Positions 1 through 64,000 of a stretch of 64,000 nucleotides of DNA are shown here, one piece after another. The position numbers were made by a program, and so were the translations under genes. Each line of letters starts with the position of its first letter. The stretch's first letter is position 1. Under the pieces are notes generated by a model. It was given only the letters and a program-made list of their open reading frames with translations. It searched no databases and had not been told where the DNA came from. Location of the stretch: positions 306 through 64,305 of the forward strand of contig CAZQIZ010000009.1 in the NCBI GenBank assembly GCA_964593585.1, written 5' to 3'. Origin of the DNA: an uncultured Ignavibacteria bacterium. GTDB taxonomy: Bacteria; Zixibacteria; MSB-5A5; WJJR01.

Positions 1-35
1 TGAAGAGTCCTGCACCCTGGCCCAGGAGGTGGGTC

Positions 36-3000
36 GTGAAGTGTATCTGTACCAGCGGTCGAACTACCAAGGCGCGATGTCGTGGCCTGCTGGTAGTCTC
101 GACCCTGCTCGTCGCGTTCGCGCTGGTCTCCAACGCGTTCTCCGCTTCAGATCCGGAACCATCCCCGCTCTTCCAGCACAGTCTCAAAACCTCGATCGAA
201 AAATTTGAGGAGCCGAATGCCGCCGCCAAGCCCGCCTACCCGGCGAAGCAGGCCAGGCCGCATCCGGAGCAGGCCCCCAATCCCGGCGCCGCCGGTGCCA
301 AGATGGCGACACTCGACGGTACCTACACCTGCACTGGGACTCCCACATGTGACGGGACGGCCACCTGCACCGGCGAGATGACCTGCAACGGCGCGCCCGA
401 CTGTCTGCCGCCGACCATGCCGGGATTCCCGACCTGCATCGGCACCCAGAGTTGCGAGGGGACGACCACCTGTCCCGGCACCGCCTCGTGCGCCGGCACC
501 GCGTCGTGCGATGGCTCGACCACCTGCTCCGGCCAGCAGACCTGCCCCGGCACCACCACCTGCGAGGGCACGCTGACCTGTCCGGGCTCGACCACCTGCA
601 GTGACCAGCCGACGTGCGGCGACCAGCCGACCTGTCTGCATTTCCCGACCTGCAACATGCAGCCGACCTGCGATGGCAAGCCGACCTGTTACAACACGGC
701 CAGTTGCCATGGCTCGATCACCTGCGATGCCGCCACGCCGACCTGCGATCAATCGCCGACCTGCGGCGGCACCGCCACCTGTACCGCGGGCGCGACCTGC
801 GATGGCACCGCCACCTGCGGCGGCGTCTCCTGCGCGGCTGGCGGAGCGACCTGTCCCGGCTACGTCACCTGCTCCGGGTCGAATACATGCGATCCAACCG
901 GCCCGACCTGCGATGGTTCGCCCTCGTGTGATGCCACCGGCGCCACCTGTGCCGGCCATCCCACCTGTCCGGGCAGCACCACCTGCAGCACCGAGCCATC
1001 CTGCGACGGCACCGCATCGTGCGCGGCCACGGTCGCGACATGCCAGGGCACAGCCAGTTGTCCCGGCTGGGCCACCTGCCAGGGGAGTGTGACCTGCCTG
1101 GGGTCGACCGGCGCCACCTGCGACGGCAACCCGACATGCAAGGGCTACGCGACCTGTAACAACGCGACCACTTGCGTCGGCTATCCGTCTTGTCCGGGCA
1201 CCTACACCTGCGAAGGATATCACACCTGCGCGGGCGCGGCGACTTGCGCCAGCAATCAGACCTGTCCGGGCACGCCAACCTGCGATGGCACCACCACTTG
1301 CGGAGCCGGTCTGCCCACTTGCGGGACTGCGGCCACATGCAGTGGCCAGAACACGTGCAACGCCAGTCTGACTTGTCCGGGCTCCAATACCTGCACCGGC
1401 ACCCAGACTTGCGACGCACAAGCCAGTTGCCCCGGCAGCGCCACCTGCGCCGGACAACAGACCTGCGCCGGCACCGTGACCTGTCAGACCGCGGCGACAT
1501 GCAATGTCACCTGCAACACCACGGCAACATGCACCGGTTACAACACCTGCTCGTGGTCGAACACCTGCCCCGGCACACCGACCTGCTCGGATCTGCAGAC
1601 CTGCGCCAATCAGCCCACCTGTCCGGGCGGAGCGGCCACCTGCCAGGGCACCACGACCTGCCACAACATCACCTGTTCCGATGTGCCGACTTGTCCGGGT
1701 TATCAGACCTGCGAGGGCTCCTACACGTGCGTGGGCTCGCCGACCTGTCCGAATCAAGCGACCTGCACCGGCTTCCAGACCTGCGCCGGCACCCCGACCT
1801 GCGCGCCGCTGCACACGTGCGGCGGAGCGGCCACCTGCGCCGGCACCGCGACCTGTTCGCCCACATTGCTGACCTGCGCCGGCCAGTTCACCTGTGCTGG
1901 CTCGATCACCTGCGCCGATGTGGTGACTTGTCCGGGCACACAGACCTGTCTGGGGTCGATCTCGTGCGGCCATACGATCACCTGCGCAGCGCTGTCGACC
2001 TGCCCCGGTTCGCCGACCTGCAAGGGCGCGACAACCTGTAAGGGCCAGGTGACCTGCAAAGGCGCGGCCACCTGTATCGGCATGCCAAGTTGCCCGCAGT
2101 CGGTCAGTTGCGCGGTGGTGACCTGCTCGCCCAGCCCGACCTGTGGCCAGCATTTCTCCTGCTGGGGACAGGCGACCTGCGCCGGTCAAAACACCTGCGC
2201 CGGCAATCCGTCATGTTTGGGTGCGGTCTCGTGCATCAACGCCAAGACTTGCGCCGGCGTGGCGACCTGCCATGGCGCACTGACCTGCCCGGGCACTCAG
2301 ACCTGCAATGGCACCACCTGTCCGGGTTCGGCGACCTGTCCGGATTCATATTCGTGCAGCGGCTTCAATACCTGCTCCGGCAGTTCCACCTGCCCGGGCA
2401 GCCCAACTTGCTGCACGCCGACATCGCCGGGATGGCCGACCTGTGAAGGCACCACCACCTGCTCCGGCTTCATGCCGACCTGCGGCGCGTGGGGACCGAC
2501 CTGCACCAACTGGCAGACCTGCACCGGCATGCCGACCTGCGGCAAGACACCGACCTGCAGCGCGACCGGCGTGACCTGCACTTCGCAGCCGACCTGCTGC
2601 TGGACCGGCACCTGCCAGGGCTCGCCGACCTGCGTCAATCAACCGACCTGCGACTTCGCCACCTGCGAAGGCAGCGTGACCTGCTTCGGCGCCTACACCT
2701 GTCAGGGCAACGTCACCTGCGAAGGCGGCGCGACTTGTCACTACTCGACCACCTGTGAGGGCTACCACACCTGCCCGAACAGCCCGACCTGCGACCATCA
2801 GGCGACCTGCGCCGGATTCACGACCTGCGTCGGCACCACGACCTGCGATGGGCCGACCTGCAACGGCACGATCTCCTGCGCCGGCACGCCGACCTGTCCC
2901 GGTCAGGCCACCTGCGCGCACACCGCGACCTGCTGGGATACGCACTCCTGCCAGGGCAACGTGACCTGTCCGGGCACAAGCACCTGCCAGGCGGCCACCT

Positions 3001-3335
3001 GCGCCGGCACCGCGACCTGCGGCGGCTACTTCACCTGCGGCCAGGCGGCCTGTGTGGCGACCTGCGTGTGCACCTGCCACGGCGACGCCAACTGCGACGG
3101 CGTCAAGGTGGATGTGCGCGACGTGGTCATTGCCATCAACATCGCCTTCCGCGGTACGCCTTCAACCTGTGATCCAGGTTGCCCGGCCGAACGCACCGAC
3201 GTCAACTGCGATGGCGTGAGCAACGTCGTCGACGTCGTCAAGATGGCCACCGTCGCCTTCCGCGGCGGCGACCCGGCCGTCGAGTTCTGCAACCCGTGCG
3301 ACACCGCGCCGCCAGGCGGCTCGACCTGCAATTAG
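36..3335 (+). CDS. Secreted 1099-aa Cys/Thr heptad-repeat protein (~130 imperfect x-G-x-x-T-C-x repeats) ending in the shared dockerin-like Cys-containing C-terminal module
   Basis: GTG start at 36 preceded by AGGAGGT (24-30). N-terminal signal peptide LLVVSTLLVAFALVSNAFSA. Residues ~95-1005 have Cys spaced every 6-7 residues (TCPGTAS-CAGTAS-CDGSTT-C...), with a matching 21-nt periodicity of ...acctgc... in the DNA. C-terminus CHGDANCDGVKVDVRDVVIAINIAFRG...TDVNCDGVSNVVDVVKMATVAFRGGDPAVEFCNPC has two D-x-N-x-D-G loops each followed by a helix, and is shared with five other proteins in the window. TAG stop followed by a terminator hairpin. Confidence 0.8.
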   Translation: MKCICTSGRTTKARCRGLLVVSTLLVAFALVSNAFSASDPEPSPLFQHSLKTSIEKFEEPNAAAKPAYPAKQARPHPEQAPNPGAAGAKMATLDGTYTCTGTPTCDGTATCTGEMTCNGAPDCLPPTMPGFPTCIGTQSCEGTTTCPGTASCAGTASCDGSTTCSGQQTCPGTTTCEGTLTCPGSTTCSDQPTCGDQPTCLHFPTCNMQPTCDGKPTCYNTASCHGSITCDAATPTCDQSPTCGGTATCTAGATCDGTATCGGVSCAAGGATCPGYVTCSGSNTCDPTGPTCDGSPSCDATGATCAGHPTCPGSTTCSTEPSCDGTASCAATVATCQGTASCPGWATCQGSVTCLGSTGATCDGNPTCKGYATCNNATTCVGYPSCPGTYTCEGYHTCAGAATCASNQTCPGTPTCDGTTTCGAGLPTCGTAATCSGQNTCNASLTCPGSNTCTGTQTCDAQASCPGSATCAGQQTCAGTVTCQTAATCNVTCNTTATCTGYNTCSWSNTCPGTPTCSDLQTCANQPTCPGGAATCQGTTTCHNITCSDVPTCPGYQTCEGSYTCVGSPTCPNQATCTGFQTCAGTPTCAPLHTCGGAATCAGTATCSPTLLTCAGQFTCAGSITCADVVTCPGTQTCLGSISCGHTITCAALSTCPGSPTCKGATTCKGQVTCKGAATCIGMPSCPQSVSCAVVTCSPSPTCGQHFSCWGQATCAGQNTCAGNPSCLGAVSCINAKTCAGVATCHGALTCPGTQTCNGTTCPGSATCPDSYSCSGFNTCSGSSTCPGSPTCCTPTSPGWPTCEGTTTCSGFMPTCGAWGPTCTNWQTCTGMPTCGKTPTCSATGVTCTSQPTCCWTGTCQGSPTCVNQPTCDFATCEGSVTCFGAYTCQGNVTCEGGATCHYSTTCEGYHTCPNSPTCDHQATCAGFTTCVGTTTCDGPTCNGTISCAGTPTCPGQATCAHTATCWDTHSCQGNVTCPGTSTCQAATCAGTATCGGYFTCGQAACVATCVCTCHGDANCDGVKVDVRDVVIAINIAFRGTPSTCDPGCPAERTDVNCDGVSNVVDVVKMATVAFRGGDPAVEFCNPCDTAPPGGSTCN

Positions 3336-3355
3336 TTCGCTTTGACATGCTCGTC

Positions 3356-3396
3356 CCGAGCGGGGAGTCGCACGACTCCCCGCTCGTTTTTTTTTG
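3356..3396 (+). terminator. Rho-independent terminator (GC stem gagcggggagtcg / cgactccccgctc followed by T9)
   Basis: Perfect 13-bp inverted repeat with a 3-nt loop, followed by ttttttttt, immediately downstream of the stop at 3335. Confidence 0.65.
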
Positions 3397-3494
3397 CGCC
3401 GTCGCCGCGCCCGAGTTTTTCTCTTGTTGATCCCCGACGCGCGCCGCTCCTTGATGCGACGGCGGAGGAGACCCGGCCGCATCGAGGAACAAAC

Positions 3495-4337
3495 ATGACC
3501 AATCGCAGCGAACCGGAAGATCACTGGTGGGAACGCTCCCGCTCCTACATCCGCGCCTACGAGGACCTCGAATTCCTCCGCCAGGATGAACTGCGCCCCG
3601 TGCGGCTGCAACTCGAACTGCTCAAGCCGGAGCTGACCCTCCAGAAGCACCGCATTCGCTCCACCATCGTGGTCTTCGGCGGCACGCGCATTTGGGAGAA
3701 ACCGGATGCCGAACGGCGTCTGTCGGAGCTGGACGCGCAATTGAAGGAGCATCCGAAGGACCCGCGGTTGCGCACGCTCCGCAAGGCGGCGGAACGGCTG
3801 CTGTCGCTGTCGCGCTTCTACGACGAGGCGCGCAAGTTCGGACGGATCGTCTCCGAGGCCAACCGCAGCGATGGCTCCGTCGACTATGTGATCGTCACCG
3901 GCGGCGGCCCCGGCATCATGGAGGCGGCCAACCGCGGCGCCTATGACGTCGGCGCCGAGTCGATCGGCTTCAACATCACGCTCCCCCACGAGCAGCGGCC
4001 CAATCACTACATCACGCCCGACCTCTGCTTCCAGTTCCGCTACTTCGCCATCCGCAAGATGCACTTCCTCCTGCGCGCCAAGGCGCTGGTGGCCTTCCCC
4101 GGCGGCTATGGCACCATGGACGAGCTCTTCGAGGCGCTCACGTTGGTGCAGACCCAGAAGGTTCCGCCCTTGCCGGTGGTGCTGATGGGACGCGAGTTTT
4201 GGAAGGATGTCCTCGACTTCGACGCGCTGGTCGAAAACGGCGTCATCGACCCTGAGGACAAGGACCTCTTCATCTACGCCGAAACCGCCGAAGAGGCCTG
4301 GGACTACATCCGCGAATTCCGCGCCAATCAGACGTAG
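3495..4337 (+). CDS. LOG-family protein (TIGR00730-type Rossmann nucleotide-binding protein; putative cytokinin-riboside 5-prime-monophosphate phosphoribohydrolase / nucleotide nucleosidase)
   Basis: ATG at 3495 with GAGGA RBS. Motifs VTGGGPGIMEAANRGA (GGGxGxM) and FPGGYGTMDELFE (PGGxGTxxE) are diagnostic of the LOG family. The longer ORF-track version starting at 3342 runs through the upstream terminator and is unlikely. Confidence 0.8.
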   Translation: MTNRSEPEDHWWERSRSYIRAYEDLEFLRQDELRPVRLQLELLKPELTLQKHRIRSTIVVFGGTRIWEKPDAERRLSELDAQLKEHPKDPRLRTLRKAAERLLSLSRFYDEARKFGRIVSEANRSDGSVDYVIVTGGGPGIMEAANRGAYDVGAESIGFNITLPHEQRPNHYITPDLCFQFRYFAIRKMHFLLRAKALVAFPGGYGTMDELFEALTLVQTQKVPPLPVVLMGREFWKDVLDFDALVENGVIDPEDKDLFIYAETAEEAWDYIREFRANQT

Positions 4338-4518
4338 TAGTCATTATCATCCGCGACCTCGTATTTGCGCCACGCATCTGTCATTTCAGACCGTTCGCGG
4401 CGCCCCGTGCCGCGAACGGTTTGCTGGCTTTGCCTTTCAGGAGGACAGACATTCTTGTCTGTCCATCGCCGCGTGATGCGGGTCCGTTTTTATGACCCGC
4501 CGAACGAGGCGATACGCA

Positions 4519-4618
4519 CGGCAGGGATGCCCGTCCGCGCCATGCCGTTCCCGATCGCGCGGCAAAAAAGCGCCCCGCAATCGGGAACGGCAGGTCAGAC
4601 AAGAATGTCCGACCTCCT
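4519..4618. repeat. Copy 1 of a ~100-bp structured direct repeat (internal inverted arms gccgttcccgatcgcg / cgcaatcgggaacggc around cggcaaaaaagcgcccc)
   Basis: About 95% identical to 5679-5777. Sits in a hairpin-dense intergenic region (4340-4730) that also contains accgttcgcggc/gccgcgaacggt and ggacagaca-ttct-tgtctgtcc hairpins. Confidence 0.6.
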
Positions 4619-4731
4619 CATCAAGGGCCAATGTCGCCTTCGCTCCGCCATCTCGCCGCCAGCTTGACAAACAGGAGCGGGTGTCATACTCTTTCATTGT
4701 AAGCGGCCCGCCATTTGTCCTCGGAGGAAAC

Positions 4732-5657
4732 ATGTCGTTCTTCAGGACCCTCTTCGCGTCCGCGATTCTCGTCGCCATGGTGGTTCATCCCGCGTTCGCC
4801 GACAATTCCATCGTCGTCGAGTCCCGTACCTTCGCGCCTGGACAGACCGTCTGCACCGTCGGCGTCTTCGTTTCCAATGAGGTCCCGATTGTCGGCATGG
4901 TCTTCCAACTCGAGGCTCGCGCGGTCTCCGGAGGCGCCTACTTCGTCGGCCCGGTAGGTTCATCATTCTTCCAAGTGCGGGCCGGCGCACGCGTGGATGC
5001 GTCTCCGCTGGGTTCGGCCGACCCGTTGGGGCGTTGGCCGGAAGCATTGTGCACACGCCGCCGTTTCGCCACGCCGGCCGCGACCAACAGTTGCAGCGGC
5101 CCGGTGTCGAGCACATGGGCAACCCCGACCGCCTCGGTCGACGGCATCAGCCCGGACCCCGTCGAGTACGCACCGTCAGCGTTGCCGATCCGCAGGCGGA
5201 TGAGGAGTATGCCCTGGCGGCCGGAGCCGATCCCGCCACCCGCGACAGCGCGTCCTTCTTCTTTGTTTTCGATGTGAACACGAACATCGGTTGCTTCGAG
5301 ATCGACTCCTGCTGCACCACGCCGGCCAATCACATCGCCTTCGTCGATGAATTCACCAATGCCATCGTGCCGTCTTTCACCAAGGGCACGATCTGCATTT
5401 CCGGCTGCTTCTGCGAGTGCCATGGCAATCCCGCCGTGGCAAGCAATCCGAACATCGATGTTCTCGATGTCGTTTACACCCTCTACGTCGCCTTTCGAGG
5501 GCAATCGAGTATCCCGGATACCAGCCCCGTGTGCCCGGTGAATGCCACCGACGTGGACTGCAATGGCCACAGCGATGTCATTGATGTCATCAAGATGATT
5601 GACGTGGCCTTCCGCTCCGCCGACCCGGCCTCGGTCTTCTGCGACCCCTGCCCTTGA
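4732..5657 (+). pseudogene. Secreted small protein with the dockerin-like C-terminal module, split by an apparent frameshift (N-terminal part in frame of 4732, C-terminal part in frame of 5034)
   Basis: ATG at 4732 with GGAGGA RBS and signal peptide MSFFRTLFASAILVAMVVHPAFA. The plausible protein sequence continues in a different frame from ~5150 on (TVSVADPQADEEYALAAGADP...CFCECHGNP...DVDCNGHSDVIDVIKMIDVAFRSADPASVFCDPCP) and ends at 5657. The frame-1 ORF degenerates into Arg/Pro-rich sequence before its stop at 5277. The shift is somewhere in 5000-5180. Confidence 0.45.
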
Positions 5658-5678
5658 CCGGTGACGCGAATAATCGTT

Positions 5679-5777
5679 GCGGCAGGGATGCCCGTCCGCG
5701 TAATGCCGTTCCCGATCGCGGGGCAAAAAAGCGCCCCGCAATCGGGAACGGCAGGTCAGACAGGAATGTCTGATCTC
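5679..5777. repeat. Copy 2 of the ~100-bp structured direct repeat
   Basis: gcggcagggatgcccgtccgcg..atgccgttcccgatcgcg.ggcaaaaaagcgccccgcaatcgggaacggcaggtcagaca.gaatgtc matches 4519-4618 with ~5 mismatches. Same orientation; the two copies flank the frameshifted gene. Confidence 0.6.
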
Positions 5778-5925
5778 CTATGAGAAACTTCTTTTCAATT
5801 GGGTCGCGGCGTCTTGTGCCGCGACCGGCTTGGAATCTTTGTTCCCCCGACCGCTTGCCAAATCCGCAAAATCCCGTACCTTGCGGAGTGATTTGCTCGT
5901 TTTACTTCACACAGACGGACTGCGA

Positions 5926-8631
5926 ATGACAATCAAACGTGTATTGCTGACCGCCGGCGCGCTGCTCGGCGTGGCCATCGTGTACCTGTCCCTGACCCAG
6001 CGCGAGCGCACTTCGCCCTCGCGCGCCTACTTCACCATGGTGCATGACTTTGTCGCCCAACGCGGCAAGGTTCCCAAGGCCAAGGCCCGTCCCAACGACT
6101 GGTTCTACCTCCAACGCGCCTGGCCGGGAGACGATGTCCCCGTCGAGGCGCGCATGAAGGCGAAGAACAAGGCGCTCGACCTCCAGCGCGCGTCCGCCGC
6201 CAAGGACGCCCAAACCGCGCCGGTCTGGTCCGATGCCGGACCGACCAACATCCCCGGACGGGTCGTCGACCTTGCCATCAATCCCTACAACTCCAGCATC
6301 GTCTTCGCCGCCTCGGCCGCCGGCGGTGTGTTCAAGTCAATCGATGGCGGCAACAATTGGACGCCGATCTTCGATGACCCCGGGCCGCAGCCGATGGGCG
6401 CGATCGCGATCCACCCGATCAACGACAACATCCTCTATGCCGGCACCGGCGAAGCCAACGCCGCCACCGACAACTACGAGGGCACCGGCATCTACAAGAC
6501 CATCGACGGCGGCGCATCCTGGACCCTGGTGGGCCTGCCCAACAGCTACAGCATCGGCCGCATCGTCATCGATCCCCTCCGCCCCGAAACCGTCTATGTC
6601 GCCGTCGCCGGACGCATGTTCGGCACCAATCCCGAACGCGGCCTCTACCGCTCGCAAAACGGCGGCGCCAGTTGGGAGCAATTGCTCTACATCAACGACA
6701 CCACCGGCTGCATCGATGTCGCCTTCCATGCCTCCACCGGCACCATTCTCGCCGGCATGTGGCAGCGCTGGCGCAATCCAATGCAACGGCAGGCGGGGGG
6801 ATGGTCGACCGCGATCTGGCGCTCGACCGACTTCGGCGCAAACTGGACGAAGCTCAATGGCGGTGTGACCCCCGGATTCGGATTGCCGGCGCCGTCGGCG
6901 ATCCTCGGACGCATCGGCCTGGCACTGACGCAAAACTCCGAGACCGTCTACGCGATGTTCGATGAGCATCCCGGCAACTTCGCCGGCATCTACCGCAGCG
7001 ATGACCTCGGCGGTTTCTGGTCGCGTGTCAACGATGCCGCCTTGAGCGGCTTTACCGGCGGATTCGGGTGGTATTTTGGCCAGATCCGCTGCCACCCCGG
7101 CGATCCCGAGGTGGTCTTCGCGCTCGGTGTGCCGCTCTACAAATCCGTCGACGGCGGCGCCTCCTGGAGTGAGATGGCCGGCAACATCCACGTCGATTTC
7201 CACGCGCTCGCTTTCAGCCCCACCAACAGCAACCAGATCTACCTCGGGGGCGACGGCGGCGTGGCCTACAGCGCCGACGGCGGCAACAACTTCACGCCGC
7301 GCGCCAACATGGGCAATTCGCAGTTCTATGCCATGACCATCGACAAACTCAATCCCGAACGTCTCTACGGCGGCACGCAGGACAACGGCACCCTGCGCAC
7401 GCTCACCGGCGCGCTCAACGATTGGGATCACATCCTCGGCGGAGATGGTTTCTACACCGTGGTCGATTTCACCAATTCCAACGTCATCTACGCCGAATTC
7501 CAGAACGGCTACCTGCTGAAATCCCCCGACCTCGGCGCGAATTTCTACTACGCCATGAACGGCATCGACTATAACAATGACCGACACAACTGGTCGACGC
7601 CCTTTGAGATGGCGCCCTACAACAACAATGTTCTCTACTACGGTTCCCATCGGCTGTATAAGACCAGCGATGGCGCCGCCAATTGGGCGCCGATCTCCGG
7701 CGATCTGACCGATGGCGATGATCCCGGCAACCTCGCCTTCGGCACCATCACCACCATTGGCGTGTCGCCCAACACGCCGGGCGTCGTCTACGTTGGCACT
7801 GACGACGCCAATATCTGGGTGACGCAGAATGACGGCGGCAACTGGACGAATATCACAGCCGGACTGCCCAACCGCTGGGTCACGCGCCTGACCGTCCACC
7901 CGACCAATCCCGCCATCGCCTATGTGACCCTCTCCGGTTACAAACTCGCCGACCATGAGGCGCACATTTACCGGACCAGCAACTATGGCGCGGCCTGGAC
8001 ACCGATCGCCGGCAACCTCTTCGATGCGCCGATCAACGATGTTGTCATCGATCCCGACTATCCCGATTCAGCGCTCTACATCGGCACCGACTATGGCGTC
8101 TACATGACTCATGACGGCGGCCAGAACTGGATCCCGCTCGATCAGGGGATGCCGCTTTTGACCCCCGTCCACGACATCGATTTCCATCAGGGCACGCGCA
8201 AGCTCGTCGCCGGCACCCATGGCCGCTCGATGTTCAAGACCACCGTTGCCTGCCCCGACGTAGTCGATGCCGACGGCGACAATGTCATGGATTTCTGCGA
8301 CAATTGCCCGGCCGCGAGCAATCCCGGTCAGGAGGATGCGGACGCCGATGGCATCGGCGACGCCTGCGAGGCCTGCGCCTGCGCCTGCCATGCCGATCCG
8401 CTCTGCGATGGCATCCGCAACAACGTGCAGGATGTCGTGCTCAGTGTCAGTGTCGCGTTCCGCGGCGCGGCCATCGCTCCCGATCCCAGCCCGACCTGTC
8501 CGCGCGAACCCACCGACGTGAACTGCGACGGCGTCACCGGGGTGGTCGATGTCGTCAAGATCGTCAATGTGGCGTTCCGTGGGGCCAACCCGCTCACGGA
8601 ATACTGCAACCCGTGCCCGCCGACTTCCTGA
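5926..8631 (+). CDS. Secreted BNR/Asp-box repeat beta-propeller protein (sortilin/Ycf48/GH74-like) with thrombospondin-type-3-like Ca-binding repeats and the shared dockerin-like C-terminal module
   Basis: At least 9 S-x-D-x-G-x-x-W Asp-boxes (SIDGGNNWT, TIDGGASWT, SQNGGASWE, STDFGANWT, SVDGGASWS, SADGGNNFT, TSDGAANWA, QNDGGNWT, TSNYGAAWT). DADGDNVMDFCDNCPAASNPGQEDADADGIGDACE repeats. C-terminus CACACHADPLCDG...TDVNCDGVTGVVDVVKIVNVAFRGANPLTEYCNPCP. Start set at ATG 5926 (MTIKRVLLTAGALLGVAIVYLSL signal/anchor); an upstream in-frame ATG at 5830 is possible. Confidence 0.75.
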   Translation: MTIKRVLLTAGALLGVAIVYLSLTQRERTSPSRAYFTMVHDFVAQRGKVPKAKARPNDWFYLQRAWPGDDVPVEARMKAKNKALDLQRASAAKDAQTAPVWSDAGPTNIPGRVVDLAINPYNSSIVFAASAAGGVFKSIDGGNNWTPIFDDPGPQPMGAIAIHPINDNILYAGTGEANAATDNYEGTGIYKTIDGGASWTLVGLPNSYSIGRIVIDPLRPETVYVAVAGRMFGTNPERGLYRSQNGGASWEQLLYINDTTGCIDVAFHASTGTILAGMWQRWRNPMQRQAGGWSTAIWRSTDFGANWTKLNGGVTPGFGLPAPSAILGRIGLALTQNSETVYAMFDEHPGNFAGIYRSDDLGGFWSRVNDAALSGFTGGFGWYFGQIRCHPGDPEVVFALGVPLYKSVDGGASWSEMAGNIHVDFHALAFSPTNSNQIYLGGDGGVAYSADGGNNFTPRANMGNSQFYAMTIDKLNPERLYGGTQDNGTLRTLTGALNDWDHILGGDGFYTVVDFTNSNVIYAEFQNGYLLKSPDLGANFYYAMNGIDYNNDRHNWSTPFEMAPYNNNVLYYGSHRLYKTSDGAANWAPISGDLTDGDDPGNLAFGTITTIGVSPNTPGVVYVGTDDANIWVTQNDGGNWTNITAGLPNRWVTRLTVHPTNPAIAYVTLSGYKLADHEAHIYRTSNYGAAWTPIAGNLFDAPINDVVIDPDYPDSALYIGTDYGVYMTHDGGQNWIPLDQGMPLLTPVHDIDFHQGTRKLVAGTHGRSMFKTTVACPDVVDADGDNVMDFCDNCPAASNPGQEDADADGIGDACEACACACHADPLCDGIRNNVQDVVLSVSVAFRGAAIAPDPSPTCPREPTDVNCDGVTGVVDVVKIVNVAFRGANPLTEYCNPCPPTS

Positions 8632-8814
8632 TGAGTCGCTGGACAATGTGGCAGGCGCACGATGCCGGCTCATCCCGCCCGGGATGGGCCGGCTCGTTTT
8701 TGGCTGTTTACTATCTGCCCTCCGCGCTATCTTGCGGCGGTAATCGAATCGACATCTGCACTTCCGCGCATCGGAAGCTTGTGCGCCGTTTCGCAAATAG
8801 GCTGGAGAGAGACC

Positions 8815-9417
8815 ATGGCCACAATCCACAACGCGGTTGTCACGATCAGTCTCGGACTCGGAATCGCGCTGCTCGCGCCGCGCGGCGCCGCGGCGCAGGC
8901 GCCGCCGATTCTTCAGCCCTGCCCCTGCCTGCTGGCCCAGGGGCCGGGCGGCCTCCCTGCCGAATCGCTCGCCCTACGTCTCGATACGCTACCCGGCTAT
9001 GTCTCCCCAGACAAGGCGTTCAATTACTCACTGTTGGGGACCGTACTCCCCGTGGCGACGCTGGTCGCGGCCTACCCCGGCTTCCTGTTTGGACCATCGC
9101 TCGGCTACTTCCATGCCGGTCAGCCGGGACGCGCCTGGACCGGCATCGGCATTCGCGCGCTGGCCACCGGCGGGATGGTCTCCGCCTTTGTGATCTGCGG
9201 CTGGGACTGCGGGGAGGGAGACTCGGCCTACAACATTGCGTGGGTCGTCTTTCTGGCCTCCGGCGGTACATTCATCGGCTCAGCGATCTATGACATCGCC
9301 ACCGTCAAGGGCGCGGTCCGCCGGCAGAACGAACGCCTCAAAGTCGCCTGGTCGATTTCACCGCGCTACGCGGCCAGCAGGGGAGAAGTGGGCCTGCAAT
9401 TGCGACTGACGTTTTAG
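8815..9417 (+). CDS. Hypothetical secreted/membrane protein (~200 aa)
   Basis: ATG at 8815 after GGAGAGAG. N-terminal signal-like hydrophobic segment, then a further hydrophobic Gly-rich region. No recognisable family. The ORF-track version starts earlier, inside the preceding gene tail. Confidence 0.4.
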   Translation: MATIHNAVVTISLGLGIALLAPRGAAAQAPPILQPCPCLLAQGPGGLPAESLALRLDTLPGYVSPDKAFNYSLLGTVLPVATLVAAYPGFLFGPSLGYFHAGQPGRAWTGIGIRALATGGMVSAFVICGWDCGEGDSAYNIAWVVFLASGGTFIGSAIYDIATVKGAVRRQNERLKVAWSISPRYAASRGEVGLQLRLTF

Positions 9418-9511
9418 TGAGACTTCGTCAGTACACCACTCCCACATTGTCACCCCGAGCGCAGCGAGGGGTCTGCTCTTTGCTCTCCCATTATCACCCG
9501 CTCGTCAAAGC

Positions 9512-11347
9512 TCAGGGCACAGCCGTTTCACTCGACCCGCCCAGCGAATACAGGATGTCTGCATAGAATGCAAATGGCCGCAACCGGTCTCCGCTGCCGC
9601 GATACTCAATGGCGCGCAGGCAGACCTTGACCCTCATGCGCCCCTGCTCCGCGGTGACCGTCATCTTCTCCGCGTCGATTCGGCCTCCACTGAAGTCATC
9701 GAAATGGCTCAGTAGCGTGTCTGCCAATGGCCCGAGCGGGATGGAAAGCGAGTCGGCGTGTGTGTCACCATCATAGGCCGCGATGGTCATGACGCTGGTC
9801 GCGCTGTCGACCCGGCAGCGCACTTCGCCGGTGGTGTCGGCAGGGGTTGGAATCGCGGGATTGAAGCGACGCCCCATGAGCATGCGCTCATAGCCGGCCA
9901 CTGTCACGCTGGACTGCGGATCGGCGGACAACTCCAGGAAGGTCCGGCCGTCCAACCCCATCGCGCGCCGGTATTCGATGCCCAAAAGCCGGGTCACGTC
10001 GGCGGGGTTCTTCGGAATGCTGTCGCCGCGCGATGTCCTGCTGGCCAGCGATTCGCCGAACCAACCTTGGATCGCGTCATAACCGTGAACCTCACGCAAA
10101 TAACCGATGATGGCACTGATCTGAATCGCGTCGTCGGTCTCCACCGGCGACTGCGCCTTCTGAATCTTCGCGTCCGTCAGGATTTGATGTTTCTCCAAAA
10201 GCCCCCGCAGACGGTTCACCTGGCTTCGCTCCGACACCTGAAATGCTCCCCACGGGCCAAATGAAATCAGCAGGGCGATCAGTGCCAGCGACGCCGGGAT
10301 GACTTTAATGCTCTTGGCGCGGCTGGCGATGAAATAGATCGCCATCGCCGCCAGCCAGGCACCGAGCACATAGCCGATGAACCGTCCCTCCGTCAGACCG
10401 TAATCCGTGACCCGTCGCCTGATTGCCAGCATCAGCATCACAATCGGCGGAATCATGATGACCCAGAACCACCGCGCCGCCGCACGGATCCATCGGTTCT
10501 CCGTCCTTTCACGGATGGGATGCAAAAGCACCAGCGTCGCGATGCCCCCCGCGGCGAAAAACAGCGTCAGACGGCTCCCCCACCCGTGCGGCCAGTTCCA
10601 CTGGACGACGATCTTTCCCAGATACGCATAGAGGATGATCAGGTAGACAAACATCAGCGGCAGGAGAATGTACTGCGCGAAGACCTTCAGCCCCCTCGGG
10701 TAGTCGGCGACTTCGTCGAGCGCATCCAGCTTCTCTGGAATGCCCGCGAGGAAAAACCAAACGGCAAAGATGCCCACAATCAGAATCCAGAGTTCGCCGT
10801 AACGCCGTTCCGGCACGTCGATCCCGAACAGATTGTCCAGCGCCGCCAGCGCGATCGCCAGCCCCGCAAACAGCGTTGCGGAGAAGAGTCCGGCCACCAG
10901 TAGGCGGAAAAGCAGGGTCTTCCCATACTGCCAGAATCCGTTAATCTGTCCGGGTCGCAAGTATGGTCCCACGATCAGGAACTCGCCGAGAGCGACCAGC
11001 AGCAGCGCCAAACGTTGCGCGTGATACACCGGCGCATCCGACATGTCCATCGGCACCGTGAGACCGTAGCCGGTCAGCAGGAGCACACCGAGCAACTGCA
11101 TGGCCAGCGTCAGGTTCTTCGACCATTCCCGCCGCTCGGCCACCAGCACCGTCCCGGCCAAGAGCGGTAGGCCGAGAATCGCGCCGAAGAGCACCGGGTA
11201 GAAAATGCTCGGCCCTCCGGTCTCCTCGTTCTCCACCAATACCAGCGCTGCCAGCGTGCCAATCGCGGCGCAAACGATGACCAGCGGAAACCGCCGGAGT
11301 GTCCGCTGTGCCCCTTCAATGACTTGCTGGATGGACGGCAGTCTCAT
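9512..11347 (-). CDS. Polytopic integral membrane protein of unknown function (~10 or more TM helices) with a C-terminal soluble domain
   Basis: 611-aa ORF with GAGGTG RBS upstream of ATG at 11347. Long series of hydrophobic helices in the N-terminal 370 aa, soluble C-terminal ~240 aa. Confidence 0.7.
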   Translation of the reverse strand: MRLPSIQQVIEGAQRTLRRFPLVIVCAAIGTLAALVLVENEETGGPSIFYPVLFGAILGLPLLAGTVLVAERREWSKNLTLAMQLLGVLLLTGYGLTVPMDMSDAPVYHAQRLALLLVALGEFLIVGPYLRPGQINGFWQYGKTLLFRLLVAGLFSATLFAGLAIALAALDNLFGIDVPERRYGELWILIVGIFAVWFFLAGIPEKLDALDEVADYPRGLKVFAQYILLPLMFVYLIILYAYLGKIVVQWNWPHGWGSRLTLFFAAGGIATLVLLHPIRERTENRWIRAAARWFWVIMIPPIVMLMLAIRRRVTDYGLTEGRFIGYVLGAWLAAMAIYFIASRAKSIKVIPASLALIALLISFGPWGAFQVSERSQVNRLRGLLEKHQILTDAKIQKAQSPVETDDAIQISAIIGYLREVHGYDAIQGWFGESLASRTSRGDSIPKNPADVTRLLGIEYRRAMGLDGRTFLELSADPQSSVTVAGYERMLMGRRFNPAIPTPADTTGEVRCRVDSATSVMTIAAYDGDTHADSLSIPLGPLADTLLSHFDDFSGGRIDAEKMTVTAEQGRMRVKVCLRAIEYRGSGDRLRPFAFYADILYSLGGSSETAVP

Positions 11348-12115
11348 GGCGCACCTCGTGTCGGGATCCTGCGCTCGCGGCTCACGGCATTACTCTCATG
11401 CGGAGGGAGCTCGCCGCGTGGAGTCAAGGAATCAACCCGGAAATTCTCCACAAGGGGAAAGTTCGCGGCCAATTCAATCATGGGTGGCCCGGCGCCTGTG
11501 CGACGCGGGATTGATGGATGAGCAATGGCGAGGCAGCAAGACGGCCCGCAAAAAAGCGGGCCGCGACCGAATACCCCCGGCACGACCCGCAGACCATCCG
11601 TGGTCGATCCCGGAGAAGGGTGTTCCTGACGGTTATACGCTCGCATCGTCTTGCGCGTTACGATCGGACCACTGTGGTCATATTATGGCCGGATGATGAT
11701 CGCCATACCATCCCGAACGAAGTCCCAGATCTCCTCTCCCGGGGGCTCTTGATCACCTCGACACTGTCAGCAGTGATGCGCGACGAATCGGCGGAGGGCT
11801 CCATGGCCGCCGCCGTCGTCGTCGACGCCAGCGCGTAACCGGACACCAAGGCCAGCCGTCGCCATGCCATGCCCCTTTCGCACCCGAGCGCGCAATAGCG
11901 TCCGTACTAATGTGCATAGGATTCATCTGGCATGACCAAGCCGGTCTCACAATCAGGGGAGACCAGAATTTGTCATGGGCGGAGCGCGCGCACGGAGTAA
12001 GTCGAGATGAACCTGCGCCGGAATGGCGTAATTACTCTGTCGGACCCTTGTGCTCTCGTACCGTTTTTCCGACAGTTCACAACCGCAGACTGACATCGCT
12101 CCCGGGAGGTATTCC

Positions 12116-13699
12116 ATGCACAACGTGTGCCGATTCTCATCGCTGACCGCGGCGGTCGCTTTATCACTCCTGGCCATTGGCCCGGCCACGGCGGGCGCGC
12201 AAGGAATCACCAGCTTCACCGCATCCCCGTGCGTGCTCAGCGTGCAATGGCAGGCCGACGGCGATGCGGCGGGCGACTTCTTCGGCTTCTCTGTCGACGG
12301 TAACGCCGATTTCAACGGCGATGGCAAACCCGACATTCTGGTCGGCGCGATGCTGGGCGACATCGTGTATGGCTACTACATCAGTCCCATGGGTGTCTTC
12401 GAGCGCGGGGTCTGGTGGAACGGCGTCAGCGGATCGGATTTCGGCCGCTCGGTTCGCTTCCTCGGCGTGCCGGACAATGACCTGCACGGCACCGCTTCGG
12501 CTCTCATCGGCGCCCCGGGACACTCGGGCGCCGGGTTCGACAGTTGCGGCTTTGTCCACGAGCGCGGGCGCAGTAACCTCTTCGGCTGGATCGGGGAAGC
12601 GACGGGGGAGAAGCTGGGCTATTCGGTCGGCAACGTCGGCGATCTCGACGGTGATGGCTTCGATGAGATCATCGCCGGCGCTCCTGAGGCCGCGGGTGCG
12701 CTCGGTCCCCGCGCCGGCTACGTGCTCCTGCTGTCGCAGAATCCCGGCAGCGGCTACCTGATCCGTCGATATGATCGCGGCGTGCCGAATGAATTGTTCG
12801 GACGCGCCGTGGCCGGCGCCGGGGATGTCGACGCCGATGGTGTCAACGATGTCCTCATCGGCGCGCCGTACACATCCCGGATCGGTCCCGTGCTGCTGCC
12901 CGTCGGCGCCGCGTATGTCTATCGCACCGACGGCACCGTCATCTGGACGTTTTACGGCGAAACCGCGGGTGACTACTTCGGCAACAGCGTCGCCACCGCC
13001 GGCGACGTCAACGCCGACGGCCATCCCGACATCCTCGTCGGCGCCTGGCTCGCCGACGTCAACAGCATGCATGATGCCGGTGCCGCCTACGTCTATTCCG
13101 GCGCCGACGGTTCATTGCTCTACAGATTCGTGGGCGAGGGGCCGTCGCACTGCTTCGGCTACTCGGTGCGCGGTCTCGGCGACATCGATGCCGACGGCTA
13201 TGATGACTTCATCATCGGCGCCCACCGCGCCGATCTCAACGGCACCACCGACGGCGGCGCAGTCTATGTCTACTCCGGCCGATTGGGCAATTACCTCTGG
13301 ATCATTACCGGTCTGCACTCTGACGACATCTTCGGCGTCTCCGCCGCGGCCGCCGGCGACATGACCCTCGATGGCCACCCCGATTTCATCGTCGGCGCCT
13401 TCGGCACCGACCCCGACGGCCGCGTCGACGCCGGCTCCGCCTTTCTCTTCGGCTGCGCATGCGATTGCGCCTACAACGGCGACCCCGCCCATGACGGCAT
13501 CACCGATGTCCGCGATGTCGTGATCACCGTCGGCGTCGCCTTCCGCGGCACGGCCTCCGAGCAGGGCGTCAGTTGCCGCTACCAGGATCCGGACGTCAAC
13601 TGCTCCGGTGCCTGCGACGTCGTCGATGTCGTCAAGATGGTCAACGTCGCCTTCCGCGGCGGCAACCCGGCCACGGAATTCTGCGATCCCTGCCCGTAG
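12116..13699 (+). CDS. Secreted FG-GAP (integrin-alpha-type) beta-propeller repeat protein with the shared dockerin-like C-terminal module
   Basis: ATG 12116 after GGGAGGT. Signal peptide AAVALSLLAIGPATAGAQG. Repeated FGxSVxxAGDVNGDGxxDLxVGA motifs (GDFFGFSVDGNADFNGDGKPDILVGA, FGRAVAGAGDVDADGVNDVLIGAP, FGNSVATAGDVNADGHPDILVGA, FGYSVRGLGDIDADGYDDFIIGA, FGVSAAAAGDMTLDGHPDFIVGA). C-terminus CACDCAYNGDPAHDGITDVRDVVITVGVAFRG...DVNCSGACDVVDVVKMVNVAFRGGNPATEFCDPCP. Confidence 0.8.
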   Translation: MHNVCRFSSLTAAVALSLLAIGPATAGAQGITSFTASPCVLSVQWQADGDAAGDFFGFSVDGNADFNGDGKPDILVGAMLGDIVYGYYISPMGVFERGVWWNGVSGSDFGRSVRFLGVPDNDLHGTASALIGAPGHSGAGFDSCGFVHERGRSNLFGWIGEATGEKLGYSVGNVGDLDGDGFDEIIAGAPEAAGALGPRAGYVLLLSQNPGSGYLIRRYDRGVPNELFGRAVAGAGDVDADGVNDVLIGAPYTSRIGPVLLPVGAAYVYRTDGTVIWTFYGETAGDYFGNSVATAGDVNADGHPDILVGAWLADVNSMHDAGAAYVYSGADGSLLYRFVGEGPSHCFGYSVRGLGDIDADGYDDFIIGAHRADLNGTTDGGAVYVYSGRLGNYLWIITGLHSDDIFGVSAAAAGDMTLDGHPDFIVGAFGTDPDGRVDAGSAFLFGCACDCAYNGDPAHDGITDVRDVVITVGVAFRGTASEQGVSCRYQDPDVNCSGACDVVDVVKMVNVAFRGGNPATEFCDPCP

Positions 13700-13992
13700 G
13701 GCGCACGGCGTCAACTGGCAACGTGACCGGAAGGGGGAAGGCGCGCCGGAGGAATCTCGCGCGTTCACTCCAGTATGACCGAAACGGTCTTGTTTCGATT
13801 TCGACAGTGTCAAAACCGACGACCGACGCCGCACGGGCGCGCCGTTTTGACTTCGCCGTGCCAGTCCGGAGCGTAACTGCCATTGATGATGGCATCGGTA
13901 TGGACATTACCGACGCCATTCCGAGCACGTGACGTCGATTTCGCCGCAATGCCAGTTGTCGCCGAAGACGAGCGATACTCAGGGCGGGAGCC

Positions 13993-16365
13993 ATGAGACA
14001 CATCCTGCAGTGGGCCTTTGCCCTCACCGTGCTTGGGTCCACCTTGACGCTGGCGGCCGTCCCCACCACGCTCAATGACTTCTTACTCCCGGGCTCACAG
14101 CCGACCCAATCCGGCCAACTCGAAACACCGGACAAATGCGACAACTGCCACGGCGGCTATGATCCCGCCGTCGAGATGGCGTTCAATTGGCGCGGCAGCA
14201 TGATGGCCCAGGCCGCCCGCGACCCTCTCTACTTCGCCTGCCTGGCCATCGCCAACCAGGATGCGCCGGAAAGCGGCGATCTGTGCATCCGCTGCCACTC
14301 ACCGGCCGGCTGGCTGGAGGGCCGCTCGATCCCCACCGACGGTTCGGCGCTCAACCTCAATGACCGCCAGGGCGTCCAGTGCGACTTCTGCCACAAGTTC
14401 GTCAAGCCGACTCCGATTGGAACCAACCCGTATCCCGCTGACGCGTCTTACACTGCTGGCACCTACCCGCGTGATCAGATCTATCTGGGGAACATCGACC
14501 CAATCCCCACGCACTCGGCCAACGGCATGTATGTGGTGGACAGCGACAATTCCAAGCGCGGACCCTACACCGACCCAAACGCGAAACACCAGTTCTTCTA
14601 TTCGCCGTTTCATCGCGCTGCCGCCCTCTGTGGCACCTGCCATGATGTGTCCAACCCCGTCTACATGAAGGTGGCCGATCGCGACTACGTGCCTAACACC
14701 TTCGACCAGCCATCCCCCAGCTTCGATCCCTACACCATGTTTCCGATCGAGCGCACCTTCAGCGAATGGCTGATGAGTGATTACAACACCCCGGCCGGTG
14801 TCTACGCGCCGCAGTTCGGCGGCAACAAGCCCCACGTATCCACCTGCCAGGACTGCCACATGAAGGATGTCACCGGCGTCGGCTGCAACAAGGCCGGCAC
14901 CCCGACCCGTACCGACCTGCCGTTCCATGACATGACCGGCGGCAACACCTTCATGCCCGACATCGTCGCGGCGGTCTTTCCGGCCGAGGTCAATACAGCG
15001 GCGCTGGATGCCGGCGAGGCGCGCGCGCGCGGCATGCTGCAGAAAGCCGCTTCCATGGCGCTCTCTGCCACTTCTGGCGCTGGAATCCATGACCTGCGGG
15101 TCCGCATCACCAACGAAACCGGCCACAAGTTGCCGTCGGGCTATCCCGAAGGGCGACGCATCTGGATCAACGTGCGCGCCTTCGACATCACCGGGCTGCT
15201 GGTCTATGAATCCGGCGCCTACGATCCGGCCAGCGCGGTACTGTCTCATGACGCGCACGCCAAGATCTACGAGATCCATCCCGGCATTTCGTACAGCGCC
15301 AGTCCCATTCTCGGTCTGCCGCCGGGCAAGTCCTTCCACTTCGTCGTCAACGACACAATCTGGTCCGACAACCGCATCCCGCCGCGCGGTTTCACCAACG
15401 CCGACTTCGAGATGATCCAGTCGCCGGTGGTTGGATATGCCTATCCCGACGGTCAGTACTGGGACGACACGCACTACCCGGTTCCCGGGATTGCGCGCAC
15501 AATTATCGCCACGCTGTATTACCAGACCACATCGAAAGAGTACGTTGAGTTTCTCCGCGACGAGAATCGCTCGAACGACTGGGGCGACTCGCTCTACAAC
15601 CTATGGGCCGCGCACGGGAAATCCGCGCCGGTTTTGATGGTCTCCGACACTCTGCTGGTTGTGCCCACTGCCGGCGACACCGATGGCGACGGCATCCCCG
15701 ATGTGACCGATAACTGCCCGACGGTGCCCAACCCCGCACAACTCAACGCCGATGGCGACGCCTATGGCGCGGCGTGCGACTGCGACGACGCCAGCGCGCA
15801 GGTCTATCCCGGCGCGTCCGAGCTGTGCAACGGGATCGATGACAATTGCGACGGCCTTATCGACAGCAACGCGGTCAATGCGCCGACTTGGTATGCCGAC
15901 GCCGACAACGACACCTGCGGCAACCTGGCGATCACGAAGCTTCAATGCACTCAGCCGACCGGCTATGTCGCCAACAGCTCCGACTGCAATGATGGCAACG
16001 CGCAGGTCCATCCCGGCGCCCCCGAACTGTGCAACGGCATCGATGACAACTGCAACGATGTGACCGACGAAAGCTGCGAGTGCGTGTGCGCCTGCCACGC
16101 CGATCCCGTCTGCGACACGATCATCGTCAATGTTCTTGATGTCGTCAGCGTGGTCAACGAGGCCTTCCGCGGGGCAGTGGCGATCACCGACCCGACGCCA
16201 TGCGCCTACAGCCCGTCCGATGTCGATTGCAGCGGCCTGATTAGCGTGCTCGATGTCGTGCGTATTGTAAACGTCGCCTTCCGTGGGAACAACCCCGCCA
16301 CGGAGTTCTGTTCACCGTGCCCGCCGGCGACCGAGACCCGCGCCGGGTCGGGCTTAACGGACTAA
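13993..16365 (+). CDS. Secreted multiheme c-type cytochrome (5 CxxCH) fused to Cys-rich metal-binding-type repeats and the shared dockerin-like C-terminal module
   Basis: Signal peptide MRHILQWAFALTVLGSTLTLAA. Heme motifs CDNCHG, CIRCHS, CDFCHK, CGTCHD, CQDCHM. Later DTDGDGIPDVTDNCPTVPNPAQLNADGD and two C-D-C-D-D-x-x-A-x-V-x-P-G-A-x-E-L-C-N-G-I-D-D-N-C repeats (MopE-like putative metal-binding motif). C-terminus CECVCACHADPVCD...SDVDCSGLISVLDVVRIVNVAFRGNNPATEFCSPCP. Confidence 0.8.
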   Translation: MRHILQWAFALTVLGSTLTLAAVPTTLNDFLLPGSQPTQSGQLETPDKCDNCHGGYDPAVEMAFNWRGSMMAQAARDPLYFACLAIANQDAPESGDLCIRCHSPAGWLEGRSIPTDGSALNLNDRQGVQCDFCHKFVKPTPIGTNPYPADASYTAGTYPRDQIYLGNIDPIPTHSANGMYVVDSDNSKRGPYTDPNAKHQFFYSPFHRAAALCGTCHDVSNPVYMKVADRDYVPNTFDQPSPSFDPYTMFPIERTFSEWLMSDYNTPAGVYAPQFGGNKPHVSTCQDCHMKDVTGVGCNKAGTPTRTDLPFHDMTGGNTFMPDIVAAVFPAEVNTAALDAGEARARGMLQKAASMALSATSGAGIHDLRVRITNETGHKLPSGYPEGRRIWINVRAFDITGLLVYESGAYDPASAVLSHDAHAKIYEIHPGISYSASPILGLPPGKSFHFVVNDTIWSDNRIPPRGFTNADFEMIQSPVVGYAYPDGQYWDDTHYPVPGIARTIIATLYYQTTSKEYVEFLRDENRSNDWGDSLYNLWAAHGKSAPVLMVSDTLLVVPTAGDTDGDGIPDVTDNCPTVPNPAQLNADGDAYGAACDCDDASAQVYPGASELCNGIDDNCDGLIDSNAVNAPTWYADADNDTCGNLAITKLQCTQPTGYVANSSDCNDGNAQVHPGAPELCNGIDDNCNDVTDESCECVCACHADPVCDTIIVNVLDVVSVVNEAFRGAVAITDPTPCAYSPSDVDCSGLISVLDVVRIVNVAFRGNNPATEFCSPCPPATETRAGSGLTD

Positions 16366-16384
16366 GGGCAACAGGAGCTGTCCG

Positions 16385-17920
16385 ATGCGACACCATTTCC
16401 GATTGATTGTTCCCGTTCTGGGGCTGTTCCTAGGATTTGCAGCGCCGACAGCCTTTAGCGATACCCTGCCGATCGAATTATTCCGCGGCGCCGATGGTCA
16501 GATCGATGTCGCGGCGGTCCGCGACTCAAGTCTGAATCATGCGATCGACCTGACGGCGCTTTCCATCAGTGATCCACCGGCTGCCTCGAGGCTGGCGCCC
16601 TGCGCCTGGAGCGCCACGCCGACCGGCGTCAGCAATTGGGTCTACGCGCTGGCCACCCACAACAACGATCTCTATGCCGGAGGATTATTCACCACGGCCG
16701 GTGGCGCGACCGTCAATCGCATCGCGCGCTGGGACGGCGTCGCCTGGAATCCACTGGGCGGCGGCATGAACAGCGGCGTGCTCGCGTTGGCTTCCTTCGG
16801 CGACCTGCTGATCGCCGGCGGATCGTTCGCCGTTGTCGATGGCGACTCGATTCCGCGCATCGCGGCATGGGATGGCAGCGACTGGATTCCGCTGGGCTCC
16901 GGCATGAATGACCGTGTGTATGCGCTGACCGTCTACAACGGCCGGCTGATTGTCGGGGGGGACTTTACGCTCGCCGGCGGTGTCGCCGCCAGCCATGTCG
17001 CCGCGTGGGATGGGGTCGCGTGGAGTCCGCTCGCGGCCGGAATCAACGGCCGCGTCTACGCCTTTACCGCCTACGAGGGCCGTCTTATTGCCACCGGCGA
17101 GTTCAGCGAGGCCGGCGGTGCGCCCGCATCGAGCATCGCCGCCTGGGATGGCGTCTCATGGTCCGCCCTCGGCGATGGCATCCATCGCGTGGGCTATGCG
17201 CTGGCCGTCTACGGGTCCGAGCTCATTGTGGGCGGACAATTCACCGCCTCCGGCAATCAGCCCGGCCCCAATCTCGCGTCCTGGGATGGCACGACCTGGT
17301 CCACACTCGGCGGCGGTGTTGCCACCGCGGTCAACGCCCTCCTGGTCGACTCCGGTTCACTCTATGTGGGCGGCTGGTTTACCAGCGCCGGCGGCGCCCC
17401 GGCCCTGCGGGTTGCGCGCTGGGATGGCGCCGCCTGGAATGCCCTCGGCGGCGGGATGGGAAGCCCGGTCAATGCGCTTTCGCTCTATCAGGGCAATCTC
17501 ATTGCCGGCGGGATGTTCACGACCGCCGATGGTCTTTCCGTTGGATACATCGCGGGATGGAGCATGGATCGCGACGGCGACGGCGTCTGCGCCGGCGACA
17601 ACTGTCCCGACGTCTTCAACCCCGATCAGGCCGACAGCGACGGCAACGGCGTCGGCGATGCTTGCGAATCGTGTGCCTGCGACTGCCATGCCAATCCCGT
17701 CTGCGATCTGCCCGAGCCCGATGCGCGCTCGGTGATCGCGATCATGAACGTGGCCTTCCGCGCCTACCCCGACATCATCGATCCGTCGCCCACCTGTCCA
17801 TTTACCACGACCGATGTGGATTGCGATGGCGTCACCACGATTCTCGATGTTCAGCGCATGATCAACGTCGTCTTCCGCGCCGGCGATCCGGCGACGGAGT
17901 TCTGCCTTCCCTGCGACTGA
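16385..17920 (+). CDS. Secreted seven-bladed beta-propeller repeat protein (46-47-aa A-x-W-D-G-x-x-W-x-x-L-G-x-G repeats) with TSP3-like linker and the shared dockerin-like C-terminal module
   Basis: Signal peptide. Seven tandem repeats (RIARWDGVAWNPLGGGMN..., RIAAWDGSDWIPLGSGMN..., HVAAWDGVAWSPLAAGIN..., and so on). Then DRDGDGVCAGDNCPDVFNPDQADSDGNGVGDACE and CACDCHANPVCD...TDVDCDGVTTILDVQRMINVVFRAGDPATEFCLPCD. Confidence 0.75.
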   Translation: MRHHFRLIVPVLGLFLGFAAPTAFSDTLPIELFRGADGQIDVAAVRDSSLNHAIDLTALSISDPPAASRLAPCAWSATPTGVSNWVYALATHNNDLYAGGLFTTAGGATVNRIARWDGVAWNPLGGGMNSGVLALASFGDLLIAGGSFAVVDGDSIPRIAAWDGSDWIPLGSGMNDRVYALTVYNGRLIVGGDFTLAGGVAASHVAAWDGVAWSPLAAGINGRVYAFTAYEGRLIATGEFSEAGGAPASSIAAWDGVSWSALGDGIHRVGYALAVYGSELIVGGQFTASGNQPGPNLASWDGTTWSTLGGGVATAVNALLVDSGSLYVGGWFTSAGGAPALRVARWDGAAWNALGGGMGSPVNALSLYQGNLIAGGMFTTADGLSVGYIAGWSMDRDGDGVCAGDNCPDVFNPDQADSDGNGVGDACESCACDCHANPVCDLPEPDARSVIAIMNVAFRAYPDIIDPSPTCPFTTTDVDCDGVTTILDVQRMINVVFRAGDPATEFCLPCD

Positions 17921-17989
17921 TCCGTGTCTGGGCGCGGGACTGTTCCGCGTCCGGGAGCCACGCAGCGATTCTCGCTGTCTGACGATCGC

Positions 17990-18892
17990 CTACCGGACCG
18001 GCGGCAGCACGTGCATCCTCACGCCCATCCCGAATCGGCGGAAGACATCCAGCGGCGGCTCGGTGCCCTCCGTTTCGATCACGGGGCAGATGTCCTGACA
18101 GTTCTGGCCGCAAGTGCTGGTGGCATAGTACACACTGCCCTGCGCCTCGGGATGGAAGCGCATGGTAAAGGCCAGCACCGAATCGGCGGTGATCACCGGC
18201 AGGGGAAAGCGGAACTGCGCCGCACGGTTGTCATCGCTCAGTCCGCTTAGTTCGATCACACAACGACTCTGCCCGATCAATGCCCCGTCATACCGATCGG
18301 CGCGGCAATCCATCAGGATCGTGTACACTCCCGCCGCGCTCGATGACAGATTGAGCACAACCTCCGCCAAACGCCCCAGCGGAACCTGGGTGACATAAAA
18401 GCCACGGCGCACGTGATCGCCGCCGGTGCTGAACGGGCACTCGAAAGCGGTCGCCATCGCGAATTGATCGTAGGGCGTTGCCATCGCCGCGTTCGAGAGC
18501 TCCGACCAGTTGTCGTCCTCGTCCACCGCGCGCAGGACAAAACCGTAGACCGTGCCCCAGCCCAACCCCTCGACCTCAAAGGTGTCGACATCCCCGGCGC
18601 GCTTCGGCGCCCACTGGTGGACCACCGCCGTCATGCCGCTCCAGTCCATCGAGTCCAGATCCACCCGCCAGTATCGCAGATCGTACCCCGACGCCTTGCC
18701 GGCGCTGCTGTCGTCGCCGGGCGAGGTCCAGGCCAACGTCACGCTTGATCCCGACGAGTCGATCACGCGCAAATCGGTGATCGCCGCCGGTGCCACGATG
18801 TCATCCTCGCCCTCCTCATCGCCGCATCCGCCCAGCCACAAACCCGCGACCAAGAGCATGGCCGCCGCCGCTGCCCACCTCCCTGCCTTCAT
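17990..18892 (-). CDS. Lipoprotein with fibronectin-III-like domain, unknown function
   Basis: ATG at 18892 (minus strand) preceded by GGAGGT. Lipobox MKAGRWAAAAAMLLVAGLWLGGC. Segment VTLAWTSPGDD...GYDLRYW suggests FN3-like. The longer ORF-track start at 19027 lacks an RBS. Confidence 0.6.
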   Translation of the reverse strand: MKAGRWAAAAAMLLVAGLWLGGCGDEEGEDDIVAPAAITDLRVIDSSGSSVTLAWTSPGDDSSAGKASGYDLRYWRVDLDSMDWSGMTAVVHQWAPKRAGDVDTFEVEGLGWGTVYGFVLRAVDEDDNWSELSNAAMATPYDQFAMATAFECPFSTGGDHVRRGFYVTQVPLGRLAEVVLNLSSSAAGVYTILMDCRADRYDGALIGQSRCVIELSGLSDDNRAAQFRFPLPVITADSVLAFTMRFHPEAQGSVYYATSTCGQNCQDICPVIETEGTEPPLDVFRRFGMGVRMHVLPPVR

Positions 18893-19241
18893 GTCAACCT
18901 CCGGGGAAGTGAAGGTATTGTGATTACTGCCACTATCTACCGGCAATCCACCGACGCGCGCGGTGCCATGCCATCGCAGACAGCAGGGGAGAGTCGCCTC
19001 GACAACGGACCCAACAAATGACCGCATTCACTTTGTAGGCGAGAGATTTCGGGCAATCGTATGGGGTGCGACAACCTGGACAAACGGGAGTTATACTGTC
19101 CTGTACGCTTGATCGGGCGACCGACCTTGTACCGCTGACGCCGTCGCGCCGTCCTGATAACGGGCCCCCGGCACATCGGGGGCGAGGCGGCATTCGCGCC
19201 AGACCCATTACATCCACACTCCGCATCTGAAGGAGACAGAC

Positions 19242-20915
19242 ATGCGCACAATCCTCGCCCTTCTGGCCGCGACGCTGGTCGCCGCGTCCGTCCGCGCCGA
19301 GGTCCCGACCGGAATCACCATCCAGGGCCGACTCACCGACGCCGCCGGCGTGCCGCTTCCCGCCGGCAACAAGGACTTCACGTTCAAAATCTTCGATGCC
19401 GCCGTCGGGGGCACCGAAGTCTGGCCCGGCGGGGCAGGGGAGGATCAGGTCATCGCCAGCGACGCCGACGGACTCTGGTCGGCCACCCTCGGCGCAATTC
19501 TTCCGGTTACCGGCGAGGCCTTCCAGGATTCGGCGCGCTGGCTGCAGATCACCGTGGAGGGCACCACGCTGCCGCGCGTGCGCCTCCAATCGACTCCCTA
19601 TGCCATCCGTCTCGAATCCATCGACCGCGCCTACGGCGGCACGATCCAAAGCCCGGTGGCCATCGGCCCCGGTCACACCAACAGCGGTCCCATGGGCTTC
19701 GTCGCCGGCGCAGACAATGCCGTGACCGCCGAGGCCGGCTCCATCTCCGGCGGCCGCTACAACGAAGCCACCGGAGTCGGCGCCACCGTCGGCGGCGGTG
19801 TCTTCAATCGCGCGCGCGGCGACTATTCTGTCATCGCCGGCGGCGGTGCCGATGGCATCGACTCGAATCTTGCCGCAGGCAATTGGTCGACCATTTCCGG
19901 CGGATTCCGGAACACAACTCGGGCCCCGTATGCCACCGTCGGCGGCGGCATCGGACACACCGTGGATAATCTGGCCTCCTATGGTGTCATCGCCGGTGGC
20001 GGCTTCAGCACGGCCGAGGGATTCTTTTCCGCCATCGGCGGCGGATGGGCCAATCGGGCCGCTGGACCGTACTCCACCGTGACCGGCGGCTCCTTCAACC
20101 GCGCCTACGGCTACGGCGCGGTCGTCCATGGCGGCTCGGGATCTCCCGCCGATTCGAACGTGGCCCGCGGCAATTTCTCCATGGTCCTCGGCGGAACGCG
20201 AAACCTCGCCAATGGCAACTGGTCGCTGGCCGCCGGCCATCGCGCCCGCGCACAACACACTGCCTCCTTCGTCTGGGCTGACAGCACCAGCGCCGATTTC
20301 TTCTCCACCGGCCCCAGTCAGTTCCTCATCCGCGCCCGCGGCGGCGTCGGCATCGGCACCAACCAGCCGCAGACCGCCACCGGCGGACAGGTCCTGCACA
20401 TCCTCAACCCCGTCGGCCCCTCCGTGCTGCGTCTCGATGACGGAGAATTCAATGGCATCCAGTGGGAGATCCAGTCCACCGTCTACGGGGGCATCGGCAC
20501 GCTCAACTTCAGTAACATTACCGCCTTTACCAATCCGTTCCAGTTCTATGCCACCGGCGACTTCCATGCCTCCGGCAACATCTGCGCCGCCAACCACGCC
20601 TGCCCCTCCGATGCGCGTCTCAAGGAGGACGTCCGGCCCATCGCCGGCGCCCTCGAACGCGTCCGGCAGTTGCGCGGTATCGAATACCGCTGGACGGAAG
20701 CGGCGCAACGCGACCGCCATCTGCCCGCCGACCGGCAGATCGGCCTCCTCGCCCAAGATGTCCGCGCCATCGCCCCGCAGGCCGTGATCGAGCAATCCGA
20801 TGGCACGCTCGCTGTTGACTACGCGCGACTCGTGCCCCTCTTGATCGAAGCAGTGAAAACTCGACAGCAGCAAATCGAATCACTGAATACCCGGTTGGAG
20901 CAACTCATTCCGTAG
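19242..20915 (+). CDS. Fibre-like surface protein paralog A: signal peptide, conserved N-terminal domain, Gly/Asn/Ala 14-residue repeats, C-terminal Peptidase-S74-like intramolecular chaperone domain
   Basis: ATG with AAGGAGA RBS. N-terminus EVPTGITIQGRLTDAAGVPLPAGNKDFTFKIFDAAVGG...WLQITVEGTTLPRVRLQSTPYA is homologous to the N-termini of the six downstream genes. C-terminus CPSDARLKEDVRPI...QIGLLAQDVRAIAPQAV...LAVDYARLVPLLIEAVK matches the SDxRLKxNI / IAQEV / LIEAIKEL pattern of phage tail-spike and endosialidase chaperone domains. Confidence 0.8.
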   Translation: MRTILALLAATLVAASVRAEVPTGITIQGRLTDAAGVPLPAGNKDFTFKIFDAAVGGTEVWPGGAGEDQVIASDADGLWSATLGAILPVTGEAFQDSARWLQITVEGTTLPRVRLQSTPYAIRLESIDRAYGGTIQSPVAIGPGHTNSGPMGFVAGADNAVTAEAGSISGGRYNEATGVGATVGGGVFNRARGDYSVIAGGGADGIDSNLAAGNWSTISGGFRNTTRAPYATVGGGIGHTVDNLASYGVIAGGGFSTAEGFFSAIGGGWANRAAGPYSTVTGGSFNRAYGYGAVVHGGSGSPADSNVARGNFSMVLGGTRNLANGNWSLAAGHRARAQHTASFVWADSTSADFFSTGPSQFLIRARGGVGIGTNQPQTATGGQVLHILNPVGPSVLRLDDGEFNGIQWEIQSTVYGGIGTLNFSNITAFTNPFQFYATGDFHASGNICAANHACPSDARLKEDVRPIAGALERVRQLRGIEYRWTEAAQRDRHLPADRQIGLLAQDVRAIAPQAVIEQSDGTLAVDYARLVPLLIEAVKTRQQQIESLNTRLEQLIP

Positions 20916-20926
20916 GAGGCCTTGTC

Positions 20927-23494
20927 ATGCGCTGCCTGACCCTTCTTGCTGTCATCGTCCTGGCGTGGAGCGCCACCGTTCAGGCCGCCGTTCCCGCCAG
21001 CATCACCGTGCAGGGCAAACTGACCGATCTGTCCGGCAATCCGCTGCCCGCCGGATCGAAGAACTTCGTTTTCAAGATTTACGATGCCCCCACGCTGGGC
21101 AATGAGATCTGGCCCAACGGAGCAGGGGAGAACCAGTCGCTGACCAGCGACGCCGCCGGTCTCTGGATCGGACTGGTCGGCGCGGTGGTACCGCTGACCG
21201 ACGCAGTCTTCAGCGACAGTGTTCGCTGGCTGGAGATTAACGTCGACGGCACGACGCTGCCGCGCGTGCGACTGGCGACCGGCCCCTATGCGCACCGTGT
21301 CGCGACCGTGGATGGTGCATCCGGCGGCTCGATCACCACCAAGGTCTCCATCGGTCCCGGGCATCTCAACAGCGGTGCGCACGCCTTCGTCACCGGGATC
21401 GGAAACACGACTACCGGCGATACATCGACGATTGCAGGCGGCGCGCGAAATGTGGTCGGCGGACCCGGCGCAGCGATTCTCGGCGGCGTGGATCAGACGG
21501 TGTCTGGTGGTTTCTCGGCAATCGCCGGCGGACAGAACAACACCGCCGCCGGTGTCGCGAATTTCATTGGAGGCGGTTCGGGAAATCATACGGAGAACAA
21601 CAACTCCGTTATCGCCGGCGGACGAGACAATGCCGCCACCGGTTTCGGCGCCACGGTCAGCGGCGGCATCAACGACACCGCCCTTGGTCCGGCAACGACC
21701 GTGGCCGGAGGCGCCTTCAACTCCGCCCGGGCCGACTACGGCGCCGTCTCCGGCGGAGTGCAGAACGCAGCCGTGGGGCAATGGGCGTACGTGGGCGGCG
21801 GATGGAAGGATTCCGCCCTCGCACGCGGTGCCACGGTCTCCGGCGGCGAGACCAATGTTGCCTCAGGAAACTGGTCGACAATCGGCGGTGGCGCCACCAA
21901 CGCCGCGCCCGGACAGGGCGCCACGGTGGCCGGCGGTGGCGGCAATCTCGCCATCGGCGCCAACTCGGTCGTCGGCGGCGGCGAACTGAATCGCGCCGGA
22001 GCCGTCGCATCCACAATCGCCGGTGGTTACGACAGTGACGCGGACAGCAGCTACACCGCCATCGGCGGCGGATACCAAAACCGCGCCCGCGCCGGATACG
22101 GCGCCATCTCAGGCGGGCGCGCCAATCTGATTGACTACAAAGGACTCTTCGGCACTATCGGCGGCGGCCTGTCGAATCGCGCCGGCGGTCCCGGTGCGAC
22201 AGTCGCTGGCGGCCGCAACTGCTTTGCCGATACCAACGGCACCGTCGGCGGCGGATATGCCGACAGCGCCACCGGGAACGGCGCCTTCGTCGGCGGAGGG
22301 TTTTACAACACCGCCGCCACCTTTCAATCCGCCATCGTTGGGGGGTACTATAATCGTGCCTTCGGCTACTCCTCGTTCATCGGTGGCGGCGGCTTCAACA
22401 AGGCGTATGGCTGGTACTCCGTCATCGGCGGCGGTGGCGGCACAAGCGTGGTCGACTCGAACGCGGCCATCGGCGACTACTCGTTTATCGGCGGCGGCTC
22501 CACGAACACCGCCAGCGGCGATTACACCACCCTTTCCGGTGGGCAACGCAATCGGGCCGCGGCGGTCGGCGGCACCATCGGCGGCGGTTACGACAACTAC
22601 ACCCAAGGGGTCATGGCAACCGTCGGTGGGGGCCAAGGCGACAGCGCGCTGGGCAACTATTCCACAATCCCCGGCGGGCAGCTGAATCGCGCCGCAGGAG
22701 ACAATTCCTTTGCCGCAGGATTCCTCGCCCGAGCCAATCACGACGGAACGTTTGTCTGGGCCGACGGCATCGGCGCCTCCTTCACCTCGACGGGCGCCAA
22801 TCAGTTCCTCGTCCGCGCTGGGGGCGGCGTCGGCATCAATACCTCGCAACCGGAAACTCCGCTGCATGTGCTGAGGGGGTCGACTCCCGTTTCGGGAACC
22901 GCCTGGCCATACGCCATCGCCAACTTCGAACATGCCGACAACGGGTACATCTCCATCACCACCCCGGATGTGAATGAGCGCGGCATCCTCTTCGCCGACG
23001 CCTCCTCCAACGTCGACGGTGCGATCATCTACAACTCAAGCATCGCCGGCGTGCCCGATGGATTCCAATTCCGCACATCGGGAAACCAGGCCCGGGTCAA
23101 CTTCTACTCCAACGGCGATGTCCTCGCTGTCGGCAATATTACCGCCTGGGGCAATGTCTGCGCCTTCAACGGCGGCGCATGCGTCTCTGACGGACGTCTG
23201 AAAACTGATGTCGCGCCGCTGACCAATGCCCTGGATGCTGTCGAACGGCTCCGTGGCGTCAGATACCAATGGAAACACGATGCCATACCCGACCATCCGA
23301 TGGCTCGGGGCGAGCAGATCGGTCTCATCGCGCAGGAAGTTAGAGAGATCATCCCTCAGGCTGTCACCGAGACGCGCGAGGGCTACCTCGCCGTTGACTA
23401 CGCGCGTCTGGTCCCGTTGCTCATCGAAGCGCTCAAGGAGCAACAACGCCAGATCGACGAACTGAAATCCGAACGGCGCGCCTCGACACCCTGA
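20927..23494 (+). CDS. Fibre-like surface protein paralog B (855 aa), with S74-like C-terminal chaperone domain
   Basis: AGGAGG RBS and ATG 11 nt after the paralog A stop. Signal peptide MRCLTLLAVIVLAWSATVQA. Conserved N-domain AVPASITVQGKLTDLSGNPLPAGSKNFVFKIYDAPTLGNEIWPNGAGENQSLTSDAAGLW...LPRVRLATGPYAHRV. About 45 repeats of the x-x-x-T/S-V-x-G-G-x-x-N-x-A-x-G type (YadA-head/Hep_Hag-like). C-terminus SDGRLKTDVAPL...IGLIAQEVREIIPQAV...LIEALKEQQRQIDELK. Confidence 0.85.
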   Translation: MRCLTLLAVIVLAWSATVQAAVPASITVQGKLTDLSGNPLPAGSKNFVFKIYDAPTLGNEIWPNGAGENQSLTSDAAGLWIGLVGAVVPLTDAVFSDSVRWLEINVDGTTLPRVRLATGPYAHRVATVDGASGGSITTKVSIGPGHLNSGAHAFVTGIGNTTTGDTSTIAGGARNVVGGPGAAILGGVDQTVSGGFSAIAGGQNNTAAGVANFIGGGSGNHTENNNSVIAGGRDNAATGFGATVSGGINDTALGPATTVAGGAFNSARADYGAVSGGVQNAAVGQWAYVGGGWKDSALARGATVSGGETNVASGNWSTIGGGATNAAPGQGATVAGGGGNLAIGANSVVGGGELNRAGAVASTIAGGYDSDADSSYTAIGGGYQNRARAGYGAISGGRANLIDYKGLFGTIGGGLSNRAGGPGATVAGGRNCFADTNGTVGGGYADSATGNGAFVGGGFYNTAATFQSAIVGGYYNRAFGYSSFIGGGGFNKAYGWYSVIGGGGGTSVVDSNAAIGDYSFIGGGSTNTASGDYTTLSGGQRNRAAAVGGTIGGGYDNYTQGVMATVGGGQGDSALGNYSTIPGGQLNRAAGDNSFAAGFLARANHDGTFVWADGIGASFTSTGANQFLVRAGGGVGINTSQPETPLHVLRGSTPVSGTAWPYAIANFEHADNGYISITTPDVNERGILFADASSNVDGAIIYNSSIAGVPDGFQFRTSGNQARVNFYSNGDVLAVGNITAWGNVCAFNGGACVSDGRLKTDVAPLTNALDAVERLRGVRYQWKHDAIPDHPMARGEQIGLIAQEVREIIPQAVTETREGYLAVDYARLVPLLIEALKEQQRQIDELKSERRASTP

Positions 23495-23583
23495 CGTCAG
23501 CGCGCCGACAATACCGAACGCGGTGTTTGTCCCAGTTGGACACCGATTCACCTCTCATCGCTGGAGCTTTGGTGGAGGACCTC

Positions 23584-25623
23584 ATGATTCGACGTGCCAT
23601 TGCGAGGATCTCGTTGGTGTGCGCCGCTGCCCTCACCGCGTACGCCGCTGTGCCCGCCAGCATCACCGTGCAGGGCAAACTGACCGATGTGTCCGGCAAT
23701 CCGCTGCCGGCCGGATCGAAGAACTTCGTTTTCAAGATTTACGATGCCCCCACGCTGGGCAATGAGATCTGGCCCAACGGGGCAGGGGAAAATCAGTCGC
23801 TGACCAGCGACGCATCCGGCCTCTGGATCGGCCTGGTCGGCGCGGTGGTACCGCTGACCGACGCGGTCTTCAGGGACACGGTTCGTTGGTTGGAAGTCAC
23901 CGTCGACGGGACTACGCTGCCGCGCGTGCGACTGGTCACGGGCCCCTATGCGCACCGTGCCGCGACCGTGGATGGCGCTTCCGGCGGTGCAATCATCGGT
24001 TCGCTGTCGGTCGGTTTGAACAATGCCGCCACCGGTTTCGAGACTTTCGCCGCCGGACGTGCAAACACCGCCAGCGGGCATTACTCTGCTGTCGATGGAG
24101 GCCTCGATAATGCGGCCATCGCGACTTACTCCGTCGTCGGCGGAGGCTGGAAAGACACCGCCTCTGGCTGGGCTTCCGTCGTCGATGGCGGCGAGTTAAA
24201 TCGCGCCTATGGTCTCTGGTCGACAGTGGGAGGGGGAGGCAGTAACCAGGCCATTGATCAGGGAACAACAATCGCAGGCGGCGGCAGCAGTATCGCGCGG
24301 GGGCTCAACGCTACAATCGGCGGAGGCGCGAACAACCTGACCGATGCGCCATTTGCAACACTGTCCGGCGGCGAATACAATGCCGCGCGCGGCACGCATG
24401 CGACAATCGGAGGCGGCAGGGGAAATTTGACGTATGGGCAATTTTCCACCATCGCCGGGGGCGGGGGCGGCCTCCCGCAAGACTCCAACTCCGCGCGCGG
24501 CGATTACTCAGTCGTCGTCGCCGGACGTCGAAACCATGCTTCTGGTTTTGAATCAACCATAGGAGGCGGCACAACCAATCGGGCCGCGGGCTCGGGCTCC
24601 ACCATCCCCGGCGGCAGCTGCAATAGCGCCGTCGGCGCAAACAGCTTTGCCGCGGGCGTTGGCGCAAAGTCGAACCACCCCGGCAGTTTCGTGTGGAACA
24701 GCGCGAGCAGTTGCGCCGACAGCTTCGCCTCTACGGCCGCGAATCAATTCCTCGTTCGTGCAGCCGGCGGTGTCGGCGTCAACACCGCAAGCCCGAATCG
24801 AACCTTGACCGTCATTGGGGACATGGGAGTAAGCGGCCCGGTCGGGATCGGGACGACCAACCCCAACAAGACACTCACCGTCGATGGCGACATGGAAATC
24901 GGCGTGGCGTCTGGCGACTATCATCACATGCGCATCGGCGGCGGCAATTCATCCGGTTTCCTCTATGGCAGTTACGCGCGTTATGGTGACGGCATTCACA
25001 TGGGCTATAACTACCACGCCAACGCGGCCGGAAATCCTGTCGTGATCGCGGCCGGAGGAGGGACAAGCCGCTTGTCGCTCGGGTACGGATGGATGGCGGG
25101 GTACATCGGCGGGACAGGCGCTGAGCCGACAACCCGATCCTTCTATGTCGAACCCAACGGCAACTTCCGGGTGGACGAGGCGCTGCTTGTCGACGGTACG
25201 GGCAATTTCTACAACGGCATGTACATCTGGAATGGCCTGAGTCTGCAAAGTGGCAACATGATACTCTACGGAGACATCTGGAGAGGCGGTTGTTACGCGA
25301 ACTTCACGTGTCCCTCTGACCTGCGCTTGAAGAAAAACGTCAAGCCGCTCGCCGATCCCATTGGCAATATCCGGCGATTGCATGGTGTGCGATTCGACTG
25401 GCGACGTGAGGAATTTCCCGATCGCGAATTCCCGGAAGACAATCAGATCGGGCTGATTGCGCAGGAAGTTCTTGAGGTTGCTCCGACGGCGGTCACCAGG
25501 CACACGGACGGCTACATGAGTGTCGACTACGCCAAACTCGTGCCGCTCCTCATCGAGGGTATGAAGGAACAGCAGAAGCGGATCGAGAAACTGGAGGAGA
25601 CCATTCGGCGAATGCAGCCGTAA
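23584..25623 (+). CDS. Fibre-like surface protein paralog C (~680 aa), with S74-like C-terminal chaperone domain
   Basis: ATG 23584 after GGTGGAGGA; the ORF-track TTG start at 23527 is less likely. Signal peptide MIRRAIARISLVCAAALTAYA. N-domain ~95% identical to paralog B at nucleotide level. C-terminus CPSDLRLKKNVKPL...IGLIAQEVLEVAPTAV...LIEGMKEQQKRIEKLEE. Confidence 0.85.
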   Translation: MIRRAIARISLVCAAALTAYAAVPASITVQGKLTDVSGNPLPAGSKNFVFKIYDAPTLGNEIWPNGAGENQSLTSDASGLWIGLVGAVVPLTDAVFRDTVRWLEVTVDGTTLPRVRLVTGPYAHRAATVDGASGGAIIGSLSVGLNNAATGFETFAAGRANTASGHYSAVDGGLDNAAIATYSVVGGGWKDTASGWASVVDGGELNRAYGLWSTVGGGGSNQAIDQGTTIAGGGSSIARGLNATIGGGANNLTDAPFATLSGGEYNAARGTHATIGGGRGNLTYGQFSTIAGGGGGLPQDSNSARGDYSVVVAGRRNHASGFESTIGGGTTNRAAGSGSTIPGGSCNSAVGANSFAAGVGAKSNHPGSFVWNSASSCADSFASTAANQFLVRAAGGVGVNTASPNRTLTVIGDMGVSGPVGIGTTNPNKTLTVDGDMEIGVASGDYHHMRIGGGNSSGFLYGSYARYGDGIHMGYNYHANAAGNPVVIAAGGGTSRLSLGYGWMAGYIGGTGAEPTTRSFYVEPNGNFRVDEALLVDGTGNFYNGMYIWNGLSLQSGNMILYGDIWRGGCYANFTCPSDLRLKKNVKPLADPIGNIRRLHGVRFDWRREEFPDREFPEDNQIGLIAQEVLEVAPTAVTRHTDGYMSVDYAKLVPLLIEGMKEQQKRIEKLEETIRRMQP

Positions 25624-25756
25624 TCACGGCCATCTCGCCTGAACCAACCGTGACCTTCTGCCAGCTCTTGCCCGCGCTCGGAAGCGAAGTGTGCCGTGCG
25701 CCCGCCGACTTTCCCCGGCGAATGAGGTTGAATTTCCTCCCTCTTTTGGCCGAGCT

Positions 25757-25770
25757 GGACTATATTAATC
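25757..25770 (+). promoter_or_regulatory. Conserved GGACTATATTA motif (-10-like TATATT) 66 nt upstream of the paralog D start
   Basis: The same CAGACTATATTAC motif lies 70 nt upstream of the paralog E start (28711-28725). AT-rich hexamer in an otherwise GC-rich intergenic region. Confidence 0.25.
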
Positions 25771-25835
25771 CCGATTTCCGTCTCGGACGGACGCAGTCTG
25801 CCCGTTTACCGCTGTCTGCCAATTTGGAGGACCTT

Positions 25836-28586
25836 ATGACCCGAAGTGCCATTGCGGGGATCTTGCTGGTGTGTGCCGCTGCCCTCACCGCGTACGCCGC
25901 CGTGCCCACCAGCATCACCGTGCAGGGAAAACTCACCGACGCCGGCGGCAACCCGCTCTCCGCCGGTCCGAAGAATTTCACATTCAAGATCTTTGACGCC
26001 TCTGTCGGCGGCGGCCAATTCTGGCCCGATGCCGGTGGCGAGAATCAAGTCATCACCACCGCCACCGATGGCACCTGGGTGGGTCTGGTCGGCGCGGTGA
26101 TCCCGATCCTGCTTGATGCCTTCGCCGACACATCACGCTGGCTGGAGATCACTGTCGACGGCATCACTCTGCCGCGCGTCCGCCTCGTGACCGGTCCCTA
26201 CGCGTACCGTGTCGGCACCGTCGACGGCGCCTCCGGCGGCACCATCACGAGCAAAGTGGCAATTGGCGAAGGGCACTTCAACGTCGGCTTCCACACATTC
26301 GTCGCCGGATTCGACAACAACGTCGACGGCGATTTCACGAGCGTGACGGGCGGCCGGAGCAATTCGGCCACCGGACAATTCTCGCACATCAGCGGCGGCG
26401 AAAATGACACGGCCAGTGGCAATCACTCAACCGTCGGCGGCGGCTTGCACAACCGGGCCACGCAATTGGAAACGACCATCGGCGGCGGACGCGACAATCT
26501 GGCCTCAGGCTTCGCCGCCACCATTGCGGGCGGCCGGGAGAATCAGGCGACGGCCACGGAGGCGACGGTCGGTGGCGGGCAACTCAATATCGCCGGCGGC
26601 AGCAACGCCACCATCGGTGGCGGTCAGGAAAACACCGCCACCGCTTTTGCCGCCACGATTGCCGGTGGCTATCAAAACAACGCGAGCGGAGGGCAGTCGG
26701 TGATCGGCGGGGGAGAAGGAAATATTGCCGCGGGGCTGTACTCGTCTGTCCTGAGCGGATTTGAGAATCGCAGCACGGCGGAGGGAGCAGTGATCGCGGG
26801 GGGCGCCGCCAACCGGGCGTCCGGCATCTATTCCTTTGTCGGCGGAGGCGGAGGAGCGTTGCCGGATTCCAATGCCGCTTCGGGCTCCTGGTCGAGTGTG
26901 GTCGGTGGCAGCCATAACGTCGCAAGCGGTCTGACGGCCTTTGTCGGGGGCGGTTCCGGCAATATTGCCAAGTCCGGAAGTGCCGCCATCGTCGGCGGAC
27001 AGAACAACCGCGCCGATACCGGCAGCACCTTCATCGGCGGCGGACGTGACAACCACGTCGATCAGGTGGATGCGGTCATCGGCGGCGGTTGGATGAACGA
27101 GGCATTGGGCAATACATCCGCGATTCTGGGCGGACGGAGCAATGTGGCCTCCGGCGCCGGCAGCGCCATCGTCGGCGGCGTTACCAACCGCGCACGCGGG
27201 GCGTTCTCATTTGTCGGAGGCGGCGGCGGAACCACCGCCACCGATTCCAATCTCGCGTTGGGAGACCTGTCCACAATCGCCGGCGGACGCGCCAATCTCG
27301 CGACCGGAGCATACAGCGTTGTCGGTGGCGGACAGAATAACGCCGCCACCCAGTTGGAAGCCAACGTCGGCGGAGGCAATGGCAACCGAGCCACCGGCAT
27401 TGCTTCAACAGTGGCCGGCGGACGGTCCGACACCGCCGCCGGGAGTTTTTCCACTGTCGGCGGTGGAATCCGCAATCGCGCCAATGACTACGCCACCGTC
27501 GCGGGCGGGATGGAAAACCGCGCCATCGGTAATTACGCAACCATTGGCGGTGGAAATCGCAACTTCGCTGAATTCGCCAGCACCATTGCCGGCGGACAAT
27601 TCAACACGGCGTCAGCCACCAATGGCGCCAGCATCGTGGGGGGCGTGCAAAACACGGCCGATGGTAGCTTCTCGTTTATCGGCGGTGGGTACCACAACCA
27701 GACCTACGGCGACTTGTCAACCATCGGCGGTGGAGGCGGAAGCAGCGACATCGACTCCAACGTTACGCGCGGATTGTGCGCCACCATCCCCGGCGGACGC
27801 CGCAACCGCGCCAACGGCAGCTTCTCCTTCGCCGCCGGACGACGCGCGCATGCCTTGCACCACGGCACTTTTGTCTGGGCCGATTCCACCGAAGCCGATT
27901 TCGTCTCGACCGCGCAGGACCAGTTCCTCATCCGCGCCTCCGGCGGTGTCGGCATCGGCACCAACGCGCCGGAAGGCCCCTGGCATGTGCAGAAGGGCAG
28001 CGCGGGCGCCGTCACCGCCAACAGCAACTCCATCGCCGTCTTTGAGACCAGCGCAAGCAATGGCTGGCTCTCCATCCTCGGCCCCGACAACGCGGAGCGC
28101 GGATTGCTGTTCACCGAACCGTCGAGCGCGGTGGCCGGGGCCATCGTCTTCGATCAGGGCGGCGGCGGAGATGACATCGGCTTCCGGACCGGAGGTAACG
28201 TTACGCGCATGACCCTTGATGCGTCTGGGAACCTCACGGTGTCAGGTTGTGTCGACGGCAACAACACGGCCTGTGCCTCCGATGAGCGATTCAAGACAAA
28301 CATCGCCACGGTCGATGACGCGCTGGCGCTTGTCGGGCGGCTGCGGGGTGTCCGGTACGAATGGCGCCGTGAGGAGTTCCCCGATCACTCCTTCGACGCC
28401 GGCGCACAGTACGGGGTCATTGCTCAGGAGGTCCGCGAAGTTCTGCCCGAGGTTGTCCGCGAGCGCGCCGATGGCTACCTCTCCGTCGAGTACAATGCGT
28501 TGATCCCGCTGCTGATCGAAGGCATGAAGGAGCAGCAACGCCAGATCGACGAGCTGAAGGCGGCGCTGCGCGCTCTCACCCCGTAG
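25836..28586 (+). CDS. Fibre-like surface protein paralog D (~916 aa), with S74-like C-terminal chaperone domain
   Basis: ATG 25836 after GGAGGA; the ORF-track start at 25650 lacks an RBS. Signal peptide MTRSAIAGILLVCAAALTAYA. Conserved N-domain. Very long Gly/Asn/Ala repeat region. C-terminus CASDERFKTNIATV...YGVIAQEVREVLPEVV...LIEGMKEQQRQIDELKAALRALTP. Confidence 0.85.
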   Translation: MTRSAIAGILLVCAAALTAYAAVPTSITVQGKLTDAGGNPLSAGPKNFTFKIFDASVGGGQFWPDAGGENQVITTATDGTWVGLVGAVIPILLDAFADTSRWLEITVDGITLPRVRLVTGPYAYRVGTVDGASGGTITSKVAIGEGHFNVGFHTFVAGFDNNVDGDFTSVTGGRSNSATGQFSHISGGENDTASGNHSTVGGGLHNRATQLETTIGGGRDNLASGFAATIAGGRENQATATEATVGGGQLNIAGGSNATIGGGQENTATAFAATIAGGYQNNASGGQSVIGGGEGNIAAGLYSSVLSGFENRSTAEGAVIAGGAANRASGIYSFVGGGGGALPDSNAASGSWSSVVGGSHNVASGLTAFVGGGSGNIAKSGSAAIVGGQNNRADTGSTFIGGGRDNHVDQVDAVIGGGWMNEALGNTSAILGGRSNVASGAGSAIVGGVTNRARGAFSFVGGGGGTTATDSNLALGDLSTIAGGRANLATGAYSVVGGGQNNAATQLEANVGGGNGNRATGIASTVAGGRSDTAAGSFSTVGGGIRNRANDYATVAGGMENRAIGNYATIGGGNRNFAEFASTIAGGQFNTASATNGASIVGGVQNTADGSFSFIGGGYHNQTYGDLSTIGGGGGSSDIDSNVTRGLCATIPGGRRNRANGSFSFAAGRRAHALHHGTFVWADSTEADFVSTAQDQFLIRASGGVGIGTNAPEGPWHVQKGSAGAVTANSNSIAVFETSASNGWLSILGPDNAERGLLFTEPSSAVAGAIVFDQGGGGDDIGFRTGGNVTRMTLDASGNLTVSGCVDGNNTACASDERFKTNIATVDDALALVGRLRGVRYEWRREEFPDHSFDAGAQYGVIAQEVREVLPEVVRERADGYLSVEYNALIPLLIEGMKEQQRQIDELKAALRALTP

Positions 28587-28600
28587 AAATCTGACACGGC

Positions 28601-28651
28601 CGATCCGCTTTCGCCCACTTTCCTGACCACAGGAGCGGCGAAAGCGGATCG
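28601..28651 (+). terminator. 15-bp inverted repeat (cgatccgctttcgcc ... ggcgaaagcggatcg) immediately after the paralog D stop; possible terminator or regulatory stem-loop
   Basis: Perfect 15-bp arms separated by a 21-nt loop. No T-tract, so function as an intrinsic terminator is uncertain. Confidence 0.3.
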
Positions 28652-28710
28652 CGCCAGTCCGGTTTGAACCCCGGAATCGGGCCGAAATCCCTCTCCTACT
28701 TCTTTCAGAT

Positions 28711-28725
28711 CAGACTATATTACTC
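28711..28725 (+). promoter_or_regulatory. Conserved CAGACTATATTAC motif (-10-like) 70 nt upstream of the paralog E start
   Basis: Matches the motif upstream of paralog D. Confidence 0.25.
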
Positions 28726-28794
28726 GCAAATCCCGTCACCGCGACGGCCGCTGTCTTACCTGTTGTTAAAACTGATCGTACCAGGAGGTCGCCA

Positions 28795-31302
28795 ATGACT
28801 CGCCGTATCATGACGGGAGTTCTCCTGCTGTTGGCTTTATCCACTACGGCGCACGCCGCCGTCCCGACCAGCATCACCGTGCAGGGCAAACTGACCGATT
28901 TGTCCGGCAACCCGCTGCCCGCCGGATCGAAGAATTTCACCTTCAAGATTTTCGATTCCCCCACGCTCGGCAATGAAATCTGGCCCAATGGGGCAGGGGA
29001 GAATCAGTCGCTGACCAGCGACGCCGCCGGTCTCTGGATCGGACTGGTCGGCGCGGTGGCACCGCTGACCGATGCGGTCTTCAGCGACACGGTTCGCTGG
29101 CTGGAAATCACCGTCGATGGGACCACGCTGCCGCGCGTGCGGCTTGTGACCGGGCCCTATGCCTACCGGGTATCGACGATCGACGGCGCCTCCGGCGGCA
29201 GGATCACCTCGAAGGTCACGATTGGCCTGTCCAACGCGAACACCGGCAACGACGGGTTTGTCGCCGGAACGGATAATCAGGCGCTCGCCAACTACACGGT
29301 CATCGGCGGCGGCGTACTGAACACCGCCACCGGCGAATCGAGCGTCGTGTCAGGCGGTCAGCAGAACGACGCGACCGGCTTCGCCGCCAGTGTCGCAGGT
29401 GGAGCGAACAACACCGCGTCCAACACACACGCGACCGTTGGCGGCGGATTGACGAATATGTCATCCGGCCTCCACTCCGTTATCGATGGCGGAATCTACA
29501 ATTTTGCGACGAGTACGGGATCCGTCGTTGGCGGCGGCGCCAACAATAACGCGCGCGGCCAGTATTCCACCGTCGCCGGCGGCGGGCCGGCCCTGACGGA
29601 CTCCAACACGGCCGGCGGCGACTTCTCGCGCATCGGCGGCGGCTTCGGCAATGTGGCGTCGGGGCACGCCAGCAGCATCGATGGCGGCCACTACAACATC
29701 GCGTCCGGGCTCTACAGCACGATCGGAGGCGGTCAATTCAACGCCGCCCAGGGCACGTTCTCGACGATCGCCGGCGGTGGAATCGCAAACATCTTCAATG
29801 GCCAGAACATCGCCGAGGGTTACGCGACGGTGATCGGCGGGGGCTCCGCGAACCGTGCCGTGCACAACTATTCAACGATCGGCGGCGGATTGAACGGACA
29901 GACACGGGGCGCATACTCCACGCTCGCCGGGGGATACAGCAATCTGACGGACGGCGACAATGCCACCGTGGGAGGCGGCGATCGCAACGCCGCCGCGGGG
30001 ACCGGCGCCACGGTGAGCGGCGGCACGCTTAACTACACAAACGCGATCGGTGCGGTTGTCGCCGGCGGCGACACCAATTCCGCGCAGGGCTTCTTTGCGG
30101 TCGTGGGCGGCGGCATCCTCAATGACGCCCCCGGCCACGAAAGCGTGGTCGAAGGGGGACGTGACAACACGGCCTCCGGCGATCTCGCCACCGTGGGCGG
30201 CGGCGCCTACAACACCGCATCGGGCGCCGGCTCGCACATCTCCGGTGGGTTCAATAATACGGCTGTCGGCGAACGCTCGACTATTGGTGGGGGAGAGCAG
30301 AACCGTGCCTATGGCAGTTTTGCCACTGTTTGTGGCGGCGGCGGCGGACTCCCAGTCGACTCGAATTCCGCCGCCGGCAATTTCTCATTCGTCGGTGGCG
30401 GGAGCCGCAACTCCGCCAGCGGCCCCGGCGCCGTCATCGCAGGCGGCGACTCAAACCGCTCCAAGGGCCAGAACTCAACGGTGGGCGGCGGCGGGTTCAA
30501 TGTCGCTGGCGGCACCAATGCAACAGTTCCGGGCGGCCTCGCGAACGAAGCCAATGCCCCCTTCACTTTTCCCGCCGGGTCGTTCGCGCACGCGAACCAT
30601 GCCGGGAGCTTCGTCTGGGCGGACCACAATTTTCTCGACTCATTCTACACGACTGCCACCAACCAGTTCATCATCCGTGCCAGCAGCGGCGTCGGCATCG
30701 GCACGAACACCCCGCAGCAGCTCCTCAGTGTCGCTCAGGGAATGAATATCGATCAGGCCAATGCGAACGATGGCGCACTTTGGAACGGCCTGAGCTTCGG
30801 CTCCACAAGCGGCGAAGGCATTGCTTCGAAACGTACCGCCGGCGGCAATCAGTATGGATTGGACTTCTACACCAACTCAATCAACCGTGTTAGCATTGCG
30901 AACGCGACCGGGTATGTTGGCTTCGGACTGACCAATCCATCCTATCGGATCGACCTGCCGAACGTCGCGAATGCCGCCGGCCAGGGCCGCGCGAATGCGT
31001 GGACGACGTATAGTTCACGCCGCTGGAAGACGAATATCACGACACTGTCCCACGCGGTCGACAAGGTCCGTCAACTCCGCGGCGTTGAATACGACAACGC
31101 CGCCGACAACCGCCACGCCATCGGGCTGATCGCCGAGGAAGTCGGCGCCGTCATCCCGGAAGTCGTGCAATACGAAGCCAATGGTGTCGATGCCGCCGCG
31201 CTGGACTATGGTCGTCTGGTTGCCGTGCTGATCGAGGCCATCAAGGAACAGCAGCGCCAGATCGATTTGCTCAATCGCAAACTGGAACGGATCACGCCTT
31301 AA
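28795..31302 (+). CDS. Fibre-like surface protein paralog E (835 aa), with S74-like C-terminal chaperone domain
   Basis: AGGAGG RBS. Signal peptide MTRRIMTGVLLLLALSTTAHA. N-domain nucleotide sequence ~100% identical to paralogs F and G over ~270 bp. C-terminus SSRRWKTNITTL...IGLIAEEVGAVIPEVV...LIEAIKEQQRQIDLLNRKLERITP. Confidence 0.85.
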   Translation: MTRRIMTGVLLLLALSTTAHAAVPTSITVQGKLTDLSGNPLPAGSKNFTFKIFDSPTLGNEIWPNGAGENQSLTSDAAGLWIGLVGAVAPLTDAVFSDTVRWLEITVDGTTLPRVRLVTGPYAYRVSTIDGASGGRITSKVTIGLSNANTGNDGFVAGTDNQALANYTVIGGGVLNTATGESSVVSGGQQNDATGFAASVAGGANNTASNTHATVGGGLTNMSSGLHSVIDGGIYNFATSTGSVVGGGANNNARGQYSTVAGGGPALTDSNTAGGDFSRIGGGFGNVASGHASSIDGGHYNIASGLYSTIGGGQFNAAQGTFSTIAGGGIANIFNGQNIAEGYATVIGGGSANRAVHNYSTIGGGLNGQTRGAYSTLAGGYSNLTDGDNATVGGGDRNAAAGTGATVSGGTLNYTNAIGAVVAGGDTNSAQGFFAVVGGGILNDAPGHESVVEGGRDNTASGDLATVGGGAYNTASGAGSHISGGFNNTAVGERSTIGGGEQNRAYGSFATVCGGGGGLPVDSNSAAGNFSFVGGGSRNSASGPGAVIAGGDSNRSKGQNSTVGGGGFNVAGGTNATVPGGLANEANAPFTFPAGSFAHANHAGSFVWADHNFLDSFYTTATNQFIIRASSGVGIGTNTPQQLLSVAQGMNIDQANANDGALWNGLSFGSTSGEGIASKRTAGGNQYGLDFYTNSINRVSIANATGYVGFGLTNPSYRIDLPNVANAAGQGRANAWTTYSSRRWKTNITTLSHAVDKVRQLRGVEYDNAADNRHAIGLIAEEVGAVIPEVVQYEANGVDAAALDYGRLVAVLIEAIKEQQRQIDLLNRKLERITP

Positions 31303-31313
31303 GGAGCGCTCTT

Positions 31314-33587
31314 ATGCGACAACTCACGCTCGGACTGCTCGCCTTGCTGCTGGCCACGACGCCCCTTCACGCCGCCGTCCCGGCCAGCATCACCGTGCAG
31401 GGCAAACTGACCGATCTGTCCGGCAACCCGCTGCCCGCCGGATCGAAGAATTTCACCTTCAAGATTTTCGATTCCCCCACGCTCGGCAATGAAATCTGGC
31501 CCAATGGGGCAGGGGAGAATCAGTCGCTGACCAGCGACGCCGCCGGTCTCTGGATCGGACTGGTCGGCGCGGTGGCACCGCTGACCGATGCCGTCTTCAG
31601 CGACACGGTTCGCTGGCTGGAAATCACCGTCGATGGCACGACCCTGCCGCGGGTGCGCCTGGTAACAGGGCCCTATGCGCATCGTGTCGCCACCGTCGAT
31701 GGCGCATCGGGCGGCACGATCACCAGCAAGGTCTCCATCGGTCCGGGTCACATCAACACGGGCACCCACGCCTTCGTCGCCGGCTCCTACAACGTCGGAA
31801 CGGGCAATTACTCGACCATTGCCGGCGGTGAAACCAACACCGCCTCCGGCGACCGCGGCAGTGTCGGCGGCGGCGCGCAGAATCACGCCGAAGGATTCGG
31901 TTCCACTGTTGACGGCGGCTGGTACGGCCACGCCTGGGGCAACTTTGCCGTGATCGGCGGCGGCGGCGGGATCTTCGATATGGATTCTAACAGCGCCGGC
32001 AACTGGGGCGTGGTGGCCGGCGGGCACATGAACCATGCGATCGGCGAAGGCGCGGTCGTCGGTGGCGGCGCGCGCAATCGCGCCCGCGGCGAATACTCCG
32101 TCATTGCCGGCGGCGGCGGCTTCACCGATGCCGATTCGAATGTCGCCTCCGGCTCCCACGCCGTCATCGGTGGCGGCACCGGCAACACTGCCTCCGGATT
32201 CCACAGTCTGATCGGCGTCGGACGCTCCAATCTCGCCAGCGGCTATCACGCCGCCATCCTCAGCGGCGCCATCAACGTGGCCGGCGGACAGTACGGCGTC
32301 GTGGCGGGCGGGTACGACAACCACGCCATCGGCTGGATGTGCTCGATTGTCGGCGGCGCCAGCAATCGCGCCGACAACAACAACTCCTTTGTGGGAGGCG
32401 GGGAATACAATGAGGCCACCGGCTCACATGCCGTCATCGGCGGCGGCCAGAGCAATCAGGCCCTCGGTGATTACTCCGTCATCGCCGGCGGCGGCAATAC
32501 CAGCGCCGACTCCAACCGCGCGCAGGGGGCATACTCGGCCATCGGCGGCGGAAACCTCAACCTCGCCATGGCTGACTACGCCGTCACCTGCGGCGGCCTG
32601 AAAAACGGCGCCTGGGGATATGGCAGCGGCGTCGCCTCCGGATACCTCAACGAAGCGGAGGGAACGTACTCGTTCATCGGGGGCGGCAACAACAACCTCA
32701 TCCTCTACGCGCGCTCCTTCATCGGCGGCGGCGAGGGCGGCCAGGTGAGCGGCCAGCACTCCGTCATCGCCGGCGGCAACGGCAATTACGTCGGCTCCGA
32801 TGTAGCCTCCATCGTCGGCGGCACACGCAACATGATCAACTTCACCAACTCGGGCGGTTCCTTCATCGGCGGCGGCTGGGAAAACTATGTCGATGGTTTC
32901 GACGCGGTTGTCGGCGGCGGATTCCATGATTCCGCCTCCGGCAATCAGGCGGCGGTCTGTGGCGGCCACACCAACCACGCCGCCGGAAACCTCTCGTTCG
33001 TCGGCGGGGGGGACTTCAACCGCGCCACCGGCGACTGGGCCTGCATCCCCGGCGGCGGCTCGAACGCCGCCGCGGGCCAGTTCGCCTTCGCCGCGGGACG
33101 TCAGGCCAAGGCCAATCACAGCGGCGCCTACGTCTGGTCCGACAACAACCCCTTCGACTTCGCCTCGCTGGCCAATAACAGTTTCTCGGCGCGCTGCCTC
33201 GGCGGCGCGCGCTTCGTGACCGCCATCAGCGCCGGCGGCGTCCCCACACAGGGCGTGACTCTGGCCGCCGGCGGCGGATCGTGGGCGGGGATCTGCGACA
33301 GCGCCGTCAAGGAGAACATTCGCGACGTCGACGGCGCCGAAATCCTCCGCCAACTCGCCGCCCTGCGCATCGCCGAGTGGAATTACATCGCCCAGGATGA
33401 CAGCGTCCGTCACCTCGGGCCCATGGCGCAGGACTTCCGACGCGCCTTCGGCATCGGCGAAGACGATCGCCACATCACCCAGGTCGACGCCGATGGCGTC
33501 GCGCTGGCCGCCATTCAGGAGCTCATCCGCCGCATCGAAATGCTGGAAGGCGAGCTCGCGCGGCTCCGCGCACGGAATGGCGATTGA
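31314..33587 (+). CDS. Fibre-like surface protein paralog F (757 aa), with a divergent S74-like C-terminal domain
   Basis: AAGGAG RBS, ATG 11 nt after the paralog E stop. N-domain identical to paralog G over ~370 bp. Divergent C-terminus CDSAVKENIRDVDGAEILRQL...LGPMAQDFRRAFGIG...LAAIQELIRRIEMLEGELARL retains the K-x-N-I and A-Q-x-x / I-x-E-L pattern. Confidence 0.8.
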   Translation: MRQLTLGLLALLLATTPLHAAVPASITVQGKLTDLSGNPLPAGSKNFTFKIFDSPTLGNEIWPNGAGENQSLTSDAAGLWIGLVGAVAPLTDAVFSDTVRWLEITVDGTTLPRVRLVTGPYAHRVATVDGASGGTITSKVSIGPGHINTGTHAFVAGSYNVGTGNYSTIAGGETNTASGDRGSVGGGAQNHAEGFGSTVDGGWYGHAWGNFAVIGGGGGIFDMDSNSAGNWGVVAGGHMNHAIGEGAVVGGGARNRARGEYSVIAGGGGFTDADSNVASGSHAVIGGGTGNTASGFHSLIGVGRSNLASGYHAAILSGAINVAGGQYGVVAGGYDNHAIGWMCSIVGGASNRADNNNSFVGGGEYNEATGSHAVIGGGQSNQALGDYSVIAGGGNTSADSNRAQGAYSAIGGGNLNLAMADYAVTCGGLKNGAWGYGSGVASGYLNEAEGTYSFIGGGNNNLILYARSFIGGGEGGQVSGQHSVIAGGNGNYVGSDVASIVGGTRNMINFTNSGGSFIGGGWENYVDGFDAVVGGGFHDSASGNQAAVCGGHTNHAAGNLSFVGGGDFNRATGDWACIPGGGSNAAAGQFAFAAGRQAKANHSGAYVWSDNNPFDFASLANNSFSARCLGGARFVTAISAGGVPTQGVTLAAGGGSWAGICDSAVKENIRDVDGAEILRQLAALRIAEWNYIAQDDSVRHLGPMAQDFRRAFGIGEDDRHITQVDADGVALAAIQELIRRIEMLEGELARLRARNGD

Positions 33588-33640
33588 TGAAATCGGAGTT
33601 TTTGCTCGCCCGTATCTGGGCGGATTGACAGGAGGTCCCG

Positions 33641-35731
33641 ATGCGATTCACCATCCGATTGTCACTCATCGTGCTCTTGCTGTTGCCGTCACTGGCGCAC
33701 GCCGCCGCCCCGACCAGCATCACCGTGCAGGGCAAACTGACCGATCTGTCCGGCAACCCGCTGCCCGCCGGATCGAAGAATTTCACCTTCAAGATTTTCG
33801 ATTCCCCCACGCTCGGCAATGAAATCTGGCCCAATGGGGCAGGGGAGAATCAGTCGCTGACCAGCGACGCCGCCGGTCTCTGGATCGGACTGGTCGGCGC
33901 GGTGGCACCGCTGACCGATGCCGTCTTCAGCGACACGGTTCGCTGGCTGGAAATCACCGTCGATGGCACGACCCTGCCGCGGGTGCGCCTGGTAACAGGG
34001 CCCTATGCGCATCGTGTCGCCACCGTCGATGGCGCATCGGGCGGAACCATCACCAGCAAAGTGTCCATCGGCCCCGGCCACACGAACACTGGCAACCATG
34101 CCTTCGTAGCTGGAGAAGGCAATGCGGCGTCCGGGCACTACGCCACCGTCAGCGGCGGCATCGGCCACAACGCCGGCGGTGAGAACGCTGTGGTGGGCGG
34201 CGGCGCTTACAACCGCGCCGATGGTCTCTCGTCCGTCGTGGCCGGCGGCTACGCCAACGCCGCGCTCAACACCGACGCGGTTGTCGTCGGCGGCTACGCC
34301 GATTCCGCCCTTGGCTATCGCTCCTTTATCGGCGGCGGCGCCGACAACAACACCAGCGCCGATGCCAGCAGCGTCGTCGGCGGCACCGCCAACCTCGCCG
34401 GCGGCGGCGGATCGTTCATCGGCGGCGGCATCGGCAACAAGACCGCTGGCTTCGATGCCGTCGTGGCCGGCGGCGCGACCAATGTCGCTTCCGGGTCACG
34501 CTCGTTCGTGGGCGCCGGGCAGAGCGATTCCGCGCTCGGAGCGCGCTCCGCCGTCGTCGCCGGACAACTCAATTCCGCCTACGGCTCTCAATCCTTCATC
34601 GGCGCCGGCGGCAGCAACCGTGCCGGCAACTCCGCCGCCGTCGTCGCCGGAAGCGCCAGCGAAGCCACCGGCAACGCCGCCTTCATTGGCGCCGGCACCC
34701 TCAACGAGGCGTCGGGACTGTACGCGGTCATCGGCGGCGGCTCCCAGAACATTGCCACGCACTACGGCGCCGTGGTGGTCGGCGGCGAGAACAACGATGC
34801 CGACTCGACGCTCACGTTTGTCGGCGGCGGCGTTCACAACATCGCCCGCGGTAACCTCTCTGCGGTGGTCGGCGGCAGCAGCAATCAGGCGCTGGCACCC
34901 AACGCCTTCGTCGGCGGCGGCGCCAATAATGTTGCCTCCAACTTCTACAGTGTCGTCGCCGGCGGATTCTACGATTCGGCCAGTGGAGGAAACGCCGTTG
35001 TCGGCGGCGGCTACTTCAATCTCGCCGAAGGTTCCGTGTCAACCATTGCCGGCGGCAGTTATGGACGCGCCCGTGGCGGTTTCTCCTTCATCGGCGGCGG
35101 TGGATTCTTCGGCGATGCCGACTCCAATTACACGCACGGCACCGGCTCCGCCGTCGTCGGCGGCGCCCGCAACGGCGCGCTCGGCGACTACGCCGTCGTG
35201 CCCGGCGGATATGGCAATCGCGCCGTCGGTAGCCACTCCATGGCGGCGGGCGAAAACGCCTCCGCCGACCACGATCACTCCTTCGTCTGGAATGACAACT
35301 CGGCGGGCGCGTTCGCCTCGACCGCCGCCAGTCAATTCGCGATTTCTGCCGCCAATGGACTGCGGCTGGCGCGCGCCGCCGGCGACGCCAAGGCGATTGT
35401 GCCGGGTGATCACTACCGCGACAACGGCATCATCGCCTGGGCCAAAGTCGCCGGCAGCAGCGGCGCCATCGGCACCAATGAGTTCGGCGTCGTGTCCGTT
35501 GTACGCAATTCCACCGGGTACTACACCATCACCCTCGACGCCTCCGCGAGCGTCTCCACGACACTTATTCCGGTGGTCACGGCGCTGGTCGACCGCGCGC
35601 CGACCGATCCCTCGTTCGCCCGGCTGATCTATGCCCAGCAGGTTGGCATCAACTCGTTCAGCGTCTATGTCACCGATGGCAACTACGCCGCCGCCGACAC
35701 CGATTTCACCTTCCTGGTGACCGCACGATAA
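33641..35731 (+). CDS. Fibre-like surface protein paralog G (696 aa), lacking the S74-like chaperone domain and ending in a different C-terminal domain
   Basis: AGGAGG RBS. Signal peptide MRFTIRLSLIVLLLLPSLAHA. Conserved N-domain. Gly/Asn/Ala/Val repeats. C-terminal ~150 aa (GIIAWAKVAGSSGAIGTNEFGVVSVVRNSTGYYTITLDASASV...) has no SDxRLK or LIEAxKE motifs. Confidence 0.8.
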   Translation: MRFTIRLSLIVLLLLPSLAHAAAPTSITVQGKLTDLSGNPLPAGSKNFTFKIFDSPTLGNEIWPNGAGENQSLTSDAAGLWIGLVGAVAPLTDAVFSDTVRWLEITVDGTTLPRVRLVTGPYAHRVATVDGASGGTITSKVSIGPGHTNTGNHAFVAGEGNAASGHYATVSGGIGHNAGGENAVVGGGAYNRADGLSSVVAGGYANAALNTDAVVVGGYADSALGYRSFIGGGADNNTSADASSVVGGTANLAGGGGSFIGGGIGNKTAGFDAVVAGGATNVASGSRSFVGAGQSDSALGARSAVVAGQLNSAYGSQSFIGAGGSNRAGNSAAVVAGSASEATGNAAFIGAGTLNEASGLYAVIGGGSQNIATHYGAVVVGGENNDADSTLTFVGGGVHNIARGNLSAVVGGSSNQALAPNAFVGGGANNVASNFYSVVAGGFYDSASGGNAVVGGGYFNLAEGSVSTIAGGSYGRARGGFSFIGGGGFFGDADSNYTHGTGSAVVGGARNGALGDYAVVPGGYGNRAVGSHSMAAGENASADHDHSFVWNDNSAGAFASTAASQFAISAANGLRLARAAGDAKAIVPGDHYRDNGIIAWAKVAGSSGAIGTNEFGVVSVVRNSTGYYTITLDASASVSTTLIPVVTALVDRAPTDPSFARLIYAQQVGINSFSVYVTDGNYAAADTDFTFLVTAR

Positions 35732-36245
35732 TTCCCGCGACACGGGCCGGCAGTTGTGCCGGCCCGTGCGCACGTACCGCCATGGCTGGATGGCAACGCG
35801 CCGTCAAGAGCGCCGCACATCGGATGACGCTTCCATAATGTCATCCTGAGCGAGGCGAAGGATCTGCTTTTCGCGGGTGGCTGCATTCGAAAGCAGATTC
35901 CGATCGGAGTGACATGGGGAGCAAGCGCGTCCTGGGAGGGCTCTCCGCCGCGGCGGATCGCCCTCCCGCGCACATCTACCTGACTTGGCTGCCGCCAAGT
36001 TTTCGCAACCTTTCGCGCTCCGCCCCGTCTAATCCGCAGGCGCCCCTGACGCGCCCCGATAAACCATTACATGGCTAGTCAGTCCATAGTCGCTGACATT
36101 CAATAGGATAGGGCCCTTCGCCTCGCCGATCGCTTCAATCTGCCTCTGGCGAAAGCAGACCGCTTTTGGCTATCCTTCCGCTCTGTTTTGCGCATCGAAT
36201 GACATTTCGTCCATGATCAATAACCAATCACCAAAAGGAGTCCGC

Positions 36246-38963
36246 ATGAAGTCCGCTCGTTGGGCGCTCGCCTTGGCCCTGCTGATCGCCTTCGCGACAC
36301 CGGCCCTCTCGGCCGACCTGCCGCCGATCAACCACGAGAAGTATGAACTCCCCAACGGTCTCGATGTCATCCTGCATGTCGACAAGACCATCCCGACCGT
36401 CACCGTCAACATCTGGTACCATGTCGGCTCCAAGAACGAAGAGAAGGGACGCACCGGCTTTGCCCACCTCTTCGAGCACATGATGTTCCAGGGCTCCAAG
36501 CACCACGACACCGACTATTTCGCCCCGCTGGAGAAAGTTGGTGGCGAGGTCAACGGCTCCACCTCCGAGGATCGCACCAACTACTACGAGACCGTGCCGA
36601 GCAACTACCTCGAGCTCGCCCTCTGGCTCGAAGCCGACCGCATGGGCTACCTCCTGCCGGCCATGACCCAGGAGCGTCTCGACAACCAGCGCGATGTGGT
36701 CAAAAACGAGCGCCGTGAGGGTGTCGACAACCAGCCCTATGGCCGTGTCTGGGAAAACCTCGGCTGGCTCATGTATCCCGAAGAGCATCCTTACAACTGG
36801 CCGGTCATCGGCTACATGGAAGACCTCTCGGCCGCCTCGCTGGAGGATGTGCAGAACTTCTTCAAGCTTTACTATGCGCCCAACAACGCCTCGCTGTGCG
36901 TGACCGGGGACTTCGATCCGGCGGAGGCCAAGGCGCTGATCGAAAAGTACTTTGCCGCCATTCCGGCCGGGCAGCCGATCATGCGCAAGGAAGCGTGGAT
37001 TCCCGAACTCGATGGCATCCGTCGCGGACAGATGGAAGATGCCGTTTCGTTGGCGCGCGTCTACTATGCGTTCCCCAGCCCCGGATATTACACCCCCGGC
37101 GACGCCGAACTCGACATTCTCGCCAATGCGCTCACCAACGGCAAGACCTCGCGCCTCTACAAGTCGCTGGTCTATGACAAGCAGATCGCGCAGGATGTCG
37201 CCGCCTTCCAGTCCTCCTCGGAGCTGTGCGGCAACTTCATCATTCAGGCCACTGCGCGCGAGGGGCACACGCTCGCCGAACTGGAAGCCGCGCTCGACGC
37301 CGAACTGAAAAAGATTCTGGCGGAAGGCATCACCGCCACCGAACTGGCCAACACTCAGGCGCAGTTGGAGGCCGGCTTTGTCCGCTCGCTCGAAGATCTC
37401 GGACGCCGCGCCGACAAGCTGAATGAGTACAACGTCTTCCTCGGCGATCCCGACAAGTTCGAGTGGGATCTCGATCGGTATCAGAATGCCACCGTCGCCG
37501 GCGTCAACGCCGCAGCCAAGCGCTGGATCGACCTCGACCGCCGCGTGATCTTCCATGTCCTCCCGCAGGGCACCTATGTCGCTGCCGAGGACAAGCTCGA
37601 CCGCTCCATCAAGCCGACCGCGGCGGCCGATCCGTCGTTCACTCCGCCGGCGATCCAGAAGGACAAACTCTCCAACGGCGTCGAAGTCTGGCTGGTGCAG
37701 GACGACAAACTCCCGCTGGTCCAGACCAACATCGTCTTCAAGGGCGGCTGGGCGCTCGAACCGGCCGGCAAGGCCGCCGTCGGCTCGATGACCTCCGACA
37801 TGATGGACGAGGGCACCAAGACCCGCACCGCTCTGCAGATTTCCGAGGAAGCCAAAAGCATCGGCGCCAACCTCGGCACCGGCTCCTCGTTCGATAACAT
37901 GAGCGTGTCGCTCAACGTGCTGAAAAAGTACCTCGATCGCGGCTATGCGCTCTTGGCCGACATCCTGATGAATCCCACCTTCCCGCAGGAAGAGCTCGAC
38001 CGGCAGAAGAAGATGTACATGGGACGTATCGCGCAGGAAAGCAAGCAGCCGAACACCGTGGTGCAGAAGACCTTTCTCAGGACGCTCTACGGCGCCGATC
38101 ATCCCTATGGCCGCCCCTTCACCGGATCCGGCACCAAGGCCTCAATCAACGCCATCACGCGCGACGACCTGGTCGCGTTCCATCAGGCCAACTATGTGCC
38201 GTCTAATGCCGCCATCGCGGTGGCCGGCAACATCACCATGGCCGAGGCCAAAGCCGCCCTCGAGAAGGCCTTCAAGGGCTGGGCCTCGACCGCGCCCGCC
38301 CCGGTGGTCAACATCCCCGACCCGGCGCCGGTCACCAAGACCCAGGTCGTGATCGTCGACAAGCCCGGCGCGCCGCAGAGCGCGATCATGGTCGGCCACG
38401 CCGGCATCAAGCGCTCCGATCCCGACTACATGCCGATCCGCGTCATGATGAACGTGCTCGGCTCGCAGTTCACCAGCCGCATCAACATGAACCTGCGCGA
38501 GGACAAGGGCTACACCTACGGCGCCTTCGGCAATTTCGCGGCGCGCCGCGGCACAGGCCCCTTCCTGGTCACCGCCCAGGTCCAGACCCCCAACACCAAG
38601 GAAGCCGTCTTTGAATTCGTCAAGGAACTGCGCGACATCATCTCCACCCGCCCCGTCTCCGCCGAGGAACTCGAGGACGCCAAAAACGACCTGATCAAGT
38701 CGTTCCCCAGCGGCTTCGAATCGATCGGCGCCGTGGCCGGCGGCATGAGCACGATGTTCTCCTATGACCTGCCCCTCGATGAGTGGCAAACCTTCGCCGC
38801 GCGCGTCAACGCCGTCGATCTGGCCGCCGCCAACCGCGCCGCGACCAACCACATCAATCCCGACGCGCTCCTGATCGTGATCGTCGGCGATCGCGCCAAA
38901 ATCGAGGAAGGCATCAAGTCGCTCAATCTCGGCGATGTGGCCTTTGTCTTGGCCGAGGAGTAG
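36246..38963 (+). CDS. Secreted M16-family (pitrilysin/insulinase-like) zinc metallopeptidase, duplicated M16 unit (~905 aa)
   Basis: AAGGAG RBS. Signal peptide MKSARWALALALLIAFATPALSA. Inverted zinc motif HLFEHMMFQG (HxxEH) near the N-terminus. A second M16-like half in residues ~470-900. Confidence 0.85.
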   Translation: MKSARWALALALLIAFATPALSADLPPINHEKYELPNGLDVILHVDKTIPTVTVNIWYHVGSKNEEKGRTGFAHLFEHMMFQGSKHHDTDYFAPLEKVGGEVNGSTSEDRTNYYETVPSNYLELALWLEADRMGYLLPAMTQERLDNQRDVVKNERREGVDNQPYGRVWENLGWLMYPEEHPYNWPVIGYMEDLSAASLEDVQNFFKLYYAPNNASLCVTGDFDPAEAKALIEKYFAAIPAGQPIMRKEAWIPELDGIRRGQMEDAVSLARVYYAFPSPGYYTPGDAELDILANALTNGKTSRLYKSLVYDKQIAQDVAAFQSSSELCGNFIIQATAREGHTLAELEAALDAELKKILAEGITATELANTQAQLEAGFVRSLEDLGRRADKLNEYNVFLGDPDKFEWDLDRYQNATVAGVNAAAKRWIDLDRRVIFHVLPQGTYVAAEDKLDRSIKPTAAADPSFTPPAIQKDKLSNGVEVWLVQDDKLPLVQTNIVFKGGWALEPAGKAAVGSMTSDMMDEGTKTRTALQISEEAKSIGANLGTGSSFDNMSVSLNVLKKYLDRGYALLADILMNPTFPQEELDRQKKMYMGRIAQESKQPNTVVQKTFLRTLYGADHPYGRPFTGSGTKASINAITRDDLVAFHQANYVPSNAAIAVAGNITMAEAKAALEKAFKGWASTAPAPVVNIPDPAPVTKTQVVIVDKPGAPQSAIMVGHAGIKRSDPDYMPIRVMMNVLGSQFTSRINMNLREDKGYTYGAFGNFAARRGTGPFLVTAQVQTPNTKEAVFEFVKELRDIISTRPVSAEELEDAKNDLIKSFPSGFESIGAVAGGMSTMFSYDLPLDEWQTFAARVNAVDLAAANRAATNHINPDALLIVIVGDRAKIEEGIKSLNLGDVAFVLAEE

Positions 38964-39122
38964 AAGACACAAACGCGCTCTGCCAACGGGCGGCTCCTCA
39001 CCGGAGCCGCCCGTTGTTGTTCGGCCCCGGACGTTTCGGCGTCAACAATTGATTGAATCGTCTCCGGCCACCGCTGATATTGCGCCCCACGCTGATACGC
39101 GGACCATGTTGAGGAGAGCCAG

Positions 39123-41921
39123 ATGAACATCGCCGTGCGTTTTCTCGTTGCCGTTCTCGCCGTTGTCGCCGTCACCGCCACTGCCTTCGCGGCCCCGCCG
39201 CTTTTGAACAACGGCAACGTCGCCGATCACTTCGCCCAGATCGCCTACGATCCCGCCGTCCCGACCCCGCAGTCGGTGCTCGGCTATCCGCTCGGGTCGC
39301 GTCCGGCCCGCTACGAGGAAGTCATCCGCTACCTGCGGACGCTCGATGAGTTCTCGTCGCGCGCCGAGTTGTTCGAGACCGGGCAGACGCACGAGGGACG
39401 GCCGCTTTACTGCATGATCATCGGTTCGCAGAAGAACTTCGACAACCGCGAGAAGATTCGCGCCGATCTGGCCGCGCTGGCCAATCAATCGTCCGATGGC
39501 GCCGTGTCCAACCGCGAGGCCATCCTCGCCGCGACGCCGGCGGCCGTCTGGCTGGGTTACTCCATCCACGGCGATGGAATCTCCGGCGTTGATGCCTGCC
39601 TCTGGGTCGCCTACCACCTGCTGGCCGCGCAGGACGCCGAAACCAAGATGATCCTCGACAGCGTGCTGGTCCTGATCGATCCCAGTCAGAATCCCGATGG
39701 CCGCGAACGCTTCCTCGCGCAGATTTTCGCCTGGAATGGACGTGTCCCCTCCACACGCGCCGGCGATCTGCAGCACGGCGGCTTCTGGCCGTGGGGACGC
39801 GGCAATCACTACCTCTTCGATCTCAACCGCGACTGGCTGCCGCTGGTCCATCCGGAGACCAAAGCGCGCGTTGATGTCCTCAACCAGTAAAACCCACAGG
39901 TGGTGGTCGACGCCCACGAAATGGGCTCCTACTCCACCTATCTCTTCTCGCCGGGACGCGAACCGATCAATCCCAACATCACCGCCGAACTGCTGCATTG
40001 GTGGGATGTCTTCGCCGCCGACCAGGGCGCCGAGTTCGACAGGCGCGGCTGGAGTTATTACACCGGCGACTGGCACGAGGAATGGTATCCCGGCTATGGC
40101 TCCGCCTGGTGCCTCTTCACCGGCGCGCTGGGCATCCTCTATGAGCAGGCCGGCGCCGAAGGATCATCGGTCAAACGCCCCGATGGCTCGGTGCATGACT
40201 ACCCGCGCGCCGTGGCGCAACAGGCGGTCAGTTCCTTCGCCAATCTCGCCACCACCGCGAAGAATCGCCGCGCGTTGCTGACCGACTACGCCAACTTCCA
40301 CCGCGATGGCGCCCTGGGCCGCGCCCGCGACGGTCTGCGCGGCGCCTACCTCTTCGCCACCGGCAACAACCCCGGACGCGAGGCCGAATTCCTTACCACC
40401 ATCCAGGGCCATGGGCTGCGTGTCGAGAAAGCCGCCGCCTCCTTCCAGGCCGCGGTGATCACCGCGCAGGGCGAACGCGCCAGCCGCACCTATCCCGCCG
40501 GGACTTACATCATCCCGATGAATCAGCCGCGCGCGCTCCTGGCGCAGGCGCTTCTGGAGTTCGACCCGCACCTGAAAAAGTCCTTTCTCGAGGAGGAACG
40601 CCGCTCGCTTGAAAAGGGAGAGGGCACCCGGATGTATGAAGTCTCCGGCTGGTCTTTGGCGCAGGCCTATGATCTCGACATTGCCTACGCCGAGTCGCGC
40701 CCCGGCGTCGCCGCCGACAACGCCGAAGCGCCGACTCCGTCGGAAGGAAAACTGCTCAACCCCGATGCGACCTACGGCTTCCTCGTTGCCGCGGGCGATG
40801 ACCGCGCCATGCCGGCGTTGGTGAAGATGCTCGACGCCGGCCTGAGTGTGCGCGTGGCGACCAAACCGTTCGTGCATCAGAATGTCCCCTATGAGGCCGG
40901 CACGCTCATCGCGCGTCGCGGCGAGAATGGCCCCGATTTGATCGCCAAACTCGAACCGATCGCCTGCGCCACCGGCGTGACGATCCTCGGCACCTCGAGC
41001 AATTACTCCTCCTCCGGCATCGACCTCGGCTCCGATCTCTGGGAACTGCTGCGCGCGCCGCGTGTCGGCCTCTTCTGGGGACCGAATGTCGATTTCACCA
41101 GCGCCGGCTGGCTCTGGTATGAAATCGATCAGCGACTGGGTGTCATCCATTCGCTCCTCGACATCAATTCACTGGACTGGTATGACCTGTCGGCCTACAA
41201 CGTGCTCATCATTCCCAACACCTGGGGCAATCCGAAGGAGGCCCTCGGCGAGCAGGGAGTGGCGGCGCTGAAGAAGTGGGTGCAGGCGGGCGGCACGCTG
41301 ATCGCGGTCAACGAGCCGGCGTATTTCCTTGCTGATTCCGCCGCCGGCTTCTCGCAGGCGCGCGAGTACAGTCAGGTTCTCGACAAACTCGGCGACTACA
41401 ATCTGGCGTTCCTTGAGGAACGCGCCGCGGCGACCGCCACGGTCGATACCAACGCGGTCTGGCGCGGCGTCACGCCGACTGCCTCCGCCCCCAAACCGGC
41501 CGAAAAACCCTCGCCCGAGGAGCTGGCCAAACGCAACGAGAAGGCGCGCACCTTCGGCCCGCAGGGTGTCATCATGCGGCTGAACCTCAATACCGAACAC
41601 TGGCTCTGCTTTGGAACCGGCGGACGCGCCAGCGCGATGATCTATTCACGCAACGCCCTCCTGGCAAAAGACCCGGTGCAAATCGCCGCCCGTATCGCCG
41701 GCCCCGACAAGATGCGCCTCTCCGGCCTCCTCTGGCCCGAAGCCCGCGAGCGCTGGGCCAACACCGCCTACTGCACGCGCGAATCGATGGGCAAAGGCCA
41801 ACTCATCCTCTTTGCCGATGAACCGTTCTTCCGCGCCTACTTCCACGGCACCCGCCGTCTCCTGGAAAACGCTATCGTCCTCGGTCCGGGCATCGGCACA
41901 GCATTCCCCGCGCCCTGGTAG
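39123..41921 (+). pseudogene. Secreted M14-family zinc carboxypeptidase-like protein interrupted by an in-frame TAA (39888-39890); the track ORFs 39123-39890 and 39900-41921 are one reading frame
   Basis: AGGAGAG RBS and signal peptide at 39123. SIHGDGISG (HxxE-position region) lies upstream of the stop, and the CPA-like third-ligand region VVVDAHEMGSYS (compare IHSYSQ) lies immediately downstream in the same frame (...RVDVLNQ*NPQVVVDAHEMG...). The conserved domain therefore spans the stop. Confidence 0.55.
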
Positions 41922-41964
41922 CAACGCTGCCGCCGGTTTGGCCGGTGCGATAGGTAATCACCCA

Positions 41965-42003
41965 ATCCCCTCTCCCCTGAAAGGGGAGAGGGGATTTTGA
42001 TTG
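41965..42003 (+). terminator. Stem-loop atcccctctcccc-tgaaa-ggggagaggggat followed by ttttgatt; probable intrinsic terminator after the M14 gene
   Basis: Perfect 13-bp palindrome arms with a 5-nt loop and a downstream T-run. The core (ctctccc/gggagag) is shared with the palindromic repeat family seen elsewhere in the window. Confidence 0.5.
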
Positions 42004-42056
42004 TGGATAGCCGCCTAACCCCCCTTTCTTCCCGCACCAACCCAGCGAGGGACACC

Positions 42057-43271
42057 ATGATCACCATCCGGCCGTTGCGCACCAAAGCGGAGCTTGAGCA
42101 GTACATGGAGCTCTGCATCTACTGCTTCTCCTTCTCGTCGGAGTACACGCCCTACTACGCCAACTTCATCGGCCCGCACCTCGACTGCACTATGGGCGCC
42201 TTCGATGGGCCGCGCTTGGTGGCGGCGATGTGGGGCATTCCCTTTGAGATGAATGTCATCGGCGCGCACCTGCCCATGGCCGGCATCTCGGTGGTGGCCA
42301 CACGCCCCGAGGTGCGCAACCTCGGTTTGGCCAAAGAACTGATGACCGTCTCCCACCAGCGGATGAAGAAGGAGGGCATCCCATTGGCGGTGCTCATGCC
42401 CTTCAAGCCGGTCTTCTATGCGCGCATGGGTTATGGCGATGTGTTCTACTACCACGACTGCCAGCTCCAGCCCGGCGCCATTGCCGAACTGGAACCGCGC
42501 GGCTATCGGGTTGCACCCGTCGACGGCAACAAGGAATGGAAGACCTTCGACCGCCTGCACCGCCAGTACAGCGCCCGCTATTTCGGGACCGTCAACCGCG
42601 GCGAACGGTACTGGAAGATCCGCTATATGAACTCGCCCTTCGGCCCGCGCTTTCACTACCTGATTCTGCGCGGGCAGGAGCCGGTCGGATACATCATCAC
42701 ACACCTCGATAAGCCCAACCCCGCGATTTCGTCCGATCTGCGCCGCGAGACGCGGCTCACCATCATGCAGGCGGTCTGGACCGACCAGGGCTCCTTCGAT
42801 GCCATCCTGCAATTCGTGCGCGCCCATCGCGACCAGCACGGCAAGATCGAATGGTATCTGCCCACCGATGTTCCGCTCCATGACCGGCTGGTGGATCAAC
42901 GCATCACCGTGGCGCTCAAACCCAAGATGATGCTCAAACTGGTCGACCTGAAGGCCGCCATTGAACGCCGTCCGTTCACCGCCGACTTCGACGCGGACAT
43001 CATCCTGCAGGTCAAAGGCGATGACACCAGCCCCTGGAACGATGGCCTCTGGCGCATTCACTGGCGCGGGGGAGAGGCGAAGGTGACACGGACCACCGCC
43101 GGCGCCGGCAGGGCCCGCATCGACATCGCCTCGCTGGCCGTGCTCTATTCCGGCCATCGTGACGCCGCCGCGCTCGAACGCCTGGGCCGTCTCTCCGGTC
43201 CGCGCGCGGCGATCGAGACACTGGCGCGCGCCTTCCCTGCGCGTGTCTGCTATATCGACGACTGGTTCTAA
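42057..43271 (+). CDS. GNAT-family N-acetyltransferase with C-terminal sterol-carrier-like domain (Eis-like architecture)
   Basis: ATG 42057 (MITIRPLRTKAELEQYMEL). The ~400-aa length and GNAT-like core motifs (VATRPEVRNLGLAKELM) followed by a long C-terminal extension resemble Eis-type acetyltransferases. Confidence 0.65.
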   Translation: MITIRPLRTKAELEQYMELCIYCFSFSSEYTPYYANFIGPHLDCTMGAFDGPRLVAAMWGIPFEMNVIGAHLPMAGISVVATRPEVRNLGLAKELMTVSHQRMKKEGIPLAVLMPFKPVFYARMGYGDVFYYHDCQLQPGAIAELEPRGYRVAPVDGNKEWKTFDRLHRQYSARYFGTVNRGERYWKIRYMNSPFGPRFHYLILRGQEPVGYIITHLDKPNPAISSDLRRETRLTIMQAVWTDQGSFDAILQFVRAHRDQHGKIEWYLPTDVPLHDRLVDQRITVALKPKMMLKLVDLKAAIERRPFTADFDADIILQVKGDDTSPWNDGLWRIHWRGGEAKVTRTTAGAGRARIDIASLAVLYSGHRDAAALERLGRLSGPRAAIETLARAFPARVCYIDDWF

Positions 43272-43417
43272 GCCCGGGCTCCCGGCCACAGGCAGCGGCG
43301 CGCTCGGCAATGGACCGGACGGGGTCCGATTTCGTGACATCCTCCCGGACAATCCCGCTTGCAAAAGCCCGGCTTCGCGTCGATCTTTTTTAGTGAGGTC
43401 AGATAAGGAGGTCGACG

Positions 43418-44605
43418 ATGAAACGCCGCCCACAATGGATGTCCTGGTGCCTGGCGTCTTTCGCATTGCTGGTGCTGGGCGCCGCTCCCGCGGCCCTGGC
43501 CCAATCCACCGAACCGATTGTCATCGGCGCGGTCATTTCACTCACCGGACGCGACGCCGCCTTCGGCCAGGAATGCCTGGCCGGGTTGGACATCGCCCTG
43601 GAGGAAGCCAACGCCGAGGGTGGGATTCACAACCGCCCGGTCACTCTGCAGGTCTTCGATGACAAGTCCGACCCGATCCTCGCCGCCGAGGGGGTGCGCA
43701 CACTGGTCCGCCAGTTCTCGCCCATTGCCATCATCGGCTCCAACACCTCGATGGTCACCAAGGCCGCCGCGGTGGCGGCGCAGAATGTCGGCGTGCCGCT
43801 GATTGTCCCCGAAGCCACCGAGCCCGACATCACTGCCATCGGCGAATGGATCTACCGTGTCTGCTTCGTCGATCCCGACATGGCCCGCGGTCTGGCAGCG
43901 TATGCCTACACCGATCTCGGCCTGCGCCGCGTTGCCGTGCTGACCGAAGACAAACACGATTACACCGTCTCGTTCACCCGCTACTTCCGCGACCGCTTCA
44001 TCGAACTGGGCGGCGAAATTGTCTACCAGTCGGGGTACCGTCAGGGCACCACCACCTTCGATGAGTTGCTCAAGCAGGCGTCGTCGCTGCATGCCGACGC
44101 TGTCCTGGTGTCCGGCTTTTATCCCGAGGCGGGCAGCGTGATCGCCTGCGCCAAGCGGCTGGGCGAGAACCTCACCTTCCTCGGCGGCGACGGCTGGGAA
44201 TCCGATGGCCTGTTCACCGCCGCCGGCGATGCAATTACCGATCGCTCGCGGATCTTCATCGCCTCGCACTTTTCTCCCGATGTTCGCCGCGCCAAGGTGC
44301 GCGGGTTTGTTGAGGCCTTCCGCGAGAAATTCGGACGCCGTCCCAACACCTCCTCCGCCCTCGGCTTCGACGCCGGCGGGCTGGTGATGGGCGCCGCCAT
44401 GCGCGCCGCCTCGCTGGATCCGGCCGGCATCAAGGCCGCGCTGGCCGATGCCCGGCATGAGGGCGTCACCGGCTACATAACCATCGGCGCCAACCGCAAC
44501 CCGTCGAAGAAGGTCATCATCCTCCAGGCCGGCGATGATCAGCGATTCGCCTATGTGCGCGCCATTTCCTCGGAAACGTTGCGTGTGCCGGAGTCGACAC
44601 AGTAG
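43418..44605 (+). CDS. ABC transporter periplasmic substrate-binding protein, branched-chain amino acid (LivJ/LivK, Peripla_BP_6) family
   Basis: GGAGGT RBS. Signal peptide. Sequence PIVIGAVISLTGRDAAFGQECLAGLDIALEEANAEGGIHNRPVTLQVFDDKSDP typical of Liv-type binding proteins. Confidence 0.8.
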   Translation: MKRRPQWMSWCLASFALLVLGAAPAALAQSTEPIVIGAVISLTGRDAAFGQECLAGLDIALEEANAEGGIHNRPVTLQVFDDKSDPILAAEGVRTLVRQFSPIAIIGSNTSMVTKAAAVAAQNVGVPLIVPEATEPDITAIGEWIYRVCFVDPDMARGLAAYAYTDLGLRRVAVLTEDKHDYTVSFTRYFRDRFIELGGEIVYQSGYRQGTTTFDELLKQASSLHADAVLVSGFYPEAGSVIACAKRLGENLTFLGGDGWESDGLFTAAGDAITDRSRIFIASHFSPDVRRAKVRGFVEAFREKFGRRPNTSSALGFDAGGLVMGAAMRAASLDPAGIKAALADARHEGVTGYITIGANRNPSKKVIILQAGDDQRFAYVRAISSETLRVPESTQ

Positions 44606-44691
44606 CGCCTGATGACATGCCTGACGTAAAACGGGGCGGGTCTTGCGACCCGCCCCGCTTGCTTTCCTGCCTGCAAGAGAAACGCCGTCGC

Positions 44692-45956
44692 TCAGGCCCG
44701 CGCGGCCCCGCGTCCTGCGACATACCCGCTCGACCACGCCCATTGGAAATTGAATCCGCCGATACGGCCATCGACATCGAGGATTTCGCCGCAGAGGAAG
44801 AGCCCGGGGACCTTGCGCGATTGCATCGTGCGGTAATCGATCTCGTTGAGCGCCACACCTCCCGCGGTCGCCTCGGCGTGGCTGTAATCGCGCGCGCCGG
44901 CGATCTCCACCGGAAGCGCAGTCAGCAGATGCGCCGTCTTGCGACGGTCGCGCGCGGCCAGTTGCGACAAGGGGGGATTGGCATCGCCGGCGATCGCCGC
45001 CGCCAACCGCTCCGTGTACACCGCGGTCAGCGCCGATGCCAGATGGCGTGTCGGGAACAGATGCGACTGCTCCAAGAGCCACGCATCGGCTTGCTCGGTT
45101 GAGTCGAATTGAGACGATCCAATGAATGCATCCAGCGCAACCTGCGGATGCTCCAGCCGCTCACGCAGCCAATGGCGCGACATGTTCATCGCCGCCGGTC
45201 CGGACAACCCGAAATGCGTGAACAACAGCGCGCCGGATTGCACGGACAACGGCTTGGCATGTCCGCGACGGCACAGTCTCAGCGTCGCGTCGATGGCGAT
45301 GCCGGAAAATTCGGCGAAGCGTCCGCCCAGGGCCGGCCCGCGACGCAACACCAGGGGCGTCAGCGCCGGCGTCGTCGGCACGATCGTGTGCCCCAGCGCG
45401 CGCATCATCTCCAGACCGGCGCCGTCGCTGCCCGATTTCGGCAACGCAAGTCCGCCGCAGGCCACCACCACCCGCTGCGCCGCGATACGCTGCCCGTCGG
45501 AAAGACCCAGCGCAAGACGCCCGTCCTCCGGCACAATCTCCCGCACCCGTGTCCCCGTCCAGAGCGTGATTCCCAACTGCCCGACACGCCGCAGCAGCGC
45601 ATCGAGCACCGTCTGCGCCCGGTCGGACACCGGAAAGTACTTCCCCTGCGGCTCCCGCTTCAGTTCGACTCCCAGCGAGGCAAACCACCGGCGCGTCCTC
45701 TGGTCATCGAACTGCGCCAGCACATTGCGGACGATCGCGCGCGATCCACCCCAGTAGTCCTCCGGCGTGACCTGCTCGTTGGTGACATTGCAACGTCCCC
45801 CGCCCGACACCAGAATCTTCGCGCCCGGCTTCTTTGCCCCCTCAATGATCAGCAATCGCCGCCCCGCGCCCGCCTCGGCGGCGCAGATGGCCGCCGCCAA
45901 CCCGGCCGCTCCCGCGCCGACAACCACAATCTCCCACTTGTCATTTCCCAGATTCA
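44692..45956 (-). CDS. HI0933-like / BaiN-family FAD-dependent oxidoreductase (flavoprotein)
   Basis: Rossmann motif IVVVGAGAAGLAAAICAA and family signature ILVSGGGRCNVTN. Start assigned to in-frame GTG at 45956 (MNLGNDKWEIVVVG), because the ORF-track N-terminal extension is translated from an upstream tandem repeat. Weak RBS, so the start is uncertain. Confidence 0.7.
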
Positions 45957-45966
45957 CAACCGCAAG

Positions 45967-46150
45967 ATAGGGGAGGGCGAGGCTTCCGCCGAGCCTGCTC
46001 TTTACTGATCGAACGCCGGCATACCCTTCTGACCGTTTCCCCGAATCGACAAGCAAGCTAGGGGAGGGCGAGGCTTCCGCCGAGCCTGCTCTTCATCCAT
46101 CACCCCAAAACAAACCGGGCCCGGAACAACTCCGGGCCCGGCTGACATGA
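45967..46150. repeat. Two tandem copies of a ~90-bp direct repeat (aggggagggcgaggcttccgccgagcctgctctt ... tgatcgaacgc...cccttc.gaccg.ttc) between the flavoprotein gene and the PEGA/TPR gene
   Basis: Copy 1 ~45967-46057, copy 2 ~46058-46150. The first 35 bp are identical; the rest is ~80% identical. Confidence 0.5.
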
Positions 46151-46166
46151 TTGATCGAACGCTCGA

Positions 46167-47810
46167 TCACCCTTCCGACCGCTTCGTCGGATCAACAATC
46201 TGCAACACCCGCAACCAATCCGGATTGTCGCGTAGTTTCTTCTGCATCTCCGGAGTGGCCACTTCGGTGAATCCCTTGTATTTCTTGCGCACCTGGTCGT
46301 CCTCGCCGCCGCGCGCCAGTGAGATCAGCATCTGCACATACGCATCCGCCGGCTGGTCGGACAGCTTGCGCGCCGCGTCGTACTCCTTGGCCGCGCGTTT
46401 GTAATCGCCGGCGACAAAACAGGCCTCCGCCAGCGCCAGGCGGGTCTTTTCCGCCTTCTTATCCAGCTTGACCGCGATTTCGCAGTCCTTGATCGCCTTG
46501 CCGTGTTCGCGCATCTGCGTGAAATAACGCGCCCGGCGCAGATAGCCGTCCGGATCCTCCGGCGCCATCTCGATCAAGTGCCCGGCGCAGGCAACCGCGT
46601 CGAGGAACCGGTTGGCGTCGGCGTGCATGTTGGCCGCCTTCAGGAGGTCGGCGCGCGCCCCGTCGGCGTTGCCCGCCTTGAACTGGCACCAGCCGCGGTA
46701 CTGATAGGCCGACGCGTTCTCCGGATCATCCTTCAAGCCGAGACTGTACTTCTCGATCGCCGACGCGTACAGCCCGCGGTCCAGCATCTCCTTGGCCTCG
46801 GCGAAATGCGCTTTGGCGCGTTTGATTGGGTCGACCCGCGGCACCAGATCGCTTTTGGCCACCTGCAGCGTGTGTGTATTGCGCGCCTTGACCGCCACAT
46901 TCTTCGAGAAATCCTCAAACCCGTCCAACTGGATCACCACCCGGTGCTCCCCGGCGGGCATGCGCTTGATCTTCTTGGCGTCTTTGCCGTAGAGCACGCC
47001 GTCGACAAAGACCAGGTAATCGTTGAAATCCGTCTCCAAACTGATGTTGCCGTAGGCCATCGCCCCCGCATCGGCGTCGGGGTTCTCGACCTCCGCCTCG
47101 GTGGCGGGCGCGGCCGCCATTCCGCTTTGAACCGACGATCCGGCCAGCGCCAGCGGCATCAGCGCGAACGCCAGTTGCGCGTCATTGCTGCCGGTGCGCA
47201 CCACCGAACCCGCCTGCGGCTCATAGCCCGGCGCGATCGCCGTCAGTTTGAACATTCCCGATTGGAGCCCGTTGACCGTGAACAGCCCGGCAGCATTCGT
47301 GGTCACGGTCTGGCCGCCGTCCAGGGTCACTGTCGCGTTCGAGATCACCCGTCCGGTCAAACGATCCACCACCACGCCAGTCACCGAGCCGCCCGTGGGG
47401 CTGCTGACCATCGACGAGATCCCAACTATCGCCAGCACCGACAAGACCAAGAGCCCCACCCCCTTTACGATCCACATCGGCGTGAGGACACGCTCCTTAC
47501 GCACTTCGAATGGTTTATGCCCGACCACCACGACCTCGCCGGGCACGATCTTCGTGTTAAAGGGAAACCGCAGGGTCAGTCCCGACAGGTGCGCAATTCC
47601 GGTGGGCGGCATGACGCCGTCGCTCAGGGGCCGGCGTGTGGAGGGCCCCGTCTTGGGCGTCTCCAGGTCGACCGGCTCGATCGCTGCGGTCGCCCCCTTG
47701 CCCGCCGGTTTGTTCTTGCCCGGACGCGGCAGGTCGCGCATGTGCGTCTCATCCCCCGCCTTGACGCCGGTCTGCGTGTTCATCGCCTCGGTATCGGTCG
47801 GATTGGCCAT
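46167..47810 (-). CDS. Membrane-anchored protein with CarboxypepD_reg-like and PEGA domains and C-terminal TPR repeats
   Basis: ATG at 47810 (MANPTDTEAM) after GGAGACC. TM helix VKGVGLLVLSVLAIVGI. TVTLDGGQTVTTNAAGLFTVNGLQSGMFKLTAIAPGYEP (Cna-B/CarboxypepD_reg-like). YLVFVDGVLYGKDAKKIKRMPAGEHRVVIQLDGFEDF (PEGA). C-terminal TPR-like helical repeats. Confidence 0.65.
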   Translation of the reverse strand: MANPTDTEAMNTQTGVKAGDETHMRDLPRPGKNKPAGKGATAAIEPVDLETPKTGPSTRRPLSDGVMPPTGIAHLSGLTLRFPFNTKIVPGEVVVVGHKPFEVRKERVLTPMWIVKGVGLLVLSVLAIVGISSMVSSPTGGSVTGVVVDRLTGRVISNATVTLDGGQTVTTNAAGLFTVNGLQSGMFKLTAIAPGYEPQAGSVVRTGSNDAQLAFALMPLALAGSSVQSGMAAAPATEAEVENPDADAGAMAYGNISLETDFNDYLVFVDGVLYGKDAKKIKRMPAGEHRVVIQLDGFEDFSKNVAVKARNTHTLQVAKSDLVPRVDPIKRAKAHFAEAKEMLDRGLYASAIEKYSLGLKDDPENASAYQYRGWCQFKAGNADGARADLLKAANMHADANRFLDAVACAGHLIEMAPEDPDGYLRRARYFTQMREHGKAIKDCEIAVKLDKKAEKTRLALAEACFVAGDYKRAAKEYDAARKLSDQPADAYVQMLISLARGGEDDQVRKKYKGFTEVATPEMQKKLRDNPDWLRVLQIVDPTKRSEG

Positions 47811-48008
47811 CGTACGGTCTCCGGATGGTGTGACGGCCGTTTTTGGGAGCAAACGGCCCGGTTTTCTGCCCTCGTGGTTGTTATCGGCCGCCGCCGCAAA
47901 AGTCTTAAGGGCCGACAGGGTATGGATTTGTCACCGAACCGTTGACCAGAGACTTATTATCCGGTAGGATTGCGGAGATGGACGCTGACACGTCCGGAGC
48001 GGGGTGCC

Positions 48009-48653
48009 ATGAGCGCGAAAACTGAACAGCCGACACCAGAGGCCAATGAGTCCCATTCGTCGTCGAATCGCTATATCCTGATTGCGGCGCTGGCCTTTGC
48101 CGCGGTGGTCGCCATCTACATCATCAAGACCAACATGGAGCCGCCCAAGACCGAGCAGGTTGCCGCCACTCAGGACGCCAACAGCCGCATGCCCGATGGC
48201 ATGGTCGACACCGCCGCCGCGCGCGAGCAGCTCCTGCACCAGATTGAGCACATCCAGGAAATCCTGAAGAAAGATTCCACCAACTTCGACGCTTGGGCGG
48301 CGCTGGGGAACATGTACTTCGACGCCAACATGCCCGAGGACGCGATCACCCACTACCGCCGCGCCCTGGAACTGCGCCCCGATGATCTGCATGTCCTGAC
48401 CGACATGGCCACCATGCTGCGCGCCGTCGGGCGCTCCGACACCGCCGTGGTCGTTCTGCGTCACGTGGTCGCCATCGACTCGACGCTCTCACAGGCCTGG
48501 TTCAATCTCGGCGTCATGCAGAGCTTCGACTTGAAGAATCACCGCGAGGCGCTCGAGGCCTGGAAGAGGTTCCTGGCCCTCTCGCCGCCCTCCGAGCACA
48601 CCGAGGCGGTGCAGGAGGAAATCAAACGGCTGGAGAAGGAACTCGGCTCTTAG
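48009..48653 (+). CDS. Membrane-anchored TPR-repeat protein
   Basis: ATG 48009. TM helix YILIAALAFAAVVAIYII. TPR-like repeats (FDAWAALGNMYFDANMPEDAITHYRRALELRPDD..., SQAWFNLGVMQSFDLKNHREALEAWKRFLALSP). Confidence 0.65.
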   Translation: MSAKTEQPTPEANESHSSSNRYILIAALAFAAVVAIYIIKTNMEPPKTEQVAATQDANSRMPDGMVDTAAAREQLLHQIEHIQEILKKDSTNFDAWAALGNMYFDANMPEDAITHYRRALELRPDDLHVLTDMATMLRAVGRSDTAVVVLRHVVAIDSTLSQAWFNLGVMQSFDLKNHREALEAWKRFLALSPPSEHTEAVQEEIKRLEKELGS

Positions 48654-48680
48654 CCCGACCGCTTCCCGTAACTCCCTCGC

Positions 48681-48872
48681 CCGTCATTGCAAGCCCGCCC
48701 GCGGCGAATTTCTCCTCGCAATGACGGAGGGATTCGGAACTCACGTCGACGATCCTACGATTCCCGTCATTCCAAGCCGGCGCTCTATGCCGGCTTGGAA
48801 TCTTTTTTTGGCACTCCCCATCCGTCATTGCGAGTCCCGCGCTTTATGCGGGGCGAAGCAATCTTTGTCCTC
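48681..48872. repeat. Cluster of nested palindromic repeat units (CGTCATT-hairpin-AATCTTT family): cgtcattgcaag...ctcctcgcaatgacgg; cgtcattccaagccggcgctctatgccggcttggaatcttt; cgtcattgcgagtcccgcgctttatgcggggcgaagcaatctttgt
   Basis: Three units, each bounded by cgtcatt...aatc(ttt), with perfect internal stems (ccaagccggc/gccggcttgg; cccgc/gcggg). The same units recur at 35840-35864, 53930-54035 and 60372-60678. They give rise to the spurious ORF peptides RHCESRALGG/AKQSL. Confidence 0.6.
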
Positions 48873-51327
48873 ACGCCGCCTGATTCGCCATCCCCGCCTG
48901 CAGCAACTGCTCCGCCCGCGAGCGGATGTCCCAATCGGGGTGCGTGGCCAGACGCGGCAGATCAAAACGGATCGCCTGCGGCGGCAGCGTCAGCCGGTAA
49001 TGCCCGCGGCCGTCGTTTTCAATCAACGTGTCGGCGCGCGGCCCGGCGGCGCTCAACTCGCGCCGCAACTGATAGAAGTACTTGATCTGATTCTCTCCCG
49101 GCTCGATCTCGGTCTTGTTGATCCAGCCGTCGCGGGTCAGCAAACGCGCCGCCGCCAGCGCCAACAGGTACTTGAAACTCTTGGCCCGCAGCATCAGCGT
49201 CCGCCCCTCCAATTGCACCGACATCCGCGCCCGGTGCCCGGCGCCGTCCAATTGCAGAATGGGTGACATGACTTCCTCCTGTCGTTTGTCTGCGGAATGG
49301 GGAACATGGAACTCGCCGCGCCCGGCCGCCGAATGCGCATCCCGCATTCCGCGCTCCGTCGCGGGTATCTCAGCAATCTGTTTCTGCGTCCAGGCGCGGC
49401 AGCGCGCGATCGTCCGTTCCGCCACCGGCAACGGGATCAGCGCCGCCAAGTCGGCCGCTTCACGCTGCGCCAGCGCCGCCGGATCATCCCAGCCGCGCCC
49501 CAGCAGCTCCAACAACGTCTGACGGGGGAGAAGGCCGCCCAATGCCTCGACCAAGGTCGCGGCGCTCTCCGGCAAGCCATGCCGCGTCCGGAAGGCGGCG
49601 CGTGTGAACTCGCGCGCAAACCGCGCCGTCGCCGGCGACGCCTGCGCCCATGCCCCGGCCGTCTCCAAGAGCCACGACAACGTGTCCGCCACCGGCTCCA
49701 GACGTCCCACCGGCAGACGGTACCGCTGCTCGATCTGCCTCGTGTCGACCCCGTGCATCCAATCGTCGAGCACAAGCGCCGTCAGTATCGCGCGCGCCTG
49801 CGCCGCCGCCGTGGCAAACGCCCCCGTCACCGCCGCGGGATCGTGCGCAAAACGCCGCCCCAGCGCGGTGAGGAAATCCTCACCGAAACGCGACAGCCAC
49901 ACCGACGCCGCCTCCCGCGGCGGCGGCTGCGTCAAACGCGCCTCCGCCGCCTCGGGACGCGTCGCCAGAAACGCGATCCACAATGCCGGATCAAAATCGC
50001 TGGCGGCATCCAGCGCCCGTGTCAACGCCGCCGCCGTTTCGAGCCCAATCCCCGCCGTCGCCGCAATCGCCCCGCGCGGCGTCGAACTCAGATATCCCTC
50101 CGGATCGACCACCACCAACCCCGCCCGCGCCAACCGCGCCAACGCCCGCTCCAGGGAGGGCGACGCTGCCGCCGCGCCCGCAAACGGCGACCGTGCCGCG
50201 ATCGCCGCCGCATCCTCCAATCGCCGCGCCAAACCGCAGACCACCCAATCCAACAGCCGCCGCTCCGGCGGAAAGACGGCCATCGGCGCCGGTTCCGGCG
50301 CCGACGCTTCCGGCGCGATGTAGGCCTGCCACAGCAACTCCGCTTCGCACTCGCTGTGGCTCCAGAGCACACCCCGCCCCGGCGCGCCCGCGTTGCCGGA
50401 GAGTCCCAGACGCCCGGCGCGTCCGGCCATGCCTTCGAACTCCAGACGCGCCAGCGGCGTCGGTACCGGATGTCCGGTGTAGGGCCCGCCGCTGTATTTC
50501 TCCGCGTCGACAAACGCGACCGTCGCCGGCAGATTCACCCCCCAGGCCAATGTCCCGGTGCAGAAGAGCGCCGCCAACTGCCCGCGCGCAAACAACCGCT
50601 CCACCAAGGTCCGCTGATGCGGCGTCAGGTCGGCGTGATGCACGCCCACCCCATGCTCCAGCCAATGCGCCAACGGCCCGGCCAGCGAGGGACCGCTGCG
50701 AATCGCCCAGCGATCCTCCTCGGTCAAGACCGGCGCCGCGGCGCGACGCTCGGCCAGCGCCTGCGCCCGACGGTGGCAGTCGGATTTCGACGGACAGAAC
50801 ACCAGGATGCGCTCGCCGCGATGGGCCAGCGCATCCAGCAACGCCAACGGACGCTCCGCCTCCGGCAACGTGCTGTCCCAGGGCAGCGCCTCCTCGCCGG
50901 TTTCGGCGGAATTGTGCTCGCGGAAACGGAACCGCCCCTCGTGCAGCACCCCGAGACGCAGCTCCACCGGACGCCGCCGCACCGTCAACACCGGCGCGCG
51001 CAGATAGCGCGACAACGCCTCCGCCTGCGGCAGATGCGACGCCAGCATGAGCACCCGCGGCGGCCGCGCCGCCGCCGCCAGCACATCGCACAGCGACGCC
51101 ACCACCGGCCCGCGCCGCCGCGCCAACGAACCCGCCGCCGCCACCTCCGCCAGGAAGGTCTTCCCCGACGAGGTCGGCGCGACCACAATCAGACTCCCGC
51201 GCCCGCACAGATCATGCGCGCGCACCGCATCCGCCTGCCAATCCAGCAACTCCGCCCCGGTCGTCGCGCCCCACCGCGCCAGAAACCGTTCGGAGATGCC
51301 ATACTCTGTCAGCCGCGAAAGCTTCAT
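48871..51327 (-). CDS. Superfamily-2 DEAD/DEAH-box helicase (Ski2/Lhr-like)
   Basis: Walker A LIVVAPTSSGKTFLAEVAAAG. Later CTGTLAWGVNLPATV (motif VI-like), followed by a long helical C-terminal region. Confidence 0.8.
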   Translation of the reverse strand: MKLSRLTEYGISERFLARWGATTGAELLDWQADAVRAHDLCGRGSLIVVAPTSSGKTFLAEVAAAGSLARRRGPVVASLCDVLAAAARPPRVLMLASHLPQAEALSRYLRAPVLTVRRRPVELRLGVLHEGRFRFREHNSAETGEEALPWDSTLPEAERPLALLDALAHRGERILVFCPSKSDCHRRAQALAERRAAAPVLTEEDRWAIRSGPSLAGPLAHWLEHGVGVHHADLTPHQRTLVERLFARGQLAALFCTGTLAWGVNLPATVAFVDAEKYSGGPYTGHPVPTPLARLEFEGMAGRAGRLGLSGNAGAPGRGVLWSHSECEAELLWQAYIAPEASAPEPAPMAVFPPERRLLDWVVCGLARRLEDAAAIAARSPFAGAAAASPSLERALARLARAGLVVVDPEGYLSSTPRGAIAATAGIGLETAAALTRALDAASDFDPALWIAFLATRPEAAEARLTQPPPREAASVWLSRFGEDFLTALGRRFAHDPAAVTGAFATAAAQARAILTALVLDDWMHGVDTRQIEQRYRLPVGRLEPVADTLSWLLETAGAWAQASPATARFAREFTRAAFRTRHGLPESAATLVEALGGLLPRQTLLELLGRGWDDPAALAQREAADLAALIPLPVAERTIARCRAWTQKQIAEIPATERGMRDAHSAAGRGEFHVPHSADKRQEEVMSPILQLDGAGHRARMSVQLEGRTLMLRAKSFKYLLALAAARLLTRDGWINKTEIEPGENQIKYFYQLRRELSAAGPRADTLIENDGRGHYRLTLPPQAIRFDLPRLATHPDWDIRSRAEQLLQAGMANQAA

Positions 51328-51782
51328 GCCCGCGTTTCCGCCTCTGAATCCTGCCCACCAGGAATTGTTTCACCCTCACCCGCGGCGCGACCTCTCCCTC
51401 TCAGGGAGAGGTTGGGAGGCTCACTTGTCTGACACTCCGCTCGAATCGCTTCCATGATATTGTCGAGGTTGCGGATGACATCGCCGTTGGCGAACCGGAT
51501 GACGCGATAACCGTTCTTCTTCAGCCAATCTGTTCGTTCCCGGTCATAGGCTTCCTGCTGCGCGTGCGTATCGCCGTCGATTTCGATGACGACGCGCACG
51601 GATGGGCAGTAGAAATCGACGATGTACTCTCCCAGCGGATGCTGTCGGCGAAACCGCAGTCCGGCCAGTCGTCGGTCGCGCAGACGGGCCCAGAGAATCC
51701 GCTCCATTGGCGTGAGCCCGCGGCGCAGAGCACGCGCCCGGTCACATATCACCGGATCAATCCGATGCGATCGCTCGGTCAT
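51324..51782 (-). CDS. DUF559 (very-short-patch-repair endonuclease-like) domain protein
   Basis: MTERSHRIDPVICDRARALRRGLTPMERILWARLRDRRLAGLRFRRQHPLGEYIVDFYC...VIEIDGDTHA...DRERTDWLKKNGYRVIRF is the DUF559 pattern. Start set at ATG 51782. The C-terminal tail reads through a palindromic repeat (PNLSLRGRG), so the true C-terminus is uncertain. Confidence 0.65.
   Translation of the reverse strand: MTERSHRIDPVICDRARALRRGLTPMERILWARLRDRRLAGLRFRRQHPLGEYIVDFYCPSVRVVIEIDGDTHAQQEAYDRERTDWLKKNGYRVIRFANGDVIRNLDNIMEAIRAECQTSEPPNLSLRGRGRAAGEGETIPGGQDSEAETRA
51395..51423. repeat. Palindromic repeat unit cctctccct-ctc-agggagagg (family 2), partial copy
   Basis: Same core at 51796-51850, 61535-61600 and 62795-62850 (inverted), and a related one at 41965-41995. 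Confidence 0.5.
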
Positions 51783-51795
51783 GCCTGCTCCCCTA

Positions 51796-51850
51796 ACCTC
51801 TCCCTGCAAGGGAGAGGTCGTCCCGGCTCGCCGGGACGGGTGAGGGTCCA
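51796..51850. repeat. Family-2 palindromic repeat: cctctccctgcaagggagagg + tcgtcccggctcgccgggacgggtgaggg
   Basis: Two adjacent perfect hairpins (ctctccct/agggagag; gtcccgg/ccgggac). Near-identical composite at 61535-61600. Confidence 0.55.
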
Positions 51851-51860
51851 AACCCCGTGC

Positions 51861-52124
51861 TCACCCGCACATCCCCATCCCGCACACCGTGCACGTGTCG
51901 CAGCCGCCCACACGCGCCATCGTCCCGCCGCAGTCGCGGCAAAACGACCGCCCGCAATGCCCGCACACCCACACCCCCAACGCCAGATCCGTCACCAGCG
52001 GCGTCCCGCACAGACACAAAGGCACCGACATCACCCGCTGGTGCGCCGCCCCGTGCTCGCTTTCCCGCGACAGAACCACCGGCTCCATCGCGCCCTCATC
52101 CGTCTTCCGCATCGCCCGCGCCAT
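51861..52124 (-). CDS. Small Cys-rich zinc-ribbon-like protein (87 aa), hypothetical
   Basis: AAAGGAGTG RBS 6 nt upstream of ATG (MARAMRKTDEG...). C-terminal half CLCGTPLVTDLALGVWVCGHCGRSFCRDCGGTMARVGGCDTCTVCGMGMCG has multiple CxxC pairs. No family assignable. Confidence 0.35.
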   Translation of the reverse strand: MARAMRKTDEGAMEPVVLSRESEHGAAHQRVMSVPLCLCGTPLVTDLALGVWVCGHCGRSFCRDCGGTMARVGGCDTCTVCGMGMCG

Positions 52125-52478
52125 CTGCGACACTCCTTTGTCCCGAGTCGTTCGTGAAGGCACCGTCACACCGCGCCCGCTTTGTATCCCTGATCTGAGT
52201 CCCGGCCTGAGGAAGGGGGGCTCTGTCTGCTTGTACGCAGGATACTGCTCAAATGTTCAGTTATCAAGACCGGCGGAGAGGAAGAAAAGCACAAAATGAT
52301 ATTGGGGTGGTAACTCGTTGCCAAACAAGAGGGTGGGAAATGAGGGCTGAAAAAGGAGGAAAAGAAATGCCCGGGCGTTGTAACTCAGGGCGACTCGACA
52401 CTACTAAAGCAGCGTGGGGGACGCTGTTCGGTCAGCGGTAGGGGCCTACTATCCGCCACACCGTGTCTACCCACCGAA

Positions 52479-52516
52479 CCCGGGCGTGAGCGACCGAACT
52501 CCGCCCGGGCGTTTTT
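52479..52516 (+). terminator. Rho-independent terminator (cccgggcg-15 nt loop-cgcccggg + cgttttt) with no protein-coding gene upstream on the + strand
   Basis: Perfect 8-bp GC stem followed by a T5 run. The upstream ~300 bp (52200-52480) is relatively AT-rich with no credible ORF. Confidence 0.55.
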
Positions 52517-52666
52517 CATTGCATCCCAAATCACTCACAAATTGTCAGGGCCGCGCAGAAGCCCCCGAAGCCGCCCTTGGCGAATGGCCGCGGCGCGGTT
52601 ACTTTCGCGCGAGTGGTTGGCGTCACGCCGGAACGGACACGACACCAAAACAGAAATGAGGCGGTC

Positions 52667-53893
52667 ATGGGCGCGCGCGGAATGCTGCTGGCAGTGCTGA
52701 TCGGGGCCTTGATCGGCATCTGGAACATCGAGCCGGCCCAGGCCCAGTTGGGCGGACTGAAAAAGAAGGCCGAAGAGAAAGCCAAAAAGGAAGCCGAGAA
52801 AAAAGCCCAGAAGGCGATCGAAGGCAAGGAAGAGGCCCCGGCCGAAGAGTCCACGTCGCAGCAGGGCGAATCCGCCAAGGGCGAAGCCGCCGCCGCCGGC
52901 GCGGCCGCCGAAAAGCAGGAGCCCGGCGCCGGTGTCTGGGTCAACTACGACTTCGTGCCCGGCAGCCGCGTCATCTTCTTCGATGATTTCTCCAAGGACG
53001 TGGTCGGCAACTTCCCGCAGCGCCTCGAGTTCGTCGAAGGCAACATGGAGGTTGCCGAATGGAAGGGGCAACGCTGGCTGCGCGCCTCCAGCGACAGCCG
53101 CTTCCAGGTCCCCCTGCCCGAGGTGCTGCCCGACAAGTTCACCATCGAATTCGACATGTATGCCCCCTACAGCTGGAACGAGACCAACCTCTGCGGCAGC
53201 GCCCGCGACAATTGGGACAACGCCGAAGTCACCCGCGCCCAGACCGGCTTCTGTGTCAATCCCTGGGACCGAACCGCCGGGCTCTTCCACAACGACAGCA
53301 AGGGGTACATCGCGTCCCTGCGGCTTCCCGATGAGACGTTTGACGGCATCTACCACTGCCGCATTCTCGCCGACGGCAAATACATGAAGGCCTACATCAA
53401 CCAGACCCGCGTCGCCAACGTGCCGAAGACCGCCTTCACCCGCACCAACGCTCTCTGGTTTGACACCTACGCGCAGACCGAAAAGCCGTCGATGTACACC
53501 AACTTCCGTATCGCCGTCAGCGACAAGACGATCTATGACGCCCTCTCCGCCGATGGACGTGTCGCCACCCACGGCATCCTGTTCGACTCCGGCTCCGACA
53601 AGATTCGCCCCGAGTCGACCCCGACGCTCAAGGAGATCGGGCAGATGCTGACCGATCATCCGGAACTGAACCTGATGATCGAGGGGCACACCGACAACGT
53701 CGGCGATGATGCTTCCAATCAGACACTTTCGGAGAATCGCGCCGCCGCGGTCAAGGGATACCTGATCGAACATCACAAGATCGACGCGGCCCGCCTCCAG
53801 TCGCAGGGCTTCGGCGAGACCAAGCCGGTCGCCGGCAACGACACACCCGAAGGCCGTCAGAACAACCGTCGCGTGGAGCTGGTGAAACTGTAG
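52667..53893 (+). CDS. OmpA-family protein (N-terminal signal/anchor, Lys/Glu/Ala-rich linker, central domain, C-terminal OmpA-like peptidoglycan-binding domain)
   Basis: ATG 52667. C-terminus ILFDSGSDKIRPESTPTLKEIGQMLTDHPELNLMIEGHTDNVGDDASNQTLSENRAAAVKGYLI...NRRVELVK is the OmpA_C pattern. Confidence 0.8.
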   Translation: MGARGMLLAVLIGALIGIWNIEPAQAQLGGLKKKAEEKAKKEAEKKAQKAIEGKEEAPAEESTSQQGESAKGEAAAAGAAAEKQEPGAGVWVNYDFVPGSRVIFFDDFSKDVVGNFPQRLEFVEGNMEVAEWKGQRWLRASSDSRFQVPLPEVLPDKFTIEFDMYAPYSWNETNLCGSARDNWDNAEVTRAQTGFCVNPWDRTAGLFHNDSKGYIASLRLPDETFDGIYHCRILADGKYMKAYINQTRVANVPKTAFTRTNALWFDTYAQTEKPSMYTNFRIAVSDKTIYDALSADGRVATHGILFDSGSDKIRPESTPTLKEIGQMLTDHPELNLMIEGHTDNVGDDASNQTLSENRAAAVKGYLIEHHKIDAARLQSQGFGETKPVAGNDTPEGRQNNRRVELVKL

Positions 53894-53929
53894 CGGCCGA
53901 ACATGATTTGCTTTCCGCCGCGGCGGACA

Positions 53930-54035
53930 GGCGTCGTCGTCCGCCTCCGGCGGACTCCTCCTCGCAATGACGAGGAGGTAGACCCCATCCGTCATTGCGA
54001 GTCCGCCGCAGGCGGGCGAAGCAATCTTTATTCCC
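53930..54035. repeat. CGTCATT-family nested palindromic repeat cluster (cgtcgtccgcctccggcggactcctcctcgcaatgacgaggagg ... ccgtcattgcgagtccgccgcaggcgggcgaagcaatcttt)
   Basis: Same unit types as at 48681-48872 and 60372-60678. Perfect stems ctcctcg/cgaggag and gtccgcc/ggcggac. Confidence 0.55.
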
Positions 54036-54097
54036 CCCACCGAATCCGCTTCAATCTTGTCTTTTTCCCCCGCCGCCGATATCATCCCCGCGGCGCC

Positions 54098-54295
54098 ATG
54101 AACACCATGCCTGAAACATACAAGTGCCCGCACTGCGGCAAGGACGCCCAAATCGATCTGGCCCACGAACTGGAACACGGCCAGACCGACCTGCGCCAAT
54201 CCATTGACGGCCGTCAGAATCTGAAACTCGATCTGCCCAAACGACTCCTGGTCGCTTGCGACCACTGCCATCGGACGATGGTGATCCAGCCCTGA
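54098..54295 (+). CDS. Small zinc-ribbon protein (65 aa), hypothetical
   Basis: MNTMPETYKCPHCGKDAQIDLAHELEHGQTDLRQSIDGRQNLKLDLPKRLLVACDHCHRTMVIQP has CxxC...CxxC. The upstream part of the track ORF is translated repeat sequence. RBS weak. Confidence 0.4.
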   Translation: MNTMPETYKCPHCGKDAQIDLAHELEHGQTDLRQSIDGRQNLKLDLPKRLLVACDHCHRTMVIQP

Positions 54296-54309
54296 GACGC
54301 TCAGCCCCG

Positions 54310-54738
54310 ATGCCCAACGATCTCGACATCCGCGCCCGCCAGGGGGAGATTCCCACCGACGAGGATCTCTTCTGGCCGCAGGCGATGCGTCAGGTGCAAC
54401 TGGGCATGCTGGCCAGCGCCCACACCGCCGCCGGCGGCCTCCTGGCGCTCTCGCTGGTGGCCTGGGCGTTGGTGGTCGCGGCGTTGCTTTATGGCGCGGT
54501 GGGGGAGGAGCTGGTCTTCTGGCTGGTGCCGCTGGGTTTCTGGACACTGTCGGCCATCGGCGCGTTGCGTGTCTTCATCGTCCGCCGCTACCGTTACTTC
54601 GCCAATTCCCCCGATTCCACCCGGCAGGCGGTCGCACGGATCGCCCGCAAGAAGATCCAGCAGCTCTATGCCGCCATCGCGCTCTGGGCATTCGGTGTTT
54701 TGTTTCTGCTGCTGGCGTTGTTACTTGAACGCGGATAG
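54310..54738 (+). CDS. Hypothetical membrane protein (3-4 TM helices)
   Basis: ATG 54310 (MPNDLDIRARQG...). Hydrophobic helices LLALSLVAWALVVAALLYGAV, LVFWLVPLGFWTLSAIGALRVFIV, LYAAIALWAFGVLFLLLALLL. Confidence 0.45.
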   Translation: MPNDLDIRARQGEIPTDEDLFWPQAMRQVQLGMLASAHTAAGGLLALSLVAWALVVAALLYGAVGEELVFWLVPLGFWTLSAIGALRVFIVRRYRYFANSPDSTRQAVARIARKKIQQLYAAIALWAFGVLFLLLALLLERG

Positions 54739-54802
54739 AAGTCCCCGTCTCCCGTCCGATTGATCGCGGCGCGGGAACCGAGACATCCGCTCACACAGCG
54801 CC

Positions 54803-56494
54803 ATGCTCCGCCGTCTGCACATCCGCAACTTCGCCATTCTCGAGGACCTCGAACTGTCCTTCACTCCCGGCCTGACCGTGTTCACCGGCGAAACCGGCGC
54901 GGGCAAGACCATCCTCGTCGAAGCGATCCGCTTCCTGCTGGGCGGAAAAACCGGCGTCGAGATGATCCGCACCGGCGCCGACCGCGCGGTGGTGGAGGGG
55001 GACTTCGACGGCACAGTCATCCGCCGCGAACTGAGCGCCGCCGGACGTTCGCGCTGTTTCCGCGACGAGGAACAACTCACTCTCGCCGAACTGGCGACGC
55101 TCGGCGAGTCACTGGCCGATCACTGCGGCCAGCACTCGCACCAGGTGTTGCTGGACCCGTCACGCCACCTCGAGTGGCTCGACCGCGCCGCATCCGCTCT
55201 CACAACCGTCGAGCGCGTCAAATCCACCTGGTCCGAACTGTCGGCCGTCGCGCAGAGCATCCGCGATCTCGAGGCCCGCATCGCCCGTCGCCGCGAGGAA
55301 GAGGAACTGCGCGCCTTCCAGATCGGCGAAATCCGCTCCGCCGCTCTGCAGCCCGATGAGGAAGAGCAATTGAAGGCCGAGGCCACCGTCCTCAAGCATG
55401 CGCGCCGTCTGGCCGAAACCGCCGAACTGGCGCTGCAACTGCTCACCGACGAGGAGTCTTCGGTTGAGGGGGCCATCGGACGCGCCCGCCGCGAGGCCGA
55501 AAACGCCGCCCACATCGACCCGCGCTGGCAGGAGATTGTCGCGCCGCTCACCGCCGCTGGCGATGCCGTGGTCGATGCCGTGCGCGCCCTCACCCACTAC
55601 CGCGACAGTCTCGCCTTCGATCCGATGCGCGCCGATCAGATCGAAGCGCGTCTGTCGGAAATCTACCGGCTGAAGAAGAAGTATGGCGACTCCGTCGCCG
55701 CCATTCTCGCCCGTCTGGCCGATCTCGAATCCGAGCAGTCCTCGTCGGCCGCGCTCGATGATCAACTGCGCGACGCCACGGCGCGCCGCCGTCAGCTCGA
55801 AGACACGCTGGTCGCCTTGTGCGCTGATTTATCGATCAAACGCCACACCGCCGCCGAATCGCTGGCCGCCGGCGCCAATGCGGTCATCCGGCGTCTCGGC
55901 ATGGCCAAAGCCGCGGTGCGCATCGACCTGACTCCGCACGCCGAGGGCGGATTGGTGATTGACGGCCACCGCCTTCATGACACCGGCGCCGAGTCCGCCC
56001 ACTTTCTCTTTGAGGCCAATCCCGCCGAGGGCTTCAAGCCCCTGCACAAGATTGCCTCCGGCGGCGAACTCTCCCGCCTGCTTTTGGCTTTCAAATCGGC
56101 GGTTCAGGACAACGGGACACAACGCGCCGCGACGAGACCCCGGCGCGGTTCACCGTCCGCTCCGATGGCCGCCCCGCTCTACATTTTCGATGAGATCGAC
56201 TCCGGCATCGGCGGGCAGACCGCCCACGCTGTCGCCCGCGAGATCAAAACGCTGGCCGCCGATGCGCAGGTCTTCCTGATCACCCACCTGCAGCAACTGG
56301 CCACCGTCGCCGACACCCACTTCCGCATCACCAAGAAGACCGCCGCCGGACGCGCCCGCGTGATTGTCGAGCCGCTTTCCGGCGATGCCCGCATTCAGGA
56401 ACTGGCGCGCATGATCGCCGGCGATGAAGTCACCGACCGCACCCTCGAACTGGCCGCCGAACTCGCCAGCGCCAAAACCCGCCGCAAGCGGTAG
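54803..56494 (+). CDS. recN: DNA repair protein RecN
   Basis: N-terminus MLRRLHIRNFAILEDLELSFTPGLTVFTGETGAGKTILVEAIRFLLGG, coiled-coil middle, C-terminal GGELSRLLLAFK and PLYIFDEIDSGIGG: the canonical RecN SMC-like architecture. Confidence 0.9.
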   Translation: MLRRLHIRNFAILEDLELSFTPGLTVFTGETGAGKTILVEAIRFLLGGKTGVEMIRTGADRAVVEGDFDGTVIRRELSAAGRSRCFRDEEQLTLAELATLGESLADHCGQHSHQVLLDPSRHLEWLDRAASALTTVERVKSTWSELSAVAQSIRDLEARIARRREEEELRAFQIGEIRSAALQPDEEEQLKAEATVLKHARRLAETAELALQLLTDEESSVEGAIGRARREAENAAHIDPRWQEIVAPLTAAGDAVVDAVRALTHYRDSLAFDPMRADQIEARLSEIYRLKKKYGDSVAAILARLADLESEQSSSAALDDQLRDATARRRQLEDTLVALCADLSIKRHTAAESLAAGANAVIRRLGMAKAAVRIDLTPHAEGGLVIDGHRLHDTGAESAHFLFEANPAEGFKPLHKIASGGELSRLLLAFKSAVQDNGTQRAATRPRRGSPSAPMAAPLYIFDEIDSGIGGQTAHAVAREIKTLAADAQVFLITHLQQLATVADTHFRITKKTAAGRARVIVEPLSGDARIQELARMIAGDEVTDRTLELAAELASAKTRRKR

Positions 56495-56637
56495 GCGAGC
56501 CCCGCATCGCCGGTGCTGCATCCAGTCAGAATTCGCAACTCAACCGCAGGGACTATTGCATCCGCTCCCGTCCACCGCACCACATGAAAAAGGGGCGTAT
56601 GCAATGCGCCCCAACGTCATCTGACTGGCAAGATCGG

Positions 56638-57549
56638 TCAGCGCTCGTCAAATCCCACCATCTGCCGCTTCTCCTCATCCCACAGCTTGAACCCTACACA
56701 GCGCAGACTGTCGCGCAGCGTCAGCCGCGTGACATTCCTCTGCAGGAATTCATTCTCCGCCAGCGCCTGGCGCAGACGGTAGTTCGGAATCCGGCTGCAG
56801 AGATGGTGCACATGGTGCACCCCGATGTTGCCGGTCAGCCAGTTGAGCGCCGGCGGCAATTCGTAGTAGGAACTGCCGCGCAGACTCGCCTCACGGTAAT
56901 TCCACTCCGGCTCCTCGCGCCAGTAGGTGTCCTCAAACTGGTGCTGGATGTAAAACAGCCACACCCCCAGCGTCCCGGCGATCAGAATTACCGGCAACTG
57001 CACCTTGAGCAGCGCCGTCCAGCCGATGACCGCCGCGGCCGCCACCGCCAGCCCGATGATCAACACATTGGTCAGCATCACGCTGCGCCACTCGCGCTTC
57101 CATGACCACGGCATGTCCAGCGGCAGACGATGCTTCAGCAGGAACTGGTAGGCGGGCCCGACGACAAACAAGGTCAGCGGATGACGGTACACCCGGTATC
57201 CCAACTGCCGCCACCGGCTCAGCTCACGGTATTCGGCGACCGTCAGCGTCGTCACATCGCCAAAATCGCGACGGTCGAGATTTCCCGAGGTGGCGTGATG
57301 GATGGCGTGTGTCCGACGCCAATAATCGTAGGGCGTGAAAGTGAGCACGCCGAGAATCGTGCCGAGGAAGTTGTTCCACGATTGCTTCGGGAAAAACGAT
57401 CCATGCCCGCAATCGTGCTGGAAGATGAACAACCGTACCAGGAGTGCGCCGGTCGGGACCGCCAGAAGCAGCGTGAGCCAGTACGAGTACTCCAGACTCC
57501 GGTACATCGCATACCAGAGCAGGGCAAACGGCCCGGCGGTGTTGATCAA
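56638..57549 (-). CDS. Membrane fatty-acid desaturase
   Basis: Three His boxes: HDCGHGSF, HAIHHATSGN, HHVHHLCSRIP. Multiple TM helices. Confidence 0.85.
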   Translation of the reverse strand: MINTAGPFALLWYAMYRSLEYSYWLTLLLAVPTGALLVRLFIFQHDCGHGSFFPKQSWNNFLGTILGVLTFTPYDYWRRTHAIHHATSGNLDRRDFGDVTTLTVAEYRELSRWRQLGYRVYRHPLTLFVVGPAYQFLLKHRLPLDMPWSWKREWRSVMLTNVLIIGLAVAAAAVIGWTALLKVQLPVILIAGTLGVWLFYIQHQFEDTYWREEPEWNYREASLRGSSYYELPPALNWLTGNIGVHHVHHLCSRIPNYRLRQALAENEFLQRNVTRLTLRDSLRCVGFKLWDEEKRQMVGFDER

Positions 57550-57681
57550 CTGCCATAGACTGCGCTTGACCTCGGGACGGATGTAGGGCGCAAGGGACGG
57601 AGGCGGAGCTTCAACGTCGGCGAAGGTGTCTACACGGGACAGCAGCGTGCTCCAGTCAGAGTGTGATCGTACAATCGGGGC

Positions 57682-59103
57682 CTAAGCGGCGCGCCGTGGT
57701 TTGCCCGGACCGCGCCGTCCGGCCGGTTTGCTCGTACGGCGTCCATAACCGCCGCCGGCCGGTTTTGGTTTCGACGGCGCCGCCGGTTTTGACACCGGGG
57801 CGGCGGGCACACGCCGTTTGTCCTTGGCTCGCGAGCGTTCCCTCTCGGCCGCCTTTCGCGTTTTGATCGCCGCAATCCGCTCGTGCAGCGGGATTTCCAG
57901 CTTCTCCGGCGCCTTGGCGTTGTAGTCGAACCCCGCCAGGGTCAGCCGCGGCAACCTCTGACCGACCGCCTTCTCGATCGCGCGCAGGTCGGATTCCTCC
58001 TCCGGCGCGACAAATGTGAATGCATCCCCGGTCATCGCAGCCCGCGCGGTACGTCCCACCCGGTGGATGTAGCTTTCCGGCATCTCCGGCACATCGAAGT
58101 TGACCACATGCGACAGCGCCTCGACATCGATTCCGCGCGCCGCGATGTCGGTGGCCACCAGCACCGGGAATTTCCCCTTCTTGAATCCCTCCAGCGCCTC
58201 GGTGCGCTGGTTCTGGCTGCGGTTGCCGTGAATGCGTTCGCAACGGACTCCGTGCTTCTGCAGGTATTCCGCCAGACGGTTGGCGCGGTGCTTGGTGCGG
58301 GTGAACACCAGCGCGCTCTTGATCGACCCCTGACGGATCAGTTCCAGTAGCAGGGGGGACTTCAAATCGCGGCGCACCGGATAGACCGCCTGCGCGATCC
58401 CGGTCGCCGGCTCCGACTTGCGGTCGATGTTGATCGCCACCGGATTCTTCAGCATCTCGCGCGACAACTCGACGATCGGCGGCGGCAGCGTCGCCGAGAA
58501 AAACAACGTCTGCTTGCGCGGCGGCAGATGCTCCAAGACCCGTCGGATGTCGGGGAGAAAGCCCATGTCCAGCATCCGGTCGGCCTCGTCGAGCACCAGA
58601 ATCTCCAGCCCGGCCAGCTTCGCATACGGATACTGAAAGTGATCCAGGAGACGTCCCGGCGTTGCCACGATCACATCGACGCCGACACGGAACGCGTGCT
58701 CCTGCGGACCCATGCCGACCCCGCCGAAGACCGCCGCGCTCGACAGCGGCGTGTGGGTCGCCAGAAGTTCCAGATGCTCGGCGATCTGCGCCGCCAGTTC
58801 ACGGGTCGGCGTGAGGACCAGCGCGCGCGTGGTGCGGCGACGCTTCCCCAGCAGTTGGTGCAGAATCGGCAGGACAAAGGCGGCCGTCTTCCCCGATCCG
58901 GTCATCGCGCAGGCCAGGACATCGCGTCCCTCCAGCGCCGGCGGGATCGCGTCGCGTTGAATCGGCGTCGCGGTACGAAACCCCAGATCGGCGAACCCGC
59001 GCAGCAAGTCGGGATGCAATCCAAACGAGGCGAAATCCCCGGATACGTCGATGGTCTTGGCGGCCGTGTCAGGGGCGGCCGCGGCCCCGGTCTTCGAAAT
59101 CAA
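57682..59103 (-). CDS. DEAD-box ATP-dependent RNA helicase (RhlE-like) with basic C-terminal tail
   Basis: Q-motif region. AMTGSGKTAAF (motif I), LVLTPTRELAAQI, VLDEADRMLDMGF (DEAD), SAT, HRVGRTARAG. Arg/Lys-rich C-terminus. Confidence 0.9.
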   Translation of the reverse strand: MISKTGAAAAPDTAAKTIDVSGDFASFGLHPDLLRGFADLGFRTATPIQRDAIPPALEGRDVLACAMTGSGKTAAFVLPILHQLLGKRRRTTRALVLTPTRELAAQIAEHLELLATHTPLSSAAVFGGVGMGPQEHAFRVGVDVIVATPGRLLDHFQYPYAKLAGLEILVLDEADRMLDMGFLPDIRRVLEHLPPRKQTLFFSATLPPPIVELSREMLKNPVAINIDRKSEPATGIAQAVYPVRRDLKSPLLLELIRQGSIKSALVFTRTKHRANRLAEYLQKHGVRCERIHGNRSQNQRTEALEGFKKGKFPVLVATDIAARGIDVEALSHVVNFDVPEMPESYIHRVGRTARAAMTGDAFTFVAPEEESDLRAIEKAVGQRLPRLTLAGFDYNAKAPEKLEIPLHERIAAIKTRKAAERERSRAKDKRRVPAAPVSKPAAPSKPKPAGGGYGRRTSKPAGRRGPGKPRRAA

Positions 59104-59297
59104 TAAGCCTCACAGTGCTGTCCCCTCCGGCCGCACACCATGTGCGCCGCGGACAGACTCATAAGTATACGGAAATCCTCTCCCGATTCCTTCCCTTATC
59201 TCGGCTCTCACACTGCGCGCCTGGCGCGATCCACCGCCCCCAATTCGGGGGTGCCGATCACGCCGCCGGGTAGGGTAGAGGCGATTGTCATCCGATC

Positions 59298-60080
59298 ATG
59301 AAATCACTCCTGTACGGCCAACTGGCCGTGGCCACCGGCAGCGTGTCGGCGGCCGCTGACACCCCGCGCGAACGTCTCGCCGCCCTGATCAATGAACGCG
59401 TTCAGCCGCCGGCGCCGCTTGCGCTCGATCTGTTGCACATCCGCGCCCTGCGCGTGGTCTCCGATGGCGTCAACGATCTCGGCGGCTGCTTCCCGCGCGA
59501 TGAGCATGCCCGTCTCTGCGAACTGCTGGTCGATTCGCCGGTCCTGATCGGCCATGACCATCGCCGTCTGCCGGTGGCGCGCAACTTCGCCGCCCGTTGT
59601 GTCGAGGATGGCGAGCGCGCCTGGGTCGAATCGTGGTTCTACTGGCGGCGCGGCGAGGGGCCGCTCCACGATCAACTTGCCTGCGACATCGACGCCGGCA
59701 TCGTCAAGGAGGGCTCGATCGGGTTTGTCTTCGAACACCCCCGCTGCGCCCTCTGCGGACAAGACATCCGCGCCTGCGAGCACATCCCCGGACGCGCCTA
59801 CGACGGCGCCGTTGCCTACTACGAGTACCGCGGCATCCAGCGGGTGCTGGAAACCTCGCTGGTCTACCGCGGCGCGACACCCGGCACACGGATCGTCCGT
59901 TATCCGCTCTTCTCCGACCGGGACGCGGCCATCAACTCCGACCTTCCCACCCTTCTCCGGGTGTCCCCCCCAACCTCCCGCGCTCTGTCCGCCTACCACT
60001 GTCCCGCCCGCCACACCCCATGGCCGCGTCCGCAACTCCGGCGCGGCCATGGGCCCCCGCCGCAACGGGAGGCACGATGA
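59298..60080 (+). CDS. HK97-family phage prohead protease-like protein (Peptidase S78/U35-like)
   Basis: VLIGHDHRRLPVARN (compare L-x-N-H-D...LG) and EGSIGFVFE (compare G-M-S-F-G-F) resemble the catalytic His and Ser regions of HK97 gp4-type proteases. Lies upstream of decoration-like and capsid-like genes. Confidence 0.5.
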   Translation: MKSLLYGQLAVATGSVSAAADTPRERLAALINERVQPPAPLALDLLHIRALRVVSDGVNDLGGCFPRDEHARLCELLVDSPVLIGHDHRRLPVARNFAARCVEDGERAWVESWFYWRRGEGPLHDQLACDIDAGIVKEGSIGFVFEHPRCALCGQDIRACEHIPGRAYDGAVAYYEYRGIQRVLETSLVYRGATPGTRIVRYPLFSDRDAAINSDLPTLLRVSPPTSRALSAYHCPARHTPWPRPQLRRGHGPPPQREAR

Positions 60081-60343
60081 ACAACAACTGGATCAAGCCG
60101 CTGACATCGATTGTGCTGATCGTCGCCGGCGTGCTGGCCGCCTACTACACCACCGTCTATGGCATCCGTCTGACCGTCAGCGAAAAAGCCGATCGCGCGA
60201 CCGTCGAGCAGATCGACCGCCGCCTGGTCACCATCGAAACACTCCTGCGCACCGACATCGCGCACCAGACCGACCTCCTCGAACTGCGCGCCGCCCTCGA
60301 CAACCGCCTGACCCGCATCGAAACTCTCCTCGAATCGCGGTAA
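60077..60343 (+). CDS. Small membrane-anchored coiled-coil protein (88 aa), hypothetical
   Basis: GGAGGCACG-ATG, overlapping the preceding stop (ATGA). TM helix LTSIVLIVAGVLAAYYTTVYGI followed by a heptad-like region EQIDRRLVTIETLLRTDIAHQTDLLELRAALDNRLTRIETLLESR. Confidence 0.45.
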   Translation: MNNNWIKPLTSIVLIVAGVLAAYYTTVYGIRLTVSEKADRATVEQIDRRLVTIETLLRTDIAHQTDLLELRAALDNRLTRIETLLESR

Positions 60344-60371
60344 CAGCGATGGCCAGCCTTTACCTCGCAAC

Positions 60372-60678
60372 GCCGAAGAGGCACGCCCCCACCCGTCATT
60401 GCGAGTCCCGCGCTCTTGGCGGGACGAAGCAATCTTTGTTCGCCCCACTACCCGGCCAAAAAAGATTGCCTCGTCGTCATCCGCCTTCGGCGGACTCCCC
60501 TTCGCAATCGCGGAGGAGCGCGGAACCCACGGCAACGATCAGACCAAAATCCGTCATTCCAAGCCGGCGCTCTTTGCCGGCTTGGAATCTTTGTTAAAGC
60601 GCCACCCACCATTCCGCGTCATCCGTCATTGTGAGTCCCGCGCTCTTGGCGGGACAAGGCAATCCTTGTTTCCCCCGA
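60372..60678. repeat. Largest CGTCATT-family palindromic repeat cluster (at least 4 units)
   Basis: cgtcattgcgagtcccgcgctcttggcgggacgaagcaatctttgt; cgtcatccgccttcggcggactccccttcgcaatcgcggaggag; cgtcattccaagccggcgctctttgccggcttggaatctttgt; cgtcattgtgagtcccgcgctcttggcgggacaaggcaatccttgt. All contain perfect GC stems. Confidence 0.6.
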
Positions 60679-60687
60679 AAGGACCAC

Positions 60688-60963
60688 ATGCCCGCCGACA
60701 CCAACTGGGAGATCATCCGCTCCCGTCTTTCCGAACGCATCCGTCGCCGCGTCATCGCCCTGCAACGCCTCCAGGGCAACCAGCCCGATCCGGAGGCCAT
60801 CGACCAGGAACTGAGTGAATGCGGCGATGACGCCGCCGCGCTGTGGGCGTTGGCCGAACGGGTCGACCGCGCGCTCGATGCCGCTGTCCGACCGCGCGCG
60901 GCACGGCTCCCCATCCCCGGCGCGCCGCCGGTCACCGCCAACCATGAATTCCGTACCCGCTGA
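60688..60963 (+). CDS. Hypothetical protein (91 aa)
   Basis: AAGGA RBS then ATG 60688 (MPADTNWEIIRSRLSERIRRRVIALQRLQGNQPDPEAIDQELSE...). No family recognisable. Sits inside the putative phage head module. Confidence 0.35.
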   Translation: MPADTNWEIIRSRLSERIRRRVIALQRLQGNQPDPEAIDQELSECGDDAAALWALAERVDRALDAAVRPRAARLPIPGAPPVTANHEFRTR

Positions 60964-60974
60964 GAGGAACCCCC

Positions 60975-61397
60975 ATGCCCATCCGCGATCACAACCTCGA
61001 TTCGATCGGCGAACTCTACGCCACTTTCAAAGTCAAGCAGACAGCCGGCGTCGATGACCTCAACGACTCCCACATCGGCCGTGCGGTCACACTCACCGGC
61101 TCCAACGAGGTCGGCCCCGGTGTCGACAACGCCGTACTGATCGGCAAACTCATCGACCTGACCCATGAAGACCGCGACACCGGACGCCGTCTCGCGACCG
61201 TGCAGATCGCCGGCGTCTGCCGTCTGCCCGTCGGCGCGCCGTTTCCGTCGGTCGGCGAGCGTGTCGTCTGCGCCGCCAACGCCACGGTCAAGCAGGCGCC
61301 AGGCCTCACGGGCAACGATCCCGCCGGCGGCAACACCGCCCGCGGCACCGTGCTGGCCGTCAACGGCACCACCGATTGCATCATCCTGCTGAATTGA
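60975..61397 (+). CDS. DUF2190-like putative capsid decoration (head fibre) protein
   Basis: GAGAGGA RBS. Pattern ...GRAVTLTGSNEVG...GKLIDLTHEDRDTGRRLATVQIAGVCRLPVGAPFPSVGERVVCAANATV...ARGTVLAVNGTTDCIILL resembles DUF2190 family proteins found between prohead protease and major capsid genes. Confidence 0.4.
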   Translation: MPIRDHNLDSIGELYATFKVKQTAGVDDLNDSHIGRAVTLTGSNEVGPGVDNAVLIGKLIDLTHEDRDTGRRLATVQIAGVCRLPVGAPFPSVGERVVCAANATVKQAPGLTGNDPAGGNTARGTVLAVNGTTDCIILLN

Positions 61398-61534
61398 CAC
61401 ATGGGTTCCCTTACCCGATTCGCTGACGGCGAATCGACCTTCCCCTTAGGTGGAGGTGAATCTCCAACGCCCAACTTGTTGCCCAAGCTCTGTGATAGGA
61501 CACGAATCTTCGTGTCAACAACCAAGAGGGTGTA

Positions 61535-61600
61535 TTTACCTCTCCCTCAGGGAGAGGTCGTCCCTGCCGTAGGCAGGGGCGGGTGAGGGGACCGGGCGCA
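61535..61600. repeat. Family-2 palindromic repeat (cctctccctcagggagagg + tcgtccctgccgtaggcaggggcgggtgagggg)
   Basis: Near-identical to 51796-51850 in the first hairpin. The second hairpin is a variant (ccctgcc/ggcaggg). Confidence 0.5.
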
Positions 61601-61686
61601 TGACCAGATTCCAGTCATCCCCGTGCATTCAATACGACAGCCAAGCGAGCGATCCCCACAACACCATCATCCCTCCAAGGACTCAC

Positions 61687-62790
61687 ATGGACCTCGATAA
61701 ACTCCTCTCCGATCCACCCGCCGACCTGCTGGCGCGCGCCTCCGTCGAACCCTCCGATGGCCGCGTCGACCTGCGGCGCGCCCGTCAACTGTCCATCACC
61801 CGCGACACTTACCTCGAAGCCGAGTCGCGCGGCCTGACCCTCTCCGAACTGCTCGAATCCCCCGACTTCGACCCCAGCCCCGTCGACAGCCCGTTGGATG
61901 CCTTCGAACGTCAACTGGCCGCGCGCGGGCTGCGCGTCGGCGGATCCAATCCGGTCACCGTCGAGCTGTTTTACCGCGGCGCGCCGGCGCTTTTGCCCGA
62001 ATTCATGATGCGCGAAATCCGCGCCGGCATGGCGATGCGTCCCGAACTGGCCGGCCTGGTCGGCGCCACCTCGCGCATCACCGCCAACCGCTACACCCCG
62101 TTCGATGTCGATGCCGCCATCACCGATCCGAAATGGTCGCTGCGTCCGACCGGCGATGGCGCCAATGTCCCGGCGGTGGTGGTCACCGAACGGGTCAACT
62201 CGATCGACATCCCGGACTATGGCCTGGCGCTGAAGGCCTCCTACAAGGCGCTGCGCCATCGCACCATGCCGCAATTCAAGGTGCTGCTCTGGTACATCGG
62301 CTACCGCATGCAGGTCGACAAACTCGGATTGCTGGTCGATGTGCTGCTCAACGGCGACGGCAACGACAACGCCGCCGATGTGATCAACACCGCCGTCTCC
62401 GGCGCCTTCACCTACGCCGACCTGGTCGCCTTCTGGTCGGAACTGCATCCGTTCGAGATGAACACGCTGGTCTGCGGCAAGGCGAAGCTGGCCGCCATCC
62501 TCACCATGGATGAATTCAAGGACGCCAACGCCGGGTTCCGTTTTCAGAGCACCGGCGAACTGGTCAGCCCGATCGGCGCCTCGCTGGTGCGCTCGGATGA
62601 AGTCCCCGCCGATCTGGTCATCGGCATGGATCGACGCTTCGCCGCCGAGGAGGTCATCACCCAGCCGCTCACCGTCGAATACGACAAGATCATCGAGCAG
62701 CGCTTCGAGGAGGCCGTGATCTCCGAATCCGTCGCCTACGCCAAGGTCATTCCCGACGCTGCCAAAGCCCTCGACACCGTCTGGCCGTAG
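61687..62790 (+). CDS. Putative HK97-fold phage major capsid protein (~367 aa)
   Basis: AAGGA RBS then ATG 61687. Size, helix-rich N-terminal ~100 aa (delta-domain-like) and position after protease and decoration genes fit a major capsid protein. No diagnostic motif could be verified by eye. Confidence 0.4.
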   Translation: MDLDKLLSDPPADLLARASVEPSDGRVDLRRARQLSITRDTYLEAESRGLTLSELLESPDFDPSPVDSPLDAFERQLAARGLRVGGSNPVTVELFYRGAPALLPEFMMREIRAGMAMRPELAGLVGATSRITANRYTPFDVDAAITDPKWSLRPTGDGANVPAVVVTERVNSIDIPDYGLALKASYKALRHRTMPQFKVLLWYIGYRMQVDKLGLLVDVLLNGDGNDNAADVINTAVSGAFTYADLVAFWSELHPFEMNTLVCGKAKLAAILTMDEFKDANAGFRFQSTGELVSPIGASLVRSDEVPADLVIGMDRRFAAEEVITQPLTVEYDKIIEQRFEEAVISESVAYAKVIPDAAKALDTVWP

Positions 62791-62885
62791 CGACCCCTCA
62801 CCCGCCTCACGCCTGTCGGCGTGAGGCGGCCTCTCCCTGAGGGAGAGGCGAACTTCTTTTCCGTCCATGTTGAACTAGCCCTGTA

Positions 62886-63044
62886 GGGCGGGCTCTGCCC
62901 GCCGGCTTTTCATCTCACGCCCCCTGCCGCATGCGGCTCGCCACCTTCGGGGATCGCCCTCCCACGAAGACTTGATCCTCCCACGTGGGGCGGGCTCTGC
63001 CCGCCGGCTTTTCATCTCACGCCCCCTGCCGCGCGCGGCTCGCA
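62886..63044. repeat. Two copies of a 57-bp direct repeat (gggcgggctctgcccgccggcttttcatctcacgccccctgccgc..gcggctcgc) with ~102-bp periodicity
   Basis: Copies at 62886-62942 and 62988-63044 differ at 2 positions. Each contains the hairpin ggcggg-ctct-gcccgcc. Further small palindromes (ccccctctgggggagg; ctctgcgaagcagag) follow. Confidence 0.5.
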
Positions 63045-63171
63045 GGGTGGCTCGCCCTTCCGAAGAGCATCCGGTTCTTCTGAATGGGAAGTTCACCTCC
63101 CCCTCTGGGGGAGGCCGCTCTGCGAAGCAGAGCGGGTGAGGGCACCCGCGCCCTCCGCTATCCGATCACTC

Positions 63172-64000
63172 ATGCACATCTCTCTCGACACGTCCACCGC
63201 CCAATTCCCCGCCGGTCTGCCGACGCAGAAACGGATCTTCCGTCTCGCGCACGGCGCGTACGCCGGACGGTTCCTCGCGCTGTTTGCGCGCACACCGTCC
63301 AATCTGGCCCTGTGCTGGTCTGATCCACCGCACACCGCCTGGACCGACCCGGTCGACTACCTCACCGAGTCGGATGACCTGCCCTTCGATGCGGTGATCG
63401 ATGATGATGGCCATGTCACCGTCGCCTACACACAATCCGGAATTGCCGCGCTGCGTGTGGTCCGTCTCGCGCATCTGAATGGCGCCTGGGCGCCGCAGAC
63501 CCCGATCACAGTCTATGATTCGGCGTCGTCGGCCAATCGTCAGCCGTCCATCACACTCGATGCCTACAATCGTCTTTGGATCGCCTGGGCGCGCGATGAT
63601 GCCGGCGCCATCTCGCTGCGGGTGAAATCCTCAAGCGATGACGGCGCCACATGGGGCGCGGGCGCGGCCGATCCGGGAACCGATCTGTCCGGCACAGTCA
63701 ACGCCGTCTTCCCGCGTCTTGTGCCGCGCCCGACTCATCTGCATTGCCTCTACACGGTGAACGGAACCGAGGCGCGTCATCGCCGCATCGCGCTCGATGC
63801 CACACTCTGGGATCCGGCCGATCTGCTCTACACCGGTTCCGGTCTCGGCGCCGACATCACCGGCGCGGTCGCCGCCGATGGACGGCTCGGCGCGCTCTTT
63901 GCCGCTGAGGGGCAATTTTTTCTGAAGGAGTACGATGGTGCAAGCTGGGGCGCCCTGCAGACCGTCGCCGCGCAACCTGCCGTCGCGCCGATCCTTCGCT
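63172..64000 (+). CDS. Hypothetical protein with Asp-box (BNR)-like motif, 5-prime partial in this window (continues beyond the window end)
   Basis: Stop-free frame from ATG 63172 to the window end with GC3-rich codon usage. SSSDDGATWG matches S-x-D-x-G-x-T-W. No RBS evident. Confidence 0.5.
   Translation, partial: MHISLDTSTAQFPAGLPTQKRIFRLAHGAYAGRFLALFARTPSNLALCWSDPPHTAWTDPVDYLTESDDLPFDAVIDDDGHVTVAYTQSGIAALRVVRLAHLNGAWAPQTPITVYDSASSANRQPSITLDAYNRLWIAWARDDAGAISLRVKSSSDDGATWGAGAADPGTDLSGTVNAVFPRLVPRPTHLHCLYTVNGTEARHRRIALDATLWDPADLLYTGSGLGADITGAVAADGRLGALFAAEGQFFLKEYDGASWGALQTVAAQPAVAPILR

Follow-up and report, generated by a model that had tools for sequence, protein, structure and literature searches.

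A Long Array of Cysteine-Terminated Hexads in a Secreted, Dockerin-Bearing Protein of a Zixibacteria-Like Bacterium: A Candidate Disulfide-Stabilised Stalk

Introduction

Beetle antifreeze proteins (AFPs) contain 15-19% cysteine, which is found at each sixth residue, flanked by threonine, through many consecutive repeats (PMC4046741). TmAFP from Tenebrio molitor (PDB 1EZG/1L1I) and the Dendroides DAFPs form a right-handed β-helix whose 12-residue coils are each spanned by a disulfide. A six-residue period is also found in the LpxA-type left-handed β-helix, in whose hexapeptide repeat the second residue is Gly and the fifth a small hydroxyl residue. Cellulosome-type dockerins (PF00404) are C-terminal modules of ~70-80 aa consisting of two Ca-loop-plus-helix segments, and one such module is carried by many different secreted proteins per genome.

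The window analyzed here, a stretch of 64,000 nucleotides from an uncultured bacterium, encodes a 1099-aa protein that shares features with each of these. As in TmAFP and the DAFPs, Cys recurs every sixth residue, usually after Thr, Cys content is ~15%, and hydrophobic core residues are nearly absent. The period and the Gly and hydroxyl positions are those of the LpxA-type repeat, and the C-terminal module has the size and two-segment layout of a dockerin.

The gene

The open reading frame (ORF) extends from 36 to 3335 on the + strand (3300 nt, 1099 aa) and starts with GTG at 36, as the preliminary description had it. A Shine-Dalgarno sequence, AGGAGG (24-29, +), lies 6 nt before the GTG. It was read in L001, which is identical to the window across the gene and both flanks (L001 positions 306-311 are 24-29 of the window). 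Upstream of the ORF there are a terminator and an AT-rich region. An intrinsic terminator, consisting of a 13-bp stem with 10 G-C pairs and then a T-run (3357-3396, +), begins 22 nt past the stop codon. The identical 3300-nt gene was found in two independent metagenome assemblies, SRR12686701 and SRR12687342.

Third-position GC is ~82% in the sense frame, the same as in the neighbouring gene. Within the 18-nt repeat unit, information is concentrated at codon positions 1 and 2 of Gly, Thr and Cys and the wobble position is variable. Cys is encoded by TGC 93 times and by TGT 32 times in the unit, and the Ser found at position 5 uses both TCN and AGT codons. Third-position composition, codon-position-specific information and the two kinds of Ser codon thus argue that the ORF is under selection as a protein. 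A 680-aa ORF on the opposite strand (147-2189, -) has codons in exact register with the sense codons, and its third-position GC is ~47% as opposed to the genome-typical ~82%. This frame stays open because only four TCA sense codons in the entire gene would give antisense stops. The comparison of third positions between the two frames, proposed earlier as a check, therefore favors the sense frame, and the antisense ORF is, as suspected, a shadow of the repeat and no gene. The ribosome binding site, signal peptide, terminator, wobble composition and identical copies in two assemblies establish the 1099-aa ORF as a genuine protein-coding gene of a Zixibacteria-like bacterium. The earlier proposal of a translated, secreted protein is supported.

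Layout of the protein and the hexad array

The protein begins with a predicted Sec-type signal peptide (aa 1-36; 36-143, +) consisting of a basic n-region, the hydrophobic stretch LLVVSTLLVAFALV, and A-F-S before the predicted cleavage site. The site was placed from the translation and the layout of the homologues, in which a conserved N-terminal motif likewise starts a few residues past an AxA-like site. In the window protein this motif, DPEPSPLFQHSLKTSIEKF (aa 39-57; 150-206, +), would open the mature chain. It is followed by a low-complexity linker rich in Pro, Ala and Lys (aa 58-95; 207-320, +), the sole match of which is a weak compositional one to Trypan_PARP. The array of 153 Cys-terminated units then occupies aa 96-1010 (~915 residues; 321-3065, +). 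A "cap", LPPTMPGFPTC (aa 124-134; 405-437, +), marks a module start, since homologue modules start alike. A second, degenerate cap, TPTSPGWPTC (aa 794-803; 2415-2444, +), resembles the cap consensus and has a CC doublet just before it, suggesting that the array consists of at least two modules. The protein ends with a Cys-rich dockerin-like module (aa 1010-1088; 3063-3299, +) of the pattern CxCxCHGDxNCDG..AFRG ... DVNCDG..AFRG ... CxPC, and a tail, DTAPPGGSTCN, with the stop codon (3300-3335, +).

The repeat period is six residues, or 18 nt. Among the 164 Cys-to-Cys spacings 126 are six (C-x5-C) and 11 are seven; short spacings are rare (1 or 2 in five cases, 1-3 in six). Exact hexads account for 125 of the 153 units (82%), and unit lengths of 4-11 residues occur. 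DNA self-identity peaks at lags of 18, 36 and 54 (0.47-0.49; background ~0.30), and at lag 21 it is 0.31, with no peak. Tandem Repeats Finder (TRF) returned periods of 18 or 36, in short local arrays only (64-94%). The heptad and 21-nt period of the preliminary description have therefore to be replaced; the strings that it quoted (CAGTAS, CDGSTT and others) are themselves hexads. It was right that a Cys/Thr repeat makes up the bulk of the chain, as a Cys/Thr/Gly-rich repeat fills aa 96-1010, but the units number 153, not ~130, and the protein has 165 cysteines, not ~150. Thr and Gly total 216 and 133. The predicted mature protein retains an even number of cysteines, 162, of which the array has 152 and the dockerin 10. 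Multi-unit DNA copies within the array are only 60-76% identical, which, with the short TRF arrays, upholds the view of an old, diverged array that did not arise by recent slippage.

The hexad consensus is [P/A]-G-[T/S]-[P/A]-[T/S]-C, or in general form x-G-x-x-[T/S]-C. Position 1 is P, A, D, S, T, E or G (Thr 7%), with L/I/V minor. Position 2 is Gly in 70%, position 5 is Thr or Ser in 124 of 125, and position 6 is Cys in all. A 12-residue super-period was not found (lag-2 unit similarity z = 0.01 against 1000 shuffles), nor was a clear 18-residue one (lag-3 z = 1.9, uncorrected).

The C-terminal dockerin

AlphaFold2 modeled the C-terminal module with block-mean pLDDT of 85-97 as two loop-helix segments, the helices at model residues 150-162 and 187-199 having block means of 89-97; confidence drops to 62 and then 52 in the tail. 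The duplicated Ca2+ loops are GDANCDGVKVDVRD and DVNCDGVSNVVD, and the second fits the dockerin pattern D-x-N-x-D-G-x-x-x-x-x-D. All six Foldseek matches in the PDB are dockerins, with TM of 0.33-0.72 (0.66-0.72 for the four single-module ones). The best, 2VN6_B, has a TM of 0.72 (target-normalised), an rmsd of 2.2 Å over 64 columns and a probability of 0.95; the E-values, at 0.3-2.5, are weak owing to the small size of the domain. By itself the window module scores 13.6 bits with Pfam PF00404 Dockerin_1, below the threshold of 22.9, and only three of 40 related modules reach E < 0.01. Its profile however aligns by hhalign with the C-terminus of the related protein P0012 (97.4%, E = 1e-11), which passes Dockerin_1 at 45 bits. 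Predicted fold and transitive homology thus identify the module as a dockerin, probably type-I-like, in agreement with the docking module proposed earlier.

The module is widespread. A module search matched 970 cluster representatives, nearly all through the dockerin-like module, and at least five other genes within the window's first 18 kb end in it. No Pfam cohesin match was found among the window ORFs scanned. A 188-aa domain recurs beside these dockerins; it has no sequence match in the PDB. The module has 8-10 conserved cysteines.

A family of hexad proteins

About 40 family proteins were detected, and those with names are mostly from Zixibacteria metagenome-assembled genomes (MAGs). A full-length search gave 13 relatives, the two informatively named ones being from Zixibacteria MAGs, and a search with the repeat-module profile gave 18 more hexad proteins. 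The family has no annotation or prior description, and the window protein is its largest detected member, with 126 C-x5-C spacings against 57 in the next largest relative. The homologues have a common domain architecture at only 33-48% identity. Its four parts, all present in the window protein, are a signal peptide, a motif SP[LAMV][FY]xxxLxx[SA][IVL], one or more hexad modules, and a surface anchor. The anchor can vary; sister proteins P0004 and P0008 have a T9SS-type C-terminal domain in place of the dockerin-like module.

The N-terminal motif and the x-G-x-x-[T/S]-C consensus are common to all subfamilies. The motif consensus is DPxPSPL[F/Y]xxSLxxS[I/V], and in 13 large members P10, P12, S13, P14, L15, L20 and S23 are invariant. 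Of 37 hexad proteins, 34 have SP[LAMV][FY] within aa 31-53, among them small families that look unrelated. Of the three exceptions, two have an incomplete N-terminus and the third, P0163, has the variant APVY. Nearly every hexad module in the homologues opens with (P)TMPxxPTC or a close variant. In relatives the modules sit between globular domains, in the manner of a linker or stalk. Among 34 members, 17 have an even number of cysteines past the motif and 17 an odd number.

Among Pfam models, DUF7640 (PF24646) alone comes up repeatedly on the hexad regions; it is an uncharacterised family for which a literature search returned nothing. It matched hexads of the window protein and four relatives with E = 8e-4 to 0.26 and 12-20 bits, in no case reaching the gathering threshold of 28.1, and membership was rejected.

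Fold of the repeat

When the repeat profile was searched against 177,635 PDB sequences, the sole significant match was Tenebrio antifreeze protein 1EZG (E = 1e-4), with the cysteines aligned. The bias was 49 on a score of 25 bits, so the similarity may be merely a shared Cys period. In a single-sequence phmmer search 1EZG was again the top PDB match, with E = 1.1; hhalign against the antifreeze protein aligned one column, and Pfam insect-AFP gave no match even at E <= 10. The left-handed β-helix hexapeptide (PF00132, [LIV]-G-x-x-[STAV]-x) was rejected: its aliphatic position 1 is missing and there is no Pfam Hexapep match. In an LpxA-type fold the cysteines of the window protein would face outward.

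Structure prediction of repeat units had been suggested as a check, and it supported no fold. Two AlphaFold2 runs on different hexad segments gave 10-residue block-mean pLDDT of ~28-47 (mean 35.7 in run 1, block means 32-43 in run 2) and almost no secondary structure; such low-confidence models neither back nor exclude a β-helix. Disulfide-rich repeats with shallow alignments tend to defeat AlphaFold2, and the negative outcome for the hexads therefore carries little weight. The insect-antifreeze-like disulfide-laddered solenoid of the preliminary description thus survives in part: 1EZG is the sole structural analogue returned, but antifreeze function is unsupported, with nine TCT motifs and no 12-residue alternation.

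A stalk and its alternatives

The best explanation, proposed tentatively with a probability somewhat short of even, is a rod or stalk that is stabilised by disulfides and anchored at the cell surface through its dockerin. The mature secreted surface protein would consist of an amphipathic N-terminal motif, a run of 153 hexads (~915 residues) and a Cys-rich, type-I-like dockerin. The array would form a long thin rod held by disulfides, the best model by analogy being a β-solenoid like that of the beetle antifreeze proteins. Consecutive cysteines, six residues apart, would bridge the solenoid core in ~76 disulfides, and the rod would be ~34 nm long. With its dockerin attached to a cell-surface scaffold, it would be a rigid stalk or fibre that keeps the conserved N-terminal motif away from the cell. 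We infer that the cysteines are disulfide-bonded, that the repeat is a solenoid and that the protein is a stalk. Among the candidate functions put forward earlier, the one that agrees best with the architecture is a rigid spacer for the docking module. Against the stalk, no Dsb-type oxidoreductase was found among the window ORFs scanned, and the odd Cys counts in 17 of 34 members do not indicate that pairing is wholly intra-chain.

Such counts would fit intermolecular pairing. The hexads might be a flexible, mucin-like linker of Thr, Pro, Gly and Ala, possibly glycosylated, with inter-chain disulfides that cross-link an extracellular matrix, sheath or coat. The partners would be other copies or other hexad proteins, by analogy with Cys-rich keratin-associated or spore-coat proteins. 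Both AlphaFold2 runs treat the repeat as unstructured, the composition nearly lacks hydrophobic residues, the array tolerates units of 4-11 residues, and the modules of relatives occupy inter-domain linker positions. On the other hand, the position-2 Gly, the position-5 hydroxyl and the hexad length are conserved so strictly as to point to a defined local conformation and not to a spacer that needs its cysteines alone. The conserved start cap is typical of folded repeat arrays. A flexible cross-linker is fairly unlikely.

Rather unlikely is a new kind of fibre. Here the array would be a β-solenoid rod of ~34 nm and ~76 coils held by a continuous cystine ladder only, or a regular surface thiol array. 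Assembly, whether head-to-tail or with a partner, would depend on the N-terminal motif, and display on a hitherto unrecognised Cys-rich dockerin system. If true, this would represent a new structural or biomaterial principle in an uncultivated phylum, possibly metal-binding or redox-active, going beyond a mere linker.

The cysteines could also be reduced in a low-oxygen habitat. A surface thiol array might then be a binding site for metals or metalloids (Fe, Cu, Zn, As, Hg), a nucleus for metal sulfides, or a redox buffer or conduit. Zixibacteria are mostly sediment and subsurface organisms, the array offers 153 regularly spaced thiols, and no Dsb-type oxidoreductase or other Dsb system was found among the window ORFs scanned. 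A neighbouring protein (13993-16365) carries the same dockerin and two Pfam "putative metal-binding motif" (Cu-binding_MopE) repeats. But C-x5-C is unlike the known thiolate metal sites (CxC, CxxC, CC). Metallothionein-like clusters in particular were rejected, as these motifs are not found in dense form and spacing 6 predominates. Metal binding leaves the conserved Gly and Thr unexplained, and a histidine or acidic co-ligand pattern is absent. The conserved dockerin cysteines are most simply read as structural disulfides, and an O2-dependent fatty-acid desaturase encoded in the window shows that the cell does come into contact with oxygen. A thiol array is quite unlikely.

An ice-binding protein homologous to beetle TmAFP/DAFP is very improbable. 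The one significant PDB match, which is also the best, is 1EZG, and the cysteines are Thr-flanked at each sixth residue, but the TCT ice-binding ladder is missing (nine TCT against 152 [T/S]-C dipeptides) as is the 12-residue alternation, which speaks against an antifreeze protein. Nor does the Pfam insect-AFP model match it; it is over ten times longer than any beetle AFP, and it has a dockerin.

Extremely improbable is modification of the Thr-Cys repeats to lanthionine-type thioethers or thiazoline heterocycles, with the N-terminal motif as a leader-like sequence. The dipeptide is nearly invariant and the motif always accompanies the repeats, even in proteins of 185-270 aa. Against this, five genomic contexts lack LanB/C/M, YcaO, radical SAM or any other conserved neighbour, the proteins have Sec signal peptides and surface anchors, and the cores of known RiPPs run to tens of residues, compared to 915 here.

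Finally, a non-coding 18-nt tandem repeat or assembly artefact, open by chance in one frame, has only the periodicity itself in its favor and is refuted by codon-position-specific conservation (with synonymous and Ser-for-Thr variants at position 5), by GC3 equal to that of the neighbouring gene, by the ribosome binding site, signal peptide and terminator, by the identical sequence in two assemblies, and by protein homologues that keep the architecture at 33-48% identity.

Comparison with known systems

The proposed stalk resembles the beetle proteins at several positions of the hexad. G, N or D occupy position 2 in 82% of window units and in 7 of the 11 hexads of TmAFP. At position 3, 59% of units have the small T, S or A, and the corresponding core position of TmAFP is S or A. 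The bulky Gln, Tyr or Phe found at ~22% of position 3 would however not suit the tight kind of core that TmAFP has. The TmAFP/DAFP repeat is 12 or 13 residues long, TCTxSxxCxxAx, with two alternating kinds of hexad, whereas the window array has no such alternation. It has 153 hexads compared to ~10-14 in beetle AFPs, and the protein is bacterial, Sec-secreted and dockerin-anchored. The similarity may be convergent and driven by composition.

The predicted fold of the dockerin superposes on the single-module dockerins among those of C. cellulolyticum, R. flavefaciens and C. thermocellum with TM of ~0.7, and the module is likewise present on many different secreted proteins. It differs from the cellulosome-type modules in being strongly Cys-rich, with a CxCxC prefix, a Cys within each Ca loop and a CxPC suffix, and the proteins that carry it are not carbohydrate-active enzymes.

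A hexad repeat in a protein-coding gene

The ORF at 36-3335 (+) encodes, from a GTG start, a 1099-residue protein of extreme composition (T 216, C 165, G 133, A 113, P 89, S 79); 83% of its length is a Cys-rich array spanning residues 96-1010. The preliminary description held this array to be ~130 heptads with a 21-nt period in the DNA. Cutting the array after each Cys gives 153 units, of which 125 have six residues, 11 have seven and 9 have five, and the Cys-to-Cys spacing in the protein is six in 126 of 164 cases. The self-identity of the array DNA has maxima at lags 18, 36 and 54 (0.47-0.49) over a background of ~0.30; lag 21 gives 0.31 and no peak, and Tandem Repeats Finder reports periods of 18 and 36 only for the gene. 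The heptad description is therefore wrong, and the strings quoted for it are themselves hexads; the repeat is nonetheless remarkable in scale.

The consensus, built from the 125 exact six-residue units, has a variable first position (P/A/D/S), G at the second in 70% (G, N or D in 82%), T/S/Q/A at the third, P/A at the fourth, T (84%) or S (15%) at the fifth and C in every unit at the sixth. Multi-unit DNA copies are only 60-76% identical; the copies are old. A unit-similarity test for super-periods of 12 or 18 residues found none at 12 (lag-2 z = 0.01), and the values at lags 3 and 4 (z = 1.9) were not significant after correction for multiple tests.

Several independent grounds establish that this ORF is a gene. 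Third-position bases in the repeat (A 5%, C 56%, G 26%, T 12%) are near-identical to those of an unrelated neighbour gene at 5830-8631. The information content of the 18-nt unit is concentrated at codon positions 1 and 2 of Gly, Thr and Cys, the wobble positions vary (TGC 93, TGT 32; ACC/ACT/ACA/ACG), and where Ser replaces Thr at position 5, TCN and AGT codons both occur. Thus it is the amino acid that is selected, rather than the DNA sequence. The identical 3300-nt gene with its flanks is present in two Logan assemblies from different runs (SRR12686701 and SRR12687342). An AGGAGG lies 6 nt upstream of the GTG, preceded in the longer Logan assembly by an AT-rich stretch and the terminator of the preceding gene, and a terminator with a 13-bp stem follows the stop codon. 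From its translation, the N-terminus reads as a putative Sec signal peptide. The 680-residue antisense ORF (147-2189, -), earlier regarded as a shadow of the repeat, is just that, because its codons lie exactly over those of the sense frame and G or C fills 47% of its third positions; the same comparison of third positions sides with the sense frame, which matches the neighbour gene. That the array is a non-coding DNA repeat is hardly credible.

A family with a conserved N-terminal motif

A full-length search of 5.8 billion clusters found 13 relatives with 33-48% local identity, three of which carry source names (two Zixibacteria MAGs and one labelled Acidobacteriota). All 13 share one layout: a signal peptide, an N-terminal motif, one or more hexad modules, other domains and a C-terminal anchor. 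The motif at the mature N-terminus, DPxPSPL[F/Y]xxSLxxS[I/V], is nearly invariant. Each relative has at least one hexad module of 9-50 units, usually starting with a (P)TMPxxPTC cap. The anchor is a Cys-rich module as in the window protein or, in relatives P0004 and P0008, a T9SS-type C-terminal domain. The window protein is unusual in that nothing except the repeat separates the N-terminal motif from the anchor, and it has 126 C-x5-C spacings where the next-ranked relative has 57.

A search with the hexad-module profile added 18 further proteins of 132-273 residues, which keep the x-G-x-x-T-C consensus and differ at their C-termini. Related N-terminal motifs, SPAFxALLxEAIxRLEG or SPAYRASLDLAL, occur in most of them. 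Motif and hexads co-occur in 34 of the 37 proteins examined; the two thus travel together. Small secreted proteins with the N-terminal motif, hexads and other C-termini include P0165-P0176 (185-224 residues) and P0148, P0160, P0162 and P0163 (217-223 residues). One group of small hexad proteins has a conserved C-terminal TTWGxxKxxF motif. In the other, the tail is hydrophobic, contains Arg (..LGSLAGSRRFLGLA) and resembles a sortase/exosortase-type anchor. A 116-residue fragment, P0137, is 79% identical to residues 47-102 of the window protein; the sequence before the match looks frameshifted, and the match stops only a few residues past the start of the repeat. A close homologue thus seems to exist in another sample, and the repeat seems to give gene callers or assemblers trouble.

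An exhaustive HMMER search of 1.84 billion representatives (E <= 0.001) gave 970 matches, nearly all through the C-terminal module and only ~10 through the repeat. No Pfam or NCBIfam family covers the repeat when the full protein is searched, and short pieces of it match only DUF7640 in Pfam, below threshold. Nothing relevant was found in the literature on Zixibacteria with cysteine-rich repeats or dockerins, on DUF7640, on bacterial TmAFP-like proteins (TmAFP being the Tenebrio molitor antifreeze protein) or on the two sequencing runs. The hexad module, its PTMPxxPTC cap and the companion N-terminal SPLF motif are undescribed.

The C-terminal dockerin module

The C-terminal module (residues 1010-1088) scores 13.6 bits alone against Pfam Dockerin_1, whose cut-off is 22.9, and a profile of 40 such modules matched only two Ruminococcus dockerins in the PDB (E = 0.027 and 0.54). 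The same profile aligns to the C-terminus of the related protein P0012 over 77 columns (hhalign 97.4%, E = 1e-11), and this C-terminus passes Dockerin_1 with 45 bits. AlphaFold2, with a 17-row alignment, predicts residues ~1008-1088 as two loop-helix segments with 10-residue block means of 85-97. All six Foldseek matches to this model in the PDB are dockerins, with target-normalised TM scores of 0.66-0.72 for the four single-module dockerins and an rmsd of 2.2-2.9 Å. The preliminary reading of this end as a docking module is borne out by the predicted fold and by homology through P0012: the module is a dockerin, of a divergent kind mostly missed by Pfam, which recognises three of the 40 related modules. 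Its pattern is CxCxCH.DP.CDG..AFRG..DVNCDG..AFRG..CxPC. Dockerin anchoring is a known principle, and this is a new Cys-rich variant of it.

Within the first 18 kb of the window, the repeat gene and at least five others end in the Cys-rich module (3063-3299, 5400-5654, 8380-8628, 13440-13696, 16090-16320 and 17660-17917). Among the other domains of these neighbours are BNR/sortilin, FG-GAP, a MopE-like motif and a beta-propeller. Judged from sequence, the module looks like the mark of a genome-wide surface-display system.

A conserved 188-residue domain (..VESKTV..LPLE.R.V..GAY...CSGP.S...FEIDTCC..P.NHL.F...P.FTKG.I) often directly precedes the Cys-rich dockerins, as in the related proteins P0014, P0018, P0081, P0010 and P0011 and at 4477-5657 of the window. 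In P0014 (963 residues, three copies) and P0018 it alternates with dockerins in a scaffoldin-like arrangement. Neither a PDB sequence match to its profile nor a Pfam match to the domain was obtained. It is a candidate cohesin analogue or dockerin partner. The window gene that carries it (4477-5657, +) looks frameshifted: an ORF at 4492-5277 (+) encodes a signal peptide and profile positions 4-143, and a second, in another frame at 5034-5657 (+), encodes positions 107-188 and the dockerin. Pseudogenisation, an assembly error or programmed frameshifting could each account for this.

Other genes in the window

Six consecutive genes on the + strand (19242-20915, 20927-23494, 23527-25623, 25650-28586, 28795-31302 and 31314-33587) each end in Pfam Peptidase_S74 (E = 8e-9 to 2e-17), the intramolecular chaperone of endosialidases and tail fibres. 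On this bacterial contig they form a tandem array of paralogues, whose fibre-like products are probably trimeric. One of the six also has a weak match to 'Grass antifreeze beta roll'. An ORF at 61600-62790 (+) has a borderline match to Pfam Phage_capsid_4 (28.3 bits, cut-off 27) and could encode an encapsulin-like shell protein or be a prophage remnant.

Fold of the repeat

AlphaFold2 gave no structure for residues 124-292 (14 rows, mean pLDDT 35.7). In the model of residues 878-1099 the hexads (to residue 1010) have block means of 32-43 and only the dockerin is folded; the hexads of both segments have almost no secondary structure. Among solved proteins, only the antifreeze beta-helix of Tenebrio molitor, 1EZG, resembles the repeat. 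The single sequence has it as top PDB match (E = 1.1), and for the repeat profile it is the sole match below E = 0.01 (E = 1e-4), with Cys positions aligned and a very high composition bias. An hhalign alignment of the repeat profile to the TmAFP sequence collapsed to a single column and was discarded. The LpxA-type hexapeptide left-handed helix cannot be mapped onto the repeat, which lacks its defining aliphatic residue. By analogy, the best structural model remains a pseudo-symmetric variant of the disulfide-cored solenoid of the beetle antifreeze proteins (AFPs). Such a solenoid would have ~76 coils and a length of ~34 nm, assuming a rise of 4.5 Å per 12-residue coil.

Model and alternatives

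The window protein is secreted; its mature N-terminus is conserved, its hexad array is under selection and its C-terminal end is a dockerin. We tentatively favour, at somewhat less than even chances, a model in which disulfides stabilise the array as an elongated element. The dockerin would tie one end of it to a surface scaffold, and the protein would be a stalk or fibre, which would either display the N-terminal motif or form part of a surface layer. The hexad modules of relatives lie between domains and space them apart, consistent with a structural role.

Alternatively, though with lower probability, the array may be a flexible polymer cross-linked through intermolecular disulfides. The parity of Cys counts, even in 17 family members and odd in 17, is uninformative and lends no weight to pairing strictly within the chain, although the mature window protein itself has 162 cysteines. 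The other main rival, less probable still, is a reduced thiol array serving metal or redox chemistry; relevant to metal binding is the dockerin-bearing protein at 13993-16365 (+), which has two repeats of the Pfam 'putative metal-binding motif' (Cu-binding_MopE) and a thrombospondin type 3 repeat. A RiPP-like modification of the repeat is very improbable. No dedicated modifying enzyme, Dsb protein or conserved neighbour gene was found in five genomic contexts.

Comparison with known systems

Beetle AFPs are defined by 12/13-residue repeats of the form TCTxSxxCxxAx, in which at least every sixth residue is Cys, and have a Cys content of 15-19% (PMC4046741). The window repeat is like them in its Cys period, in the Thr before Cys, in G/N/D at hexad position 2 and in the mostly small T/S/A at position 3. 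Unlike them, it does not alternate two hexad types, has only 9 TCT motifs and has Q, Y or F at ~22% of position 3. These differences rule out membership of the antifreeze family and make an ice-binding role unlikely; there is very little chance that the protein is an antifreeze. We rate it as a repeat protein tethered by a dockerin, with a repeat similar to the beetle AFP solenoid; there is a small chance that it represents a truly new fibre architecture or thiol-array function.

If the solenoid fold is true, the repeat would far exceed in length every disulfide-laddered solenoid known, having 153 hexads and ~76 potential cystines as against ~8 in beetle AFPs. The architecture would then have arisen in bacteria for a purpose other than ice binding, which would be of interest for the evolution of repeat proteins and for designing thin, rigid protein rods. 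Whatever the fold, three elements are newly defined for Zixibacteria-type genomes: the capped hexad module, the companion SPLF motif and a Cys-rich dockerin on nearly 1000 protein clusters. Together they point to an uncharacterised, cellulosome-like surface-display system in an uncultivated phylum, one not dedicated to degrading cellulose.

Follow-up and report, generated by a model that had tools for sequence, protein, structure and literature searches.

The first 36 kb of the DNA analysed here (a stretch of 64,000 nt, hereafter the window) raise the question of whether a dense series of genes for exported proteins belongs to one cell-surface system or to two families that merely share a location. 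According to our analysis, this part is a recurring cell-surface gene island, in which thirteen genes of two families lie side by side at positions 36–35731: six for exported proteins with a dockerin-fold tag and seven for fibre paralogues. Module A (36–17920) encodes the six Sec-exported tagged proteins, whose passenger domains are unrelated to each other, and in module B (19242–35731) seven fibre adhesins of the MAT (mosaic adhesive trimer) type are encoded in tandem. With modest confidence, we regard a variable island of cell-surface genes composed of these two linked modules as the best joint explanation of the data. The host genome is probably Zixibacteria-like, from a diderm of the FCB group.

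The preliminary description of this DNA spoke of thirteen large secreted proteins. The number and the signal peptides hold, inspection of the N-termini by eye having shown both a basic n-region and a hydrophobic h-region in 13/13, but the frameshifted tagged gene encodes only ~305 aa. There are 377 nt between the contig end and the start of the window, and the island may extend upstream of this start.

Tagged proteins and interspersed genes

Tagged protein 1 (36–3335, forward strand) consists of a signal peptide, a region of ~152 TC-repeat hexapeptides (xGxxTC; 165 Cys) and a C-terminal tag at ~3078–3332 (HMM E 5.6e-39); no Pfam family was matched. Its orthologue in the related locus L003 has the tag, and the one in L015 ends in a T9SS C-terminal domain instead. 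Tagged protein 2 (4732–5657, forward), composed of a signal peptide, a domain of ~190 aa that we call X, and the tag, is encoded by a gene whose frame is broken by the loss of 1 nt near 5168–5170. Comparison by tblastn with homologues from L024, L030 and L039 placed the frame switch at ~5150–5172; the signal peptide (MSFFRTLFASAILVAMVVHPAFA) is located in the upstream frame, the X HMM matches both frames, and an intact orthologue of 308 aa from another assembly (P0355) is 94% identical. Tagged protein 3 (5926–8631, forward) has an N-terminal signal sequence, which may be an uncleaved anchor, followed by a BNR/Sortilin-Vps10 beta-propeller (Pfam Sortilin-Vps10, E 3.9e-29), a TSP3-like linker and the tag (E 1.2e-44). 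The propeller is close to the F510_1955 glycosylhydrolase family (NCBIfam NF045728, 157 bits, not reaching the cutoff of 175), and its orthologues in L003 and L044 share 73–74% identity.

The other three tagged proteins, all on the forward strand, begin with signal peptides. Protein 4 (12116–13699; 527 aa) contains integrin-alpha-like FG-GAP repeats (Pfam FG-GAP, E 4e-34; tag E 3.2e-39). Protein 5 (13993–16365) carries five CxxCH haem motifs at residues 49, 98, 130, 213 and 285, as well as TSP3 and MopE metal-binding motifs (Pfam Cu-binding_MopE, E 3.3e-23; tag E 1.5e-40), and is a predicted pentahaem cytochrome. Protein 6 (16385–17920) combines a DUF5122/Rax2-type beta-propeller (Pfam Rax2 and DUF5122 matches) with a TSP3-like linker and the tag (E 2.4e-42).

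All four genes previously described as interspersed were found. The untagged LOG/lysine-decarboxylase-like gene (3342–4337, forward; Pfam Lysine_decarbox, E 6.9e-31) has a counterpart with 76% amino acid identity in L003, likewise between the TC-repeat and BNR genes. The 200-aa protein (8815–9417, forward) matched no Pfam or NCBIfam family and ends in ...LQLRLTF; judging only by this C-terminal Phe motif, it is possibly a small outer-membrane barrel. On the reverse strand are a DUF4153 polytopic membrane protein (9512–11347; Pfam DUF4153, E 2.2e-25) and an fn3 lipoprotein (17990–18892; Pfam fn3, lipobox LWLGGC), the latter divergent from the fibre array. In L053, an orthologue of this lipoprotein (57% identity) is found at the equivalent site ahead of an array of seven fibre genes.

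The tag and its candidate partner

The tag is a lineage-specific, cysteine-rich C-terminal module of ~85 aa with two loop-helix repeats. A tag HMM, searched against all six reading frames of the window, detected exactly six copies, all in 1–18 kb (E 1e-29 to 1e-44; next match E 1.8), where they end the open reading frames 36–3335, 4881–5654, 5830–8631, 12050–13699, 13993–16365 and 16385–17920. The AlphaFold2 (AF2) model of the tag (pLDDT 89) contains two loop-helix units, and the top 16/16 Foldseek matches were dockerins. The earlier label “dockerin-like” is supported, the tag having a dockerin fold. The family extends to 835 cluster representatives at E ≤ 1e-10, and in hundreds of protein clusters the place of the tag is strictly C-terminal.

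Its closest known counterparts are the type I dockerins of cellulosomes and the non-cellulosomal dockerin-like modules of bacteria and archaea (Peer et al., 2009, cited in PMC9012536). Like these, the tag comprises two tandem loop-helix (F-hand) repeats over ~70 residues, is C-terminal on secreted proteins with diverse passengers, and has Asp/Asn at positions 1, 3, 5 and 12 of loop 2. It differs from them in its eight conserved Cys residues (CxCxCH before repeat 1, one per loop, one in the linker and a terminal FCxPC), the diderm FCB-group host, the cohesin that was not detected and the exchange with T9SS C-terminal domains. Two further differences count against docking: calcium-binding loop 1 is degenerate, having Pro at position 2 and a variable position 3, and none of the six window tags reached the Pfam Dockerin_1 threshold, only two of them matching at all (best E 0.047). 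In two X-family homologues, P0426 and P0434, the modules at the tag position do pass it (33.4 and 31.6 bits; cutoff 22.9). In ANME archaea the dockerin-tagged set includes a multihaem cytochrome (PMC9012536), as does that of the window.

Pfam scans of the window and of ~0.7 Mb of related loci revealed neither cohesin nor SLH modules nor any other known anchor. The preliminary description had placed any partner outside the window; the scans indeed revealed no cohesin in it, but a candidate partner, the X domain (4732–5657), may lie inside it. This domain has the conserved motifs CSGP and EIDTCC, matches no Pfam or PDB entry and is not related in sequence to cohesin by hhalign (probability 0.4%). 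It is present in 7/7 multi-tag proteins, compared to 4/115 single-tag proteins (Fisher p = 5e-9); 77 of the 87 X proteins combine X with the tag, and four combine it with a T9SS C-terminal domain. We propose X as a candidate docking partner because it alternates with tags in scaffoldin-like proteins (P0231 reads tag-X-tag-X-tag-X-tag), is fused to T9SS anchors and is encoded next to fibres in four loci (the window, L026, L049 and L053). The likeness to cellulosomal scaffoldins, which have cohesin repeats with a dockerin and SLH-anchored forms, is one of architecture only: single X + tag proteins would correspond to adaptor scaffoldins and X with a T9SS C-terminal domain to an anchoring scaffoldin, whereas X has no detectable sequence similarity to cohesin or any other family and the anchor would be T9SS rather than SLH or sortase.

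The fibre array

The seven fibre paralogues, aligned to each other, are all encoded on the forward strand and share a signal peptide, a conserved Ig-like N-domain, a beta-roll shaft that varies in length, a distal part that is divergent, and a tip. Fibre 1 (19242–20915; 557 aa) has 15-aa beta-roll repeats, a neck and an S74 chaperone with the motif SDARLK; fibres 2 (20927–23494; 855 aa; SDGRLK), 3 (23584–25623; 679 aa; SDLRLK) and 4 (25836–28586; 916 aa; SDERFK) also end in S74, the lengths of 3 and 4 being counted from the Met preceding the signal peptide. The motif is a variant, SSRRWK, in fibre 5 (28795–31302; 835 aa), and in the divergent S74 of fibre 6 (31314–33587; 757 aa) the nucleophile Ser is replaced by Cys (CDSAVK). 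Pfam Peptidase_S74 was matched in fibres 1–6, where the chaperone is predicted to be self-cleaving, and not in fibre 7 (33641–35731; 696 aa), which has a non-S74 tip. The 5' cassette of the fibre genes is homogenized by gene conversion: at third codon positions, paralogues are up to 97% identical in the N-domain but ~50% identical in the neck and S74 regions. The N-domain, modelled from fibre 2 (pLDDT 86), is a beta-sandwich; it was also considered as cohesin-like, which was rejected, since the structure is a generic Ig-like sandwich.

The closest known system is that of the MAT fibres of Bdellovibrio bacteriovorus (Caulton et al., 2024; PMC10769870). These also have a signal peptide followed by a conserved beta-rich N-domain (~115–130 aa) to which no PDB structure is closely homologous, a long shaft of repeats, mosaic divergent tips, a multi-paralogue repertoire with S74 and non-S74 subgroups in one genome, and the SDxxxK motif. 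The window fibres differ in that all seven N-domains resemble NCBIfam Bdello_MAT_N only weakly and in part (best E 8.8e-6 over 42 residues, below cutoff), in the substituted S74 motifs of two copies (SSxxxK, CDxxxK), in the arrangement of seven genes in one tandem array beside dockerin-tagged and X-domain genes, and in a host phylum not known as predatory.

Linkage of the two families and competing explanations

Tagged genes lie ≤10 kb from fibres in six fibre-seeded loci (the window, L044, L048, L049, L051 and L041), and fibres occur in four tag-seeded loci (L012, L013, L015 and L026), of which L013, L015 and L026 come from two islands of a single 1.76-Mb contig, CAYJMP010000001; these counts cover the seeded loci only. 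In L044, the BNR orthologue is followed by three other tagged genes and then a fibre. Small tagged mid-motif genes directly follow fibre genes in L012, L013, L015, L026, L048 and L051, and the corresponding gene in L050 encodes a mid-motif protein ending in a T9SS tail; the window has no such gene. Since several related genomes, and metagenome contigs too, show the same linkage, the “functional island” of the preliminary description is a reasonable reading. The adjacency is not universal; it was seen in L044, L048, L049, L051 and CAYJMP010000001 and was absent in L042, L052, L053 and L054. The block is not ordinary conserved core, because gene content between the BNR gene and the fibre array varies among relatives, differing between the window and L044, and the otherwise syntenic L003 has no X-tag gene. 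Its composition gave no island signal, the tetranucleotide profile of 1–36 kb being native (correlation with the remainder of the window, r = 0.967; control, 0.981). No fibre carries the tag, which leaves unsupported the earlier idea that the fibres form the distal part of one display system; arrays also occur without tagged neighbours. Overall, the earlier interpretation is partly supported.

Instead of docking, the tag could direct export or sorting from the C-terminus, in place of the T9SS C-terminal domain, through recognition and perhaps removal by a secretion or attachment machinery; the clustering would then only reflect co-regulated substrates of that machinery. T9SS cargo (Por_Secre_tail/CHU_C) likewise comprises diverse secreted proteins of FCB-group bacteria that are addressed by a C-terminal module, which occupies the same position in orthologues of tagged proteins. 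The tag lies ≤15 aa from the C-terminus in 119/122 proteins, and Por_Secre_tail/FlgD_ig replaces it in the L015 orthologue of the TC-repeat protein and in four X proteins (P0383, P0385, P0392 and P0400). The hosts are diderm, T9SS substrates are encoded nearby in L042, L050 and L053, and cohesin was not found. However, Por_Secre_tail was matched by no window protein, the dockerin fold is that of a protein-binding module, a helical F-hand pair in contrast to the Ig-like beta-sandwich of T9SS C-terminal domains, and the internal and repeated tags (up to four) of X-domain proteins are unlike a terminal sorting signal. In some homologues, modules pass the Dockerin_1 threshold. We consider a sorting role rather unlikely.

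It also seems improbable that the two halves have no functional link and are independently expanded secreted families sharing a hotspot for accessory surface genes. Such a coincidence would account for the fibre arrays without tags (L042/43, L052, L053 and L054), for the 33/37 tag-seeded loci without fibres, most tagged genes being far from any, for the different BNR-to-fibre gene content of the window and L044, for the lack of any protein merging both families, and for a block that no compositional or promoter/terminator signal was found to unite. It accounts poorly for adjacency in at least six independent genomes or contigs in addition to the two islands on the 1.76-Mb contig, for the order of fibre gene and small tagged mid-motif gene kept at least six times, with a T9SS tail swapped in in another lineage, and for the four loci in which X-domain genes adjoin fibre arrays. 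A prophage or phage-tail-like-particle remnant, in which the array would be a tail-fibre cassette unrelated to the cell's own surface, is suggested by Peptidase_S74, best known from phage tailspikes, by homologues named “tail fiber domain-containing protein” in the sources, and by integrase/recombinase genes near fibres in L041 and L048. It is highly implausible given the Sec signal peptides on 7/7 fibres, the native composition, the tandem arrays of 4–7 paralogues at chromosomal sites in relatives, the shared architecture of cellular surface fibres in Bdellovibrio, and Pfam scans that revealed no phage structural, baseplate or sheath gene in 1–36 kb.

Under the favoured explanation of two linked modules, the tag would dock non-covalently and so attach its passenger to a cell-surface partner, the X domain, and would be functionally equivalent to the T9SS C-terminal domain found in its place in some orthologues. 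Tagged proteins without a T9SS domain would have to cross the outer membrane of a diderm cell, a difficulty that counts against this reading. The fibres, held at the cell by the Ig-like N-domain, and the tagged proteins would form one surface apparatus; in other genomes the link to the fibres may be made by the small tagged mid-motif proteins encoded right after the fibre genes, and in the window it would be made by the fn3 lipoprotein encoded divergently upstream of the array. That the tagged and fibre families are neighbours in several related genomes suggests that an uncultured phylum has a surface-display system not described before.

The C-terminal tag and its passengers

A profile built from C-terminal tags and run over the six-frame translation of the window located exactly six copies of the cysteine-rich tag, all within the first 18 kb (E 1e-29 to 1e-44; the next match has E 1.8), on proteins whose passenger domains are unrelated to one another. 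The secreted 1099-aa product of 36-3335 carries about 152 xGxxTC hexapeptides followed by the tag and matched no Pfam or NCBIfam family. Its 165 cysteines are spaced exactly 6 apart in 125 of 152 cases, and this TC-repeat protein may represent a new disulfide-laddered repeat fold. Three further passengers are a BNR/Sortilin propeller close to the F510_1955 glycosylhydrolase family, an FG-GAP protein and a DUF5122-type propeller, while the protein encoded at 13993-16365 combines five CxxCH haem motifs with TSP3 and MopE metal-binding motifs. As a secreted, tagged pentahaem c-type cytochrome with TSP3/MopE, the latter recalls the dockerin-bearing multihaem cytochromes of ANME archaea. In the product of the sixth tagged gene (4732-5657, about 305 aa), signal peptide and tag flank a domain of about 190 aa, here called X. 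The gene has lost 1 nt from an Ala codon near 5168, which splits it, and a mechanical listing shows a 207-aa ORF without a signal peptide; a normal signal peptide lies in the upstream frame, homologues align across the frame switch, and an intact 308-aa orthologue from another assembly (P0355) is 94% identical.

The remaining genes of the block (36-35731) are, in full, LOG, a 200-aa protein of no known family, a DUF4153 membrane protein and an fn3 lipoprotein, the same set that the preliminary description had seen interspersed (a LOG-family gene and one membrane, one lipo- and one small protein). Its thirteen large secreted proteins, either tagged or fibres, were likewise found in that number and of that kind, except that the sixth tagged gene is broken and, at about 305 aa, not large. 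Domains for sorting by the T9SS (Por_Secre_tail, CHU_C, FlgD_ig) were detected in none of these 13 window proteins; they are present in orthologues or neighbours at the related loci L015, L026, L050 and L053.

The tag is about 85 aa long, with the consensus CxCxCHaDPxCDG...vlDVVxxvNVAFRG...DPsPxCP...TDVnCdGvxxvvDVVkmVNVAFRGgnPatEFCxPC, and consists of a duplicated loop-helix unit with eight conserved cysteines. Type I dockerins (Pfam PF00404) are modules of about 70 residues made of two tandem loop-helix (F-hand) segments of about 22 residues, with Asp or Asn at positions 1, 3, 5, 9 and 12 of the calcium loop in both repeats. The tag likewise has two tandem F-hand segments. Reading the tag alignments, we found the acidic positions 1, 3, 5 and 12 kept in repeat 2 (DVNCDGvxxvvD); repeat 1 (DPxCDGxxxvxD) is partly degenerate, with 1, 5 and 12 kept, Pro at 2 and a variable position 3. 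Pfam Dockerin_1 matched two of the six window tags below its gathering threshold (best E 0.047), and a PDB sequence search returned a Ruminococcus dockerin (5lxv_B) at E 1.8. Among the relatives of the X protein, two pass the Dockerin_1 cutoff of 22.9 bits at the tag position (P0426, 33.4 bits; P0434, 31.6 bits). The AlphaFold2 model of the tag, based on a 60-sequence alignment, has a pLDDT of 89 and contains two helices, each preceded by a loop. In a Foldseek search of the PDB its top 16 matches were all dockerins, with target-normalised TM-scores of 0.51-0.80 except for two chains of a double dockerin (8x39). As modelled, the tag has a dockerin fold, though it is not recognisable as a dockerin by its sequence. 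In line with the earlier remark that no cohesin-like gene was recognised in the window, Pfam Cohesin matched none of the window ORFs scanned.

A profile search of 1.84 billion cluster representatives revealed 835 tag-bearing proteins at E<=1e-10. The cargo diversity was taken from this search; the first search for tag homologues listed only proteins of <=184 aa. The tag reaches to within 15 residues of the C-terminus in 119 of the 122 proteins examined. Almost all named sources are Zixibacteria MAGs. Weaker tag-like modules come from MAGs of DPANN archaea, where they are internal: at the four loci L032, L033, L035 and L036 (Pacearchaeota, Micrarchaeota and Woesearchaeota MAGs), double F-hand modules with 34-60% identity to the window tag lie inside large proteins and not at the C-terminus. 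Full-text literature searches for Zixibacteria with dockerin or cohesin returned no papers, and nothing relevant was found on T9SS together with dockerins. Non-cellulosomal dockerins have been described in ANME archaea on proteins such as multihaem cytochromes (PMC9012536), and therefore the general idea of the tag has a precedent.

Architecture and mosaic evolution of the fibres

Seven fibre paralogues lie head to tail at 19242-35731. All share the same order of a signal peptide, an N-domain of about 115 aa, 15-aa repeats, a conserved neck (ANHxGSFVWAD...NQFLIRAxGGVGI) and a divergent distal region. The repeats of the shaft (GGxxNxAxGxxSxV; 15 aa, 45-nt period) vary in copy number and give weak LbR_Ice_bind matches. 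Six of the seven fibres end in a Peptidase_S74 chaperone tip (E 8e-9 to 2e-17), and the seventh has a different tail. The catalytic motif SDxxxK is present in four copies; it reads SSRRWK (Asp to Ser) in fibre 28795-31302 and CDSAVK, with the Ser nucleophile replaced by Cys, in fibre 31314-33587.

A C-terminal YadA-type membrane anchor characterizes trimeric autotransporter adhesins; the fibres gave no YadA_anchor match and end in S74 instead. Point for point, their architecture is that of the Bdellovibrio MAT family (PMC10769870), in which the signal peptide precedes an invariant, beta-rich N-domain of about 130 aa and the tip is either S74 or non-S74; in the window, too, a beta-rich N-domain comes directly after the signal peptide, and the tip is either S74 with SDxxxK or of another type. 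MAT fibres are also located at the surface and have a trimeric shaft of intertwined beta-helix; for the window's shafts, the sequence shows the 15-aa repeats and the weak LbR_Ice_bind matches. All seven N-domains match Bdello_MAT_N (NF053851) and no other family consistently, albeit weakly (best E 8.8e-6; about 20 bits, well below the 60-bit cutoff, over 42 aligned residues at model positions 3-44). The fibre family has > 500 relatives; among the best 120, 113 have the N-domain, 88 also have S74, 24 are without S74 and none carries the tag.

Between paralogues, N-domain identity reaches 98% in protein and 97% at third codon positions (the latter in copies 6 and 7), whereas in the same gene pairs the neck and S74 share 20-37% protein identity, with third positions mostly near the ~50% that is the level across all fibre pairs. 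At synonymous sites, the homogenised 5' cassettes extend over 19264-19719, 20952-21407, 23612-24067, 25864-26319, 28823-29278, 31339-31794 and 33669-34124. This contrast in third-position identity indicates that the 5' cassette is kept uniform by gene conversion, and the sequence pattern points to conversion confined to the N-domain while the rest of each gene diverges. The fibres thus combine a MAT-like architecture with mosaic evolution.

Tagged proteins and fibres are recurrent but non-obligatory neighbours

The loci closest to the window come from Candidatus Zixiibacteriota MAGs, and gene order is kept in some of them; protein identity to the window is 70-76% at L003 and 55-68% at L039 and L030. 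The organism thus most probably belongs to this phylum of the FCB group. GC content is flat at about 64% along the whole window, and the window contains no tRNA that could mark an integration site. The tetranucleotide correlation of the 36-kb block is 0.967, against 0.981 for the control, and the sole outlier, at 1-4 kb, is due to the repeat gene there. The suggested compositional comparison of 1-36 kb with the rest showed no island signal, and a foreign origin of the block was rejected. A promoter and terminator scan of 17-36.5 kb gave no useful excess over the shuffled expectation.

Ordinary genes follow to the right of 36 kb (M16, M14, GNAT, a binding protein and a TPR pair), in synteny with L039 and L030. 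The M14 carboxypeptidase gene (39123-41921) has its reading frame split by an in-frame TAA at 39888-39890 (…VDVLNQ*NPQVVVDAHEMG…), through which the L039 homologue aligns. Together with the frameshift near 5168 this makes two disrupted genes in the window, which could be real pseudogenes or assembly errors. On the minus strand at 48871-51851, a helicase-like ORF with Helicase_C and archaeal helicase domain 4 is followed by a DUF559 endonuclease-like ORF; the two might be a cassette for defence or repair. ORF 61600-62790 matched Phage_capsid_4 weakly (E 2.8e-6), and its product could be a member of a prophage remnant or an encapsulin-like shell protein.

Scanning 185,579 species genomes with the tag pattern yielded 37 loci, which lie in four MAGs of DPANN archaea and in five Zixibacteria-like MAGs, two of the latter bearing the labels Acidobacteriota and Ignavibacteria. 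Each genome has its tagged genes on many contigs, often with two to five in tandem, and fibres are present at only four of the 37 loci. Three of these four belong to a single 1.76-Mb contig (CAYJMP010000001) and represent two distinct islands, at about 318-357 kb and at about 894-922 kb, in both of which tagged and fibre genes are interleaved. Fibre-seeded loci were chosen without regard to tags, and the metagenome scan seeded on the fibre N-domain gave four loci. A tagged gene lies within the 10-kb proximity limit in the window and at L041, L044, L048, L049 and L051; at L044 the BNR gene of the window has an orthologue, which is followed by three other tagged genes and then a fibre, and at L041 a single tagged gene lies some 7 kb downstream of the point where the fibre genes end. 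L042/43, L050, L052, L053 and L054 have no tagged gene within 10 kb. Therefore, the link is frequent but not obligatory: as counted on seeded loci, the two families are recurrent, non-obligatory neighbours. The preliminary description had proposed a functional island. The recurrence of tag-fibre adjacency in relatives agrees with it; the fibre loci without tags and the 33 of 37 tag loci without fibres do not.

Synteny in relatives, which had been suggested as a check, showed conserved anchor genes (at L003, L044 and L053) and a fast turnover of gene content inside the block. L003 keeps TC-repeat, LOG and BNR genes in the window's order and lacks the X-tag gene, while at L044 other cargo genes stand between BNR and the fibres. 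An fn3 lipoprotein gene, divergent and directly upstream of a seven-gene fibre array, occurs in both the window (17990-18892, minus strand) and L053 (2441-3340, minus strand), with 57% identity; its product is a candidate for anchoring the fibres in the outer membrane or for regulating them.

A putative surface scaffold

Conserved motifs of the X domain are CSGP, FEIDTCC and PSFTKG, and its alternating hydrophobic pattern suggests that it is probably all-beta. Cohesins, which bind dockerins, have a nine-stranded jelly-roll fold. Homology of X to cohesins is without sequence support: 16 X domains matched no Pfam family, hmmsearch found no PDB match, and hhalign against verified CipA cohesins gave a probability of 0.4%. 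Of 87 X relatives, 77 have X with the tag and four X with a T9SS C-terminal domain. Among the proteins with the best tag matches, X is found in 7/7 multi-tag proteins, arranged tag-X-tag-X, and in 4/115 single-tag ones (Fisher p = 5e-9). X genes adjoin fibre arrays in the window, L026, L049 and L053. In their domain grammar these architectures resemble scaffoldins, adaptors and anchoring scaffoldins, which makes X the best candidate partner of the tag as far as domain order can indicate.

On orthologues, the tag and T9SS anchors replace one another. The TC-repeat protein bears the tag in the window and at L003, and its shorter orthologue at L015 ends in a T9SS domain (FlgD_ig/CHU_C/Por_Secre_tail); the same swap is seen in the four X-domain proteins. 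In three other genomes, a small gene located after the fibre genes, usually directly, encodes a signal peptide, a linker, a 50-aa motif (Y.IDW.SINGGG...S.NY.MG.S.GQS.AG...S.NYQMG.GFWYG, also written IDWYSINGGG…STNYQMGIGFWYG) and the tag. The motif is joined to the tag at L012 (2537-3382), L013 (7633-8367), L015 (8194-8826), L026 (10181-10855), L048 (11601-12113) and L051 (14033-14629), to a T9SS C-terminal domain at L050 (14975-16372), in a lineage without tags, and to a different tail at L054 (12060-12617), in another lineage. Such proteins are possible fibre adaptors; no gene for one was found in the window, even with filters off.

We infer that the tag provides a putative non-covalent docking of its passenger at the cell surface and that the fibres belong to the same putative surface apparatus as the tagged proteins. 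Each part has a main rival. The tag could be a sorting signal: the swap with T9SS sorting domains places it in the functional class of C-terminal surface-address modules, while its modelled dockerin fold and its alternation with X speak for docking. The adjacency of tags and fibres could be a mere hotspot effect, consistent with the fast turnover inside the block and the many unpaired loci; the interleaved islands and the tagged proteins that follow fibre genes argue for a shared apparatus.

If docking and a shared apparatus are combined, Zixibacteria might possess a cellulosome-like but cohesin-free surface scaffold in which X binds the tag, a model that we consider unlikely in its full form. 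Its cell-bound base would consist of X proteins that have a T9SS C-terminal domain as their anchor, and proteins of the X-tag and (tag-X)n types would supply adaptors and polymers. The cargo docked by its tags would comprise enzymes, integrin-like proteins and multihaem cytochromes, and small tagged adaptors with the 50-aa motif would connect the MAT-like fibres. Such a system for display on the outer surface of a diderm bacterium would be modular and rapidly reshuffled. Of the known kinds, non-cellulosomal dockerin systems and MAT-type fibres stand nearest to what the locus shows.

Zixibacteria are uncultured, and we know of no publication on their cell surface; MAT fibres have, to our knowledge, so far been studied only in a predator. 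The X domain is a concrete candidate for a non-cohesin dockerin partner, and a dockerin tag and a T9SS anchor swapped on orthologous proteins are a natural example of such an exchange; both bear on how proteins are attached to the outer face of diderm bacteria, and new orthogonal docking pairs for protein engineering are a possible yield. If the proposed scheme is true, a private dockerin variant addresses hundreds of exoproteins to the surface throughout this phylum, including multihaem cytochromes relevant to extracellular electron transfer, and the phylum also keeps arrays of recombining MAT-like fibres.

Follow-up and report, generated by a model that had tools for sequence, protein, structure and literature searches.

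A small gene for a secreted protein, broken by a frameshift and bracketed by two direct repeats of about 100 bp, lies between two conserved genes in an uncultured Zixibacteria-like bacterium, and the arrangement raises the question of whether the gene is the cargo of a mobile or phase-variable cassette. The window, which is the whole 64-kb stretch of DNA analysed, was compared with a related MAG (L082), two further relatives (L001 and L002) and four outgroups. The comparison favours a simpler history, which is probable if far from certain: the accessory gene was acquired once, a sister lineage lost it between the repeats and the window lineage inactivated it by the frameshift. The features of the locus are collected in Table 1.

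Table 1. Features of the locus (positions in the window)
Feature	Position	Strand	Remarks
LOG-family (TIGR00730-like) gene, conserved left neighbour	3495-4337	+	Pfam Lysine_decarbox, 6.9e-31
Hairpin A, terminator-like	4387-4423	+	15-bp stem and T-rich tail; 50 nt past LOG stop codon
S', inverted small hairpin module	4439-4464	-	AGGAGG, then GGACAGACA-TTCT-TGTCTGTCC; 47.7 bits
Hairpin C	4478-4500		GCGGGTC, 9-nt loop, GACCCGC; read from sequence
Repeat copy 1 (T-B-S)	4519-4618	+	T 4519-4542, B 4543-4592, S 4593-4618
Unit absent from L082 (1161 bp)	4619-5779, equivalently 4519-5679	+	promoter, gene and one repeat
Promoter-like sequence of cassette gene (inferred)	4664-4692	+	TTGACA-N17-TACTCT; read from sequence
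Ribosome-binding site of cassette gene	4723-4727		GGAGG
Cargo gene, 5' part	4732-5171	+	signal peptide and start of cohesin-like beta-sandwich
Frameshift site	5171-5172	+	one base missing: GC-ACC against GCGACC or GCCACC
Cargo gene, 3' part (-1 frame)	5172-5657	+	rest of cohesin-like domain, Cys-rich linker, dockerin-like two-helix module
Repeat copy 2 (T-B-S)	5680-5779	+	T 5680-5703, B 5704-5753, S 5754-5779
Hairpin A', terminator-like	5793-5835	+	18-nt arms, then TCTTTGTT
Promoter-like sequence of BNR/sortilin gene (inferred)	5855-5882	+	TTGCCA-N16-TACCTT
BNR/Sortilin-Vps10 repeat protein, conserved right neighbour	5926-8631	+	901 aa

Orthologues of the LOG gene occupy the equivalent position in all relatives. 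The 280-residue gene call was taken from a JGI contig, and an exact look-up of the 331-residue LOG ORF and of P0003 returned no match. The BNR/Sortilin-Vps10 protein bears the same C-terminal module as the cargo gene, and a search with its N-terminus did not bring close orthologues among the matches. The promoter-like sequence assigned to it is found in the window, L082 and three outgroups, the fourth outgroup (L085) having TACATT as its second hexamer. The promoter-like sequence of the cassette gene is identical in L001 and partly conserved in L002; it was missed by a consensus scan because its -10 hexamer matches just three of six positions.

The preliminary description had called the region hairpin-dense, and both intergenic stretches are indeed far more structured than shuffled sequence (z -8.1 for 4338-4731 and -5.9 for 5658-5925). 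The three further hairpins that it placed upstream of the gene exist, namely A (arms 4387-4401 and 4409-4423), a small hairpin at 4443-4464 and C, the last being conserved in L082 and its 3' half being present in L001. Two features had been overlooked, the third, inverted copy of the small hairpin module (S') and the repetition of hairpin A downstream as A'. The hairpin A family also occurs at 48769-48801 and 60556-60588. Hairpin A' sits where the terminator of the cargo gene would be and is kept in L082 despite the absence of that gene, both terminator-like hairpins being retained there with no gene between them.

The flanking direct repeats are real, although the second copy had been placed one or two bases off (5679-5777) and the identity is 94% rather than about 95%. 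Each 100-nt copy comprises a tail (T), a hairpin (B) whose 21-bp stem contains one or two mismatches and closes on a loop of 8 nt, and a second hairpin (S) of 9 bp with CCTCCT behind it. As reported, inverted arms lie within each copy, but their length is 21 nt (4543-4563/4572-4592 and 5704-5724/5733-5753), not 15 nt. When folded, each copy beats its shuffles, with z from -6.9 to -9.0. Relative to the orthologous L082 copy, B has undergone five compensatory pair changes (pairs 5, 7, 8, 16 and 20), through which its pairing is maintained. At pair 14 a C.A mismatch is conserved between the window and L082, and since it becomes a G.U wobble on the minus strand, a minus-strand RNA folds perfectly. 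Identity is 94% between the two window copies and only 78% between either of them and the L082 copy, nearby intergenic DNA being 81-83% identical between the two genomes. An nhmmer profile found no further T-B-S copy in the window or in any fetched locus; nhmmer does align 4439-4507 as an inverted, degenerate B-S unit. The whole window gave no Rfam family match at the gathering threshold, and 4300-5950 gave only sub-threshold generic hairpin matches (CC1840, mir-8515) at E <= 10. The suggestion that the element is terminator-like is not supported by its flanks: GGTCAGAC stands behind B and either CATCAAGG or ATGAGAAA behind S, with no U/T-run, unlike the hairpins after other genes of the window, A and A' included. 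A T-run is present after the hairpins behind the genes ending at 3335 and 8631 and after the hairpin at 48769-48801. A consensus terminator scan of the element gave only spurious minus-strand sites built on the T-run of the loop.

The small module S has a wider distribution. The window holds three S modules, all at 4439-5779, and in the minimum-energy fold S' pairs with the S of copy 1 to give a 180-nt unit at 4439-4618 that resembles a MITE or a REPIN and is also present in L082. In public genomes the S pattern was found in 54 stretches, mostly of Planctomycetota, against about 0.3 expected from its information content, with 18 in MAG CAYGZI01, seven in DATECS01 and five in JAFGPV01. A near-identical 26-nt hairpin occurs in Planctomycetota, Calditrichota, Ignavibacteria and the Zixibacteria-like lineage of the window. 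Among 89 instances the stem covaries (position 7 alternates between A-U and G-C, and position 3 has four types of pair), with a score of 0.224 against 0.088 in shuffles that none of 500 shuffles reached. The collected instances carry the tag AGGAGG/CCTCCT, with a single-base difference in a few, among them the L082 copy and the second copy of the window. The modules are mainly intergenic and their orientation is unbiased relative to flanking genes. They form 23 inverted (-,+) doublets with heads outward, the S'...S pair of the window among them, spaced start to start by 30-72 nt elsewhere and by 154 nt in the window; the opposite arrangement is found at two sites. All-against-all clustering of the surrounding ORFs gave no recurrent neighbour gene. 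A RAYT probe found two Y1_Tnp ORFs 3-4 kb from S doublets (loci L047 and L054), neither of them adjoining S, and the palindrome on either side of the L047 gene is another one, CACTGGC..GCCAGTG. No Rfam entry matched the family, a full-text literature search with six variants of the S sequence found no publication, and a keyword search on repeats of Planctomycetes gave nothing specific. A scan with the B/S junction pattern of a metagenome collection that leaves out the source sample gave 23 stretches, some of them an identical sequence in several contigs; they were read as chance matches because none continues into the rest of the S module. S is probably a member of a REP/REPIN-like family whose palindromes are scattered through intergenic DNA.

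The cargo appears to be a small secreted protein that combines a beta-sandwich of cohesin type with a C-terminal module resembling dockerins. Its structure model (pLDDT 83.9) conforms to the nine-stranded beta-sandwich of solved cohesins, and all of the top 20 Foldseek matches in the PDB are cohesin modules (E 3e-7 to 4e-4), the match to cohesins being given as E 3e-7, probability 1.0 and TM 0.6-0.68 on the target. Sequence searches are silent: the cargo gave no match to a cohesin sequence profile and no family in Pfam or NCBIfam, and a PDB sequence search brought up only designed propeller proteins, which are not meaningful. The C-terminal module, with which six secreted proteins in the window end, is modelled as two helices (244-256 and 283-295). 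This layout lends weak support to the earlier label of dockerin-tagged, but Pfam Dockerin_1 (PF00404) does not match the gene itself, and on a paralogous module its score of 13.6 bits (E = 0.079) stays below the cut-off of 22.9.

L082 (dS about 0.2) is collinear with the window at 92% and 89% identity, its positions 469-5083 corresponding to window 1-4619 and 4984-8431 to 5680-9174, and it lacks exactly 1161 bp. Its single element aligns to both window copies and the end points of the indel lie inside the repeat. In this comparative sense the cassette behaviour proposed earlier is borne out, as L082 is without exactly the gene and one repeat copy, although L082 is one MAG contig in which an assembler could have skipped a repeat-bounded segment. 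Intact cargo genes are carried by L001 and L002. Distances from the window are dS 0.19-0.22 for L082, 0.35 for L001, 0.82 for L002 and 1.1-1.5 for the outgroups, an ordering that mixes genes, the cargo gene being used for L001 and L002 and the LOG and BNR genes for L082. L001 is without the upstream T-B-S copy, implying that the repeat bracket is not constant across lineages; the contigs of L001 and L002 both end inside the repeat and cover little of the flanks. In the four outgroups LOG is followed directly by the BNR gene across 85-281 nt, with no cargo gene and no repeats or modules.

The frame change predicted for 5000-5180 is a 1-nt deletion after position 5171, where the window reads GTCGAGTACGC-ACCGTC and L001 and L002 read GCGACC and GCCACC. 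The 5' frame translates onward to a stop codon ending at 5277. Two intact orthologues, P0001 (308 aa, 90% identical) and P0002 (307 aa, 78% identical), can be aligned over their full length, with the one missing base falling inside the alignment. It might be considered that the base was lost in sequencing or assembly, or that the frameshift is reversible (phase-variable or programmed) and the gene functional, for the contig comes from a metagenome assembly and the gene has no other lesion, with a dN/dS of 0.16 in all three pairwise comparisons. Nevertheless, the site, TACGC/ACCGTC, is neither the GC-rich homopolymer once suspected nor a simple repeat, and the same deletion is found in at least seven independent assemblies, including five JGI contigs that differ in length, the NCBI contig and Logan contigs, so the deletion is taken as a real allele. 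The JGI and Logan versions were found via cluster members; locus L057 agrees with the window at every one of 1600 nt, and L058, whose contig is present in two samples, does so over 1180 nt. No slippery heptamer (X XXY YYZ) is present at the site, the break lies within the cohesin-like beta-sandwich, and no intact protein at about 100% identity occurs among 5.8 billion clusters, the best intact one reaching 90%. An artefact or a reversible switch is therefore very improbable, and with it the phase variation suggested in the preliminary description, whereas its alternative of a decaying cargo agrees with the frameshift allele being the only one recovered at about 100% identity.

Taken together, these data suggest the following course of events. 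An accessory gene with its own promoter would have entered the LOG-BNR intergenic region of one Zixibacteria-like clade, and the palindromic modules A, S', C, T-B-S and A' probably arrived with it as a mosaic. The T-B-S copies are composite DNA hairpin elements and probably serve as passive recombination substrates. In L082, recombination between the copies would have removed the gene and one copy, leaving a single copy and the orphan terminator A'; in the window lineage the two copies would have been homogenised and the gene inactivated recently by the deletion after 5171. The event in L082 was thus probably a loss and not a gain, the recombination was presumably homologous and not site-specific, and the similarity of the two window copies points to gene conversion between them. 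A comparison with L082 of the sites at which copies 1 and 2 differ, made to locate a crossover point, gave no clean switch. Against this history it must be said that a site-specific mechanism would yield an identical indel.

If a dedicated site-specific system, integron-like or RAYT/Y1-like, recognised the T-B-S hairpin as its attachment site, a circle of promoter, gene and T-B-S could integrate into a resident T-B-S, and L082 would represent the empty site. The exact presence or absence of one ORF and one repeat, the single copy at the would-be empty site, the attC-like length of an imperfect palindrome whose pair 14 mismatch is conserved across five compensatory changes, the closer similarity of the window copies to each other than to L082, as after recent integration, and the dispersal of S-type hairpins, often as REPIN-like inverted doublets, all agree with it. 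However, an R''/R' core (RYYYAAC ... GTTRRRY) is missing from both strands of the element, and B, a near-perfect 21-bp stem, has neither the extrahelical bases nor the unpaired spacer at the centre that mark attC. The only GTT (in GTTCCCG) and the only AAC (in GGGAACG) stand in the wrong order with the wrong flanking bases, and the L082 copy has neither, so that an attC reading was rejected. The 31 window ORFs scanned include no integrase, transposase or Y1 gene, the cassette is single and brings its own promoter, L082 comes out as a secondary loss in the dS ordering, and L001 has the gene without the upstream copy. The idea of a small cassette bounded by recombination elements hence holds for the indel in L082 but not for attC cores, a recombinase, an array or a promoterless cargo, and a dedicated site-specific system is decidedly unlikely. 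A bolder version, in which S with its AGGAGG tag and B-S are the recognition sites of an undescribed single-strand-DNA system that spread horizontally across phyla and moves single promoter-bearing genes, with T-B-S as attachment site and L082 as empty site, is more doubtful still.

T-B-S could instead function chiefly in the transcript, as a shared leader, an insulator, a terminator or a stabiliser of 3' ends, with a copy kept by each gene and the bracket and the indel as by-products. Copy 2 begins 22 nt past the cargo stop codon and its B hairpin 47 nt downstream, the usual position of terminator hairpins in the window; the structure is conserved through compensatory changes, the C.A to G.U change lets the minus-strand RNA fold perfectly, and REPs are known for stabilising mRNA and terminating transcription (PMC3733652). 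On the other hand, no T-run stands behind B or S, both intergenic regions already have an A-type hairpin with a T-rich tail, Rfam gives no match at the gathering score and S is unbiased in orientation relative to genes. Exceptions of the G.U and A.C types are found on either strand, in keeping with a hairpin formed in DNA, and the outgroups presumably express the same neighbouring genes with none of these modules. A primary role in the transcript is accordingly unlikely. With no attC core or integrase, no U-tract and no repeat tract at the frameshift, the integron cassette, terminator and phase variation readings are unsupported, and the gene loss in L082 is probably of the ordinary repeat-mediated kind, not the product of a new cassette system. 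According to the history of single acquisition and separate losses, each of two sister lineages would have lost this accessory surface-protein gene in its own way, through a frameshift in the window lineage and through repeat-mediated excision in L082, and the case documents palindromic intergenic repeats driving gene turnover in an uncultured phylum.

Among known systems, integron cassettes with attC sites (CALINs, Vibrio VCRs) likewise have one ORF between direct copies of a roughly 100-nt imperfect palindrome, and their relatives differ by exactly one ORF and one repeat. T-B-S differs from them in lacking R''/R' cores and attC-type bulges, and the locus in having a cassette with its own promoter, no array (one cassette, two sites) and no intI within 64 kb. 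Bacterial MITEs (Correia, ERIC, RUP and enterobacterial RU; PMC3184786, PMC2229807) can be compared with the 180-nt unit at 4439-4618, a short non-coding unit with 26-nt inverted termini (S'/S) that folds into one long hairpin, as such elements do, and MITEs too are present or absent among orthologous intergenic regions. Unlike them, the unit has no target-site duplication and no identified parent IS, and the duplicated T-B-S is only a part of it; neither the window nor any fetched locus shows the complete unit a second time, and no direct duplication is found at its ends.

The REP/BIME/REPIN elements (repetitive extragenic palindromes; Bertels & Rainey 2011, PMC3116915; Di Nocera et al. 2013, PMC3733652) share with S the short GC-rich imperfect palindrome with a conserved unpaired tag at one end. 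They are also intergenic, with several copies per genome, two sequence variants and frequent inverted doublets, and they form mosaics with other hairpins and are possible substrates for deletions and duplications. The S tag, AGGAGG/CCTCCT, differs from the GTAG or CGTC of the REP superfamilies described in PMC3733652. The S 26-mer is nearly the same in several phyla, whereas REP classes are usually lineage-specific, neither of the Y1_Tnp ORFs found adjoins S, and just three copies lie in the 64-kb window. This tagged 26-nt family across phyla may deserve a closer look. The cargo itself recalls the cohesin-dockerin proteins of cellulosome type. It departs from them in having no Pfam cohesin or dockerin match at curated thresholds and a module framed by cysteines, and its host is Zixibacteria-like and not a cellulolytic Firmicute. 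Nonetheless, its model matches cohesin modules and it ends in a two-helix, dockerin-like module with a D-x-D-x-N-G...D loop, and small secreted proteins with cohesin-like and dockerin-like parts in Zixibacteria-like genomes hint at a cellulosome-style surface assembly system.

The cargo gene (window 4732-5657) lies between a LOG-family gene (3495-4337) and a BNR/Sortilin gene (5926-8631). Its N-terminal frame begins with the ATG at 4732, with GGAGG at 4723-4727, and overlaps the C-terminal frame from ~5030 to 5277. The frame change expected near 5000-5180 was traced to one missing base at 5171/5172, the single gap relative to the orthologous DNA (GC-ACC against GCGACC in L001 and GCCACC in L002). 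With the protein conceptually fused at 5171/5172 as query, the products of these two loci are intact: P0001 (308 aa) shows 90% identity across 100% of the query, and P0002 (307 aa) shows 78%. The frameshifted products are recorded from three sources, NCBI (P0003, on a 94,073-bp contig), JGI (P0027, five contigs of different lengths) and the Logan assemblies (P0028), and contigs L057 and L058 match the window at 100% identity and have the identical deletion. Since the three sources share the allele and a collection of 5.8 billion clusters holds no intact cargo protein at ~100% identity, the 1-nt deletion is real and apparently fixed, and the decaying gene of the preliminary description is upheld. 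The dN/dS of the frame-restored gene is 0.16 against each orthologue, as it is between the orthologues, and no second lesion was found in it, so the inactivation is recent.

The cargo protein has no meaningful match in Pfam, NCBIfam or PDB sequences. An AlphaFold2 prediction that drew on 18 homologues (mean pLDDT 83.9) contains a signal helix, a beta-sandwich spanning residues ~25-223 and, at the C-terminus, two helices (244-256 and 283-295), and all 20 top Foldseek matches in PDB are cohesin modules (E from 3e-7, probability 1.0). The frameshift falls at residue 147 and breaks this cohesin-like domain. The C-terminal module, common to six window genes, is dockerin-like by pattern, but Pfam Dockerin_1 gets no further than E = 0.079, and that on a paralogous copy, so the dockerin tag proposed earlier is weakly supported. 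This Cys-framed module of ~85 aa ends six secreted proteins. Among them is the product of a 1099-aa ORF at 36-3335 that consists almost entirely of ~170 tandem 18-nt (6-aa) Cys-containing repeats (C-x-G-x-x-T); its orthologues (1076-1107 aa) have the same position in all relatives. Elsewhere, a tandem series of seven paralogous genes with abundant 45-nt (15-aa) repeats occupies 19242-35731. In all three paralogues scanned, the last domain is Peptidase_S74 (endosialidase intramolecular chaperone), of the kind seen in tail-spike/fibre-like proteins. An ORF at 61600-62790 matches Phage_capsid_4 just above the cut-off (E 2.8e-6); the adjoining ORFs have no Pfam match, and the region may be a prophage remnant.

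Positions in the window of the hairpins and repeat parts around the cargo gene and of the shared C-terminal module
Feature	Position	Description
A	4387-4423	hairpin
S'	4439-4464	third S copy, inverted
C	4478-4500	hairpin
T		tail, 24 nt, first part of each repeat copy
B	4543-4563/4572-4592; 5704-5724/5733-5753	arms of 21-bp hairpin with 8-nt A-rich loop
S	4593-4618; 5754-5779	hairpin of 9-10 bp, then CCTCCT
A'	5793-5835	hairpin, diverged repeat of A
C-terminal module	3180-3299; 5532-5651; 8497-8616; 13574-13693; 16201-16320; 17795-17914	six genes

The two same-orientation repeats reported at ~95% identity are borne out as 100-nt T-B-S copies at 4519-4618 and 5680-5779, 94% identical and spaced by 1161 nt. 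Their internal inverted arms are present as well, although the stem of B has 21 bp rather than 15 nt. On either strand, both copies fold much better than shuffled sequences (z -6.9 to -9.0). From the window to L082, a collinear contig of the related MAG GCA_035559435.1, both bases are replaced in five pairs of B (pair 5, G-C to A-T; 7, T-A to C-G; 8 and 16, C-G to G-C; 20, G-C to C-G) and one pair is broken, whereas all three copies retain the C.A mismatch at pair 14. Identity is 94% between the two window copies but only 78% between either of them and the copy in L082; for the adjoining intergenic DNA it is 81-83%. If both copies are older than the split, we infer their homogenisation by gene conversion in the window lineage, which would also keep them good recombination substrates.

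Hairpins A and C, listed earlier upstream of the gene, were found again. Folded as single-stranded sequence, the two intergenic stretches give z values of -8.1 and -5.9. The minimum-energy structure of the upstream stretch has S' base-paired to S, with C, T and B enclosed between them, so that 4439-4618 looks like a MITE/REPIN-like unit of 180 nt; in the nhmmer alignment, 4439-4507 is a degenerate B-S unit that lies inverted. A covariance model run with filters off found no S copies beyond these three in the 64-kb window. T-B-S does not resemble the terminator suggested earlier, as no T-run follows B or S; T-runs do follow hairpins of other window genes (3357-3386 with T9, 8664-8693, 48769-48801 with T7), and the tails of A and A' are T-rich. 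A and A' are diverged members of a terminator-like palindrome family, ATTCCAAGCCGGCGCTCT(A/T)TGCCGGCTTGGAAT plus a T-rich tail, also found between convergent genes at 48769-48801 and 60556-60588.

For the neighbouring genes, the nearest relatives with a name belong to Zixibacteria and GN15. In L082, positions 469-5083 align with window 1-4619 (92%) and 4984-8431 with window 5680-9174 (89%), and the two alignments overlap by exactly its one T-B-S copy; thus exactly 1161 bp, comprising promoter, gene and one repeat copy, are missing from this single MAG contig. A, S', C, T-B-S and A' are retained, and the 3' half of A' in the window recurs exactly in the A of L082. Since A and A' have nothing between them to terminate, their presence in L082 fits loss. 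In four more distant lineages (L083/84, L085-88, L089-91 and L092) the BNR gene directly follows LOG after 85-281 nt, with neither hairpin modules nor a cargo homologue at this position. The window, L082 and three of these four have a promoter-like TTGCCA-N16-TACCTT before BNR (second hexamer TACATT in L085). The dS from the window is 0.19-0.22 for L082 and 1.1-1.5 for the outgroups (LOG, BNR), and 0.35 for L001 and 0.82 for L002 (cargo gene); provided that synonymous rates, here taken from different genes, are about equal, the order is (((window, L082), L001), L002), outgroups. This order implies one gain and a secondary loss in L082 with its end points in the direct repeats. The L001 and L002 contigs stop inside the repeat, as de Bruijn contigs are expected to do where a repeat has two copies. 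L001 has no upstream T-B-S copy; its place is taken by 52 nt of unrelated sequence (L001 30-82) with a diverged S-like hairpin in opposite orientation (GGAGG-GGCGAG-TCTTG-CTTGCC), so this region has undergone rearrangement between close lineages.

Taken together, these data make it fairly probable that REP/MITE-like structured repeats flank an accessory gene and act passively: in the sister lineage the gene would have been deleted by homologous recombination between them, and in the window lineage it would have been inactivated by the 1-nt deletion. A function of T-B-S at the transcript level, which is compatible with passive repeats, is putative and rather unlikely. Slightly less likely still is a dedicated cassette system. 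It predicts the identical indel, and the absence from L082 of exactly the gene and one repeat accords with the recombination-bounded cassette proposed earlier; however, neither an attC core nor attC-type architecture was seen, no recombinase was found among 31 ORFs scanned, and there is a single cassette with its own promoter. That the frameshift is an artefact or phase variation is very improbable. The same deletion stands in independent assemblies, the site has neither a homopolymer nor a slippery heptamer, and only the deleted allele occurs at ~100% identity, contrary to both the phase-variable cargo and the GC-rich homopolymer indel of the preliminary description.

The S pattern GGWCAGNCANGAATGTCNGWNCTCCT, for which information content predicts ~0.3 matches in 596 Gb, matched 54 stretches in species-representative genomes, mostly Planctomycetota MAGs (18 in one, 7 in a second, 5 in a third), with a few in Calditrichota, Ignavibacteria, Opitutales, Armatimonadetes and Acidobacteria MAGs. 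Partner copies raised the set to 89 instances. Stem positions covary, with A-U/G-C exchange at position 7 and four types of pair at position 3. The covariation score is 0.224, whereas shuffles give 0.088 and none of 500 attained the observed value; 93% of cells are paired against 24-45% in slid registers. Exceptions of G.U and A.C type occur on both strands, which fits a DNA-level hairpin. The instances are mainly intergenic and unbiased in orientation to neighbouring genes; 23 (-,+) pairs, the window's own included, have AGGAGG heads outward. No recurrent gene family was found beside them. In an Ignavibacteria MAG (CAYJMP010000002.1), a GC-rich hairpin whose loop is rich in A directly precedes S (L017 ~6590-6615, minus strand; L054 ~3198-3226, plus strand; for example CCGGTCCCGC-AAAGAA-GCGGGACCGG), the B-then-S layout of the window repeat in a different phylum. 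Y1_Tnp ORFs were found in two places, 3-4 kb away from S doublets. The better one, a RAYT-like gene at L047 3500-4174 (minus strand; Thermoguttaceae MAG DATECS010000132.1), has the motifs HVH and YIHNNPV; the palindromes repeated on its flanks, CACTGGC..GCCAGTG, differ from S, and it looks like part of a separate REP-RAYT system, in a genome where S doublets occur as well.

Further work might pay on the AGGAGG-tagged hairpin family and on the cohesin/dockerin-like secreted proteins. S has no match in Rfam or the searchable literature. Its arrangement is like that of REP/BIME/REPIN elements, but its tag is neither GTAG nor CGTC, the REP tags named in PMC3733652. Repeat-mediated loss of accessory genes and REP-like mosaics are already known, and are met here in an uncultured phylum.
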